64,000 bases of DNA from contig JBHGNT010000015.1 of NCBI GenBank assembly GCA_043228905.1, forward strand, positions 5,952,001 to 6,016,000, in the 5' to 3' direction. Shown here in pieces: positions 1 through 64,000 of the stretch. The notes beneath the pieces were generated by a model. That model ran no database searches, was not told where the DNA came from, and worked only from the letters and a program-made list of their open reading frames with translations. This DNA comes from Azolla caroliniana. Lineage: Eukaryota; Plantae; Polypodiophyta. The position numbers and the translations under genes are program-made. How positions within the stretch are numbered: the first letter of the stretch is position 1; every line of letters begins with the position of its first letter.

Positions 1-2406
1 CTTTCAAAGGATAATAATGGAAATTTTCGGGGAATATATCCCCGGTTTTATGCAGGTCTTCCTTGACGATTTCGCGGTCTACAGCCGGCACGGAGAGCAT
101 CTCGATCACCTCCGGCTGTGCTTAGAGAAGTGCCGCGAGTACCGGTTGAGTCTGAACCCGGCCAAGTGCGTCTTTGGAGTGGCAAGCGGCAACTTACTAG
201 GGCACGTGGGGAGTAAGGAAGGAATCGTGGTAGATCCGGATAAAGTAAAGGCGATTCTCGAGGCACCGGCACCAAATAACGCAAAGGCTTTAAGCCGGTT
301 CCTGGGCCAAATAAGGTGGCATAGCCGGATGATACGGCACCTCGCAGACTTCGATACACCATTGCATGCCGCCGTACACAGGGTACCCTTCCAATGGGCG
401 GAGACGGAGGAGAAAGCCTACCAAGCGCTGAAGGTTATGCTGTCGCAAGCTCCGGTGGTGCAACCGCCGGATTGGAGTAAAAGCTTTCACGTCTTTGTCG
501 ACGCGTCGGACGTAGCAATCGGCAGCGTTCTGATGCAACTCACGGAGCCGAAATGGTACCGGCCGATGTACTACGCAAGCCAGAAACTCTCAAAAGCCGA
601 ACGGAACTACTCTACGACGGAACGCGAGGCATTAGGAATGGTGTATAGTGTCACAAAGTACAGGCACTATCTACTCGGAAGGAAGTTTTCCTTCCATGTC
701 AACCATTCGGCACTACTCTACCTGGTCTCGAAGGCATCCCTGACGGGAAAAATTGCACGATGAACACTACTGTTACAGGAATTTGAATTCGACATTTTCC
801 ACCGACCTGGGGCGCAGCATGCGGTAGCGGACCACCTAAGCAGACTCGAATCCGGAGAAGCAGGGGACGGCGTACAGGATGAGTTCCCCGACGCCGAGTT
901 GTTCCAGATCACGACGGAACCGGCAACGGATGCAATGGTAGCCGATGAAGACAAGTGGCTAACCGAGATGCATCAGTTCCTGAGCACCGGAGTACCCCCG
1001 GAGAACATGGACCGCGATAAAAGGAAAAGGGTAGCAGTAAGAAGCAGACATTTCTGCTTGGTTGGAGACACCCTCTATCACAAGGGGGCAGATGGCATCT
1101 GGAGACGAGCAGTGCGGAGCGATGAGAAGGATCTAATCCTCAGGGAAGCCCAATGTGGAATTGCCGGCGGGCATTATGCCGGCGACGCAACCGCTCGGAA
1201 AATATGGCAGAGCGGACTGTGGTGGCCCACCACCCTAAAAGATGCCGTGAAGTATAGCAGAGAATGCGATTTGTGTCAACGACTGGGCCAACCCATGGAG
1301 CAGGCCCGGATGCCACACCACCCGGTCTTGCCATTGGAACCGTTTCAAAAGTGGGGTTTGGACTTTGTCGGTTCCTTCAAGCCACCGGCAATGCGAACTG
1401 GAAATCGGTATGTCATAGTGGCGACCGACTATTGCACCAAATGGGTGGAAGCGAAGGCCTTACGGGACAACAGGGCCGCGTCCACGGCAAAGTTCCTGTA
1501 CGAGTGCATATGGTGCTGGTATGGATGCCCGATCGAGCTTATAAGTGAACAAGGAGGACACTTTCTCCGGCAGGTAGTAGAAAGCCTGATGTCATTTTAC
1601 GCGGTGGTACATAAAAGGAGTACTCCCTACTACCCTCAAGCCAATGGACTAGCGGAATCGACGAACAAAACTCTGCAGAACATCCTACGAAAAATCGTCA
1701 ACGAGAACCGGACCGACTGGGATACGAAATTGCAGAGCGCACTATGGGCGTACCGAACAACGTACAAAACTAGCATCCGGACAACCCCGTTCCGACTAGC
1801 ATTCGGCTTAGAAGCGGTCATGCCGGTAGAGTTCCAGATCCCCAGCTTACGGATCCAGGTAAAGGAGCGCTTAAGTGAGAAGGAGTCCGAACGAATCCGG
1901 CTGGCAACGTTGTTGGAATTAGAAGAAAACCGAATAGCCAGCTTACTACAACTCAAACTGGAGCAAAGGAGGAGAAAAGCTTTCGTGGACCGACACTGGC
2001 GTGGCAACAAAAAGGAGTTCGAAGTCGGAAAACCGGTGCTACTGTTCCAGACACGGATGGGGAACATGCTGGGAAAGTTGCGGTTTCGGTGGACCGGACC
2101 GTTCTGGATCACCAAGGAGTACAATGGGTCGTATCAGCTCGGCACGTTGTTTGGAGAAGTCATCGGTAAGTGGGAAAATGGGTTTCGGCTAAAGACGTAT
2201 AAGGGAAATATGCCACCAACCCGTTCAAGCAAGACCCGGAAATCCGGCACGATGAGGAACCGACACCGACAGACGCTGCTGCAGAAATCCGGACCGAGGA
2301 AGAACCGACACCGATACCGACAAAGACTATCCCGGAAAACCGACAGAAGGAGATTCCGGTATCAACGCGAACCGACCCGAACAAATCGGGCGGGACTGGA
2401 AAATGA
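1..2406 (+). pseudogene. Ty3 pol (RT, RNase H, integrase), disrupted
   Basis: FLDD RT motif, VDASD and ERNYSTTEREAL RNase H motifs, zinc-binding GHY..CDLCQ, WGLDF and PQANGLAE integrase motifs. In-frame TGA at 761-763; probable 1-nt frameshift near 2218. Confidence 0.93.
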
Positions 2407-2726
2407 CGTGGTCCAAAAAAAAATAAAAAAATAAAAAAATAATAAAAATCAAAGTAATGATGATGGGGAGATCACAAGAGGTGGGAGCACCACCATGCAA
2501 CGAAGAGGCGCCATGAAGTAAAGGAGGACGTGCGCGTACTTGCTATTTAAAGCATAGAACGTGGGCACCGACGTACGAGGTATTACGCACGCGCGGCAAT
2601 CAAGAGAAGAATTGCTAATAATGACAGGAGATATGCACACGCAGCAACCAAGAAAGGACATGCTAATTATGGCGGGAGATAGACATGCGCGGGAAACGAA
2701 AAAGGGCGGCTCGAGGCAAAAGCCAC

Positions 2727-2733
2727 TATATAA
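2727..2733 (+). promoter_or_regulatory. Putative TATA box for the extra ORF
   Basis: TATATAA about 140 nt upstream of ATG 2870. Confidence 0.4.
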
Positions 2734-2869
2734 GACACAGGCCTGCGAAGGACTTACTTTTTACGAATTTTCCTACACACAGGCGCAAAAGCACAGAAGA
2801 GCGATCCGACGCACAACGCACACACATCCCGATCCCGAACAACAGACAGCAGAAGAAGAATCCGAACCA

Positions 2870-5791
2870 ATGGCACTGTCGGAAGAGGCACGCCAATGGA
2901 TGATAGAGAACGGGTTAGAAGGATTGCTGCGGATCGCCGACGCTCCACCACACGTAGAACCGAAACAGGCGGCAACATCGATTGATTTATCAGAAGTCAC
3001 GGAAGGAGCGGTGTAGGCGCTCACGGGGATAAAAGCAGGAGGATTTCAAACGATTGAAAACCCTTCAAGTCAAATCCTGTTCGAATATTTCGGTGAGTAT
3101 TCCATCAGCAGCAAGGCGTACCGAACACAGGGCAGAGAGAACCTGTTGTTCGGAGAAGTGGCCCGCGCTATGATGGAATACAGATTCGTGAATTCTTGTC
3201 CCCCGGCCATAGCCAGGTACCGGGCAACGTTCCTAATTGCAACGTACGAAGGATTACAAGTGGACTGGCTCCATTTCATAACCGAAGGATTGAAGGAGGC
3301 CATCAAGAACCTTGTGGAAGGAAAAAGGCCATGAGCCGGGATAGCACAATGGCTAACGGTGTTAGTCCCACCGGTGCTCCCCATCAAACAAAAGAAAAGA
3401 GGTCGGCAGGAGATGACGCCGAAAAAGGTCACAAAGCGCCGACATATCCTGGTGAAACACACCCCCGGATGGACCCAAGAAGAAGCAGAACAACATGAGG
3501 AAGGACCATCCCAACAGCAACAGGAACCGGCAACAAAGGCAAAACCGGCAGGAAAAGGCAAAGGAAAACCGGCCGAGGAAGAACCGGTAGCGCTCAAACC
3601 AATCAATATAACGCTGCGACGGCCGGAACCGGAACTAGAGGACTTTATACAAAAGGTCTGTCTGGTAGCCGCACCGGAGGAGGAAGCTGAAGCAGAAGAC
3701 TCATCCGAACCACTGGTAAGACTCCCAGCAAGACAAGGTCGGGAGAGACGGGCGAGAGGACCGGCTCCACCAGTTGACAGAACTCAGCAGAGGGCGCAAG
3801 GACCACCTCCAGTAGCCGGGGCGGAAGCAGTACCGGAACCCGCACCGAGGGAAGCAGTACCGGCACCGGTTTTGCCAGACTTTAGAGAACCGGTCATTCT
3901 AGAGAAGAGGAATGAACAAGCGCCGGAGCCAGAGAAAAGGCCGGAAAAACAGCCTGAGTTAAGGAGTAGAAGTGAGCAATGCTACTCCGACACAGGAAGC
4001 ACAAAGCCACAATGGCTGAGATGGCTTTCGGAGCAGGTATCGGGAGTAGCGGACCAGTTAGAGGAAGAAGAAACGTGTAGGCAACACCTGACGCATACAA
4101 CAACCCAGGAGTTGGTCGCGCTTCGAACACAGATCGAGGAGTTGCAAGGGGAGCTGTTGCAGGCGAGGGAAGGAATTCAACAAGCACAAGTTGTCACCGA
4201 GCCGGTCGGGACAACAAGGAAGCAACCAGAACCGGAATCGGAACCGGTAGCCTTGCAAACTGGCCCTGAGACCGAAAAAATAATAGAAACCTTGCGAGAG
4301 GAGTTAAAAGCTCAGGAGGCATTAAGGGAAAAAGAAAGGGAGCAGCGGAAAGCGGTGGAGGACGACAGACGAAGAATGGAAGAAGGCCTCCGTAAAGGCC
4401 GAGCCACTAATGACCGACTGCAAGAAGAAAAAGAAAAGCTGCAAAAGGAGAAGGACCGACTGCGTCGACAGGCCGAGCAGGAGATAGAGCGACTGCAGGA
4501 AGAACTCCGACAATAGAAGGACCGGGACGACCGGTTAAGAGCTCAGGTAAGCCGACGCTTGAAGCAGAAGACGGAGGACTTCGACCGACTCTACCGAGAT
4601 CACAAGCAGGCCGAGTCAGACAACAAGAAACGGGCAGCAGACTACGACCGGCAAATAGAGAAGCTGAAAGAACAGCTCAAAGAGACCCGATTAGACCTGG
4701 CTAAGACAATGGACGAGGTCAGTGCCAAAAAGGAAGCATTGTCGGCGGAAATAACCCAAGCGACGGAGAGAAGGAAGGAATTAGAGGCGCTAAGGCGGGA
4801 AAAGCTGAATCTGACCAAGATCAGGAATGAAGAAAAGGAAAGATCGACCTTCACGATCAACAAACTGCAAAATGCCTATGAAAAGCAGAAAGCGGATTAC
4901 GAAGCCCAGGCTCAGATAATGGCCGACATTATAAAACGGGCAAGGAAGGAAAAGCAAGAAGCTTATGCGGATGCTAAAGCGGGGGTTGACCGGATCAAGC
5001 TCATCATGTCATGTTGGAGTACCCGAGCTCAGGCAAGCATCAATGAAAGTACGGAAAAGCTATGGAAGGAGTGGTCACAACAGGCAGCCGAGCTGCAGAC
5101 ACTCCGAGCTGATGCCGAGAATCGGAGGAAGACCGATGACAAGTTCTACAAGATGGATGAAGAAAGTATCGTCGCCATTCAGGAAGAATTGTCGGAGGAT
5201 TTCTACGCTTTAGCGGAAGAACATCTCAAAGAAATCCGAGGGTTGGTAGAGAGGTTGGATGACGGGCAGCTCGCAACTCAGTTGGAGTTGGAGAAATACG
5301 AGCAGGACCGGTTACGACAGGAAGCCGAGGGAAGAACGACGCCAATCACTATAAGTGAGGGAGAGCGACCGGCTGAAGCTGAACCAACCGACACCGAACA
5401 ACCCCGACAAGGAATACCCGAAGAAGAACTTCCGTTCGAAGAAAATCAAGAAGAGCAGGTGCAGACCGATGCCGGGGAAGAAGAAGAGCTGAGACCGGAA
5501 AACACCGGAGCAGAGGAAGAAGGCGCACCGAACCGACCAGTCGAGACCGGAGAAAGCGACACTGGTAACAGAACAGAGCCTGGAACGGAGGAAGAACAGG
5601 AAGAACCCGGACAGAGCGGTGAGGAAGCACCGGCACCACAGAATCAAGCAGAGCCGGAGCAACAAATTTTTACGGAACAGCCAACCCAACCGGAGGTCGG
5701 AGACCAGGCAGGCAAGGAATAGGAATTGGAGGAAGAGGCACCACTTGACACATTCGAGCGGAGTTTGCTCGATATTTTGGAGGAAGAATGA
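2870..5791 (+). pseudogene. Additional 3' ORF of element 1 (~970 codons): globular N-terminus, basic NLS-like patch, long coiled coil, acidic tail
   Basis: ORFs 2561-3016, 3146-3334, 3359-4516 and 4559-5722 share one frame, separated only by single stops (3014 TAG, 3332 TGA, 4514 TAG, 5720 TAG); frame closes at TGA 5789-5791. Confidence 0.8.
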
Positions 5792-6230
5792 GGCCGGGAG
5801 TGGATTCGAAGTGCAAGGCACTTTCCCACGGGCGTGCCATGTGTTGGCCGGTCAGAAGAGCAAGGACAAGTGGAAAGGCGGAGTCGGATCGGATAATAGG
5901 AAGTAAATAATAGTATATTTATTATTCGGAGGGACGGATTCGGTACAGTTGTACCGATCCGGATCCGGACCGATTCGAATGCCGGTTGCCTAAGCGCACC
6001 GATTGTAACCTTGCCGGATGCCTATAAAAGGATCCGATGATTTGTAAATGCTTTATGGAAGTAATACAATTATACTTATTGCGTGTTTATCTTTGTCTTT
6101 GTATTGTTTTACCATCTGTGCTTAGTGTAATCATCTTACGCGTGTAACCTAGCATCCAATCCTTACCACCCCTTTGGAGAAGTGTCGGATAGACACCTGT
6201 GTTGAGGCTAGTCCGGCCAGGCAGACGACA

Positions 6231-8717
6231 CCGTTGGCATTATACTTCACCTTATATACCCACTTACAACCGATCGGTTTACATTGGTGGGGAGGGTCAA
6301 CCAGGTCCCATGTGTTGTTGGCATTGAGAGGCCGCATTTCTTCCTCCATAGCGGCACGGTAGTGCACGTCTTTCGTCTCTTCCGTGTAGCTTTCTGGCTC
6401 ACGCACTTTCACCACTTTCGTCATGTACGCATACTAATACACCATGTACTCATTATATCCATTACTTTTGACGGGGTTCGTCTAGCGGGTCGATTGGCGT
6501 AACTTTGTGTTCGCCAATTGCAAGGCCCTCTTGGCCGACTCAGACTTCATTCCCAAAGGTCCGTCTTCGTTCCATCCAAAGTCGAATTCACTCCGATCTG
6601 ACTTGTCTCTACCGGTGGCGTATTCTGACATCTTCTTCTTCCCCTTTTTCTTGCGTGTGAACCGTTTCCTCGGTTCCTTAAACGGGGAGAGCACAATTGA
6701 GTCTTTGTTGCACGCCGGCTCATCATCTTGTTGGTCCTTGCCACTCAGCGCTTCATTCGGCCCGCTCAGCTGAAATGAGATCGGACTCTCATCTAGAGTA
6801 CCGAAGTCTTCTTCTTCTTCTACCCGGATCATTTCGGGCTCACTGGCCCCATCCTCGTGGGCTAACACCTTATCCCCAATTTGGTTTTGGATGTAGACAA
6901 CTGCCTTGACTGCCTCAACCCAGTAGAATTTGGGCATGCTTTTCTCTGCAAGCATTGCCCTTGTCATCTCGACAATTGACCGACTGGTTCTTCCTTTTGG
7001 CCACACCGTTTTGTTCTGGTGTGTATCTGCAATTGAATTCTCTCCGAATTCCATTTGTTGCAGGTAACTGTTGAATTGACCAGAAAAATATTCTTTTCCA
7101 CCATCCGACCGTAGGCACTTGATCTTCCTCTCCATTTCCCGTTCAACGAGACTTTGCAGGTTCCGGAAATAGTCGAAGACTTCGCTTTCTTCTCGATGAG
7201 GTAGATCCACGTGTGCCGGTTGTAGTTGTCGATGAAAGGGACGAAATATTAGCTCTCGCCAAGACTAACGTTTTGTGTCGGTCCCCATATATCCGAACGT
7301 ATTAGATCGATCTTGTTACGGCTCCGGTTTCATTTGGTGGGGAATGGAAGCCGGCGGTGCTTCCCAAGCTTGCATGCTTCACAAATTTGGGCCTTTCGGC
7401 CAGTAAATTTCGGCAATCCGAAAACAACTTGTTTCAATTGCAAGTCCTGAAGCCTCATGTAGTTGACGTGGTCGATCTGCTTGTGGCACAGGTCAATATC
7501 CGATTCGACCTTCTATCCTTTTGCGAACATAGCGGTGCCTACGTCGTTGGTGTCGAAGATAAACATCCTCCCGTCCCAGCACCCTTGCGCAATTATCCGG
7601 CCCTCTTCCTCAATGAAGCACTTAAGGTGCGTAAACTCCACTTGCATCCTCTGGTCAACAATCTGCCCCACTGACACCAGGTTCTTTGTGATTGTCAGAA
7701 CATGTAGTACGTTCATAAGCTTTCCCTTTTGTCCGATATGGCTTAAAGGGAGTTCTCCGACATGCACAATCGGGCGAGGAGTGTCATCTCCGATTTCGAC
7801 AACTCTAGGTTGCTCTGGCTTTTCCAGAAATGAGAACCACTCTTTGTGGCTCATCATGTGGTTAGATGCTCCGGAGTCAACATACCATACTTCCTCCGAT
7901 CCGGAAGTGGTCTTCTTCATTGAGTTCGCCTTGTGCTTCATCACGAAGGTTGGCCCTTGTCCGGTCTTTCCGGTTCAGGATCCTTCCCATCCTTCGGTGT
8001 AGTGTGAGCATTGCAAGTTCCCCTGTCCAACCTTGCCAAATTCGGATTTTTCCGAATCGGCACGCTTCTTCCAGCACTCGCTTTTTAGGTGGCCTTTCTT
8101 GTCACAATACCAGCATTCCCTGTTGGCCTTTCCTTGCTAGTTTTCGGCGCCGCTTTGACTTCCTCTACTAGTGGAGGGTTCAGAACTACCGTCGGCACTA
8201 TCTTTGTGCCTCCAATTCTGCTCTTGTCGGCCACCTGCATTGCGTGCTGATCCACCTCATCTTCCATGCCCACGGGGCCGATCCACCTCTGTGTATAGCA
8301 TCTGGCTGTCCGATTGAGTGGTCCTTGACCCACTCGCGTGGTTTTCTTCGACCATGAGCATCAATTGCAGGTCAAAGAAGGACAGTGGTTTCTCCCGGGT
8401 GCAAATCGATGTCCGGATTGGCCCATACCGTTGTTCTAGACCACCAAGGAAGATCTGGACCATCTTGTCCTCATCCACCATCACGTTGATGGAACCGGGT
8501 GCGTCGCAGATCTCCTTAATCTTGGTGGTGTAGTCGGTCACCGACATGTCCCGTTGCCAAATACTATTGAGCTCTTTCCGGAGTTGCAACTTCAAAGCCG
8601 TGGTACTTGCCGCGAAAATCTTCTAGAGATTTTCCCAGGCCTCCTTCGGTGACTTTGCGTCTTTGATGCAGCCTAGCATTTGGTCGTGCAGGACGCGAAG
8701 CAATATAGCACTCTGCT
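6231..8717 (-). mobile_element. Ty1/Copia fragment E (gag, protease, integrase, start of RT), decayed; same family as F
   Basis: LQLRKELNSI gag, WYVDSGASNHM protease, LRSDGGKEY integrase, [14 protein letters not shown]; cut by element 1 on one side and element B on the other. Confidence 0.9.
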
Positions 8718-9152
8718 TGTCATTAATACATAAACATCATGACTTCACATGGGCTTGAACTCAAGACCTTGTAATACATAATCAAGAACCCAACCATTAA
8801 GATAGCCTATGTTCATATGGATGATAAAAGCTACTTCTTGTAATACATTGATTATTGTAATTACTCTAAAACATTCTAGAACATTCTAGAATATCCTAGA
8901 ACATCTTAGAATATCCTAGAACATCTTAGAATATTCTAGGTCTAGAACATTATAGAAATCTCTAGCCTGTTCTATACATGTATTCTCAAATCAATTCGAA
9001 TCAACACCAGTCTTAAGCTCTCATTGCCTATCTTGTATCCATTCTCATTCTACTTTAATACATTCATTCTTCTCTTATCATTTCATTTCTCTCTTCTTGT
9101 GATCTCTTTATATCTTTCTTCTTTCACTCTATCTTTTGTCTTGGTTCTGATA
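8718..9152 (+). repeat. 5' LTR of element B (3' boundary approximate)
   Basis: First ~180 nt align with 21149-21330. Confidence 0.75.
8871..8950. promoter_or_regulatory. Heat-shock-element-like 10-bp tandem array in LTR B
   Basis: TTCTAGAACATTCTAGAA (perfect alternating nTTCn/nGAAn) followed by degenerate 10-bp units; repeated at 21303-21329. Confidence 0.7.
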
Positions 9153-10155
9153 GTTTGATTCGAGTTTCTCTCTCTCCTTTATCCTCCTCTATAAACATCA
9201 CAAAACCATGACTACCATCAACTCAGAAGAATATCTCACCCTTGTTGTTGAAATGGAGAATCTTAAATCGAAGTTCGCATCTCTTGAATTAGAGAATCAA
9301 CGTCTTCTTGGAGATCTACAAAAGGTTACTGTGGAGACGCAACAACAACAAGAGGAGTTTACGTGACAGGTGCAACAACTAGAGTCAACGATTGTAATTT
9401 TACAAAAACAAAGGGGCTAAGGTCAAGGAATTATCAAGGAGCCCAAAATCAGCCTCCCCGGTAAATTTGATGGTTCGAGGGCGCATTTTCGAGGTTTCTT
9501 GAATCAAGTGCGGTTGGTAATTCAAATGCATCCCACACGTTATCCAACAGATGCATCTCGAGTCGGGTTAGTGGGCACCTTATTGAATGGCATAACGTTG
9601 TCGTGGTTTGCTCCATTATTAGAGACAAATTCTCCTCTACTCCATAATTTCGAGGAATTTGTCAAAGAATTTAAGCCTTGCTTTGGAGATACAGATGGGG
9701 CAAGAACAACGATCAACAAGATTCATACACTACATCAAGGTGATCATCTAGCATTGACATATGCAGCCAATTTTCTTCTCATCACAAGCGATATTCCATG
9801 GGATGAACAAGCCCTAATGGAGCAGTTTCATTCCGGTCTTCATAGCGATGTAAAAGACTTACTTCCTACATTCCCCGATGATCCAAAATCTCTTATAAAA
9901 GCTATTAGTCGAGCAATACGGTGCGATAATCTTCTTTTTGAGCATCGATGTGAACGACAACAAAAAATAACAAGATCAAGATTCACACCAACTTATGCAT
10001 CAGTAATGGCGCAGTCATCTCCAAGGCAAACATATAGCCCTGCTCCAACTCCAAGGCAACCACGTAGTCCAGCCCCAATGGATAGGCCTACACCCATGGA
10101 GATCGATATGACCCAACGACGATGACTGTTGTTGGATGAAGAGAAACAACGACGT

Positions 10156-10997
10156 TGTCGTAGTGTAGGTTGCACACTATGTGGAAATTATATTTTTGTC
10201 CCTCCGGATAAAGAATGGAGTGCTCGGTGAGAACCGGAAGAAAACGGCATACCGGCAAGGAGGAAAACGGCATACCGGCAAGGAGGAAAAACGGCATACC
10301 GGCAAGGAGGAAAACGGCATACCGGCAAGGAAGAGCCGGATAAAGAGACATAAATGTAAAAAAAAAAGAAAGAAATACTCACTACTGCGCAGGGCGTGAT
10401 TCAAACCCTGCACCTCCACGTTGACAAACCCCAACCTTACCATTACATTAACTTATCTTAAGTGTTTTAAATATAGATTTAATAAGTATAAGACCTTTAT
10501 TTATGCATACCTTTATTAAAAGGTAAATCGTGTATTTTTTTAATATATGAAAAAGAAAAACGCGAGACACTAAAAATAACTCATGCACATCTAGCGTGCA
10601 TGAGCCCTATACTTAGGAAATAAAAAAGCATCACATGCACATTTTAGTGGACATGAACACTTTTTGTAAAAAAAAAAAAAAAGCATGAAGCCATGCTTAG
10701 CTCTTCTTTCCTTATATAAGAAGGAGAGAAATATGTAAAGGGTTGTTGATTATTGGGATTAAGGATTAATTAATACAAAAATTATTCGTGGGATTCACGA
10801 TTTATACATCTACTTCTCTCTTAACACCCTAAGTACCAATTAATATAGTATACTAGTGTGATTCACGAGTTTCTTATCTTTCTCTTTGCTATTTACTCAT
10901 AATTACTCTCTATCTCACGAACTTCTTTTCTCCTAGTCCAAGACCTCTGTGGTTCCCACCCGACTCACGCAACGATCCGGAGCCGAAAGGCACGACA
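10156..10997 (+). repeat. A1 5' LTR (842 bp; 4 copies of a 23-24 bp repeat)
   Basis: Near-identical to 16665-17530. Confidence 0.97.
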
Positions 10998-11001
10998 CAG
11001 T

Positions 11002-11019
11002 TGGTGAACCCGACGTGAA
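11002..11019 (+). promoter_or_regulatory. Primer-binding site, tRNA-Trp
   Basis: TGGTGAACCCGACGTGAA complements the 3' end of plant cytosolic tRNA-Trp as I recall it (..UUCACGUCGGGUUCACCA). Confidence 0.85.
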
Positions 11020-11035
11020 GACGGGTGGCAAGGAG

Positions 11036-13075
11036 ATGGAGGCTCAACAAGCTAACAATATGATGGCGATGTTCGAACGGATGCTTCAAGAACAACGCAC
11101 GATGTCGGAGATTTCGGCATCAGTAGAGCGGCTCGTGCAACGCAACGGGCAATTTAATGGTAAGGATGTGTCGCGATATTTGCAGGACTACAAGGCGGAG
11201 ATGCTCCGGTGCCGGGCTTCGGAAGGACTGCAAGTGACATCCTTTAACCGGGTGGCGACCGACGGGCTTCAAGGGAGTATCCACGGGTTGCAACAACAAA
11301 ATCCGACGTGGGAAGCATTCGAGGAGGCGTTAAAGACCACGTTTGCCATCGAGGACTCCTCCAAGGCAACGCGGAGGGGATTCGAGGATTGGGTGGAAAC
11401 GTCAGGTAAGGGGTTGAAGGTCCTCGAAGTGTTTTCGACATTCGAAAGTCGGTTCGGGAGGCTGTCCGCGAGAGATCAAACTATTCTTGCGCCGGACAAA
11501 GTCATCATGTTTTTGCGAGCTGTGGACGTCCGGGACCGGAAAGATCTCGGAGTGCTTCTTGAGGACACGACCACCGAAAGCGGCCTCACCGAAACATGGG
11601 AAAGCGTGCGGGATATCGTCGCGCGGTACACGAAGAGGGGGCAATGGCTTGCCAACGAAGAAAAGAGGGTTTCGGAACCGATTCCGAAACCGAGAACGGG
11701 ACTGGAAGACCATCAACCGAGGGCTCGGGAGATTACGGCCGAGAAGGGAGTCGACGCGTCTACGGTGGAGCAGCTGCTGAAGGAGATGGAGAATCTAAAG
11801 ATCGCGATCGTGAAGAAGTCGGATGACCGCCCCACAAGCTCCAAATATACGGATCGACGGTGCATATGGTGCGATAGCGCCGAACACGATCGGAGGGATT
11901 GCGACGACCATAAGGAGGCGCTACGACGGGATCTCATCTACTACGAGGGAAACCGGATTCATTCGATGGACTCTCGGAAGCCACTCCGACCGAACTTCCG
12001 GAAAGGCGGCATGAAGAAGGTGCTCGAGGAGGAGTTAGCGGCAAGAAGCAACTATGCGACAACCGCGGGAATATGTGTCGGGGAGTCATCGGGAGCGAAG
12101 GCGTCTTTCTGGCCGGAGGTGCTAGGAAACACCGAGAAAACCGACTCCAACGATATCCGAAACACCGCGGAAGGCGTCCGGGAAGCTACGGGATGGGAAT
12201 GCCCTGTCGATAAGAATAGCATATACGCCCTGTGTCAATTACATGAGGTGTATGTGGACGAGAAACGACGGCGCACGGAGGATGCGGCCGGACCATCGAA
12301 GATACCGGAAAGCTGGAACTCCGGAGGTAAGGGAAAAGAAAAGGCGACTCCGGCATTCAAGCTCGCCTCGGACATAGAACAACAAACCGACTTGAAAAGA
12401 GTGTTCGAGGAAAGAATCTTGGATAGCCGGGTAGATTTTTCGCTGCGGGAACTACTCGGAATAGCGAAGAAGGAGTTTCACGATCTTCTCGTGGATCTCG
12501 TAAAAAGGAAGAGACAAAGTACGGAGGAAAATGCTCCAAGGGTGAATGCAAATACCGTTTCAATGAACGACACCGAAGTGGAAGGCGAAATTCCGAACTC
12601 CCACTATACAAGGCCACACTGGGCACGTGCGACTACGGAGACTCCGGTCTGAATCGGCAACATCAAAGAACCCGTGCTAGCATTGATTGATCACGGATCG
12701 GAGATCAACTTGATGTCCAAGGAGTTCTACCGAAAGGGGAAGTGGCCTATAAACACCAACCATGGATGGAAGATTCGGGCAGCCACGAAAACGACAGAAG
12801 ACCTATTTGCGGCTTGTCCGGATGTGACGGTAAAGATCGGGGATGTCGAAATTGACCAAAATTTCTTTGTGCAGGATGAGGTTTCACATTCTGTCATCCT
12901 CGGCCAACCCTTTATCACGGCTTCACGGATGGAGACGAAGGTGCTCGATAGTGGTGCGGCTTTTGCGCGAATTCGGAGCCAAAACGGAGGGAAATCCGTC
13001 CAATTCCTAACGGTGCCGGCAAACCACGAAAGGAACAAGAGGGAACTCTTGTCCCAAGTGAGAATGGATTTTTAA
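11036..13075 (+). CDS. A1 gag-protease ORF with an in-frame TGA at 12650-12652
   Basis: First ATG after the PBS; CX2CX4HX4C knuckle (CIWCDSAEHDRRDC); protease motif ALIDHGSEIN in the same frame after the stop. Confidence 0.88.
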
Positions 13076-13129
13076 AGCGGACTGTTGCGGAGTGGGGAAG
13101 TGATAGTCCGAGAAGCCCTGATACCCCAT
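13066..13129 (+). promoter_or_regulatory. -1 programmed ribosomal frameshift signal (G GAT TTT + H-type pseudoknot)
   Basis: Slippery heptamer before TAA; stem 1 13078-13088/13100-13110; stem 2 13092-13097/13124-13129; -1 frame open into pol. Confidence 0.85.
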
Positions 13130-16100
13130 ACAGGAAGAAAACTCTCGGAGCAAAACAAGTACGAATCGGCCCGGATGGGGCATCTACGTACACGGCCGTA
13201 ACCGGAGGAATGAAGAAACAATACCGACAAGTGGAGGATAAGTTACGGTCGGCATCAATAATAAAAGAAGACGAAGAAATCGTGGGAGTGATCGAGGAAG
13301 TGTTCTATGGGAATACACTACAACGGCTTGAAGAGCTTGCGGAAGATAAAAGCCAAGGGAACCGGGTAGTCCCGGTGGAATCGGTCGAGATGTACGAGAT
13401 CGTTGCGAAAATGGGGCCGGATGCGCTCCGCAAAGAAGAAGCAATGGTAAGTACGAAATACAAGACCGTGGAGAAGAAGGTGAAACCGGCCGTGGGACCA
13501 CTACCCGCCGATAGCGAACAAAAGAAGAAAGAAGTCTCGGGAGATCCGACACTTCGGAAGTCCGTGGATATCGGACATGCCTTCACGGATGAGACCCGGA
13601 AGAAACTTCGGATCGGTGGAGGTGGGTTCCTATTACAGAAAGAAGAGGAACGGTTTCGCGAGATGTTGGAGCAACACGGCAAAGCGTTTGCATTTACATC
13701 AAGGGAGATAGGGTGCGTCGATCCGAGAATAGTGGAGCCGATGGTGATCTTTACGATTGACCATGTACCGTGGAATCTGAAGCCGATTCCGGTGCCACGG
13801 GCGCATATTCCGAAAGTCATCGACTTGCTCAAGGAGAAGGTGGCGATGGGGATTCTAGAGCCATCAAGTGCTCCGTACTCAAATCGATGGTTTACGGTTC
13901 CGAAGAAGAATGGGTCACTCCGATTTATCCAAGACTTGCAACCGGTGAATAAGGTCACGATCCGGAACTCGGGAGTCGGTCCGATAGTGGACGAATTTGC
14001 GGAAGCTTTTGCCGGACGTGCGATATACTCCATCGGGGACCTATACTCGGGGTATGACCAATTCCAACTAGCCGTGGAGAGCCGAGACATCACTACCATG
14101 CGGACACCGATAGGACTAGTTCGAATGTGCACACTACCACAAGGAGCGACAAACTCGGTTGCTCATATGATGAACGCGATGAACAAGGTGCTTCGAGATT
14201 GCATCCCGGAGATAACGATGCCGTTTCTAGATGACATTCCGATGAAAGGATGCGCGGTGGAAGAAAAAGATGAGACTATGGATGATTGGGGATGCCGAAA
14301 GTTCGTGGTCGACCATATTCATGATTGCGAGAAAGTGTTGCGAAAGCTAGAAGATGTGCACCTAACACTTTCCGGGGAGAAATCGGCATTCGGGCAAGAA
14401 GAAATATTGGTGGTCGGACATCTATGTGGACCCTACGGCCGAAGACCGTCACCAACAAAGATCGATGCGATTCAAGCTATGAAGGAAGTATGTGAGTCAA
14501 CATCGGAAGTCCGAAGGTTTCTGGGTGCGTGTGCATTCTATCACATATGGATTCCGCACTATGCACATATAGCGGACCCGCTCTATCACTTGTTGCGGAA
14601 AGGTAAGAAATTCGAGTGGAAACCGGAACACACTAAAGCCATGAGGAAGCTCAAGAAGACACTATGGAGGGCGGAATCACTTAAGAAGCCAAGCTACGAG
14701 CGGCCAATCATAGTAACGGTTGATACAAGTCCAACCGGTATCGGGTGGGTCATCAATCAAGCCGACTCGGATGGTTCGCGGTATCCGATCCGATTTGGAG
14801 CAAAGGTCCTCAACGAAAGGCAACGCGGATATGCACAAGTCAAAAGAGAATTGTGGGGAGTCGTGTCGGCGATAAAATCGGATCGGGATTATTTGATCGG
14901 AGCTGAAGTGGTGATCGAGACGGATTGTCTTCCGATACTCGGGATGATGCGGTGTTGTACGATACCGGATGTGGCTATGCTAAGGTGGATTGCATATGTC
15001 AAGTCACTTAATCCGGAGGTTCGACACATCTCGGGGAAGGACAACGCGGTAGCGGACATGTTATCGAGGGCGCGGTTTGAAGATGACATAACCGAATCAG
15101 ATAATGAAGAAGTTTCCGAAGACTACTTCACGTCAGAACACATATGCCGAGTGAACGTGATCCGAGAATTCCGGGAAGAAGAATACGAGGGGGAAACCTT
15201 GATGATCGGGAAGATGCTACAAGAGGTCGAGGATTCAACCAATGATAAAGGAAGGAGAGCCGAGATCCGAAGGAAGAAGAGGCAAGTCCAAAAGTTCTTC
15301 TTGGAAAACGGTTTAATATGGAGGACGCCGAAAAGACCGGATGGGATACCACTTCGAGTAGTCGGGACGAAAGAGCAACGAAACCGGATAATGTCCGAGT
15401 TCCACGAATCCGATTGGGCTGGACATCGAGGAACATGGGCAACTTTTGTGAAAATCAAGCAAAGGTATTGGTCGAAGAACATGTATAAAGATGTCGCGGA
15501 GTTCACAGAAAGCTGCGAGAAATGTCAAGTCTACTCCGGGGTCCGACACCGAGATGAGCTGCATCCGACATTCTCACCGACAATCAACTTCAAGTGGATG
15601 GTCGACATTGTAGCTATGCCGACCGGGATTGGACAAAAGAAATACTTGGTGTTAGCTCGAGAAGATCTCACAAACCAAGTTGAAGGTCGAGCGCTTCGGA
15701 GGAAAACGTGTGCCGCGGTGTGCCAATTTCTTTTGGAAGAAGTGTTTTGTAGGTACGGCTGCGTAGGACAAGTGATTGCGGACCGGGGAGAACTCGACTC
15801 GGACAAAGCTAGGGGATTCTTCGCCAAACATGGAGTTCGGTTAACGTTGACAACGGCCTACAATCCGGAGGCCAACGGGAAGATCGAACGAGGACATAGT
15901 CCGATCGTGAAAGCACTTGCGAAGGCATGCGACGGAAGGGTGAAGGATTGGCCACAAATGCTTCCGTATGCACTATGGGCGGATCGGACGACGCATAGCT
16001 CCGTGACCGGTTATATGCCGGCAGAACTCATGACCGGACAAGCACCGGTAATGCCAACGGAAACCGCAATCGCAACATGGACAATACTACCGTGGAAGGA

Positions 16101-16677
16101 AGAGATGAGCCGGGAAGAACTACTAGCGGTCCGGATACGACAACTGGAGGGAAGACCGAAAGATGTAGCGGAAGCGTCACGCCGACAACAAGAAGCACGG
16201 TTCCGGAACAAAAGCCGGTTCGACACAAAGCACCGACTACGACCGAGGAGGATTGAAGAAGGAGATTGGGTGATCGTCTATGATAGTAGCTTGGACCATC
16301 AACATACAACGATGCGGAAATTCGCGAAAAGGTGGTTCGGGCCGTACGAGGTTCGGAAGGTCTTCGACAACGGGACGTACCGACTGTCCGAGTTGGATGG
16401 AACAATACTACGAGTGCCTATAGCCGGGAAGCGGGTGAAGATTTTCAAGAAGCGGACCGACGACAAACCTTATGTGATCCAAGTCGAGGCCGACAACGAG
16501 GAGCAATCGGACGAAGACCACAATGATGCGGGAAGCGAAGAAAGTGGATTACAACTCATAGTCGACATAAGGGAAGAATCGGAGGAAGCTTCGGATGAAG
16601 ACGGATACGAGGAATCAAGAACTTCGGCACATACCGGAGGATGTGCGGGTTTGGAGGGGGCGAGTGTCGTAGTGTAG
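13066..16677 (+). CDS. A1 pol (RT, RNase H, integrase), uninterrupted
   Basis: LPQGATNS..FLDD RT, VDTS RNase H, GHRG..CEKCQ and YNPEANGKIER integrase; acidic tail, no chromodomain. Confidence 0.95.
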   Translation, partial: GFLKRTVAEWGSDSPRSPDTPYRKKTLGAKQVRIGPDGASTYTAVTGGMKKQYRQVEDKLRSASIIKEDEEIVGVIEEVFYGNTLQRLEELAEDKSQGNRVVPVESVEMYEIVAKMGPDALRKEEAMVSTKYKTVEKKVKPAVGPLPADSEQKKKEVSGDPTLRKSVDIGHAFTDETRKKLRIGGGGFLLQKEEERFREMLEQHGKAFAFTSREIGCVDPRIVEPMVIFTIDHVPWNLKPIPVPRAHIPKVIDLLKEKVAMGILEPSSAPYSNRWFTVPKKNGSLRFIQDLQPVNKVTIRNSGVGPIVDEFAEAFAGRAIYSIGDLYSGYDQFQLAVESRDITTMRTPIGLVRMCTLPQGATNSVAHMMNAMNKVLRDCIPEITMPFLDDIPMKGCAVEEKDETMDDWGCRKFVVDHIHDCEKVLRKLEDVHLTLSGEKSAFGQEEILVVGHLCGPYGRRPSPTKIDAIQAMKEVCESTSEVRRFLGACAFYHIWIPHYAHIADPLYHLLRKGKKFEWKPEHTKAMRKLKKTLWRAESLKKPSYERPIIVTVDTSPTGIGWVINQADSDGSRYPIRFGAKVLNERQRGYAQVKRELWGVVSAIKSDRDYLIGAEVVIETDCLPILGMMRCCTIPDVAMLRWIAYVKSLNPEVRHISGKDNAVADMLSRARFEDDITESDNEEVSEDYFTSEHICRVNVIREFREEEYEGETLMIGKMLQEVEDSTNDKGRRAEIRRKKRQVQKFFLENGLIWRTPKRPDGIPLRVVGTKEQRNRIMSEFHESDWAGHRGTWATFVKIKQRYWSKNMYKDVAEFTESCEKCQVYSGVRHRDELHPTFSPTINFKWMVDIVAMPTGIGQKKYLVLAREDLTNQVEGRALRRKTCAAVCQFLLEEVFCRYGCVGQVIADRGELDSDKARGFFAKHGVRLTLTTAYNPEANGKIERGHSPIVKALAKACDGRVKDWPQMLPYALWADRTTHSSVTGYMPAELMTGQAPVMPTETAIATWTILPWKEEMSREELLAVRIRQLEGRPKDVAEASRRQQEARFRNKSRFDTKHRLRPRRIEEGDWVIVYDSSLDHQHTTMRKFAKRWFGPYEVRKVFDNGTYRLSELDGTILRVPIAGKRVKIFKKRTDDKPYVIQVEADNEEQSDEDHNDAGSEESGLQLIVDIREESEEASDEDGYEESRTSAHTGGCAGLEGASVVV

Positions 16678-17530
16678 GTTGCACACTATGTGGAAATTAT
16701 ATTTTTGTCCCTCCGGATAAAGAATGGAGTGCTCGGTGAGAACCGGAAGAAAACGGCATACCGGCAAGGAGGAAAAACGGCATACCGGCAAGGAGGAAAA
16801 CGGCATACCGGCAAGGAGGAAAAACGGCATACCGGCAAGGAGGAAAACGGCATACCGGCAAGGAAGAGCCGGATAAAGAGACATAAATGTAAAAAAAAAA
16901 GAAAGAAATACTCACTACTGCGCAGGGCGTGATTCGAACCCTGCACCTCCATGTTGACAAACCCCAACCTTACCATTACATTAACTTATCTTAAGTGTTT
17001 TAAATATAGATTTAATAAGTATAAGACCTTTATTTATGCATACCTTTATTAAAAGGTAAATCGTGTATTTTTTTAATATATGAAAAAGAAAAACGCGAGA
17101 CACTAAAAATAACTCATGCACATCTAGCGTGCATGAGCCCTATACTTAGGAAATAAAAAAGCATCACATGCACATTTTAGTGGACATGAACACTTTTTGT
17201 AAAAAAAAAAAAAAAGCATGAAGCCATGCTTAGCTCTTCTTTCCTTATATAAGAAGGAGAGAAATATGTAAAGGGTTGTTAATTATTGGGATTAAGGATT
17301 AATTAATACAAAAATTATTCGTGGGATTCACGATTTATACATCTACTTCTCTCTTAACACCCTAAGTACCAATTAATATAGTATACTAGTGTGATTCACG
17401 AGTTTCTTATCTTTCTCTTTGCTATTTACTCATAATTACTCTCTATCTCACGAACTTCTTTTCTCCTAGTCCAAGACCTCTGTGGTTCCCACCCGACTCA
17501 CGCAACGATCCGGAGCCGAAAGGCACGACA
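16665..17530 (+). repeat. A1 3' LTR (866 bp; 5 repeat copies)
   Basis: Matches the 5' LTR apart from about 3 transitions and one repeat unit. Confidence 0.97.
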
Positions 17531-17740
17531 ACGTCGAGCAAACCGTCTGTGCTTATATTGTGTAGGTCCAGGACATACGACCATTCATTGCTCCTATAGG
17601 CCAAGACATCATCATGTAAATCAAATTCACTATGACAATAAAACTGAGTCCAACATTTTGGAAGCACTTACTGATCCTAATATTATGAATAATCCACCCT
17701 TGTCCAATAATTTTGAAGTCCTAACCCAATTAGAAGAGGA

Positions 17741-20700
17741 GCCAAACGAATAAGTCCGGCCAAAATAGAAGCCATTTGGTTGGACAACTCTAGATCTGTA
17801 CAACCTAGTGTAGGTTCCATTTCTTCCAAGCATGTTAGTAGAGTCCAAGTTAGGACACCGAGTTGTCGACATCAGGTCCAAGCCCTTTTAGATACCGGTG
17901 CCAATTCTTGTTTCATGGATAGAGATTTTGCCCAAAAACATCAAATATCCTTGCATAACCTTCCTTGCCCGGTTTCTGTAGGAGTGATTGCTGGACGTCC
18001 CATAGCTTTTGGGAAGATAATCGAAGAGTCTGAGCCAATACACATACTCTAAGGTGATTTAGGATGTGTAGTTTCCTTTAACATAATATGTAGCCCCGAG
18101 CATCCAATTGTCCTTGGTTTGCCATGGTTTGAGCTACATAACCCAAGAATCGATTGGAGGAGGCAAGAAATTTGGTGGCCTTTATAAAAAAACATCATTG
18201 CTAAGGGTCAAACCCAAGACTCTTCCCTTAAAGAATATAGTTCTACCACTGCACCATCTCCTTTTCATCAAATCTCAACCATTACATTGCAACAATTGTC
18301 CCAAGTGGGAGGAAAGGAGGAACTTTTCTTATTTGTAGTATCAGTGACACCTTCTAGTGCCACTCAAGGGAATTCAGACATCCAAATTCCCAAAAAATAT
18401 CAAGAATATGTTGATGTCTTTGATAAAGTCAAAGCTAGTGTACTTCCAAAGCATCACCTGTACAACTGTCCCATTGATCTTCAACTAGGAAAAGAGCCAT
18501 TATGGGGTCCGATCTACAATCTATCACCAACTGAGCTTGAGGTTCTTTGAGAATACATCGAGCAGAATCTTGCCCATGGGTTCATTCAACATTCAAAGTC
18601 TCTAGCTAGTGCTCCATATTTTTTGTGAAGAAAAAGGATGGTTCGCTTTGTTTGGTCGTCGACTATCGGGGATTAAATAAAGTCACCATAAGCAATAGGT
18701 ATGCTCTGCCTTTAATCTCTAGTCTTTTAGAGTGCATTGGTGGGGCAAAGCATTTTACAAAAATCGATTTAAGGGGTGCATATAATCTAGTTCGAATTCG
18801 ACCGGGAGGTGAGTGGAAAACTGCATTTCGCACTTAGTATGGTCATTTTGAGTATACAGTCATGCCTTTTGGGCTCACAAATGCACCCGTAGTTTTCCAA
18901 CATATGGCAAATGACATTTTTCGAGATTTTCTAGATATCTTTCTCATCATCTATTTAGATGATCTGCTGATTTACTCGAAAGTAGAGGAGGAGCATGATA
19001 TGGATGTCTGAAAAGTACTTGAACACTTAAGAAAGTGTGGTCTGTATGCCAAACTTGAGGTGTAGTTTTGACAGCAAACAAGTTGAATTCTTGGGTTATA
19101 CTATTTCGTCCAAGGGTATCTTCATGGATCCAACAAAAGTCAAAACAATATTGGAATGGCAACCCCCACGTTCAGTTCTAGATGTCCAATGTTTCCTCGG
19201 ATTTGCTAATTTCTATCGCAAATTCATATGGAATTATTCAAAGATCGTGTTGCCTCTCACCCAAAATTTACTACTACGAACATAAACTACAAGGTGCACG
19301 ACAAGGAGTTATTAGCTATGGTCGACTCTTTCGAGCAATGGCAACATTTCTTGGAAGGATCACCTCATCAAATCATCATTTATAGTGATCACAAAAATCT
19401 TACGTATTTTCAAACGGCTCAAGTGTTAAATAGGAGACAACCTCGGTGGGCACAATTTCTAACTCGTTTTGATTTCATGATCCTTTTTCGCCTCGGGAAA
19501 CAAGGGAAAGCTGATGCTCTGTCTCAATGATCATATCTCGCACTTTGGCCTAGAGATCCAACCTTTGACAATCACAAGCAAATTCTCTTAGGATCATCAA
19601 AGCTACTAGCAACAACAATTTCTGCCACGCCGCTTGAATCAAGCCTTATGGATACTATTCGGCAACGACTTCACTTTGATGATTTCACTAAGGATGTCTT
19701 AGCCCACGTTAGTCCAAGCCAGGCATCCTGCTCTACATTGCAGGGGTCATCTCAACACTATCAGGAATTCAAATGGCAAGATGGCTTACTCTTTTACAAG
19801 AATCTCCTTTACGTCCCTGATGGATCACCCCCCCTTCAAGTATTGAAGCATTGTCATGATGCCCCTATGGCTGGACATTTTGGTATTGCCAAGACAATGG
19901 AGTTGGTGAAGCGCTCGTTTTGGTGGCCTCATTTGCAAAACTTTGTCGAAGATTATGTTCGTACATGTGACACCTGTTGTCAAGCCAAAATACCCAGGCA
20001 TCATCCTTATGGCTTGTTATAACCATTACTGCCTCCAACTAAGTCGTGACAGTCTATTTCTATGGATTTCATTACAAATTTACCACCTTCAAAAGGATTT
20101 GATACTATTTTAACAGTAGTCGATCGATTTACCATGTGTAAAGAGCATGTGTAAAGAGCATCAGTAGTTAGGAAACCGTAGATCTCATTATGCGTGAAGT
20201 GTTTTGACATCATGGTCTTCCAGAAAATATAATTAGTGATCGTGGTCCTCAATTTATCTCTCACTTTTGGAAGCACCTATGGGCAGGCCTCAAAATTTCC
20301 TACAAACTCTCTTCGGCTTATCATCCACAAACTGACAGACAAACAAAGTGCACAAATCAAACCCTCGTGCAATATCTTCGTTTCTTCATCAGTTATCAAC
20401 AAGATGATTGGAGTAATATTTTACATCTTGTTGAGTTTGCATACAATAACATGCTACACTCTTCTACCAAGGCTACACCTTTCATTGCCTACATCGGCAA
20501 CCATCCTCGATGGTGTATCCTAGATCTTCCTGAGGTCGCATGAAACCCTAATGCTTAGCATCAGCTTCATCGACCACACCGGATCTTGTTAGAGTTATCT
20601 TCACATCTTCAGACCGCTCAAGCACAACATAAGACTAATGCAAATCGCCATCTTCTTAAGTCTCCTTTCAAGGTTGGTGATCGAGTATGGTTGCTTCTTC

Positions 20701-21164
20701 GTCACATCAAGACTACCCAACCCTGTCAGAAACTCGATTATCAACACTTAGGTCCTTTTCTCATCACGGTGCAAATTAATGATGCAACCTTTCGTCTTAA
20801 CCTTCCAGCACACATGCAGCTTCACCCAGTCTTTCATAGCTCTCTTTTGGAACCTTGTCGCACCTCTTCCATTCCTAATTGAGTCATGCCAACTCCGCCC
20901 CCTGTCCAACTTGTTGGTGTCCCCGAATATGAGGTAGGTGCTATTCTTGATTCTAAGATTGTGCATAATAAGCTCTATTATCTGGTTGATTGGGTAGGCT
21001 ATCCTCCGAGTGATCGCACTTGTGAACCCTTCAATAATGTTTCTAATGCTCAAGCTCTTGTCGACGACTTCCATCGTTGTTATCCAAACAAACCGGGCCC
21101 TACATTGATAACGCCGATTTCCACTCATCGTTCTCGAAGGGGAGATAATGTCATGAATGCATAA
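17741..21164 (+). pseudogene. pol of element B (protease, RT, RNase H, integrase, chromodomain), many stops and frameshifts
   Basis: [50 protein letters not shown]. Confidence 0.92.
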
Positions 21165-21330
21165 ACATCATGGCTTCACTTGAGCTTGAACCCAAGAACT
21201 TATAATACATAATCAAGAACCCAACCATTAAGATAACCTTTGATCATATAAGATGACAAAAGCTACTTCTTATAATACACTGATTATTGTAAATACTCTG
21301 AAACATTCTAGAACATTCTAGAATATCCTG

Positions 21331-24300
21331 GTAACATCAGACGCTAAGAGCCCTGCGTGGCTGATACACTCTAAGGAGTGTTGTAACATTCTGTGTTGTA
21401 TATTCACTATACATAGTGAAGCTTTGTTCTCGTGCTTTTCTCCCGTTTTAGGGTTTCCACGTTAAATCTCTGTGCACCATTGTTGTCTTGTTTTCAGGCA
21501 TATCTGTGACTCATAATTCAGCACAGTTTGCTCATTGTGATTTGACCGAATGATTTCTCAACAAACTGGTATCATAGCTTGAGGTGCAAGCATGGAAGGA
21601 GGTGTGAGCGGCTTCCCAGGCATGATTGTTCTAAACTCATAGAACTATGCAGACTAGAAGATAAAGATGGAGGACCTTCTCATAGTCAAAGACCTGTATG
21701 AGCCAGTTGACAAAGCAGACATACCCAGGGGGGTATTGGAATAGGATTGGAAACTTCTTAACAGAAAGGCGGTGGCCACCATCTGACAATGCGTCGACGT
21801 AAGTGTCTTGCAACATGTAGCGAATGACACAAATGCACACAAGGTGTAGCAGAAGCTGTCAGGTCTATATGAGAGGAAGAACGCGCTCAATAGAACCTCA
21901 TTGATGAGAAAGATCGTACAACTGAAATACAGGGATGGTGAGAGCATCGTCGAACACATCAGTATTCATGGGGTATGTGAATCAACTTGTTGCAACCAAG
22001 TTTCCCCTAGATGATGTGATGCAGGCCATCCTGCTGATGTGCACACTGCCAGATAGATGGGAGAACCGTAAAGACAAGCATCCTAAATGAGGAGGCAAAG
22101 AGGAAGGAAAAGGGAGTCATGTCCCAATCGGAGTCGAATGTAACACAACATTCAGACAGAGGAAGGAACCGGCAAAGAAGTCCGCCAAGGAGAGAAAAGT
22201 CCCAAGCCAGATCGAAGTCCAGAGGTAAGCTAGTGTGCTTTTACTGTGGTAAACCTAGACACTTCTAGAAGGACTACCGACACATGAGAAAAGACAAGTG
22301 TGTTGAAAACATTGACGAAACTAGGAAGATTCCTAATGAGAAGAACACTTCAGCCATTGCTACGAGCAATGAAGAAATGTTGTTCATTTGCAAACAGACA
22401 AGTGCAAATCTTGCAACTGAAGAATGCACTTGGGTGATCGATTTCGGGGCATCGTTCCACATAACTCTGTCGAGAGAGTATTTCTCGACTTGCATAGTCG
22501 GGGATCATGGCTATGTAAAGATGGGTGACAATGGAGAGTGCAAGGTAACTGGAGTCAAAAGTGTCTGCTTGACGACGTCGACAAGGTGTCGACTGACATT
22601 GAAGGATGTTTGACACATCCCCGATATCAGATTAAATCTGATATCGACTAGAAGGCTTGACGACGAAGGCTATAGTGGTAGCTTTCGGAATGGCAAGTGG
22701 AAGTTCTGCCGAGGAAATCTTATAGTGGCCCGAGCATAGAAAGAAGGCACATTGTACATGATGCATGCCCAACTGTGCAAATCGGAAGTGAATGTGGCAG
22801 CCGACTCGGCAGGGGAGATATGGCATAAGAGGCTAGGCCACATTAGTGAGAAGGGAATGCACTTGTTAGCTGACCAGAAACTTCTACCAGAAGTCAAGGG
22901 CATGCAGTTGGAGAAGTGCGTCGACTGCTTAGCTGGAAAGCAGAATAGGGCGGCATTCCACGCAAGACCACCAAGAAGAAGAGAAGCTACACTGGAACTT
23001 GTACACACGGATGTGTGCTATGTAGATGCTCCATCGCATCGAGGTGGACATTACTTTGTGACGTTCATTGATGAATATGGCCGGAAGACATGGGCCTTCG
23101 TATTGAAGTCGAAGGATCAAGTACTGTCGGTTTTCAAGGAGTTCCATGCTAGAGCTGAACGAGAGTCGGGTCGAAAGTTGAAGATTTTCTGAACCAACAA
23201 CGGTGGTGAATATAGAGGGCAGTTTGAGGAGTATTGCAAGTGCCAAGGTATTCGGATCGAATACACAGTGTCAAAGACCCCAGAGTTGAACAGGCTTGCA
23301 GAGAGGATGAATCGAACGATCATGGAGAGAGTAAGGAGCATGCTCTCTCATGTGAAACTGCCAAAATCCTATTGCGTTGAGGCGATGTACACAACTGTTT
23401 ATCTTATCAACAGGTCTCCCTCAGTACCATTAAAGGGTGATGTTCCACAGAGAGTGTGGACAAGGAAGGATGTCTCCTACCAACACCTAAGGGTGTTCGG
23501 ATGTTTGGGGTATATGCATGTACCGAAGGATCAGAGGTCAAAGCTCGACAATAAGTCGAAAGCGTGCATATTCATGGGATACTCAGAAGATGAGTTCGGC
23601 TATAGGCTATGGGACCTAATCGACAAGAAGGTAGTGAGAAGTCGGGATGTAGTCTTTCTTGAAGATAAGATGATCGAAGAGTGGAAGCAACAGAAGTCCG
23701 ATACGACTCCCTAGTCAACCCCAACTATCGTCGATCCAAGGTCAAGAGAACCGACAACGTCCGCTATTCGGAGACAATCAGTTGGCACAACTGAATACGA
23801 GTCGATCGACTTGGAGAGACCAATTGACTATGAGTCAGAGTCGGTAGAGTTGCTAAGGTCAATTGAAGAGTATGAGCTGGAATCGTCCAACCTGGAGATG
23901 TTGATTGACGTGTAGGAACCCGAGCGAACAGAAGAGTTGGCAGAGACATCCAAAAGAGAGCCAACAATGAGTGGAAGGAGATACCCACTCAGAGAAAGGA
24001 AAGCACCGACAACATATGCCAGTCAATACATCCTTTTGGTTGATGAAGGTGAACCGGAGTGCTATGAAGAAGCCATTGCCGACGATCACAGAGAGAAATG
24101 GCTGAGCGTGATGCAAGATGAGATGGAATCCTTGCATGACAATTACACCTACAACCTTGTAGAGCTGCCAAAAGGTAAGAGACCACTCAGGAATAAGTGG
24201 GTCTACAAGGTGAAGACTGGAGAAGTCGACAATGAGCCCAGGTATAAAGCCGGCATACTGGTGAAGGGCTTTCAACAGAAAAAGGGTGTCGACTTTGATG

Positions 24301-26039
24301 AAATATTCGTACCAATCGTTAAGATGACATCCATTCGAACTGTTCTGAGCATCGCCACCAGCATGGACCTGGAGATCGAACAGTTGGATGTTAAAACCGT
24401 ATTTCTGCACGGGGAGCTAGAAGAAGAAATCTATATGCAGCAACCCAAAGGCTTTGAGGAGAAATGGAAAGAGAATCTGGTGTGTCGACTAAAGAAAAGC
24501 TTGTACAGTCTGAAACAAGCTCCACGCCAATGGTACAAGAAGTTTGAGTTCTTCATGATGGAACATCGGTTCCAGAAAACACAGGCCGATCACTGTGTGT
24601 TCGTAAAAAGGTACGAAGAAGGAGACTTTTTTATTCTCTTGTTATATGTTGATGACATGTTGATAGTCGATCAAGATATAAGGAATATAGGAAGCTTGAA
24701 GAAAGCTCTCGGCAAATCGTTTGCCATGAAAGACCTTGGACCGGCTAAACAAATCTTGAGAATGCACATAGTTCGAGATAGAACTCAAAAGGTGTTATGG
24801 TTGTCACAATAGAAGTACGTGACAAAAATCCTAGAAAGGTTCAACATGTCAGACGCAAAGCCGGTCGGCTCGGTGGGAGCAGTAAGCCGATATATGAGTA
24901 ATCCAGGAAGAGAACACTAGGCAGCGGTGAAGTGGATACTCAGGTACTTAAAAGGCACCTTAGGGGTGTGCCTAAGGTATGGGGTCGGAAAACCTATGCT
25001 GGAAGGTTTACTAACTCGGACATGTCGGGAGATGTCGACTCGAGCTGATCCACATTAGGGTATGTGATGACCTATGCAAGGGGAGCAATGTCGTGGCAGT
25101 CACGACTGCAGAAGTCTGTAGCTTTGTCGACTATAGAGGCAGAGTATATGGCAGTGGTAGAGGCCGACAAAGAGCTGATCTGGATGAGAAGCTTTCTCAA
25201 CGAATTAGGGATGAAGAAAAAGGAGTTCTTGCTTCATTGTGATAGCCAAAGCGCCATACACCTTGCCAAGAATGTTGCATACCACTCCCGGACCAAGCAC
25301 ATACAAAGAAGGTATCACTGGTTGCGGGAGAGAGTCGAAGAAGGAGAGTTTTCTCTTGTGAAGATCCATACCGACGACAATGGATCTGACATGCTTACGA
25401 AGAACCTACCTATGTACAGACTTAGAGTCTATTGACAAAAGACAGGACTAACTGACTTCCTCCCACAGGAGTGAAGGGGGAGTTTGTTGGGAAAATGTCC
25501 CTCTAGTGGGAGGAGAATCAGACTATCCAGAAGTTGCTGACAGTCGACGACTAAGGGAAGATCCGACTGTTCGGAAAGCCGATAGTCGAAGAGTCAAAAA
25601 CAGTGAGTCGACTGTTTAATAGTTCAACTATTATTATTATAGCTATAATAGTAATGATATGCAGCAATGGCTATAATTGTAAATAGCCCATAGAATGTAT
25701 TAGAACAAATACTTTTAGGGCAAATGTGAATAGTGTGCATAGAACAGAAGTAGCGTGTGAACGTGTGAGATAGAGAGTGAGTGAGAGCGGCGCCATAGTT
25801 GTGTGTGTAACAACAGACGCTAAGAGCTCTACATGGTTGATACACTCTAAGGAGTGTTGTAACATTCTGTGTTGTATATCCACTATACATAGTGAAGCTC
25901 TGTTCCCGTGGTTTTCTCCCGTTTTAGTGTTTCCACGTTAAATCTCTGTGCACCATTGTTATCCTGTTTTCAGACATATCTGTAATTCGTATTTCAGCAT
26001 AGTTCACTCATTGTGATTTGACCGAACGATTTCTCAACA
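21331..26039 (+). mobile_element. Ty1/Copia element D (Tnt1/Tork-like), decayed; 5' LTR truncated
   Basis: Partial 5' LTR 21331-21563 matches the end of 3' LTR 25485-26039; iMet-type PBS TGGTATCATAGC; PPT GAAGGGGGAG; gag-PR-INT-RT(YVDD)-RNase H order. Confidence 0.93.
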
Positions 26040-27879
26040 GAAGATACCAAAAGAGATCTCTCTGATGGCTGCAACTACCAAATTTTGCGAAATTGGCCGA
26101 TTCTTCTTCATTGTCGGCAAAATTTGGCGAATTCCTTCGATCTGAACTCTTACCCATTATCAGTCCAAAGACATTTTAGTTTTTGACCTAACTGATTTTC
26201 GACCATGGCGAGCCATTCAGAAAAGATCGAGAATGCTCGATCTTTAGTTGTGGCCGAATAGGCCCACACCTTTTGAGTTGAATCATCGATGAAGCTGAAG
26301 AAATACAAGGCACCACCAAGTGACTGATGTGGCATCAGGCCACAGACGTTCGAATGGACCAAGTCAGGAGGGCTCGACACTCATGGTGTTGCCGTCAGGT
26401 GTGAGGGTGCGGTTTGTTTGCCGTATTGCCAATGCTCACAAAACTGATGGTCAGAGAAGGCGAGTTTGGGGATATATCTGGCTCTGGATAAATAAGTGAT
26501 GTCAGCCTTGCTGAGGTGTTTGAGCTGTCTGTGCCATAGCGACGACACAAGGATGTCTACCAGAAATAGGTCACCTTCTCTGAGTGTGACATACAGTGGG
26601 TACAATGAATACACCTTCGGACCTCGAGCAAGGAGGATGCTCCCCTTGTGGAGTGTCCACCCTCCCAATGAGAAGCTCGCACGGATGTCGTCTTCGTCAA
26701 GTTTTCTGACCGAAATCACCGGTCTTGATATCTCAGGTACATGTCGAACATTATGTAGTACTAATGTAGAGCCACCTAGAAGGTTGAGCTCTATAGTGCC
26801 GATTCCCACTATCATGTAGTGATGCAAATTTGTGACTCAGACTGAATCATAATTCCGGTCCGAATATTGCCAAAATTGGGATTGATGAGGCGTCACATGG
26901 TAGGATGCACCCGAATCCAAGAGCCATGTGATCGATTCCTCCGTCATAAGCAGAACTTCTTATTCAATTGAGTGTTCTATGAATAGAATGTTTGCGTCAT
27001 CAATACTTCGACTGAAGAGTCGATGTAGTTGACCTCTTCATGCCAGCTACCGTTCTGATCAACTCACTGAGTTTTATCATTCTTGGCTTTGAGGACAGGG
27101 AAATCAATTTTGATATGTTCAGGTTTCTTGCAATAATTGTAGGTTCGATTATCCCAGGACTTGCTTCGGCTTCACGTATTAGTCGGTGGTCGGGAAGAGC
27201 TTCTTCCTTGACAATTCGGTTGGATCCACTAAACCTTGTACTACGTAGGCGTCGTTGGTTGAATCATTTACAAACGATTTCCTCCGAGCTGCTTCAGTCA
27301 AGATCGAGCTTGTGACTTTGGCGTACCTTATTGCAGTAGTCAATGCATTGCATACAGTTGTGATGAAAGTTTCCCATGAAGGGGGGAGACTACTCATTAG
27401 CAACACCGCTTTTAATTCGTCTTCCATTGTCATCCCTTGCATCAAAATTTGAGAGCTTAGGCTTTTGTACTCGTTGATGTGTGCCTCGACTGAGTCAGAT
27501 TCTTTCATCTGAAGGTTGTAGAGGCACTGGATCAGGTACATCTTTGTTGCGGTGACCTTCTTTTAGCAAGTGTCTGAAATTGTCTTCAATAGATGGAAGG
27601 CAGTTGAACATGATTGCACTATAAAGTACACTAACACCAACGAGTGCATCCAAATGGTGGCCTAGACAATTCAATCTAACTTTGTCCACTCATTCAGCTT
27701 GTATTCTTTTGGATGATTTTCGAATTTGATCGAATCTATCTGACCTTTGACGATAAGATAGTCTTGCATTTGTTCCTTCTAGAAGTTGAAGTTCGACCCA
27801 TCAAACTTCCATAGGCTCATTCTGGATGAGCCAAATGTTAACGCCATTCTATGTTGGTTGGGAAGGCTCTATCTGGAGT
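26040..27879 (-). mobile_element. Ty1/Copia element G: gag-protease-integrase remnant
   Basis: LLMSSLPPSWE gag, WLLDSGASYH protease (~26900), LVHSNVCG..FIDD integrase; continues beyond insertion F at 40901. Confidence 0.85.
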
Positions 27880-30800
27880 TATTGAGCGGCAAGCTCAACT
27901 GGAGCCGGATTGGCTGAATAAGCCTGAACCGGCAAGCAACAGAACCGGTGAGTTGGGGAGCCGGTTAGCCGGATCCAATCGGTAACCGGAAGCCTAGTAT
28001 TAGTTTAGACTACTAGGCAATTATAGTCTCGTAGTAAGTGTCAGAAGCTCGTGTGAGCATTGAAGTACGCGGTACTTCTGTCAGTCCCATGAGGACTTGT
28101 ATAAATAGTGCTACTGAGCACAATTGTAAGAGACAAAGTGATTATATCATTTTGAATATAGTTTTTATGTTGTGCTCTCTCTGTCTCTCCCGTGTACTCT
28201 GTGTATTCTGTACTTTCTCTGTTTTCTAACGCTTCCGCAAGTAATCGTTTACATGGTATCAGAGCGCGAGGGTTGAGAACCTCCTTTGCAGCCGACAAAC
28301 GCTTGAAAGCAAACCCTAACAGGTCGTAAAACAGTAGACAGAGAAGTGATGGATAGAGGGATGGCTAGCTCGCTCCCTGTGGAGAAACTCGACAGATCCA
28401 ACTATGCATCTTGGTCGTATAAGATGCACCAGTACTTGCCTGGTCATGGCTACTGGAGTTTCATCGAAGGAGCCAACGAAACAGCACCTGATGCAGCATA
28501 TAAGGACTTCCTAGTGGGGGAACAATCGGCAAGCAAAGTGATGTACTGCTTCGTGTCCAGTGTCGGAGACTAGCTATTGAGCCACATCCGAGATGCCAAG
28601 ATGCCAAAGGAGGCTTGGGGGAACCTAAAGAAGCTGCAACTCCGACAGGAGTTGAGCAATGTCCGACAGAAGGACATGTCGGTGGCGGATTACACAGCCC
28701 GGATCAAAGAGATCTGTGACTCGCTTGCCTCTATCAACGTTACCATAGAGGAAGACGAGATGGTACAGGTCTATCTTGGGGGCCTGGCGTCGAAGTTCAG
28801 AGCGTTCCGAACGGCGGTGTGTACAAGGGAGAATACGCCGTCATTTTTCAACTTACAATCGATGCTCCTTGTAGAGGAGAACCACGCCAGTGCGTCAACT
28901 AGCGCACCCACTAACAGCCGGATGTTGTACACGGAGGTAGTTCGGTCCCGTGGGTGTGGTGGACAAGGTGGGTCGGCACACAATGGATGTGGCTGGCAAG
29001 AGCAAGAACGAAGGCACAAAGAACGTGCCGACAACAGTTCTGGGACTTCCACAAGCAAGGGGAGTCATGGCGACACCGGAAGAAAGCAAGAGAAGTCTGC
29101 AACGGAATGTTGGTACTGTGGCAAAAAGGGCCACAGAGAAAGTGAGTGCTGGAGAAAACGCGCCGATACGGACAAATCTAGATCCAGCAAGGCTGGCAAG
29201 GATGGCCGGCAAAGCTCGCACTACGCGAAGGGATCGGGAGGATCCAAGAACGGTAACCGGCCAGCCTTGGTGATGAAGCACAAGGCGAACTCAATGAAGA
29301 AGACCACTTCCAAATTGGAGGAAGTGTTGTATGTTGACTCTGCTGCATCGAACCACATGAAGAGCCACAAAGAGTGGTTCTCCTTTTTGGAAAAACCGGA
29401 TCAACCAGGAGTAGTCGAAACCGGAGACGACACTCCTCACCCAATCGTGCACGTCGGAGAAGTCCCTTTGAGCCACGTCGGTCAGAAGGGGAATTTGATG
29501 AACGTATTACACGTTCTGACAATCATGAAGAACCTGGTGTCGGTCGGACAGATCATCGACCAGGGGATGCAGGTGCGGTTTACGCACCTTGGGTGCTTCA
29601 TCGAGGAAGAGGGCCAGATTATTGCGCAAGGGCGCAGAGATGGGAGGATGTTTATCCTCGACACCAATGACGTTGGCACCGCTCTGTTTGCAAAAGGACA
29701 GAAGGTCGAATTGGACATCGACCTATGGCACAAGTGGATAGGCCACGTCAATTACCGGAGGCTTCAAGACCTGCAAACGAAACAAGTTGTTTTTGGTTTG
29801 CCGAAGTTCGGCGGCCAGAAGGCCCAAGTATGTGAAGCCTGCCAACTTGGGAAGCAACACCGACTTCCATTCCCTACCGAACGTAACCGAAGTCGTAACA
29901 AGCTCGACCTAATCCATTCGGATATGTGGGGACCGGCACAGAATGTTAGTCTTGGCGGGAGTCGATATTTCGTCTCCTTCATTGACGACTATATGCGGCA
30001 CACATGGATCTACCTCATTGAGCGGAAGAGTGAATTCTTCGAGTGTTTCCAGAGTCTCCAAAGCATGGTGGAACGTAGAGAGGAAGATTAAATGCCTGCG
30101 GTCAGATGGCGGGAAAGAATACTTTTCCGGCCAATTCAACAGTTATCTACAGCAAACGGGAATTCGGTGAGAGTTCAGTTGTAGATACACACCGCAATAG
30201 AACGGTGTTGCCGAGAGGCAGAACCGGTTGCTTACCAATGCGGCAAGGGCAATGCTGGAGGAGAAGAGCATGCCCAAATTCTACTGGGCGGAGGCAGTCC
30301 GAACGGCTGTCTACATCCAAAACCGGATCAATGACAAGGTGTCAGCTCACGAGCTGTATTTCGGGTGGAAGCCAAATTTGAGACACCTTAAGATCTTCGG
30401 TAGCATTGCATATGTGCATGTACCGGATGAGAAGTGGAGGAAGCTGGATGCAAAATCGGAAAAATGCATCCTAGTCGGCTATGCTCAAGAGCAAAAGGGT
30501 TATAAGTGTTATAACCCCCAGACAAGGCAGGTCCGAGTTAGTCGAGATGTCAAGTTTGATGAATCGGCATCGTGGTACTCCTTACCGACTCCGACTTCCG
30601 ATTTTGACCCGATGCCGGAGGATGAGGCTCGTGAGCCTGAACCGGCCTAGGTAGAGGATGATGAAGCGTGGACTCAGGATGAGAGTCCGGAATCGTTTCG
30701 GTTGAACGGGTTGAACGAGAGACTGAGTCAATCTGACCAGTTTGATGAGGAACCGGCGAATAGTGGAGACTCTACCATGCACTCCCGCGCAAGGAACCGA

Positions 30801-31614
30801 CGAAACGGTTCACCCGCAAAGAGAAGGGAAAGAAGAAGATGCCGGAATTCGAAACCGGCAATGAGGAGTCGGATCAGTGTGCATCCAACTCCGGCAAGGA
30901 GAAAGGCGGATCTTCGGCAACGAAAACCGAACCGGCCAAGAAGGGCCTCAAACCGGGTAACGGTGAGTTACGTTGTTCCACCCGTCAAGCGGTATGGGTA
31001 CAATGAGTACATGGCGCATCACTATGCGTACATGACTAAGGTGGCGGAAGTGCGTGAGCCGGAGAGCTACGCTGTCGTGCCTTTCGGCTCCGGATCGTTG
31101 CGTGAGTCGGGTGGGAACCACAGAGGTCTTGGACTAGGAGAAAAGAAGTTCGTGAGATAGAGAGTAATTATGAGTAAATAGCAAAGAGAAAGATAAGAAA
31201 CTCGTGAATCACACTAGTATACTATATTAATTGGTACTTAGGGTGTTAAGAGAGAAGTAGATGTATAAATCGTGAATCCCACGAATAATTTTTGTATTAA
31301 TTAATCCTTAATCCCAATAATCAACAACCCTTTACATATTTCTCTCCTTCTTATATAAGGAAAGAAGAGCTAAGCATGGCTTCATGCTTTTTTTTTTTTT
31401 TTTTACAAAAAGTGTTCATGTCCACTAAAATGTGCATGTGATGCTTTTTTATTTCCTAAGTATAGGGCTCATGCACGCTAGATGTGCATGAGTTATTTTT
31501 AGTGTCTCGCGTTTTTCTTTTTCATATATTAAAAAAATACACGATTTACCTTTTAATAAAGGTATGCATAAATAAAGGTCTTATACTTATTAAATCTATA
31601 TTTAAAACACTTAA

Positions 31615-31711
31615 GATAAGTTAATGTAATGGTAAGGTTGGGGTTTGTCAACGTGGAGGTGCAGGGTTCGAATCACGCCCTGCGCAGTAGTGAGTATTTC
31701 TTTCTTTTTTT
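31615..31711 (+). ncRNA. tRNA-like Pol III module in family A LTR, antisense to the element (present in all four A LTRs)
   Basis: A-box-like TAATGTAATGG 31622-31632, B-box GGTTCGAATC 31665-31674 at tRNA spacing, T7 run ending 31711; stems do not pair as a tRNA. Confidence 0.55.
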
Positions 31712-31880
31712 CTTACATTTATGTCTCTTTATCCGGCTCTTCCTTGCCGGTATGCCGTTTTCCTCCTTGCCGGTATGCCGTTTTTCCTCCTTGCCGGTAT
31801 GCCGTTTTCTTCCGGTTCTCACCGAGCACTCCATTCTTTATCCGGAGGGACAAAAATATAATTTCCACATAGTGTGCAAC

Positions 31881-34800
31881 CTACACTACGACACTCGCCC
31901 CCTCCAAACCCGCACATCCTCCGGTATGTGCCGAAGTTCTTGATTCCTCGTATCCGTCTTCATCCGAAGCTTCCTCCGATTCTTCCCTTATGTCGACTAT
32001 GAGTTGTAATCCACTTTCTTCGCTTCCCGCATCATTGTGGTCTTCGTCCGATTGCTCCTCGTTGTCGGCCTCGACTTGGATCACATAAGGTTTGTCGTCG
32101 GTCCGCTTCTTGAAAATCTTCACCCGCTTCCCGGCTATAGGCACTCGTAGTATTGTTCCATCCAACTCGGACAGTCGGTACGTCCCGTTGTCGAAGACCT
32201 TCCGAACCTCGTACGGCCCGAACCACCTTTTCGCGAATTTCCGCATCGTTGTATGTTGATGGTCCAAGCTACTATCATAGACGATCACCCAATCTCCTTC
32301 TTCAATCCTCCTCGGTCGTAGTCGGTGCTTTGTGTCGAACCGGCTTTTGTTCCGGAACCGTGCTTCTTGTTGTCGGCGTGACGCTTCCGCTACATCTTTC
32401 GGTCTTCCCTCCAGTTGTCGTATCCGGACTGCTAGTAGTTCTTCCCGGCTCATCTCTTCCTTCCACGGTAGTATTGTCCATGTCGCGATTGCGGTTTCCG
32501 TTGGCATTACCGGTGCTTGTCCGGTCATGAGTTCTGCCGGCATATAACCGGTCACGGAGCTATGCGTCGTCCGATCCGCCCATAGTGCATACGGAAGCAT
32601 TTGTGGCCAATCCTTCACCCTTCCGTCGCATGCCTTCGCAAGTGCTTTCACGATCGGACTATGTCCTCGTTCGATCTTCCCGTTGGCCTCCGGATTGTAG
32701 GCCGTTGTCAACGTTAACCGAACTCCATGTTTGGCGAAGAATCCCCTAGCTTTGTCCGAGTCGAGTTCTCCCCAGTCCGCAATCACTTGTCCTACGCAGC
32801 CGTACCTACAAAACACTTCTTCCAAAAGAAATTGGCACACCGCGGCACACGTTTTCCTCCGAAGCGCTCGACCTTCAACTTGGTTTGTGAGATCTTCTCG
32901 AGCTAACACCAAGTATTTCTTTTGTCCAATCCCGGTCGGCATAGCTACAATGTCGACCATCCACTTGAAGTTGATTGTCGGTGAGAATGTCGGATGCAGC
33001 TCATCTCGGTGTCGGACCCCGGAGTAGACTTGACATTTCTCGCAGCTTTCTGTGAACTCCGCGACATCTTTATACATGTTCTTCCACCAATACCTTTGCT
33101 TGATTTTCACAAAAGTTGCCCATGTTCCTCGATGTCCAGCCCAATCGGATTCGTGGAACTCGGACATTATCCGGTTTCGTTGCTCTTTCGTCCCGACTAC
33201 TCGAAGTGGTATCCCATCCGGTCTTTTCGGCATCCTCCATATTAAACCGTTTTCCAAGAAGAACTTTTGGACTTGCCTCTTCTTCCTTCGGATCTCGGCT
33301 CTCCTTCCTTTATCATTGGTTGAATCCTCGACCTCTTGTAGCATCTTCCCGATCATCAAGGTTTCCCCCTCGTATTCTTCTTCCCGGAATTCTCGGATCA
33401 CGTTCACTCGGCATATGTGTTCTGACGTGAAGTAGTCTTCGGAAACTTCTTCATTATCTGATTCGGTTATGTCATCTTCAAACCGCGCCCTCGATAACAT
33501 GTCCGCTACCGCGTTGTCCTTCCCCGAGATGTGTCGAACCTCCGGATTAAGTGACTTGACATATGCAATCCACCTTAGCATAGCCACATCCGGTATCGTA
33601 CAACACCGCATCATCCCGAGTATCGGAAGACAATCCGTCTCGATCACCACTTCAGCTCCGATCAAATAATCCCGATCCGATTTTATCGCCGACACGACTC
33701 CCCACAATTCTCTTTTGACTTGTGCATATCCGCGTTGCCTTTCGTTGAGGACCTTTGCTCCAAATCGGATCGGATACCGCGAACCATCCGAGTCGGCTTG
33801 ATTGATGACCCACCCGATACCGGTTGGACTTGTATCAACCGTTACTATGATTGGCCGCTCGTAGCTTGGCTTCTTAAGTGATTCCGCCCTCCATAGTGTC
33901 TTCTTGAGCTTCCTCATGGCTTTAGTGTGTTCCGGTTTCCACTCGAATTTCTTACCTTTCCGCAACAAGTGATAGAGCGGGTCCGCTATATGTGCATAGT
34001 GCGGAATCCATATGTGATAGAATGCACACGCACCCAGAAACCTTCGGACTTCCGATGTTGACTCACATACTTCCTTCATAGCTTGAATCGCATCGATCTT
34101 TGTTGGTGACGGTCTTCGGCCGTAGGGTCCACATAGATGTCCGACCACCAATATTTCTTCTTGCCCGAATGCCGATTTCTCCCCGGAAAGTGTTAGGTGC
34201 ACATCTTCTAGCTTTCGCAACACTTTCTCGCAATCATGAATATGGTCGACCACGAACTTTCGGCATCCCCAATCATCCATAGTCTCATCTTTTTCTTCCA
34301 CCGCGCATCCTTTCATCGGAATGTCATCTAGAAACGGCATCGTTATCTCCGGGATGCAATCTCGAAGCACCTTGTTCATCGCGTTCATCATATGAGCAAC
34401 CGAGTTTGTCGCTCCTTGTGGTAGTGTGCACATTCGAACTAGTCCTATCGGTGTCCGCATGGTAGTGATGTCTCGGCTCTCCACGGCTAGTTGGAATTGG
34501 TCATACCCCGAGTATAGGTCCCCGATGGAGTATATCGCACGTCCGGCAAAAGCTTCCGCAAATTCGTCCACTATCGGACCGACTCCCGAGTTCCGGATCG
34601 TGACCTTATTCACCGGTTGCAAGTCTTGGATAAATCGGAGTGACCCATTCTTCTTCGGAACCGTAAACCATCGATTTGAGTACGGAGCACTTGATGGCTC
34701 TAGAATCCCCATCGCCACCTTCTCCTTGAGCAAGTCGATGACTTTCGGAATATGCGCCCGTGGCACCGGAATCGGCTTCAGATTCCACGGTACATGGTCA

Positions 34801-35492
34801 ATCGTAAAGATCACCATCGGCTCCACTATTCTCGGATCGACGCACCCTATCTCCCTTGATGTAAATGCAAACGCTTTGCCGTGTTGCTCCAACATCTCGC
34901 GAAACCGTTCCTCTTCTTTCTGTAATAGGAACCCACCTCCACCGATCCGAAGTTTCTTCCGGGTCTCATCCGTGAAGGCATGTCCGATATCCACGGACTT
35001 CCGAAGTGTCGGATCTCCCGAGACTTCTTTCTTCTTTTGTTCGCTATCGGCGGGTAGTGGTCCCGCGGCCGGTTTCACCTTCTTCTCCACGGTCTTGTAT
35101 TTCGTACTTACCATTGCTTCTTCTTTGCGGAGCGCATCCGGCCCCATTTTCGCAACGATCTCGTACATCTCGACCGATTCCACCGGGACTACCCGGTTCC
35201 CTTGGCTTTTATCTTCCGCAAGCTCTTCAAGCCGTTGTAGTGTATTCCCATAGAACACTTCCTCGATCACTCCCACGATTTCTTCGTCTTCTTTTATTAT
35301 TGATGCCGACCGTAACTTATCCTCCACTTGTCGGTATTGTTTCTTCATTCCTCCGGTTACGGCCGTGTACGTAGATGCCCCATCCGGGCCGATTCGTACT
35401 TGTTTTGCTCCGAGAGTTTTCTTCCTGTATGGGGTATCAGGGCTTCTCGGACTATCACTTCCCCACTCCGCAACAGTCCGCTTTAAAAATCC
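31881..35492 (-). CDS. A2 pol (RT, RNase H, integrase), uninterrupted
   Basis: 1155-aa ORF differing from A1 at about 4 residues; entered via -1 slip at 35486-35492. Confidence 0.95.
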   Translation of the reverse strand, partial: GFLKRTVAEWGSDSPRSPDTPYRKKTLGAKQVRIGPDGASTYTAVTGGMKKQYRQVEDKLRSASIIKEDEEIVGVIEEVFYGNTLQRLEELAEDKSQGNRVVPVESVEMYEIVAKMGPDALRKEEAMVSTKYKTVEKKVKPAAGPLPADSEQKKKEVSGDPTLRKSVDIGHAFTDETRKKLRIGGGGFLLQKEEERFREMLEQHGKAFAFTSREIGCVDPRIVEPMVIFTIDHVPWNLKPIPVPRAHIPKVIDLLKEKVAMGILEPSSAPYSNRWFTVPKKNGSLRFIQDLQPVNKVTIRNSGVGPIVDEFAEAFAGRAIYSIGDLYSGYDQFQLAVESRDITTMRTPIGLVRMCTLPQGATNSVAHMMNAMNKVLRDCIPEITMPFLDDIPMKGCAVEEKDETMDDWGCRKFVVDHIHDCEKVLRKLEDVHLTLSGEKSAFGQEEILVVGHLCGPYGRRPSPTKIDAIQAMKEVCESTSEVRRFLGACAFYHIWIPHYAHIADPLYHLLRKGKKFEWKPEHTKAMRKLKKTLWRAESLKKPSYERPIIVTVDTSPTGIGWVINQADSDGSRYPIRFGAKVLNERQRGYAQVKRELWGVVSAIKSDRDYLIGAEVVIETDCLPILGMMRCCTIPDVAMLRWIAYVKSLNPEVRHISGKDNAVADMLSRARFEDDITESDNEEVSEDYFTSEHICRVNVIREFREEEYEGETLMIGKMLQEVEDSTNDKGRRAEIRRKKRQVQKFFLENGLIWRMPKRPDGIPLRVVGTKEQRNRIMSEFHESDWAGHRGTWATFVKIKQRYWWKNMYKDVAEFTESCEKCQVYSGVRHRDELHPTFSPTINFKWMVDIVAMPTGIGQKKYLVLAREDLTNQVEGRALRRKTCAAVCQFLLEEVFCRYGCVGQVIADWGELDSDKARGFFAKHGVRLTLTTAYNPEANGKIERGHSPIVKALAKACDGRVKDWPQMLPYALWADRTTHSSVTGYMPAELMTGQAPVMPTETAIATWTILPWKEEMSREELLAVRIRQLEGRPKDVAEASRRQQEARFRNKSRFDTKHRLRPRRIEEGDWVIVYDSSLDHQHTTMRKFAKRWFGPYEVRKVFDNGTYRLSELDGTILRVPIAGKRVKIFKKRTDDKPYVIQVEADNEEQSDEDHNDAGSEESGLQLIVDIREESEEASDEDGYEESRTSAHTGGCAGLEGASVVV

Positions 35493-37522
35493 ATTCTCAC
35501 TTGGGACAAGAGTTCCCTCTTGTTCCTTTCGTGGTTTGCCGGCACCGTTAGGAATTGGACGGATTTCCCTCCGTTTTGGCTCCGAATTCGCGCAAAAGCC
35601 GCACCACTATCGAGCACCTTCGTCTCCATCCGTGAAGCCGTGATAAAGGGTTGGCCGAGGATGACAGAATGTGAAACCTCATCCTGCACAAAGAAATTTT
35701 GGTCAATTTCGACATCCCCGATCTTTACCGTCACATCCGGACAAGCCGCAAATAGGTCTTCTGTCGTTTTCGTGGCTGCCCGAATCTTCCATCCATGGTT
35801 GGTGTTTATAGGCCACTTCCCCTTTCGGTAGAACTCCTTGGACATCAAGTTGATCTCCGATCCGTGATCAATCAATGCTAGCACGGGTTCTTTGATGTTG
35901 CCGATTCAGACCGGAGTCTCCGTAGTCGCACGTGCCCAGTGTGGCCTTGTATAGTGGGAGTTCGGAATTTCGCCTTCCACTTCGGTGTCGTTCATTGAAA
36001 CGGTATTTGCATTCACCCTTGGAGCATTTTCCTCCGTACTTTGTCTCTTCCTTTTTACGAGATCCACGAGAAGATCGTGAAACTCCTTCTTCGCTATTCC
36101 GAGTAGTTCCCGCAGCGAAAAATCTACCCGGCTATCCAAGATTCTTTCCTCGAACACTCTTTTCAAGTCGGTTTGTTGTTCTATGTCCGAGGCGAGCTTG
36201 AATGCCGGAGTCGCCTTTTCTTTTCCCTTACCTCCGGAGTTCCAGCTTTCCGGTATCTTCGATGGTCCGGCCGCATCCTCCGTGCGCCGTCGTTTCTCGT
36301 CCACATACACCTCATGTAATTGACACAGGGCGTATATGCTATTCTTATCGACAGGGCATTCCCATCCCGTAGCTTCCCGGACGCCTTCCGCGGTGTTTCG
36401 GATATCGTTGGAGTCGGTTTTCTCGGTGTTTCCTAGCACCTCCGGCCAGAAAGACGCCTTCGCTCCCGATGACTCCCCGACACATATTCCCGCGGTTGTC
36501 GCATAGTTGCTTCTTGCCGCTAACTCCTCCTCGAGCACCTTCTTCATGCCGCCTTTCCGGAAGTTCGGTCGGAGTGGCTTCCGAGAGTCCATCGAATGAA
36601 TCCGGTTTCCCTCGTAGTAGATGAGATCCCGTCGTAGCGCCTCCTTATGGTCGTCGCAATCCCTCCGATCGTGTTCGGCGCTATCGCACCATATGCACCG
36701 TCGATCCGTATATTTGGAGCTTGTGGGGCGGTCATCCGACTTCTTCACGATCGCGATCTTTAGATTCTCCATCTCCTTCAGCAGCTGCTCCACCGTAGAC
36801 GCGTCGACTCCCTTCTCGGCCGTAATCTCCCGAGCCCTCGGTTGATGGTCTTCCAGTCCCGTTCTCGGTTTCGGAATCGGTTCCGAAACCCTCTTTTCTT
36901 CGTTGGCAAGCCATTGCCCCCTCTTCGTGTACCGCGCGACGATATCCCGCACGCTTTCCCATGTTTCGGTGAGGCCGCTTTCGGTGGTCGTGTCCTCAAG
37001 AAGCACTCCGAGATCTTTCCGGTCCCGGACGTCCACAGCTCGCAAAAACATGATGACTTTGTCCGGCGCAAGAATAGTTTGATCTCTCGCGGACAGCCTC
37101 CCGAACCGACTTTCGAATGTCGAAAACACTTCGAGGACCTTCAACCCCTTACCTGACGTTTCCACCCAATCCTCGAATCCCCTCCGCGTTGCCTTGGAGG
37201 AGTCCTCGATGGCAAACGTGGTCTTTAACGCCTCCTCGAATGCTTCCCACGTCGGATTTTGTTGTTGCAACCCGTGGATACTCCCTTGAAGCCCGTCGGT
37301 CGCCACCCGGTTAAAGGATGTCACTTGCAGTCCTTCCGAAGCCCGGCACCGGAGCATCTCCGCCTTGTAGTCCTGCAAATATCGCGACACATCCTTACCA
37401 TTAAATTGCCCGTTGCGTTGCACGAGCCGCTCTACTGATGCCGAAATCTCCGACATCGTGCGTTGTTCTTGAAGCATCCGTTCGAACATCGCCATCATAT
37501 TGTTAGCTTGTTGAGCCTCCAT
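35483..37522 (-). CDS. A2 gag-protease ORF with in-frame TGA at 35906-35908
   Basis: Translation identical to A1, including the stop. Confidence 0.88.
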
Positions 37523-40500
37523 CTCCTTGCCACCCGTCTTCACGTCGGGTTCACCAACTGTGTCGTGCCTTTCGGCTCCGGATCGTTGCGTGAGTCGGGT
37601 GGGAACCACAGAGGTCTTGGACTAGGAGAAAAGAAGTTCGTGAGATAGAGAGTAATTATGAGTAAATAGCAAAGAGAAAGATAAGAAACTCGTGAATCAC
37701 ACTAGTATACTATATTAATTGGTACTTAGGGTGTTAAGAGAGAAGTAGATGTATAAATCGTGAATCCCACGAATAATTTTTGTATTAATTAATCCTTAAT
37801 CCCAATAATCAACAACCCTTTACATATTTCTCTCCTTCTTATATAAGGAAAGAAGAGCTAAGCATGGCTTCATGCTTTTTTTTTTTTTTTTTACAAAAAG
37901 TGTTCATGTCCACTAAAATGTGCATGTGATGCTTTTTTATTTCCTAAGTATAGGGCTCATGCACGCTAGATGTGCATGAGTTATTTTTAGTGTCTCGCGT
38001 TTTTCTTTTTCATATATTAAAAAAATACACGATTTACCTTTTAATAAAGGTATGCATAAATAAAGGTCTTATACTTATTAAATCTATATTTAAAACACTT
38101 AAGATAAGTTAATGTAATGGTAAGGTTGGGGTTTGTCAACGTGGAGGTGTAGGGTTCGAATCACGCCCTGCGCAGTAGTGAGTATTTCTTTCTTTTTTTC
38201 TTACATTTATGTCTCTTTATCCGGCTCTTCCTTGCCGGTATGCCGTTTTCCTCCTTGCCGGTATGCCGTTTTTCCTCCTTGCCGGTATGCCGTTTTCCTC
38301 CTTGCCGGTATGCCGTTTTTCCTCCTTGCCGGTATGCCGTTTTCTTCCGGTTCTCACCGAGCACTCCATTCTTTATCCGGAGGGACAAAAATATAATTTC
38401 CACATAGTGTGCAACCTACACTACGACAACGCAGAAGCAGCCAAGGACGCAAATTGGTGTGCCGCTATGGAGGAAGAAATGCGGGCACTTGATGTCAACA
38501 AGACATGGGACCTGGTTGACCCTCCTCGTCACTGTAAACCGATCGGATGCGAGTGGATATACAAGGTAAAGTACAATGTCGACGGTTCTGTTAACCGGTA
38601 TAAAACCCGGTTAGTGGCGAAGGGATACGCGCAGACCCACGGAATCGACTATGATGAGACCTTCGCTCCTGTAGGGAAGATGACGACGGTTCGAGTGGTG
38701 TTGGCGGTTGCTGCGGCAAGGGGATGGCATCTTCATCAGATGCATGTGAAGAATGCATTTCTTCAAGGTGATCTTGAAGAAGAAGTCTTTATGACTCAGC
38801 CTCCCGGTTTTCAATCGGAGATGAACAAGTCGGCAGTATGCCGACTGAAGAAGTCGTTGTACGGCCTAAAGCAAGCCCCATGAGCTTGGAATGCGAAGAT
38901 CACGCATCGGTTGCGTAAGATGGGGTTTGTGGCCTCCAAATCGGATCTTCATTGTTCATCCAACAAGGCTCACCCAATCCAGTATGTTGTATGTTGATGA
39001 TCTAGTCATCACCAGACCGGGTGTTCCAGAAATCAACCGCATCAAGACCCAATTGTCAGACGCATTTGAGATGAAGGATCTGGGGGACCTTCATTATTTT
39101 CTAGGGATTGAGGTGATCCGAACCTCGGACGGCATATTGCTCTCACAACGACATTACGTCTTGAGTATGTTGTACAAGTTCGGCATGACAGAATGTCGAC
39201 CTGTATCCACACCCTTGTACCGGAACAAGAAGCTTCGTCCCAACTCCGGATCGGCCTGCAATGAGCAACGTTTCTGACAAATTGTCGGAAGCCTTATTTA
39301 CTTGACTATCACGTGACCCGACATCAGCTATCCGGTCGGGATGATAAGTTAGTTCATGCAGAAGTCGACCATGGAGCACCTTCAGTGCGCGCACTATTAG
39401 TGGCACGAAGGACCGGGGACTGTTATACTGGTGAGGTATACCCAAAGAGCTTGTCGGTTACACGAATGCCGACTGGGCTGGCGATGCATCAGATCGTCGA
39501 TCAACCTCTGGTTACATGTTTTCCCTAGGTAGCGCGGCTGTTGCGTAGAGCAGCAAAAAGCAGCCAACAGTTGCTCTGTCGAGCACTGAGGCTAAGTATC
39601 GTGGTGCTACCCTTGCCACCTGTGAAGCCATTTGGCTTCGGCGACTACTGCGAGACTTGCGGATCGAGGTACCAACCCCGATCCCGATTTATTGTGATAA
39701 CATCAGCAGCATGCAGCTCGTGGTGTTCCACACTCGCACGAAGCACATAGAAGTGCATTATCACTTTGTGCGTGAGTGGGTCCTGAGCGGTGAAGTTGAA
39801 CTACGGTATGTTCACACGGATCGGCAAGTTGCCGATATCTTCACCAAGCCGCTCGGATCGGACAAGTTGCAGCACTTTGCCGACATGCTTGGTGTTCAGC
39901 ATCTCGACGTGCCGCACTTGAGGGGGAGAAGAAGGGGCAAAGACACCGTTGGAACGGGCAAAGGCAAAGAGACTGTTGCCGACACCGGTAAGGGAAGAAC
40001 CCGAAGAGGGGAAGACAAGGAGGCTGAAGAAGCTGAGGATGGAAGCAAGGCCAAGACACGGACGTGGTCTGATGTGGTGAAGGGCCTTAAACCGAAAGAC
40101 GAGTTGGAGGATACCGACTCGGACAAGAGCTGGAACGAATCGGGGACAGCCGATTCGGACCAACAGACGGATCCAGATGATTCAAATCAACTGGAGGCCA
40201 AGCAGACACGGATCCAACGAAAGTCAATGCCATCGCGGAGGAACCGATGGATCGATAAGTGTTGGAATCATAGTAGTGAAGGAGCTGAGAGGGGCCTATT
40301 GAGCAGACATACCGATCGAGAAGGTCGAGGCGCGCAGAACAAGAGGGGTCGCGGCAAACAGAACCGGACCGGACGAGGAGCGCGAGCAAGGCAGAGCGAC
40401 GCCACGAGAAGTCGGTTGGAAGAACCGACTACCACAGAGACTGGCACTAGGATCCAACCTCAAGTTGAGCTTGAGGGGGAGTGTTGAGTGGCAAGCTCAA

Positions 40501-40900
40501 CTGGAGCCGGATCGGTTGAATAAGCCTAAACCGGCAAGCGAGACGGATCGGTAAGTCGTGAGCAATCGAGCCGGCAAGCAATAGAGCCGGTGAGCTGGGG
40601 AGCCGGTTAGCCAGATCCAATCGGTAACCGGAAGCCTAGTATTAGTTTAGACTACTAGGCAATTATAGTCTCGTAGTAAGTGTCAGAAGCTTGTGTGAGC
40701 ATTGAAGTACGCGGTACTTTTGTCAACCCCATGAGGACTTGTATAAATAGTGCTATTGAGCACAGTTGTAAGAGACAGAGTGATTATATCGTTTTGAATA
40801 TAGTTTTTACGTTGTGCTCTCTCTGTCTCTCCCGTGCACTCTGTGTATTCCCTACTTTCTCTGTTTTCTAACGCTTCCGCAAGTAATCGTTTACAGGAGT

Positions 40901-42125
40901 TGGCTACGAACGGTGGTAGGGTGCAGCCGAGTAGCTCACACGAATTTGTTCTAGTCAAATTTAAACACGAGCTGAATCGACTTTGATTATTGGCGGATTC
41001 TATATATAGAGTGACTACAACCGATTGGCCTAGCCTAGTTGGACCCAAACTAGCTGATTGATTAGTCGATTGGATTTGGAATGGCAATCGGGTGATAAAC
41101 TTGCTCGGAGTGGCTACGGTGAGTGGAGGGGCAAACCGGACTCGTCTTCCCGAATATCACCTAGCCGAATTGAGCACAGTTAACTTCCAGTCCTATTTTG
41201 ATTGCCCATATCAAGGACCAATCATAGATTATGTACCGTTTTGTGCCATTTGTCTAGGCCAATCCTGCTTCAGGTGACTACAATGACGAGAAATACGAAG
41301 TCGACTGATCCTCCTGAATGTCCTCTAGTCGAATCGAGCATGGATGGGCTTGTTCTAGGGTGGAATCTACGACGAGTAGTTACGATGAGCGAGTGGGCAG
41401 TGCCAGATGGCCTACCGATTGCCGTCTAACTTGGTGAAGCACGAGTTACGGTTGAATCGATGGAAAGACCTCACTTCGAGTAGCTATAATCACAAAGGCG
41501 AAGTACAGCCGACTAGCCTACTTTAGGAGTGGTTTAGCTCAGCGAAGTGCCAGTTTTGTAGGTGTTTCTCCTCCAAAAGAGTGATCATTTGAAAGTTGCC
41601 AACTAAGAGATTCCAGTCTAACTGAGATCTCAGAATTTGTTCAAGCAAACAAATCAACTACAAGTTCCTCAAAGGTTTCCAGAGGGTTGTTGATGAAGGC
41701 AAGATGATGGCCAATAGTAGAATCAAAATGCCAAGCTTTGATACCTAATGTTGGAACTAGCCGTCAGGTACGAAACAGAGGAACAACATACAACCCTCTT
41801 CTCATGAAGATCTTAAGTAGATAACAAGTAGTAACAGATTGAAGAAGACAAAGGAAACTTACACAAGAGACAAGATCAAGCAATGAAAGAAACAATGAGA
41901 AGAAAACAAAGTTAGGCACAAAAGAATGAAACTGTATTATTACTCTCTCAAAGTTACAATGGCACAATGTACGAACTGAACAACCTCTCAAACTAGGTTA
42001 CAGAGTCAGTTTCAATATCAACTGACTTAGGGCAACTACCCTTTCCACTATATACATAAATAGCCTAAACCTAGTGTGTCCAATGGGACAATGTGAATAC
42101 GACCATTATACACCTGTATTCGACA
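40901..42125 (-). mobile_element. 5' leader, PBS and 5' LTR (41749-42125) of Copia G
   Basis: Reverse-strand GGTATCAAAGC PBS at ~41735-41745 next to a ..CCAACA end; LTR start TGTCGAATA aligns with a related LTR at 60680. Confidence 0.7.
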
Positions 42126-43539
42126 GATGGTTCCACGTAGCTCATGTGATTCCCATCATTCCTTTGTCTCCACAACAAATATTGAAGAGGTTGCAAAATG
42201 GAATGCAAAGGTTTTATTGGCCATGGTCTCACTCTCTCTAGCTTACCTAGCGGTAAGCTGTTAAACTGCTACCTCTACGCATCGGGTACAAGGCCTAATT
42301 TTCTCATTTCTTTATGACTCCATACATATCCTCTTAATTTACTAGATGCCATTGTGGAATGTAGAGGTTGAACTTTTGGTGTCCATTGGACAACCTTACC
42401 AATTGACGTCCTTTTTATTATTGTAATCACCTTATAATGGCATATACCCTCGAGGCTTAAGCATTTGAATCTTTTTTAAGTTTGATGTGGCCCTAGTGGG
42501 TACTTAATGCATGTTTATCATTTTTTAGAGTCTTGAAAAGCTTAACCTTCATTTTGGAGTTATTGATACTCTTAACATTCTATGCATGCACAAGATGAAG
42601 TATTCTTAAAAGTACCACATCACCTACAAATTTGAAGGTTATATATCATTATAGACGAAGATGAACATTAAACACATGCCATTCTCTCATCACATGTTGC
42701 AATTAATCATGTTTATATTCTCTTCGGAAGAGAATTCACCTTTGAATGATTTTGGTCATGAACAAAAATTTTAACTCGCGAGAGCAACACAAAAACAATG
42801 TGAATTAAGGAACGGTAAAAATAGTACATATTCAACACATTTTCATGGTTGATGAAGTGCATGCTAATTGGAATAATAATCACAGGTATTTTACATTAGA
42901 TGTTTGTTTGTATGTGTGTGTGTTGTCTGTGTTGGGGAGGGGGGTGTCTAGCATTTTTCAGTAGGTAGAAAATTGAGCTTCTGTAGAACACTTAAACATA
43001 AGGCGTTATGTGTGAAGACAACTACAATATAAGAAGATGCAAGAGCATATGCATAGATCAATCTCACATGCAATACATTGATTTTATGTTTGCTATATAT
43101 TGCTCTTGCACTCATCATGTTGTCGATTGATCAGTATTCCAAGTGTATATGCTCTCGATGTATCACATTTTATATGGTTTTGTACTAGGACTCAATAGTG
43201 ATGTGCATCTATTTCAATTAGGAATTATGAATGTTCCACCATTTTTACAATTGTACATAGGATGCTTAATATTTAGTTTCAAAAGGATGATTGTGGATTG
43301 AAAATATACATATTTTGCTTTGTACTTAGTACTAAGGAAAAGAATGAAATCCAATAGTACTTTATCTTATCTCTACATATTTGAGTTGGTTTTATTTGCA
43401 ATATCATGGTCGTCAATGTATCATGTTTGAACGATAAACTCATCATAAATTGGGCCAACATTGCAAAAAAATTGATTTTCAAAAGAACTTAGAAGAAAAT
43501 AAAGAATTTTTGAAATGGTAGGAGTTTTAAGGATGGGAA

Positions 43540-45591
43540 TCAGATGATATGATGATGCACTAATCTTGAAGAATTCAATGAGCTGTGGAGGAAGTTGTAA
43601 CGTTGCCAAACTTGGTTGTCGGCGAAGTTGAAAGCACGCTCCATTTGGGAAAGACAAGTGGCTAAAGGGTAGCTCCCTTGTCCATTTTTTCCACATGGCT
43701 TGCAACCCACAAAATGAGTAATAAATGGCCACTTCTCCCCGACACTAGAGTCCCAACCACATCCATGATATTTCTTAGCACCATCTATTACCAATGAGAC
43801 AAAAGGTGGTTCAATATCATGTTGGCTATTTAATTAGTGGCCATCATACACATAATAGTATTAGTATCAATAGTAAAATTGAATGATTTGTGATTATATC
43901 AATAACATTATCTACTTTGATGTCAATACGAGAAGAATATCCTTATGGGCCAACATTAATAGTATTGATACCATAGATATTGGTGTATGAACATGTATTG
44001 AGGATATCAAGATGGGATCATCATGATTCTAGATCATATATCAACACTAGCACAAAATATTCTAGGTCAATTATTGTTAATGTTATATTTTAATATGAAC
44101 CTTGTTAGATATATTAGAACAACAAAATATTATTCAAATCAATATTTGCATATTCTATATACTTAGTAAGCTAGTAGCATGAGGGTTGAGTATAGTACCA
44201 ATGGTTTCGTTATGTAAAGTCTTCTTGGTCTCCAACATATCATCCATCATCTTGTCAAAAGTTTCAACTATTGGCACCCAATACCCATGTAGACAATAGC
44301 TTGATTCCATGTAGACTTTGTTTCCCCAAACTTCTCGTTGTTTTATTAGCATATACACTAGTGCCGATTGATCATCGGCTTCGAACTCTGGTCGATCACT
44401 GAGGAACTTGGATAACTCTTTACCAACTTCATTCCTAATTGACCCCTTTCGTCCCATCTTGGCCCATTCATCAAGAAAATCAAGTGACCATTGACAATTC
44501 CTTAGGAAAAAGATCCCGGCATTAAGACCTAACCATGACTTCTTCACATACACGTTCTGCTCCCACCCAGGCACAACGAGGTTGTAGTCCTTGTAACGTT
44601 CCATGGGGAGTTTGAACTCCATGTCAGTGATGAGGGCGTCACTATCAATCCACCAGAGCCATTCAACATCCGGGTGTGCTAGCATGAGCTCTCGGAGGAG
44701 CGGGAGCTTCGACCAGAACCCCGACATTTCGTCGGACAGGTGGGCGAGGTTGTAGAACATGGTGATGCCAGTATGGAGGGTGCAATAGTCCATCTTGTTT
44801 TTGATGGATTTCAATAAGAAGTGATCCCCGCTAGGGTTCTCGCATGCAAAGGGGACGGAGCCAGTGACCATTAGGATGGGCGGGCTCGTTACTTTCGAGG
44901 CCTCGTGGTCATTGTGCCCATGCCCATCTCGTTTCCCATGTGTCCTACCAAGTTTCCTTTGCTCATCCCAATCCAGGACTTTAGGGCCCAGACTAAACTT
45001 TAAAGGTGTTGAAGAAGCATTAAATGATTCCTCATTTCTAATTTCCCCTTCACCCTCTGCCTTCTTTATCTCCTCCCTAATCACTTCCCCCTCCTTAATC
45101 TTCCCTATCTCCTTCCTAGTATCCCCCTTAATCACCCCTGCCTCCTTCCTAATCTCCTCCTTAATCACCCCTGCCTCCTTCTTAATATCCTCCTTAATCA
45201 CCCCTCCTTCCTTCCTAATATCCTCCTTAATCACCCCTCCTTCCTTCCTAATATCCGCGCCCATCAGTTGTGTTCCACCCCCTCTGAGCTTCCTGACAAC
45301 CTTGGATTGATCCGCCTCAAGATTGGCCGACACAATCTTCGTGTCGGGCTTATCTCTCTGGGCAGTTAATTGAATGGGCTCAGATTTGATGCTACTGTAC
45401 GTCTCCCTAATCACGCTCTTAACACCGTCATTAGCAGGATGATTATGTCTAACCCCCACCCCTTTGAACAGCAGCAGAGTGATTAATCCACACAGCGCCG
45501 TGAGGATTACTGTCTCCACGCAAGTTTTGCATCTGCTTCTGTTGTGCATAGTTAAACTACTCCTATGACTGGCTAACCCCCGCCTCATCAT
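43540..45591 (-). CDS. Glycosyltransferase family 34 (xyloglucan 6-xylosyltransferase-like), two exons 45591-44199 and 43784-43540, ~545 aa
   Basis: N-terminal TM helix, FWSKLPL, WWIDSDA (DxD), LNAG..RNCQWSL, EADDQSAL, WPFITHFVGCKPCG; GT..AG phase-1 intron 44198-43785 keeps the frame. Confidence 0.92.
45060..45255 (-). repeat. 33-bp coding tandem repeat (IRKEGGVIKED-like) in the GT34 stem region
   Basis: About 5-6 progressively diverged units. Confidence 0.9.
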
Positions 45592-46018
45592 CGGATCTTC
45601 AGTTCCGATAACTTTCTGCGTGAGAACTAAGCTTTGCAATCAAGCTGTAATTAACACGAATTCATGCTGTGAGCTAAGACATGGCAGTGATTATTAACTA
45701 GGGATTGATTAGCCTATGAATTGAGCAAATGTGGGGACTTAATCAAGGTGCAAGTTACCTGAAGGCTGTTGTGCTTTAAGTAAGCTTGATGGGATGTGAT
45801 TAAGCTTAATTATGCTCTGGTTGGGTAGTTAATCTCAGGTTAAATGTGCAAAATGAAGCCTAATTAGGAATGGAGATGGGGGGGTCACATTTATAGTTTT
45901 ATTAAATGGAGAGACTAGATTCTCAAAGTTTTAATAAGATTTCCAAAATACCCCTCCATTCTTTTCAGCCATGTCAATGTATGTGTGTTTGTATGTCTCT
46001 CTCTATACATGTGGTTTT

Positions 46019-46160
46019 CTCTCTCTCTCTCTCTCTCTCATGGGCCAATTTTGGTCTTAGAAGACGTTAATATCTCTGTCTCTCTCTCATGGGCCAATTT
46101 TGGTCTTAGAAGACGTTAATATCTCTCTCTCTCTCTCTCTATTGTGTGTGTGTGTGTGTG
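46019..46160. repeat. (CT)n/(TG)n microsatellites with a ~50-bp direct duplication upstream of the GT34 gene
   Basis: CTCATGGGCCAATTTTGGTCTTAGAAGACGTTAATATCTCT occurs twice. Confidence 0.9.
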
Positions 46161-47016
46161 AGTGTCTTGTCTTACAGTTTACTTGTCCTCTCAATAGACC
46201 ATGACCCCTTGTGAAGACACTTTCCCGATCCCACGTTCATGTTCTAAACCTCCCATTGATGGTAAACCATCTTCATCATGTGTATGCCCACTCTTACATT
46301 GTATTATTTAAGAACTCTATGATACAAGTCTATCATGGGCTTTCATAATTATGTTATGGTAGCTCACAGACAACGAAATGATGGAGCCAACAAAGCGTAT
46401 CTATTTACTTCCCCCCCTCCCCACCCCCCAATCAAAGATCTGAAAATTAAGGATGGAGTATGGAGAGTCCTACCCTATCACATTATCCTCCCCAATAGAG
46501 TGCCCGACAATGAAGACCATCTCAGGCCATGATTTGAATCATTCATGAATCATAACCATCCGACAATTATCTCAAACATCTATTACTTGATGCAATAACC
46601 TTACACCACGCCTTGAACTTGGATGCATTAAGTGTTGCATTGTGATTCCAAAATTCTCTTTATTTTCGAATGTCTATCCTCTTGTCTATGTTTAAGGTCA
46701 TACTTGTTGGACTCCACAATCAACACCGATAATTGTGTTTGACCTCCACGGACATTAGTACGATCTATGTATCTAAACCACAAATACACTTTCTCTCCCT
46801 CCCCCTTATTCATGTAGGTGTCACCAATCATCTTATATTATGATTTTAAATCTCTCTCTCTCTAAAGCACAGAGTCACTAATCTCTCTCCAATGTCCATA
46901 GCATCAATTATATTATGATTTGTACGCTATCTCCATCCGTGTTATGACTTCAACTCTTTCTTTTGAGAAGAACAATTTAATTAGGCTTGATGCACACTCA
47001 CACTCACATTCGCTCA

Positions 47017-47018
<2 letters not shown>

Positions 47019-47060
<42 letters not shown>
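47019..47060. repeat. (CA)n microsatellite
   Basis: Directly visible. Confidence 0.95.
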
Positions 47061-47065
<5 letters not shown>

Positions 47066-47171
47066 TCACTCTCCCTCTAAAATTGGTGTATACATAATAA
47101 TATTAAATTTCATGGCAATACAAAAAACCTTTTAATGACCCTTCTACAATAGTGTATACATAATAAAATTA

Positions 47172-49260
47172 GGAAAGTGCTATTTGTCCCCCCATTTTGG
47201 CAAACCCCCCCCCCCCCCCCCTAAATTTATAGAACCTAATATAACCAAATGAAATTGTTTATTAATTAATTAATAAACTCAGCATAGCTCAGATTCTCGC
47301 ATATCGCAAGTGCATGCATTATGACTAGCTTGACCACATTTGGAACATTTGCGACCAGTAGAGTACTCAAATAGTGACTTCTCCCTTTGGTTGGCCTTTT
47401 TGTTCTTCAACCCTATAGGGCGACCTCGCTTCCTAGTCACCACCACTAGATTGGAGAGAGACTGCAATGGTGCCTGACTTGCTTCATCCAATTGTGTCAT
47501 GAGAACAACAACCTGGTCATCGTCAGTTTCATACAATCTTTGCTTGATGTTCCTCATCAAACGCTTTCTAGGAGACAAACATGGCTCAACTATAGCGACG
47601 GATTGAACCACTAAACACGCAATCAAGTGCCATTGACGGTGAATATCTTCAATATGGAATCTTTCATTTCTTTGGATGCATCTCAAAATGTCATGACAGC
47701 ATAGGACACCAAAACTTGATCGAAACAACCCCGTACATTCATCACCATAATCGTTGTCAATAACTTTCTTGTACTACTCCAATAACTTGTCTAATGCGTG
47801 TTTGGATATCTTCTTTACCAGCGGCCTCATGAACTTGACTGCATGTCTATGTGCCAGTCTAGACTTGTCAAACTCCATTTTGGTGTTCAATTCTGTCAAC
47901 TATGTGTCTAGTAGTAAACGAATTTTCTTGAATGCAGTGAGCAGATCGTTATTTACAATGCCTAAAATCCTCTTGACGACATAATGGTTGCCTTCACTAT
48001 GAGAGGTGTTGGTCGTTCCAAAGTGGGGGAAGCGACCAGTCCAATAACGTACAATCTTGTCTTTGTGAATCAGCCAAGTCTCGTATGCACACTAGACCAA
48101 CGCATCATGACTTGGTCACCATTTCGTTTGAAACGTGGCCTAGTTAGCCTCAAAATCTAGCTCGCTGGAAGAGTATAGAAGCTGGTTCCAGTCGTCCATA
48201 TAGGCGTTTGTGTCGTCGGTGCTTGCAACCTTCTTCGTTGCATAGGCCAGAAAGTTTTTTTTGACATGCCAGATGCAAAGCAAATTCTTTGTATAAGGGA
48301 ACATGATAGCAATTGCAGTCATCAAGGCAAGTTCTCGATCAGTTACAACTGACCGGCCAACATGGCTTTGTCACAAATTCGAATGACTGTAGTGCCCAAA
48401 CATACATGGGTTTCGTCTCGTTGCATATGAATGCAAATCCAGCATTGAACGTGCTATTTGTGGCTGTAATTCCAACGATGTTGAGCAACGGCATGCCAAA
48501 TCTATTCGTTTTGTGGTGCAGTCCATGACAAATACCACATTGAACCGTCTAGCAAGATCTGCTGACTTCTGATGACAAATGAAAAGGCCACTAATTGAGC
48601 CGTTCGGGTTCACCTTGACATTGAAGATAAAGTCATGAGTGGAGATCTCATCGTACAACACTTGAATTGGCGAGCGCCCGTCAAGAAACTCGGCTCTTGC
48701 AACCACTTTTTCGTTGTAGATTTCTTTCCTGGTGGTCCATTGATTTCCAGTTTTTTCTCTCAAGTAGGCTAGAGTTGAAGTTGCACATGTTCCAGCATTT
48801 GCCATGTCTCGAACAATGGTTTTTTCTGTTTTAGTTAGTCTACGAGCTGTTGATATACCACCAAGATTGTTAGCAATAGGATGGTTGTGCGCAATAACTG
48901 CCTTTTTAATAGTCCACTGTCCCGTTTTCTTCGAGAAGTTTGCTCTAACGAAGAATGGGCAGACCATTAGACGAGTTCCTGTTTGTCTTTTGCGAGTATC
49001 GTCAGTCAAGCCTAGAGGGTTGCGATATTTGCCCCCATAGTAGCACTTGAAAGTGACTTTTTGGTTGTCGCTATGCTTATCCAATACAACAATGATATTC
49101 TGAGCACGGAAATGGTCCTTGATAAAACTAATCAGAGCCCCTCTCTCGGTGAAGGTTTTATTGATAACTGAAGTTGAAGACGCTTGTTGAGACATGTTGC
49201 TGAACGAGGTGAGAACTATCAAAAATTTTAAATAAAATGGGGGGGCAAATAGCGCCTTCC
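47172..49260 (-). mobile_element. Mutator-like (MULE) DNA transposon, 2.1 kb
   Basis: ~27-bp imperfect TIRs (GGAAAGTGCTATTTGTCCCCCCATTTT vs reverse complement GGAAGGCGCTATTTGCCCCCCCATTTT) around a transposase. Confidence 0.85.
47279..49195 (-). pseudogene. MULE transposase, disrupted
   Basis: FAR1-like CPF..HNHP domain, FVMDCT, LLCIWHV, SWIM-like C..GVLCCH, RKRGRP AT-hook, CSKCGQASHNACTC knuckle; frameshift and stops. Confidence 0.88.
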
Positions 49261-49364
49261 TATATTGCCATGAAATTTAATTTTAAAAACCTTTTATTGA
49301 CCCTTCAACAATTGTGTATACATAATAATATTAAATTTCATGGCAATACAAAAAACCTTTTATT

Positions 49365-51011
49365 CCTAACGATACAACATACCCCAAAAATTCCACTTGA
49401 TTCTGGCCGAAACTACACTTTTCTAATTTTGCGTAGAGACCATATTCTCGGAGTCGGCGCAATACTTGACAAACCTGTTCATCATGCTCCTCTTGGGTCT
49501 TTGAGTAGATTAAAATATCATCTAGGTAAACTATAGTGAAGATATCAAGAAAATCTCAAAAAATATCGCTCGCCATATGTTGGAAAATAGCAGGTGCATT
49601 CGTGAGACCAAATGGCATCACTGTATACTCAAAATGTCCATAGCGAGTGCGGAAAGCTGTCTTGCATCCCCCGGGCGAATCCGAACTAGATTATATGCTC
49701 CGCGAAGGTCCAACTTCGTGAAATATTTTGCACCACTAAGACGTTCCAAAAGATTCGGGATTAATGGCAGAGCATATCTATTTCGGATAGTCACTTTGTT
49801 TAGCCCTCGATAATCCACGACCAACCGAAGAGTCCCATTCTTCTTCTTAACGAAGAAGATAGGTGCACCAACAGGGGATCTAGAATGCCGAATGAATCCG
49901 TTTGCCAGATTCTCATCAATATATTCCCGCAAAGTCTCTAGCTCTACAGGGGAGAGATTATAAATTGGGCCCCATGGAGGTTCTTTCCCTGGTTGTAAGT
50001 CAATAGGGCAGTCGTATGGCCGATGCTCTGGCAATGTATTGGCCTTCACCTTATCAAAGACATCTGAAAACTCCTTGTATTTCTCTGGTAGTTTAATATC
50101 CGCTTCACGTGAAGTGGATGATGGAGTTGCTATTATTGCGAAGACGAACATGGCCTCGTTCCCCCCTTCCTCCTGCAACTGTCGTAAAGAGGTGGGCGAT
50201 AACTCCAGGGATCTATTAGCACATGTAGGAGAGAGGGATACGGGATTTGTGCTTTTTTCCCGGGTCTCCTCAATTGTTCTTTTCATCCAATCAATCTTCG
50301 GGTTATGGAGTTCAAACTAGGGGAGACCTAGAACTATTGGGTGGTCCGGACTACGAATAATATTGAAAGAGATTATGCTTGCCAAATTGCCAAGAACTAT
50401 CCTAATTGGCTCGGACTCCTCGACTATATCTCCTGATGCTATGGGACGTCCATCAATGACTCCTACGGCTACTGGGCTGGGAAGCTTATTCAAGAGGATG
50501 TTTTGTGACAAGGCAAATTCATGATCCATGAAACAAGAGTTGGCTCCAGAATCTAGAAGGGCAGAGGCTAGGACTCGATGACATGTAGATGTGGTAAGCT
50601 CGACTTGTGCTGAAAAAACTCGACTCACTTGATTTGATGAAATGGAACCACGACTAGGAACTAACTCTACATAGCTAGGATGGTCCAGCCAAATGGCTCC
50701 TATTTTGGCCGAACTTACTCGTTTAACACATCCTCTAATTGACTCAAGACATCGAATCTATTCTCATGACATGGACTATGAGGCTTATTTATGTTATTAG
50801 AAGTAACAATAGAACTCGATGTAGGGTTTTCATGGGCACTTACTTGGTATACTTGACGCCTAGGTTTATGTGGACAATTTACAGCTATATGTCCTGGACC
50901 GCCACAATACAGGCAGAGGCGATGTGCTCGCGCAAACCCGAGAAAACATTGCACATCACGCACTGAAAGGGGCGTTTGCCACTCTAAAATTGCTTGTACC
51001 TTCATGGGGTC
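49365..51011 (-). mobile_element. Tcn1-like Ty3 fragment (gag knuckle, protease, RT), related to B, permuted
   Basis: [34 protein letters not shown]. Confidence 0.9.
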
Positions 51012-52546
51012 TCACGATCGAAGTTGTATGCGTACATTCCGCCACGATCCTCGTAGTCGGAGTTGTGCCCGTACATTCCACTATACTCTTCGTAGTCGGA
51101 ATTGTGTGCGTAATTCGTGAGTTGTCGGCTTGTGGAAGCCGATTCACGCATCTTCTTTCGGCACTCTTCTTCGTGGTGGTCGAGCTTTCCACAATATCCG
51201 CATTTGGTTGCGTTTTGATGGCTCGAGCCGGAGTGGAAGCTCCCCCTTCTTGCAATGGTTCCTCGTTGGCTTCCGTTTTGCGGCTGAAATTGGGAGTTGT
51301 TATCGTCGGTCGGACCTCGTCCGCCTTGTCCTTGGCCGAATCGGCCTCTCGGTCGTCCGCGTCCTCTTCCTCCGTTTGAGCGCGTGTAGAGCATGTGATC
51401 TTCCGACTCATTGCTCCTTGTACGCACGTGGTTTTCTTCGACCAATAGCATTGATTGGAGCTCGAAGAAGGAGGGAGATTTCTCCCGTGCTAGAACGGCG
51501 GTTCGCATCGCGCCGAACCGTGGTGCGAGGCCGCCGAGGCATATTTGAACCATCTCATCATCATCAATATTTACGCTTATTGAACCGAGCGAATCGCAAA
51601 GCTCCTTGATCTTCGAGGTGTATGTCGTGATGGACATGTCCCTTTGTTGAATGTTGTTCAACTCTTGGCGGAGTTGAAGCCTTCTTGCGGTTGTGTTTGC
51701 CACGAAAATCTTTCGTAGATTTTCCCATGCCTCCTTCCGCATCTTGGATTCGCGAATGTAGCTAAGCATGTGGTCGTGAACACATGTCGTCAAGCAATAC
51801 ATCACGTGGCTTGTGGCTTGCTCCCATGTCGCGTATCTAGGAGCCGCTTCGGCGGGTCGGTCTTCATGCGCTCCTTTGATGTAGCTCCAATAGCCTTGTC
51901 CGACAAGGTATTGGTGCATCTTGTACTCCCAAGATGCGAAGTTGTTTCGATCCAACTTCTCGGTAGGGAGAGCGCTCCCCATTTGAGTATTCATTATGTT
52001 CATTCTTCTTCTTCTTCTTCTCTCTTCGAATGTGAGCTATGTAGCGAAGCTACGATAGCAATGAGCCGGTTCTTGGTCGTCGGCGTGGAGCACAACACAC
52101 GATCACGATGAGGCGAATGGGCTAGATCGAGCTACCAAATCGCTCTGATACCATGTAAAGAATCGGGTATGATTCTTGTGAAGCGGAAGAGATATGAGTT
52201 ATGTGTGTGTATGAGAGAGAGAGTGTGAGAATGAGAGAGACAAGGAGTAAGACACAGAGAATACGCAAGGTAAGAGTATATTAACAAAGGAGAAAGACTC
52301 AACACTATACAAGGTGGGAGGAGGGTGCTTTATATAGTCACCCTCTCTCTTCATTAACTACAAGACTCATGGAGCATGGGGAATGTGAAAGCTCATAAGT
52401 TATGTGTCATAGAATATGATTCTATGACTCGTACTAAATGCTAGAATACAAAGAGGTGACATAATGGTGACTCTTGACCGTTGGAGTGTCTATTCACTCT
52501 CAGGGTGAGTTCACACACTAGACCAAGTTGAGCTTGATTCTCAACA
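51012..52546 (-). mobile_element. Copia H 5' end: LTR 52154-52546, PBS 52142-52153, gag ORF (52003-51012)
   Basis: TGGTATCAGAGC PBS; gag homologous to F with CGYCGKLDH knuckle and a 39-bp triplicated motif at its end. Confidence 0.9.
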
Positions 52547-53931
52547 TTATGGAATTCACCATGCTTTTAAAAGGAGAAAGAAATTAAGTCTCCTAGTTAA
52601 TTTGCTTGATAAATGCAACTCATTGTTAACTTATTGGCCAACGGATGTAGAGTTGTTGGGATATCAAGAGGTATTAATTTCTGCGATGCATGATCTAACG
52701 GAAAAAAATTATCAACATACTAGACTACATCGTCTAGGACAAGAAGTGGATGATGCTTATTGGCAAAAGTTTTTTCATGACCTTCATGAATCACATGCAC
52801 GACATAATGTGGTAAGGTTAGAGGAAAATGGTATCACGTGTTCCAATCCTCAAGAAATTGTGAAGAAATGCATAGACTATTATACACAATTGTTGGATGT
52901 ACAAGTTTGTATCGATGATAATGTTAAAAAGGATAGAGATGTATTTTTTAATGGAGTGAAAAATCATGTAACGCATGATGTGGCACAATCATTAGATGCT
53001 AATATTTCAGAGGATGAGGTGGAACATGTCATGTCACATCTTACTAATGATAAGAGTCCTAGGTGGGATTGATTAACAAATGAACTCTTTAAGAAATATG
53101 TGATTAAGTTAAAGGGGCCTTTTACGGTTTTATTTCAGAAGGTGTAGACATCAGGGGAAATGCCTCATTCTTGGAAGATTGGTTTGATAAAACTTTTGCT
53201 GAAGGTGCCTTCTCCATCTTCCTTTGCTCAATGGAGGCCTATTTCATTGATGGGGGGAATGTACAAGATTTTTGCAAAAGTGATAGCCAATAGGTTGCAT
53301 AAGGTTTTACCTTCTATTATTCATAATGCTCAATATGGGTTTTTAGCAAAAAGAGACATTTTACATAATATTTTAAATGTTCAAATGGCAATTGACTATA
53401 CAAAGGATTCGAAGCAAGAATTGGTGTTGCTACAATTGGATATCGAGAAAGCCTATGATAATGTGGATTGGTCGTTTATAAATCAATTGATGTCTCATAT
53501 GGGTTTTGGTGATCGTATGTCTAAGTTGATATACACATTAGGGGAGGGTTCGGTTTCACATGTGATGTTTAATGGAGGAGTAACACAACCAATTTCTATT
53601 CGGAGGTCAGTTAGACAAGGATGCCCGGTAAGTCCTTTACTATTCACTATTGTGACACATCCTATTCTTGTTAAGTTACACAATATGGCTATGGAGGAAG
53701 AATTGCTTGGACTAAGGTTGCCATCAGGGAAGCCATGTATTGTTCAAGCTCTAGCAGATGACCATATTATGTTTTTGGCACCTAATCGGGAAAATATTAG
53801 TAAGACAAGAGATGTGTGGGAATTGTTTTCAAATGCTTCAGGGTTGAGAATTAATATACATAAATCTGTCCTCATTTCATGTACAGAACAAGATGTGTTG
53901 GGGTTGGAGTGGTCAGGAAGGATAGTACATC
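52547..53931 (+). mobile_element. L1-type LINE ORF2 reverse transcriptase fragment
   Basis: KSPRWD, WRPISL, LDIEKAYD, SVRQGCPVSPLLF, ALADD, SGLRINIHKS. Confidence 0.93.
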
Positions 53932-55555
53932 CATCGAAGCTGCCGAACTCACTGTCAAGTGAGTGAGTCGACTCATCGTCGTCGAAGCGATCGTCTTCGT
54001 ATTCCAACATTTTCGCCTTGCCTTTGTCCATCTTCGGGCTAGGCCGTGATGTGCTTTGATCACTCAAAGGCTCTTGTGGTCCGCTCAGTCGAGTCGTAAT
54101 CGGACTTTCTTCGAACATGCGCATAAGGCGATCTTCATCCTCTATCTCTTGTTCGGCGGATTTCGGGTCGAGCGGAGTCGGAGTCGGAGTTGTCTCTGGT
54201 GCGTACCAGGATGCGGACTCGTCAAAAATGACGTCTCGACTTACTCGAGATTTTCAAGTTCAAGGGTTGTAGCACTTGTACCCCTTTTGCTCCAGTGAGT
54301 ATCCTACGAGGATACATTTCTCCGACTTCGGATCAAGCTTTTGACGCTTCTCGTCGGGGATGTGCACGTACGCTATCACGTCGAATATCCGGGTGTGCGA
54401 TAAGTCCGGCTTCTTTCTGAAGTATTTTTCGTGCGGAGTGACCTCGTGCACGTCGGATGTTGTGCATTGGTTCATTAGGTAGACGGATGTATTTCCAGCT
54501 TCGGCCCAATATGACTTGGGCATATGCTTCTCGTTCATCATGGCCCGCGCTACTTCGAGGATGTGCCAATTTTTGCGCTTGGCTACTCCATTTTGTTGCG
54601 GAGTGTGTCGGCAAGTGAATTCTCGCCGAATTCCTTCCTTTCGGACATACGCCATGAAATTGTCCGAGAAGTACTCCTTGCCGCCATCCGATCGAAGACA
54701 ACGTACATGTCGGCCCGTGGCTTTCTCGACTTCATTCTTGAAGGTTTGGAAGTGTCCGAACACATCGCTCTTTTGCCGCATCGGGTAGATCCAAGTATGC
54801 CTAGAGAAATCGTCGATGAAGAGCACGTAATATCGGCATCCGCCGAATGTAGCCGTCTATGCCGGTCCCCATACGTCAGAATGGACTACGTCGAGTAGAC
54901 CTTTGCTCACGTTTCGCTCTTTCAGGAATGGGTGTCGGTGTTGCTTCCCGAATTGGCACGCTTCACATACACCTTCAATCTCCTTCTCTTTGAATGTTGG
55001 GAGTCCGATGACGACTCCTTTCAATTTCATTGCTTTGAGTTTGTTGAGATTGATGTGGCTGATTCGCTTGTGCCACAACTCTATGTCGGAGTCGGCTTTC
55101 ATGCCCTTTGCGAACATGGCTGATTTCATCTCGTGTGAGTCGAGAATGAACATTCAGCCCTCTCTTCGTCCGCGTGCGATTAATCGGCCCTCTTTTTCGA
55201 TGAAGCAACCGCCTTGATTAAATCAAACTTGCATCCCTTGCTCTACAATTTGGCCGACGGAGACCAAATTCTTCGTAATGGTCGGTACATGCAAGACATT
55301 TTTAATGTAATTTTGCTTACCTTCTTTTCCGAACAAAACATTGCCGATGTGCCGAATCGAGTGCGTAGTGTCATCTCCGGTTTCGACATAACCGGGTCGC
55401 TCCGGCTCTCAAAGTTCGAGAAACCATTCTTTATGAGATGTCATATGGTTTGAGGCTCCGGAGTCAACAAACCATACGTCCTTCGGATTGAGGGCACTAG
55501 TTGAGGTAGAGGCCAACATAGAGTTTGCTCTATGTTTCATCATGAAGATTTCGAT
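53932..55555 (-). mobile_element. Copia (H/F family) protease-integrase fragment
   Basis: WFVDSGASNHM, HSDVWGP, LRSDGGKEY, TPQQNGVA. Confidence 0.92.
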
Positions 55556-55810
55556 AGAGACCATAATCGATTGGACCACCTTAAGTCGTACATTAAAAGG
55601 CCAAATTTGAGACCTCCAATACATAAACCTATCCTCCAACCTTTTGGACACCCACTCAATAAGTTTCACATGAGAAACTTCCACCCCAATTGGACGAAAA
55701 ATCATACCACGATGTACTATCCTTCCTGACCACCCCAACCCCAACACATCTTGTTCTGTACATGAAATGAGGACAGATTTATGTATATCAAGGTGACGAA
55801 AAATCATACC
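55556..55810 (-). mobile_element. Inverted LINE piece: 78-bp duplicate of 53854-53931 plus downstream continuation
   Basis: 55711-55788 is the reverse complement of 53854-53931 with one mismatch. Confidence 0.9.
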
Positions 55811-56092
55811 ATCCAACTACATCCAATCGCCTTTTTGCGTGGTGAGGTGGGAACGAGATCCCACGTCTCGTTCTTGCGTAGTGCCTGCATCTCCTCATTC
55901 ATGGTTTCGATCCATCGCGGATCCTTGGCTGCTTCGGAGAATGTTTCCGGCTCGCGTACTGTCACCACCTTCATCATAAAGGCATAGTGATATGCCATGT
56001 AGTCGTTATAGCCGAATCGGCTGACCGGATTCTTTTCACGGGTGGAGCGATAGAGCTTTTCATTTGTAGAGATGAGGGCTTTCTTCATCCAT
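55811..56092 (-). mobile_element. Copia (H/F family) integrase-RT linker fragment
   Basis: RFGYNDYMAYHYAF..REPETFSEA..ETWDLV..KAIGC. Confidence 0.88.
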
Positions 56093-56112
56093 GAAGTGAG
56101 GTGGGACAAAAA

Positions 56113-58176
56113 TGTGATGGGGAAGTAGAGGTTGGTGATGAAAGTAGATGAAGAGATATGCAGAAGAATATGTATGAGGACCTGCCAGAGATGTGCAACA
56201 AACAACACAGATATAAAACAAGAAGAGAGACAGAAGATGAATGCAACTCTGAGCTTCAATAGAATTTATTATTCTCTTAGTCTGCAACTTTTACACTCCG
56301 AGCATATCTTTACAATGTAAGGTTTGAGCTTATATACTCAAGCCCTATATAGGGGACGTGTTCACACGACTAATACAAAGTGGAAGGAGTTGGCCTTTTA
56401 TGCCAACAAACTCCCCCATAAAAGGGCTACTCTTTCCTATGTATACAATTGATTTTTGGGTTATCTCCCCTGTAAACCTAGATTACAAATCTAATCTTAA
56501 GTTACAAGTATACATACAAGTTTGTCGGCATTCAGCCGAATTTGCAGAGGTAAAGTCAGGATCTAGCATGATTCGGCTAGCTTGTCTGAATCGGTCAAAT
56601 CGATTTGTTCGAATTGTCTTGCATCCAAATCGGCTCATTTGTCTGAGTTGGCTCATGTCTGATTCTGACTCTCGGCCTTGGGTCAATCGTCTGTTATCCA
56701 CTGAAGCTTGCTCCTGTGCTCTTTGCTGGATCCTCGATCTATCTTCAACTTTGTTTGTCCTTCGATCAGTTCCTCTCCAATCGGAATCCTCGATGAATGC
56801 TGAATCTTCGGCCTCTTGACACATCTAATTCTATGGACTTTGCTTTTTCAGTTTGTCCGATCGGGCCGGTCTTCGACTTTCCTTCTGCTCCTCGTTCGAC
56901 GCTTTTCTGCTCAATCGCTTGTCGTAACTCCATCTTTGTCCTCAATATTTCAAAGCATTGTTCTGGGAGTGACTTCGTCAAATCCGCGATTTTCACCTCA
57001 GTTTCAATATTTCGAACTTTGAGCTTCTTCTCTATTACAAGCTCGCAGATATATGATGGAATTGCACCTCAATGTGCTTCATCTTTGCATGATAGAATGG
57101 ATTTCTTATGAGATGTATTGTGCTCTAAGAGTCGCATTAGATGGTTGGCGCTGGCTTGTTGATTCGTCTTGTCACCGAGAAATCGGCAGACAATCGGTGC
57201 AGCCAGATGGCTTCCTTTGCAGCCTCTAATGCTGCTATGTACTCCACCTCTATGGTAGACAAGGTTGTGCACTCTTGAAGTTTCGACCCCCATGATATGG
57301 CGCCACTGCCATAAGTGAATATGTAGCCTGATGTCGACTTCTGATTGTCCATATTACCGGCATAGTCAGAGTCGGTATAGCCTTCGACTTCGGTCGGATT
57401 GGCCGATCTGAAAGTCAGTTGTACATCTTCGGTTCCTCTTAGATACCTGAAGATGTGCTTGATGGACTCCCAATGCTTTCGTCTTGGGTTCGACATGTAC
57501 TGGTAGACGACCCCTATGACACATGCAATGTCAATTCGGGTCACCACCATTGCGTACATGATACTTCCTATGGCCAATGCATAGGGTATCTTTCCATTGA
57601 GCTTTCTCTCCTCTTCCGTTGAGATTTCTCTCCTCTTCCGTTGAGGGAGAGTCTCTGTCCAATAGTCGGATTGACGTCTGAAGCAGGGTTGGTGTTGGCT
57701 TCACATTCTCCATGTTGAAGCACCTCAACGCCTTTTAGATGTAGTCAGATTGGGAAAGTCGGAGAGTCTTTGTCTTCTGATTTCGCTTGATCCCCATGCC
57801 CACTATGTGTCGAGCTTGTCCGAGTTCCTTCATCGTGAACTTGTCATGAACTTGTCATGAAGGCTCCTCTTTAGCTTTCCGATTTCGGCTTGATTACTCC
57901 CTGCAATCAACATCTCATCGACATATAGGATCAGATAGATCTGGAACTCATCGACTAGTTGCCGAACATACATGCATGGGTGGATTCAGACTGGTGGTAA
58001 CCAAGCTGCCTAATGTAGGAGTCGAACTTCTTGTACCACATCCTCGGCATTTGTTTTAAGCCGTAAAGGCTTTTCTTCAATCGACATACGAGGTGACCTT
58101 ACTCCCCCATCGCCGTGAAGCCTGATGGTTGAGACAAATAGATGTCTCCTTCCAAATCTCTGTGTAGGAATGTCGT
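56113..58176 (-). mobile_element. Copia I 3' half (RT, RNase H, long 3' extension, 3' LTR ~56113-56408)
   Basis: YVDE(M), IGSIMYAM, YTDSDYAG, PPT GGGGGAGTT followed by TGTTGG at 56408. Confidence 0.82.
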
Positions 58177-60123
58177 TGTCGTGGAGGATTCCGGTTACCG
58201 GGAGAGAAGTCCATCGAATGCGTGTGAACATGGGTGTGTAAGTATGCACATGAATTGAGCATAATGTATAAAAGAATGTAAATATAAAGTATTTACATGT
58301 GCTAGGTAGAGTGTTTAATAGTACTTTTAAGATCCCTTGAAAGGAGGGAAATTAAGTGAGTGATGGGAGGAGATCGAGGAGAGGATCTTTAACACAAGCA
58401 GTTGTAATAATGGCCTTATGGAGGCTAAGGGAGGGATCGATCGTTTTGGAGGAGAAGATGTTGTCGGTTTGTGCTTTGAGTTGTGGTTTGCTGCTTTGCT
58501 CATTTGGTTAGGGAGGAGGAGGCCTTTGATCGCATAGGAAGCCCGTGTGCTCCCGACCAGAGGGTCTGTGTGCGTGCGTGCGAAGCTCAAAGTTCTGTCA
58601 CCGGCCAAGTATGGCTATATTCTTTTCTCTGTTTAATCAAATATTATTGGTATTGTTGTATCCGACTCTCTTTTGTGTTGTGTTGACATCCGTTCCTCTA
58701 TTTCTGTCTCCGGGAGGTGCCTCTTCTCCCGCTTCCGTTCTTGCATATCTACTTGAGTCTCCAAGCCCGTGTGCTCATTGTCCAGAATCTGGCGATAGGC
58801 CTAGATTTAAATATAGGTTTATGAGCCTGTGTGTTCTATAAAGTTCTCTGGGAACTGAGTTGGGTAGGACACTGCAAGCTTAGTGGCCTCTCTTCCTCCT
58901 ACTCCCTAGTCCAAGACCCCCTGTGGTCCCACCCAAGCCAACACGCACACGTGGAAATCCGTGCCATCTCTGGTCAACCCGACGTGGAAGGGTGGCAAAG
59001 GAGTTCAAGATGAGGGGAGGCGAACTGGCAGAAACAATGGTGGCCGCCGTAGACTGCCTAGTGAACGCTCGAGAGAGTTCAGAGGGGCTAGATAGAGCCA
59101 TCGAAACAATAGTCGACACAACGGGTTGATTTAACGGAAAGGGTGTCACAAACTATTTGGAGGCCTTCAAGGCCAAAATGTTGATGAGAGACATTCTGGA
59201 TGACTGATAGTTGTCCGCGTTTCCTCGGGTCATCACGCCGAGCATCCACGCTAAAGTGCTCGAGATGTAGGCCGACATTCGTAATGGGTCAGAGTTTGAG
59301 GAGCGACTCCTTGAAAGGTATGGTTTGGACGACTTGTTCCAGTTATCGAAGAGGGATCTTATGGAGTGGGTCGAGCTCCCCAAAAAAAGAAGGAACACAT
59401 CGACGCTTCTCTAGGTGTTCGAGAAATGATTTGCGTGACTGTAGGCACTGGACCGGACACTGCTTGACATGGTCAAAGTTCTTCTTTTTAGCAAATTGGT
59501 TGATCCGCTTGATCGGGAGAAGGTTGGTCTTCTCTTGGAGACGGATGAAGGGCTCATGGCTAATTGGGTTGTGGTTAAAAGGGTTTGCAACCGTTTCAAC
59601 AAACGGTGCGAATGGAACGATGAGAGGTCGTTGTCGGCTGGCCCCTCCTAAGAGGATGACATGAGAGGTGCCGAGTCGGCCGGATGAGACCCGAAGATGA
59701 CTCGAGTTGGGCCCGGTTATGACCAACGTGGTCGAGGAACCATCTGGGGGCACGACGCTGGAAGAGCTGTCAAAGACGGTGCATGATCTCTAGATCGCTC
59801 AGGCTCAGAGGGATGGTGGGGCTCAATCGCGTGATCGCCGCCCGCCCAGTGACCTCATGTGCATGTGGTGCAACGGTGTCAGCCACATTCGGAGAGACTG
59901 CACTGACTTCGCCGAGGTGCTAAGGAATAACGTGGTGTACCTTAGAATGGACAAGTACACTCGAGATGAATACCAGACGAGGTGACATGAAGAGGTTGAC
60001 GGAGGAGGCTACGCCACGACATGTCGAAGTCATCCAGTACTCAGCGTCAATTGGTATCCGGGTCAGAGGGGAGAATGCCAAGGTAGGAAAGGGTGTCAGA
60101 TTCTGGCCAGTAGTGTTGGAAGA
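58177..60123 (+). mobile_element. Decayed Ty3 element C, relative of family A (5' LTR 58177-58966, Trp-like PBS 58971-58989, gag remnant)
   Basis: Starts TGTCGT; LTR end CCTAGTCCAAGACC.CTGTGGT.CCACCC matches A; gag FNGKGVTNYLEAFKA parallels A FNGKDVSRYLQDYKA. Confidence 0.85.
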
Positions 60124-60679
60124 TGTTGAGCGAGCAAGCTCAACGTGGATCGGATCGGCTGGACAAGCCGAGAGTTGGATCGAGTGAAGACAGATCAGCT
60201 AGGCCCGGATCGGTGAGCAGATCCGTGTAGAGCCAGTAGGCCATTAGAGGCCTATGATCCTAGATCACTAGGACGTTATATTCCTAGGAGTTGGTGTCAA
60301 TAGCTTAGTTATGAGCATTGAGGTACTTGTCAATAATTCTGACCATTCTTTATTGACTTGTATAAAAGTTCTCATTGAGCACATTTGTATGTACAGAGTG
60401 TTATTTTGAAATCGAGTTTTTCTATGTTCTACTCTCTCTTTGTCTCTCCCGAGTACTTTGTATTGTCTGTGTGTTTTCCATTGATTCTCGGTGTTTTATG
60501 TTGCTATTCGGCTGAGCCGGTTGTGTCTATTTTAGCTTCCGCATGCTAATCTTCACATGGTATCAGAATGCGAGGGTTGAAAATCCTCAATTGCTGGCAA
60601 GAGTTGCAACACAAAAAAGCCTAGACCTCGGTAAGAACAAACAAAAAGAAGAAAATGGACAGAAGCATGGCAAGCTCAA
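60124..60679 (+). mobile_element. Copia (F-like) 5' LTR 60124-60557, PBS and first gag codons
   Basis: TGTTGAG..CAAGCTCAAC start, TGGTATCAGA PBS, MDRSMASS vs F MDRGMASS. Confidence 0.82.
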
Positions 60680-60845
60680 TGTTGAATATGGGTCTCTAAT
60701 GGCCATATTCACATTGTTCCTTTGGACAGACTAGGTCTAGGAGATCTTTGTAAACATGTCAAAGGGCAGTTGCCCTAGCCCAGTTAGTATATAAAGGGCT
60801 TTGTCACCTAGCTCATGGAGTTGTTGCTATTGTAAGAGAGTTGTA
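60680..60845 (+). repeat. Partial LTR of the Copia G family
   Basis: Aligns by eye with the reverse complement of ~41945-42125. Confidence 0.65.
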
Positions 60846-61223
60846 GCCCCCATTGGATAGAAGGAATGATATGTGCATGCACTATCATGATTGGGACAAC
60901 TAGTGAATGGAGAGTCTTTTAGAAAGGCACATCTATTCAAGGGGCCTAGGAAGAGGTATAAATATGAGGCTTAGCTACCCCCATAAGGACATTATGTTGA
61001 AAGGTTATTGTCTTAGACATTGGTGGTGCGGGCTAGGCTTTCATCACGAAGATCGTGTTAATCTCTTCCAAGTTATTAGTCATCCCAATATCGGGCGGTA
61101 TGGGATGTCGATGGTAGGTTGGTTATGTCTTGATCATAGCTTGGGGTGGTCAGGTGGAACGGGTCTTCTATCCAATCTATTTTCCTTCTTTTTACTTTAT
61201 TTTGGTCTATTGATTAGTAATAG

Positions 61224-61374
61224 TGTCAGGAATAGTACTAAGACATAGAGGGAATTAATACTAGAGATGAGGATTAGTATTAAGAGGGGAAAAGATGTAT
61301 TGTCAGGAATAGTACTAAGACAAAGAGGAAATTAGTACTAGAGATGAGGATTAGTACTAAGAGGGAAAAGGTGT
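61224..61374. repeat. ~77-bp tandem duplication
   Basis: TGTCAGGAATAGTACTAAGACA..GAGATGAGGATTAGTA.TAAGAGGG occurs twice. Confidence 0.8.
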
Positions 61375-61549
61375 TGAACTCTCGAGAGAAGGAGAGAGAT
61401 CGACAGAGAGTGTGTGAGTGAGAATGATGGTAACAAATGATATATTATATTATATGAATAGAATAGACAAGAGTAGCTAAGAGGCTTATGACTAGCGTTG
61501 AACCGAATTGGTTCTCAATAATGCCATGCGCCTCTTTTTATAGTGTGTT

Positions 61550-62484
61550 GTGTAGGATCTATGTATCAATGGAGTTAACTCCTCGATGTCGTTTGTGGAG
61601 TTCGGACCGGCGTATACCCTTTTGATGGCGAATCGGGCGGAGATGGTTGTCGGACACCTCCGAGCCTCACACTCACTTAACGATTAATAGGTGATTAAGC
61701 ACGATATCTCTCTCACTCTCTCAAGCTCGCTCTCATAGACAATAGGGTAATGAATATAAACAATAAGAGTAATGAATATGTTTATTAACCCTCTTTGCTA
61801 AGAGTTCTAGCACCAACAAAGGAAGAGAGATTAGTGTTCTCTACCTAAACACTTCACTAATCTCTCTTAAGCTTAAAGGTTACAAGAAGGAGGAGAGGAA
61901 GCTCTAGGTCTTAATCAATAGGGAGATCTTTACAAATGGAAGAACCCTTACAAAGCCACCACCATGTGGTATATATAGCATTTACATTTAGGGTATGGAC
62001 CTTTCACACTTGGATGTCTCTTAGCCCTCTTTCCTCTTGCCATTCCCTCTTCGTAGGTCCTTTAGCCATACTATGTCCTTGTTGATGCGCTCTTCTTCAT
62101 TACCAGCCGTGGTGCGCTCCAAGCGCTTAACATCCCCCCCAACCTAATGAGTGCACACTCCCGGGTGCACTGTGGGAGGGGAGCTTCGGGCGCTAGGGGC
62201 TAGTCGGTGGTGAGTTCGTGGGCTCACTAGACTGGTTGAGGATCGTGTGCCCACTTGAGGAACTCACCAGTGATACGGTTGATGGCGTCGGTGGCGTCGG
62301 TGTCACCGATCTAGGCGATGGTGCTACAACGATTGTGGAGGTGAGAGGGAATTTCGGTGAAATGCCAACCTTCGCGTCCGGCATACTCAGAGTAGCCGGC
62401 GGGGATGATGTTGGATACGACGCTAGGGGCTTTCGTGGTGTGGAAGGGGATGCCATCCACCGACAAATGTAGCATAGTGCAAAC
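61550..62484 (-). mobile_element. 3' end of an unclassified LTR element (Pro/Ser/Thr-rich tail, PPT, LTR starting 62132; left boundary uncertain)
   Basis: Reverse-strand GGGGGGGA directly followed by TGTTAAG. Confidence 0.45.
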
Positions 62485-64000
62485 TGTTGAACACAGTGCT
62501 CGGCCACAACCGAGGAATAGGATCAACTCACAGAAAACAGGAAATACAAAATGCACGAAGACAATAGAGAGAAGAGTGCACAGGATGTTTTACGTTGAAA
62601 ACCCTAAATGGGAAAAAACCACGGGAGTCCTCAAACTCCAACTATCACTATAATCAGAGATGTACAATGGTGGAGCTACAAGGCAACAACCTTGAGCTCA
62701 CTGTCTTCGCCACAGGCGGCGGTAATACACAGAGGCAACGACCTCTTCGTCTCTCTCTCTCTCTCTCTCTCTCTCGGCTGCTCTCTTCACTCTCTTGCAC
62801 ACATAAGAGTGGCGATACACAGAAAAATGAGCAACAACATTAAAACTGTTTGCCCTAAGTCATATTTATACACATATGACTTTCGAGCTATTTACAATTA
62901 TAGCCTCAAGGGCCCTTGGCAAACATATTCACAAATATGTCCCCGCATCCGGATCTCTCTCCGGGTACATTCGTCATCCGGCTCCGTAGCCGGGGTCTTC
63001 ATCATCCGGCTCCGTAGCCGGGGTCATCATCATCCGGCTCCGTAGTCGGGGTCTTCATCATCCGGCTCCGTAGCCAGGGTCTTCATCATCCGGCTCCGTA
63101 GCCGGGGTCTTCATCATCCGATTCCCGGACATCCGACCATCCCATCCGGAGGGACCGTAATCCCAACAAACTCCCCCTTCACTTCGGCATGGGATGTCTT
63201 TCCAGTCCGACCCTCTTCCGGCACGCTTCCAGCTTGTCGGGTGTGAGCACTTTGGTCAGCATATCTGAGCCGTTCTCGTCCGTGTGGATCTTCGTCAGCA
63301 CGAACTCCTGGTCTTCTATCCTTTCCCGGATCCAGTGATATCTTCGCTGGATGTGCTTCGTCCGGGAGTGATAGGCCGCGTTCTTCGCAAGGTGGATGGC
63401 ACTCTGACTGTCGCAGTAGAGTCGGTACTCTTCCTGCCGGATACCGAGCTCTCTAATGAAGTCCTTCATCCATATCATTTCCTTGCCGGCTTCAACAGCC
63501 GCCATGTACTCCGCCTCCGTGGTTGACAATGCAACCGTCTTCTACAGCCTCGACTGCCACGAAACAGCTCCCCCTGCATACGTCATAACATACCCTGATG
63601 TGGACCGGCTGGTATCTGCATCAGCCGACATATCCGAATCGGTAAAGCCGTCGAGTTCGGGCTTACCGGAGCCGAATCGGAGGCACATGTTTGCCGTGCC
63701 CTTCAGGTATCGGAGTATCCACTTGACCGCGTTCCAGTGCTCCTTGCCGGGATTGCTCATGTACCGGCTCACCACTCCGACTGCATATCCTATGTCCGGT
63801 CTTGTACACACCATTGCGTACATCAAGCTTCCGACGGCAGAGGCATATGGTACTTTCATCATGTCCTCCTTCTCAGCCTTTGTCTTGGGGCTTTGCTTGC
63901 TGGACAGCTTGCAGTTTGCCAGGAGGGTTGACCCAACCGGTCTTGCTTCCGACATGTTGAACCGGTGAAGCACCTTTGTCACGTACTTCTCCTGTGACAG
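62485..64000 (-). mobile_element. Copia J (Tnt1/Tork-like) 3' end: RT-RNase H and 3' LTR 62485-63168
   Basis: PYASAVGSLMYAM, RTKHIQRRYHW, one in-frame TAG at 63542; PPT GAAGGGGGAG. Confidence 0.92.
62974..63120. repeat. 28-bp tandem repeat x5 in Copia J LTR
   Basis: TCATCCGGCTCCGTAGCCGGGGTCTTCA units with no spacers. Confidence 0.95.

What the first reader, a model, noticed from the sequence alone, without database searches (positions are those of the whole stretch)
6231..58176. All four TGTCG..CGACA-type Ty3 insertions abut N-C-G-T: apparent CpG-specific targeting with 4-bp TSDs
Seen, in element orientation: A1 TSD ACGT, A2 TSD GCGT, element 1 right flank CCGT (6231-6234), element C left flank TCGT (58173-58176). 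All four lie in coding regions of other retroelements. Copia F here has an ordinary 5-bp GGAGT TSD. Known: plant LTR elements usually make 5-bp TSDs with weak preference; CG-specific 4-bp targeting is known for Drosophila ZAM/Tirant. Inference: these chromodomain-less integrases may read (methyl)CpG to home into other TEs. Only two TSDs are confirmed at both ends, and n=4.
Basis: partly seen in the sequence, partly recalled or inferred. Interest (0 to 1): 0.78.

Follow-up and report, generated by a model that had tools for sequence, protein, structure and literature searches.

The report
CG-targeting Phygy-type plant retrotransposon
A plant jumping-gene family inserts almost only at CG dinucleotides and duplicates four bases, a habit already described for the moss Phygy group that it likely belongs to; one of the four flagged copies is an unrelated element, and the family's lean towards other transposons likely follows from where CGs lie, not from reading methylation.

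Summary
CG targeting is real but already known. A1 (10156-17530, TSD ACGT) and A2 (31073-38428, TSD GCGT) belong to a family in which 1060 of about 1126 outer LTR ends in the genome are followed by N-C-G (94%; background CG 3%). Most exceptions are later CG-to-TG/CA decay. The motif narrows to VCGB. A 4-bp NCGN TSD, a tRNA-Trp primer site and no chromodomain are the published traits of the Phygy clade (Neumann 2019). Tree membership could not be tested. 'All four' fails: element 1 is another lineage, with a 5-bp TSD (CCGTT) and no CG preference (6 of 109). Element C has no second end here. The methyl-CpG homing idea gets no support, but methylation itself was not measured. Family sites lie in repeats 80% of the time, against 66% for random VCGB sites and 79% for the non-CG element-1 family; CG is concentrated in TE-rich DNA. 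Likely mechanism: a 4-bp-stagger integrase bends the target at a central CG and reads those bases. New here: a host other than Physcomitrium, n>1000 and the VCGB refinement. Earlier scan notes on other DNA of this genome already named Phygy as closest family.

The parts
10152..10155 (+). A1 left TSD ACGT
10156..10997 (+). A1 5' LTR (842 bp, TGTCG..CGACA)
   Evidence: 3 substitutions against the 3' LTR
11002..11019 (+). A1 primer-binding site complementary to the tRNA-Trp 3' end
   Evidence: pattern with the PBS finds 63 genomic places; 4 of 4 fetched are tRNA-Trp(CCA) genes
10937..12652 (+). A1 gag-like frame (stop to stop); weak DUF4100 hit, E 3.5e-5, below the curated cutoff
12952..16677 (+). 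A1 pol frame: RT, RNase H, H2C2, rve, weak SH3, acidic tail; no chromodomain, methyl-binding domain or archaeal RNase H hit
16653..16664 (+). A1 polypurine tract
16665..17530 (+). A1 3' LTR (866 bp)
17531..17534 (+). A1 right TSD ACGT
31069..31072 (-). A2 right TSD, GCGT in element orientation
31073..38428 (-). A2, near-identical sister of A1 (6 substitutions in 5667 internal bases), inside the copia element at 27880-40895
38429..38432 (-). A2 left TSD, GCGT in element orientation
5842..6230 (+). Element 1 3' LTR (389 bp, starts TGTTG); a different Ty3 lineage, pol about 25% identical to A
6231..6235 (+). Element 1 right TSD CCGTT (5 bp; left copy before G000:C15:5948191)
58173..58176 (+). TCGT left of element C; TSD not confirmable
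58177..60064 (+). Element C: older, truncated relative of A (LTR, Trp-type PBS near 58971, gag 29-37% identical to A gag); no pol or 3' LTR found
27875..27879 (+). Copia host of A2, left 5-bp TSD GGAGT (right copy 40896-40900)

Best explanation
Family A is a chromodomain-less Ty3/gypsy retrotransposon, likely of the Phygy clade, that inserts at V-C-G-B with a 4-bp duplication; its integrase likely selects the CG by bending the target there and reading the bases, and its bias towards other transposons likely arises because CGs are concentrated in TE-rich DNA and insertions there survive. Shown: TSD length and motif, tRNA-Trp PBS, domain content, uneven CG distribution, equal repeat bias in a non-CG family. 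Inferred: bending plus direct base read-out by integrase; selection or general heterochromatin bias as the source of the remaining repeat excess; post-insertion methylation as the source of the TG/CA exceptions.
For: Of 1951 family LTR ends, 1060 are followed by NCG, 33 by NCH (30 NCA), 33 by NK (30 NT; 14 of 14 fetched are NTG). The other 825 have A at position 2: 666 match the PBS pattern, 9 of 9 others fetched are PBS variants, and 97 of the 100 listed NAH hits begin CA or TA like the PBS spacer. TCG is 26 of 1060 and NCGA 21 of 1060, against 33% each in background. 41 of 48 two-ended copies have a perfect 4-bp TSD and the other 7 differ by one transition; none fits 5 or 6 bp. In 17 of 20 resolvable exceptions the left copy still reads CG. 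Phygy is described as 4 bp (100%) NCGN with tRNA-Trp PBS in 81%. 4-bp-TSD retroviruses bend a central YR step and disfavour T and A at the TSD edges; PFV consensus VYRB (PMC4422553). Flank CpG density equals that of random VCGB sites (p 0.35). Retroelement-like flanks: 51-55% against 52%. Repeat fraction 52 of 65 against 27 of 34 for the non-CG family (Fisher p 1.0).
Against: Sites are somewhat more repeat-bound than random VCGB sites: 52 of 65 against 66% (region bootstrap 56-74%, P about 0.03). With a larger library biased towards family-A neighbourhoods, non-repeat flanks are 4 of 65 against 100 of 400. No methylome was available, so a preference for methylated CG is not excluded. No P. patens Phygy sequence was available for a tree. 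Full copies (7.25-7.44 kb) are slightly below the published 7656-9968 bp. No integrase residue was shown to read CG.
Confidence: 0.78

Rival explanations
1. The integrase prefers methylated CG and so uses the host's silencing mark to land in other transposons.
For: Repeat excess over random VCGB sites (80% against 66%; 6% against 25% non-repeat). The target CGs decay by transitions (about 60 TG/CA against 3 NCT and at most 1 NG transversion), showing methylation at least after insertion. A 1992 title on CpG methylation affecting retroviral integration in vitro appears in a reference list (paper not held).
Against: The non-CG element-1 family shows the same repeat bias. About 10% of sites lie in CpG-poor DNA, against 15% of random VCGB sites. 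No methyl-binding or chromodomain family hit in 22 relatives. Strict palindromic CG-containing targets also occur in Drosophila errantiviruses (CGCG), whose host has little CpG methylation (recalled).
Confidence: 0.12
2. CG is read as sequence, but a separate tether (integrase acidic tail or a host factor) also steers insertion to heterochromatin.
For: Residual repeat excess. Phygy nested in Tcn1 in P. patens (PMC6911290) and enriched at liverwort centromeres (PMC12885004). Conserved-looking acidic C-terminal tail in A pol.
Against: Assembled genomes show insertions after selection, and an unrelated family gives the same excess.
Confidence: 0.08
3. The pattern is an artefact: the CG belongs to the element end or comes from a few duplicated segments.
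For: A1 and A2 share CGT on both sides, so their alignment extends 3-4 bases past the LTRs.
Against: Internal LTR ends are followed by the PBS and preceded by the PPT, not by NCGN. Flanks differ between copies, and the 4 bases occur once in uninterrupted paralogs.
Confidence: 0.01

Closest known systems
Phygy clade, non-chromovirus Ty3/gypsy (Neumann et al. 2019, PMC6317226; passages and supplementary file 3 read)
   Same: 4-bp NCGN TSD, tRNA-Trp PBS, no extra domain, short internal region filled by gag-pol.
   Different: Described there as specific to Physcomitrella patens; this host is another land plant (its xyloglucan xylosyltransferase is 57-59% identical to P. patens proteins). Copies are 7.25-7.44 kb. 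The motif here narrows to VCGB. Tree placement untested.
Ginger1 DNA transposons (Bao et al. 2010, PMC2836005; passages read)
   Same: Gypsy-type integrase, TGTNR termini, 4-bp TSD with central CG (CCGG 75%, CCGT/ACGG 24%).
   Different: Cut-and-paste DNA transposons of animals with TIRs; CCGG dominates, whereas ACGT dominates here.
Prototype foamy virus and other 4-bp-TSD retroviral intasomes (Serrao et al. 2015, PMC4422553; passages read)
   Same: 4-bp stagger, central YR step, T and A disfavoured at TSD edges (VYRB). PFV integrase is the best solved-structure match (E 5e-17).
   Different: Their preference is weak and accepts any YR; here only CG is used. Family A has Glu at the position aligned with PFV Ala188.
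Drosophila errantiviruses of the gypsy, ZAM and Idefix subgroups (PMC5408687; passages read)
   Same: Sequence-specific palindromic 4-base targets, one of them CGCG.
   Different: In CGCG the central step is GC, not CG; insect elements of another lineage.
TatI (Neumann et al. 2019, supplementary file 3)
   Same: 4-bp TSD and tRNA-Trp PBS.
   Different: TatI carries an archaeal RNase H; none was detected here, and no NCGN preference is listed for it.

Membership tests
Phygy (family A) | 4-bp TSD | tested here: met
   41 of 48 perfect, 7 one transition away, none 5 or 6 bp; 4-bp overlap on 20 of 20 paralogs for A2
Phygy (family A) | NCGN insertion preference | tested here: met
   1060 of about 1126 outer ends; at least 1060 of 1285 if all 159 variant-PBS ends are counted as outer
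Phygy (family A) | PBS for tRNA-Trp | tested here: met
Phygy (family A) | No chromodomain and no archaeal RNase H | tested here: met
   No such Pfam hit in A pol or in 22 of 22 aligned relatives; absence by Pfam only
Phygy (family A) | Short element, gag-pol spanning nearly all of the internal region, no extra ORF | tested here: met
   Internal region 10998-16664; frames 10937-12652 and 12952-16677
Phygy (family A) | Length 7656-9968 bp | tested here: inconclusive
   Most full copies 7250-7441 bp, just under the range, which comes from one species
Phygy (family A) | Groups with P. patens Phygy in RT/RH/INT trees | not testable with these tools
   No P. patens-named hit among the 120 listed of 213 pol relatives, in 10 clusters or 24 gag relatives; named relatives are from Riccia and Adiantum
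Phygy (element 1) | 4-bp NCGN TSD | tested here: not met
   5-bp CCGTT; 5-bp TSDs in other copies; CG in 6 of 109
Phygy (element C) | 4-bp NCGN TSD and tRNA-Trp PBS | tested here: inconclusive
   Only the left end exists; Trp-type PBS with mismatches; most relatives have NCGN or its TG/CA decay at the 5' flank
TatI | Archaeal RNase H domain | tested here: not met
Selgy | PBS for tRNA-Ala | tested here: not met
   PBS is Trp (for Selgy)
Chromoviruses | C-terminal chromodomain | tested here: not met

The most novel reading that the evidence does not exclude
Phygy-type integrases read methylated CG directly, with no chromodomain or known methyl-binding domain, and so use the host's DNA-methylation mark as an address for landing in silenced transposons; this would be an integrase that reads DNA methylation in vivo.
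Probability: 0.12. Interest if true: 0.75.

Novelty: new member of a known kind. Interest (0 to 1): 0.27.

Why it matters
The core trait is in print. This genome adds a large (about 1100 outer LTR ends of one subfamily), very young family in a land plant other than Physcomitrium, with a sharper motif (VCGB) and relatives in liverwort and fern proteins, so strict CG targeting is probably an old, widespread non-seed-plant trait. Because CG is several-fold denser in TE-rich DNA here, a two-base sequence rule alone would steer insertions away from CG-poor DNA. The family is a good model for asking how an integrase turns a weak YR bias into a strict one, and whether methylation matters.

Tried and rejected
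Element 1 as a family member: rejected (5-bp TSD, other termini, about 25% pol identity, no CG preference). Finding C's other end: not found in 20 kb downstream or by genome search. Paralog test for A1: only one paralog, with an indel at the site (overlap 18), so uninformative. Extended motif outside the TSD: nothing strong in 43 sites beyond a mild A at -2 and T at +5. TG exclusion as a test of methyl reading: rejected as uninformative, since a symmetric reader of both G bases would exclude TG either way; TG on both sides was seen in 2 of 20 exceptions. A tree against P. patens Phygy: no reference sequence found. Conservation of candidate DNA-contact residues across relatives was not examined, so the Glu at the Ala188 position rests on one protein. 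Literature: 'NCGN' with 'retrotransposon' gave only Neumann 2019 as relevant; a fern/Gypsy/CG-target search gave 0 papers; a CpG/methylation/TSD search gave 3 papers, of which one was read in passages (GingerRoot, PMC6839031, 6-bp TSD, not relevant). PMC7466625 has no passage with 'target site' or 'methylat'. No folding, complex prediction or read mapping was done. Rows dropped: L104 (PBS variant), L106 95-bp parse, L113 (ambiguous end). L129 proved to be a PBS variant, and 9 of 30 exception loci had no resolvable left end.
Full report
Window and host. The window is G000:C15:5952001-6016000 in a 523-Mb assembly, a nest of copia, Ty3 and LINE sequence with one xyloglucan xylosyltransferase-like gene. 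That protein is 57-62% identical to named lycophyte, fern, moss, liverwort and seed-plant proteins, and 57-59% to P. patens proteins. The host is therefore a land plant other than P. patens. An earlier scan note suggests a fern; I did not test that further.

The four insertions. A1 (10156-17530, +) and A2 (31073-38428, -) are near-identical young copies: 3 and 1 substitutions between their LTRs, 6 in 5667 internal bases. Their TSDs are ACGT and GCGT. For A2, left and right flanks searched separately overlap by 4 bp on 20 of 20 paralogous host copies; for A1 the single paralog was uninformative. Element 1 does not belong. Its LTRs are 389 bp and start TGTTG, its 5' LTR upstream of the window is preceded by CCGTT, and its 3' LTR is followed by CCGTT. 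Flanks overlap by 5 bp on 17 of 17 paralogs, other copies have 5-bp TSDs, and its pol is about 25% identical to A pol. Of 224 LTR ends of that family, 115 face the PBS; of the other 109, 6 have CG at positions 2-3 and 4 have GC. Element C is an older truncated relative of A with a Trp-type PBS and related gag. Its 3' LTR was not found, but most relatives have NCGN or a TG/CA form at the 5' flank. The copia TSD GGAGT is as stated. A1 sits 30 bp past its host's gag stop rather than clearly in coding sequence.

Genome-wide motif. A 21-base LTR-end motif of family A occurs 1951 times. It is followed by NCG 1060 times, NCH 33 times (30 NCA, 3 NCT) and NK 33 times (30 NT). The other 825 have A at position 2: 666 match the PBS pattern, 9 of 9 others fetched are PBS variants, and 97 of the 100 listed NAH hits begin like the PBS spacer. 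So about 1060 of 1126 outer ends (94%, CI 92.6-95.4%) carry CG, against 3.0% CG in background DNA; the floor is 1060 of 1285. These counts cover only copies with the exact motif, so they favour young copies. Among 70 parsed two-ended copies I dropped 3 mis-parses. Of 48 not chosen as exceptions (39 from loci chosen for a right NCG flank, so they test TSD length only), 41 have a perfect 4-bp TSD and 7 differ by one transition. Of 30 exception loci fetched, 20 had both ends: 17 still read CG on the left, 2 read TG on both sides and 1 reads TG/CA. All 14 NT loci fetched are NTG. Exceptions are thus mostly decay after insertion, as expected of methylated CG (inference). T at position 1 (26 of 1060) and A at position 4 (21 of 1060) are rare against 33% each in background, giving VCGB. 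In 53 related metagenome contigs, 8 outer 3' ends could be read: 7 NCG and 1 NTG, two sharing one flank.

Does it home into TEs by reading methylation? Sixty evenly spaced background stretches of C1 and C2 fall into CG-poor DNA (observed/expected about 0.3-0.6, GC 35-39%) and CG-rich DNA (about 0.8-1.1, GC 42-56%). With those stretches as library, 52 of 65 right and 49 of 65 left family-A flanks hit a repeat. The figures are 155 of 400 for random positions, 264 of 400 for random VCGB sites and 27 of 34 for element-1 family flanks. Family A exceeds random VCGB modestly (bootstrap 56-74%, P about 0.03) but equals the non-CG family (p 1.0). Flank CpG density does not differ from random VCGB (p 0.35). 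Retroelement-like flanks by tblastx are 51-55% against 52%. With all fetched loci as library, which is biased towards family-A neighbourhoods, non-repeat flanks are 4 of 65 and 9 of 65, against 100 of 400 for VCGB and 2 of 34 for element 1. A residual avoidance of unique DNA therefore exists but is shared by an element with no CG rule, which fits selection or a general chromatin bias. Methylation before insertion could not be measured.

Mechanism. Pol carries RT, RNase H, H2C2, rve, a weak SH3 and an acidic tail. No chromodomain, methyl-binding domain or archaeal RNase H was hit in it or in 22 aligned relatives. The best solved relatives are PFV and Ty3 integrases. For retroviruses with 4-bp TSDs the target is sharply bent at a central YR step, and T and A are disfavoured at the TSD edges (PFV VYRB; PMC4422553, passages). 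VCGB is that pattern narrowed to CG. I infer bending at CG plus symmetric base read-out by the integrase. The Glu aligned with PFV Ala188 is a candidate contact seen in one protein only.

Known systems. Neumann et al. 2019 (PMC6317226; passages and supplementary file 3) state that Phygy elements prefer NCGN: 186 elements, 4 bp (100%), tRNA-Trp PBS 81%. Family A meets these traits, and its PBS matches genomic tRNA-Trp genes. Tree membership could not be tested because no P. patens sequence was retrieved; named relatives at about 60% identity are from Riccia, with one from Adiantum. Phygy is reported nested in Tcn1 in P. patens (PMC6911290, passages) and in a liverwort (PMC12885004, passages). 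Ginger1 transposons use CCGG/CCGT (PMC2836005, passages), and a Drosophila errantivirus subgroup uses CGCG (PMC5408687, passages). Searches found no paper on the mechanism, on methylation dependence or on ferns. The library lacks most subscription journals, and Neumann's element-level table was not held and may already show VCGB.

Verdict. A real and very strict target preference, already described for the lineage. One of the four examples is wrong and one cannot be confirmed. The methyl-reading idea is unsupported but not excluded (about 0.12). Novelty: new member of a known kind; interest 0.27.

Noticed in passing
window 5816-5841 and loci L035-L064: Element 1 has no polypurine tract; a conserved sequence ending in CCA, like a tRNA 3' end, sits two bases before its 3' LTR in most copies. 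Earlier scan notes describe this lineage as a dual-tRNA-primed candidate.
   Followed up: partly
L099, L107, L156, L169 (position 1) and L126, L131, L170 (position 4): TSD mismatches are side-specific: G-to-A at position 1 in the right copy and T against C at position 4 in the left copy, where the LTR's CA or TG end creates a CHG context. This likely records CHG methylation at element termini.
   Followed up: partly
L163: A family-A solo LTR is inserted in the ACGT inside the tRNA-Trp primer-binding site of another Phygy-type element.
   Followed up: no
L137, L139, L145, L155, L158, L161, L166, L171, L172: Many two-LTR copies are only 3.1-3.7 kb with intact TSDs, likely non-autonomous derivatives of family A; solo LTRs are also very common.
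   Followed up: no
family-A flanks: Element-1-like Ty3 sequence hosts 6 of 63 right and 7 of 64 left flanks, against 10 of 400 random VCGB sites; small numbers, several comparisons.
   Followed up: no
window 12652-12952 and 35606-35906: A1 and A2 share the same break between the gag and pol frames, so it predates both insertions or is a programmed recoding site.
   Followed up: no
G000:C8:17796786-17823371, C16:4989495-5105657, C5:10105608-10112201: Tandem clusters of tRNA-Trp-like 3' ends, spaced about 0.9-1.2 kb on C5 and C8.
   Followed up: no
window 44155-45639 and 48371-49276: A single-frame xyloglucan xylosyltransferase-like gene (GT34) and an AFT-domain frame lie inside the TE nest.
   Followed up: partly
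L175-L194, L199-L238: The genome splits into CG-depleted low-GC DNA and CG-rich repeat-dense DNA.
   Followed up: partly

Follow-up and report, generated by a model that had tools for sequence, protein, structure and literature searches.

Sequences derived from tRNA genes are known from the LTRs of TRIMp3 elements (Helenus, Cassandra and Ajax), in which the A and B boxes are conserved and no functional tRNA is encoded (Kojima, 2024, PMC10886601). The Pol III promoter is thought there to transcribe the element; the same account, which among the Repbase LTRs with tRNA-like pieces deals with TRIMs only, argues that the autonomous partners depend on Pol II and that LTR sequence of this kind is improbable in them (PMC10886601). 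Foamy viruses, which are autonomous retroelements, carry A/B-box Pol III units with T-run terminators in U3, encoding structured pri-miRNAs of demonstrated function (Kincaid, 2014, PMC3993851). At the fission-yeast centromere, a host tRNA gene at a fixed locus serves as a chromatin barrier that requires the A box and Pol III, its isotype and orientation being irrelevant (Scott, 2007, PMC2040200). For plants, a review of barriers cites, in the sections used here, tDNA/TFIIIC barriers from yeast and animals only (PMC9540200).

The window, that is, the whole 64,000-nt stretch of Azolla caroliniana DNA analysed here, is a nest of LTR retrotransposons around one GT34 gene, in which a 33-bp tandem repeat (45090–45289) encodes an 11-residue charged repeat in the stem region. 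A search with GT34 points to a land plant, with a liverwort as the best named match. One of the elements, family A, is present in two full copies that are 98.8% identical: E2 (7356 bp; 31073–38428, minus strand; TSD ACGC; gag at 35906–37621, pol at 31881–35606) and E1 (7375 bp; 10156–17530, plus strand; TSD ACGT), the latter nested in the second carrier lineage, family B. Both 7.4-kb copies are intact, autonomous Ty3/gypsy elements: their gag (571 aa) and pol (1241 aa) frames are open, and their LTRs, of 821–868 bp, have TG..CA ends. A stop and about 300 nt lie between gag and pol in both (window 10937–16677), and Pfam searches returned no protease match in the gag or pol frame. Many loci share one conserved tRNA-type PBS, which in family A may be of the tRNA-Trp type, judging from the table of Phygy elements. 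Phygy elements have 4-bp NCGN TSDs and, in 81% of cases, a tRNA-Trp PBS (Neumann, 2019, PMC6317226), and the PBS of E2 (37540–37556, minus strand) was typed from the same source. By the features described for this non-chromovirus clade, family A is probably of the Phygy type: it shares the NCGN TSDs, which mark insertion into CG sites, the short length with a polyprotein filling the internal part and the lack of a chromodomain. By contrast, its length of 7.36–7.38 kb falls slightly below the Phygy range of 7656–9968 bp, and Pol III modules in LTRs are not mentioned in the portion of the Phygy description used here (PMC6317226). The closest named relatives of family A are those of Riccia (about 60%). 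A decayed remnant of another Phygy-type element, with a similar PBS at 58971, occupies window positions 58300–60100, and its LTR contains no module of the kind described below.

The 3′ LTR of E2 (31073–31893, minus strand) carries in its U3 a predicted tRNA-derived type-2 Pol III unit extending from tRNA position 1 to a T-run (31615–31711). Manual reading and motif scanning both place the A box with A21 at 31622–31634 on the plus strand (T8 at 31622, A14 at 31628, G18G19 at 31631–31632, A21 at 31634), followed by an anticodon-type loop, TTGTCAA (31645–31651), and by AGGT (positions 44–47) and the B box (52–61) at 31657–31674, with AGGTG at 31657–31661 and G53 to C61 at 31666–31674; the latter two blocks are predicted TFIIIC contact positions (cf. 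PMC11724288). A T7 run at 31705–31711, the predicted Pol III terminator, begins 19 nt past tRNA position 73. The exact tRNA register, the antisense position in U3 (E2, with pol at 31881–35606, lies on the minus strand and the module on the plus strand) and the T-run about 20 nt downstream, all asserted in the original prediction, are thus borne out. Inward from the LTR start, the module is followed by a cluster of CATGCA motifs, including a palindrome at 31470–31490 that recurs in L002, L004 and L036, and by a TATA-like box (31350–31359, minus strand), the putative Pol II promoter of the LTR, with the module 263 nt upstream of it. Further copies of the module are found in the 5′ LTR of E2 (38103–38199, plus strand) and in both LTRs of E1, at 16891–16990 (minus strand), with both boxes intact, and at 10358–10457 (minus strand). 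The predicted occurrence in all four LTRs therefore holds, but the copy cited in its support (10450, minus strand; 10357–10450) is the one whose B box is broken by C56T. The T-run varies from T7 to T10 among these copies, and the four LTRs, being 94–99% identical to each other, amount to a single observation.

Family A resembles Helenus and other TRIMp3 elements in having tRNA-derived LTR sequence with A and B boxes that is not complementary to the PBS. Helenus, however, is non-autonomous and measures 311–1263 bp, whereas family A is 7.4 kb long with intact gag and pol (PMC10886601). Furthermore, unlike the promoter of TRIMp3, the unit of family A faces outward, with a T-run marking its end, and a TATA-like Pol II promoter is present as well. 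With the U3 cassettes of foamy viruses, family A shares the autonomous setting, the A/B-box units and the T-runs, whereas the tRNA register and the lack of a conserved fold set it apart from them (PMC3993851).

The A- and B-box scan used textbook consensus motifs, not trained on the sequences under study. Within the window, it returned nine matches, six of them in LTRs of families A and B, compared to 0–6 (mean 1.7) in each of 12 shuffles. Among the remainder, a match at 18256 (minus strand) lies in the pol coding region of family B, while the matches at 62475 and 44661 score lower; all three were taken as chance. The pattern within the window is only modestly above chance, so the case rests on related families. 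An integrase-anchored search of metagenome contigs yielded 351 candidate stretches, of which 137 were confirmed and the best 80 used. Clustering of these loci at 85% integrase DNA identity gives 32 families, and in 22 of them the LTR sequence suffices for assessment. Where the sequence continues for 350 nt or more behind the integrase (54 loci), this region of 44,288 nt contains 22 A+B matches (15 antisense, 7 sense), versus 2 in 178,428 nt of pol, and each of 20 shuffles of the region contained 0–2. Among the families represented in the best 80 loci, the antisense module is found in 8 of the 22 assessable ones, a sense module in six and either in ten; several carry two or three copies, and tandem copies occur. 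The remaining 12 lack a module at the scan threshold, although L010, one of them, has a degenerate copy, and include contigs whose names give a high coverage (L027, L042 and L032), indicating that the module is dispensable. Neither relatives nor pattern matches were found in viral contigs or in prokaryote genomes.

Carrier integrase genes are as little as 64% identical to that of family A at the DNA level, and the LTRs of the most distant carriers align to those of family A only in patches of 17–34 nt, often corresponding to the module or the palindrome. The carriers are scattered on the integrase tree, a quick and partly unresolved version that does not settle single versus repeated origin, so LTR exchange may explain part of the sharing. 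In L001–L004, integrase DNA is 91–99% identical to that of the window, yet the LTRs are far more different, that of L002 aligning to the window LTR only in blocks of 71–85% identity, a pattern that suggests fast LTR turnover or exchange. Family A is very abundant in four DNA runs from three organisms. Among 40 of the 82 variant rows from these runs, those within the module affect positions 10, 12, 13, 37, 52, 62 and 63, and none falls on an invariant box position. As for presumed RNA runs, X19 contains one low-depth contig across the module, in a type of data that shows neither strand nor transcript ends; X23 and X24 do not cover the module, and X18 is probably DNA.

Several lines of evidence indicate that what is conserved in the module is a promoter. 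When 40 spacing values were allowed, the best A box stood at tRNA spacing (33–35) for 18 of 22 perfect B boxes, and in 13 of these no spacing beyond the range scored equally well. Applied to 50 loci, a leave-one-family-out matrix from which the boxes were excluded recovered an intact B box (at least 8/9) in 11 of the 13 loci scoring at least 12, as opposed to 1 of 37 others, and also picked up the degenerate module of L010. In four clade-A LTR variants fetched via the integrase rather than the scan (L001, near-identical to the window, was dropped), 13 of 14 box positions are invariant versus 26 of 61 others (Fisher P=5e-4); positions 41–48 are 92% identical, whereas positions 22–40, at only 53%, have diverged like the flanks (0.53). 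The box invariance and the matrix result together imply that the antisense modules are homologous and that their boxes have been kept. Thus, the excess conservation of the boxes, whose absence would have told against the original prediction, is present, and the homologous antisense module in eight of the 22 assessable families rules out a recent SINE insertion in one subfamily. Dereplication reduced 33 modules to 27 (17 antisense, 8 sense and 2 of the family B type), and in the 17 antisense modules A21 and A44G45G46T47, which the scan does not score, are 94–100% conserved. In at least one copy from seven of the eight antisense families, the first T4 is located 20–35 nt downstream of C61 (background, 0.11 per site); T4 is missing in family B and in most sense copies. 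C56T is carried by L003 (coverage 104 in its name), L079 and the 5′ LTR of E1. The B box reads TTCAA in 17 of the 33 modules and TTTGA in two, counts that are biased by the scan and by shared descent; they are compatible with selection against C56T and are not counted as evidence. The conserved pattern, comprising the A box, AGGT at 44–47, the B box and fixed spacing, follows the known footprint of TFIIIC. In yeast, τB touches not only the B box but also bases upstream; altering +44 to +47 affects transcription, and the length of the spacer matters while its sequence does not (PMC11724288). The conserved type-2 promoter with a terminator-like T-run is thus supported across related families, and it is very probably maintained by selection as a TFIIIC/Pol III promoter.

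As a tRNA, by contrast, the module has decayed. In the 17 antisense modules, base pairing in the acceptor, D, anticodon and T stems does not exceed that of permuted halves, confirming the predicted loss of stems, and ten different ‘anticodons’ occur; neither a cloverleaf with paired stems nor a stable anticodon is present, and for the module ARAGORN reported no tRNA and Rfam no match. The GTC underlying the proposed Asp identity is found in one module of 17, and with anticodon, stems and spacer randomised, such a call is meaningless. The GCAGGG/CCCTGC hairpin included in the original prediction does form, but outside the tRNA register; the 107-nt unit folds like its shuffles (z=0.04), and the copy at 38110 in the 5′ LTR of E2 has a change that weakens the hairpin. 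The module is best read as a promoter relic and not as a tRNA.

The sense modules listed by the scan and the module of family B score below zero on the antisense matrix (the score of L020, its register unchecked, was left out), which points to separate captures for most sense modules and for that of family B. An origin of the family A module from tRNA-Trp, suggested by five bases that the window copy has in common with the PBS, was rejected, as other families differ at these bases. Sense A+B modules without a T-run lie late in the LTR at L018:3674, L019:7001 and 266, L022:786 and L026:1205. Sense modules stand behind the TATA-like box where one was found and would read toward the PBS; in L018, L019, L022 and L026 this arrangement equals the TRIMp3 configuration and could correspond to Pol III transcribing the element. 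In most antisense carriers, a CATGCA/TGCATG palindrome or cluster separates the module from TATA, the module lying between the LTR start and this cluster at about 150–260 nt from TATA. The motif, presumably RY-like, was noted at window 31470–31490 and in L002, L004, L036, L018, L019 and L026, and also occurs in some non-carriers; many non-carriers have a short U3, with TATA near 220–260.

Family B (8718 to about 21330), which hosts E1, is a decayed chromovirus with a chromodomain (PF00385, E=6e-11), and no TGG-type PBS is found between its LTR and gag. Both features of Tcn1 chromoviruses, the chromodomain and the lack of a tRNA PBS, are thus found in family B, a candidate member of that clade. 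The predicted parallel module is indeed present, with an origin separate from that of the family A module: an antisense A+B module at 8752–8804 (minus strand) in the 5′ LTR, with no T4 within 70 nt, and a copy with C61T at 21183–21235 (minus strand) in the 3′ LTR. Just inside the module, the LTRs of family B contain tandem repeats (8865–8960 and 21300–21330) with triples of the GAAnnTTCnnGAA type, which we take to be heat-shock elements; such triples are absent from six other LTR regions of the window, making family B a candidate heat-inducible chromovirus. A remnant of a family B-type module was also observed in an unrelated Copia-like stretch (L043:12005–12076).

At the outer margin of the LTR promoter, the module probably attracts TFIIIC, TFIIIB and Pol III. 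The resulting nucleosome-free, Pol III-occupied block about 150–260 bp upstream of TATA would shield the 5′ LTR against heterochromatin or read-through arriving from the flank, and a short antisense transcript of about 95–105 nt would be a by-product. In yeast, the A box is needed for TFIIIB loading and not for TFIIIC binding (PMC11724288); the retention of both the A box and the T-run therefore suggests a complete Pol III unit and not just a site for TFIIIC. As the body of the RNA is unconstrained and orientation and copy number vary, the DNA-bound complex is more likely to be the object of selection. A barrier would fit the intact, tRNA-spaced A and B boxes, their occurrence in either orientation and in tandem, and the several independent origins, and the needs of the fission-yeast tDNA (A box, TFIIIC and Pol III, irrespective of isotype and orientation) match the conservation seen here, although the module is a non-decoding relic carried by a mobile element (PMC2040200). 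It is plausible that the two carrier lineages of the window insert into silent chromatin, given the NCGN targets of one and the chromodomain of the other. Against a barrier stand the 12 module-free families, the C56T copies and the lack of T4 in family B; possible costs are a 3′ LTR copy in the path of Pol II and an antisense RNA that would pair with genomic RNA. We put the probability of a chromatin-barrier or anti-silencing role at roughly 0.45. Only tentatively do we extend it to a broader view, in which LTR retrotransposons of seed-free plants that enter silent chromatin took up tRNA promoters time and again and use them as portable Pol III/TFIIIC insulators protecting the Pol II promoter of the element; this would be an undescribed anti-silencing strategy.

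Selection might act instead on the antisense Pol III RNA, as a decoy, siRNA source or self-regulator, for which the foamy-virus U3 miRNA cassettes offer a precedent (PMC3993851). Such a role would account for the joint retention of A box and T-run, and in 7 of 27 modules a hairpin around the B box outperforms those of flank shuffles (p≤0.1); however, spacer and stems are unconserved, fold z-scores of 10 sequences range from −2.3 to +0.6 with no shared fold, and sense and terminator-less copies occur, so we consider it unlikely. Equally unlikely, in our estimate, is that the Pol III unit tunes the adjacent Pol II promoter directly and independently of chromatin, as an activator or as a brake through a tDNA position effect. 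Neighbouring tDNAs can repress Pol II genes, with position effects of 2- to 60-fold cited (PMC2040200), in mouse cells Pol III influences Pol II transcription in its vicinity (PMC9703767), and the divergent arrangement, about 150–260 nt from TATA, would suit such an effect, but sequence does not separate it from the barrier model and direct support is absent.

That the modules are neutral relics, tRNA-derived SINEs or pseudogenes hitch-hiking in LTRs, would agree with their absence from 12 of 22 families, with the broken boxes and with the statement that ‘not a few’ Repbase LTRs hold tRNA-like pieces (Kojima, PMC10886601); one SINE-like, tRNA-derived unit lies in flanking DNA (L030:3080). Apart from this unit and the L043 remnant, the modules in the window and the loci were found in LTRs, not as free SINE copies. 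The box-specific invariance (P=5e-4), the persistence of the module in families with integrase DNA 64–68% identical and LTRs aligning only in short patches, and, on the weak measure of contig depth, the lack of any peak at the module compared with the remaining LTR in the four DNA runs make neutrality quite improbable. Very unlikely is a landing pad on which Pol III complexes at LTRs attract Ty3-like integration: a Copia element does start, at 21331, 96 nt upstream of T8 in the module of the family B 3′ LTR, but it lacks a TSD and is not followed by a continuation of family B, and E1 and E2 sit at NCGN sites in coding regions of other elements with no module adjoining. Finally, pairing of the antisense tRNA-like sequence in genomic RNA with the primer tRNA, as proposed for HIV-1 U3 (cited in PMC9757044), which would aid minus-strand transfer, has the polarity of the PBS, the U3 location and 7 of 15 matches between the window copy and the PBS-derived primer end in its favour, but appears largely refuted for positions 59–76 and far-fetched overall, because the PBS is near-constant across families, yet modules match the primer 3′ end at a mean of 4.1/15, the chance level, 15 of 17 have A or G at position 59 where the primer has T, sense copies cannot pair, and family B has no tRNA-type PBS behind its 5′ LTR.

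The claim of an undescribed transposon strategy has to be narrowed, since Pol III units in LTRs are already known from Helenus, Cassandra and foamy viruses; only the present layout appears undescribed. Our search of the openly accessible literature found no report of conserved divergent tRNA-register promoters in LTRs of autonomous plant elements, though Repbase and the supplements of Kojima may list such LTRs. Sense-oriented modules already present in the LTRs of autonomous relatives would be a plausible origin of TRIMp3. If the proposed barrier role is correct, a transposon would shield itself from silencing by a cis element borrowed from tRNA genes and not by a protein of its own, and the module would offer a first point of access to tDNA-type barriers in plants, whose working could be tested directly through gene targeting in a moss. 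Genomes in which the family is abundant would have gained thousands of TFIIIC sites and, possibly, short antisense RNAs.
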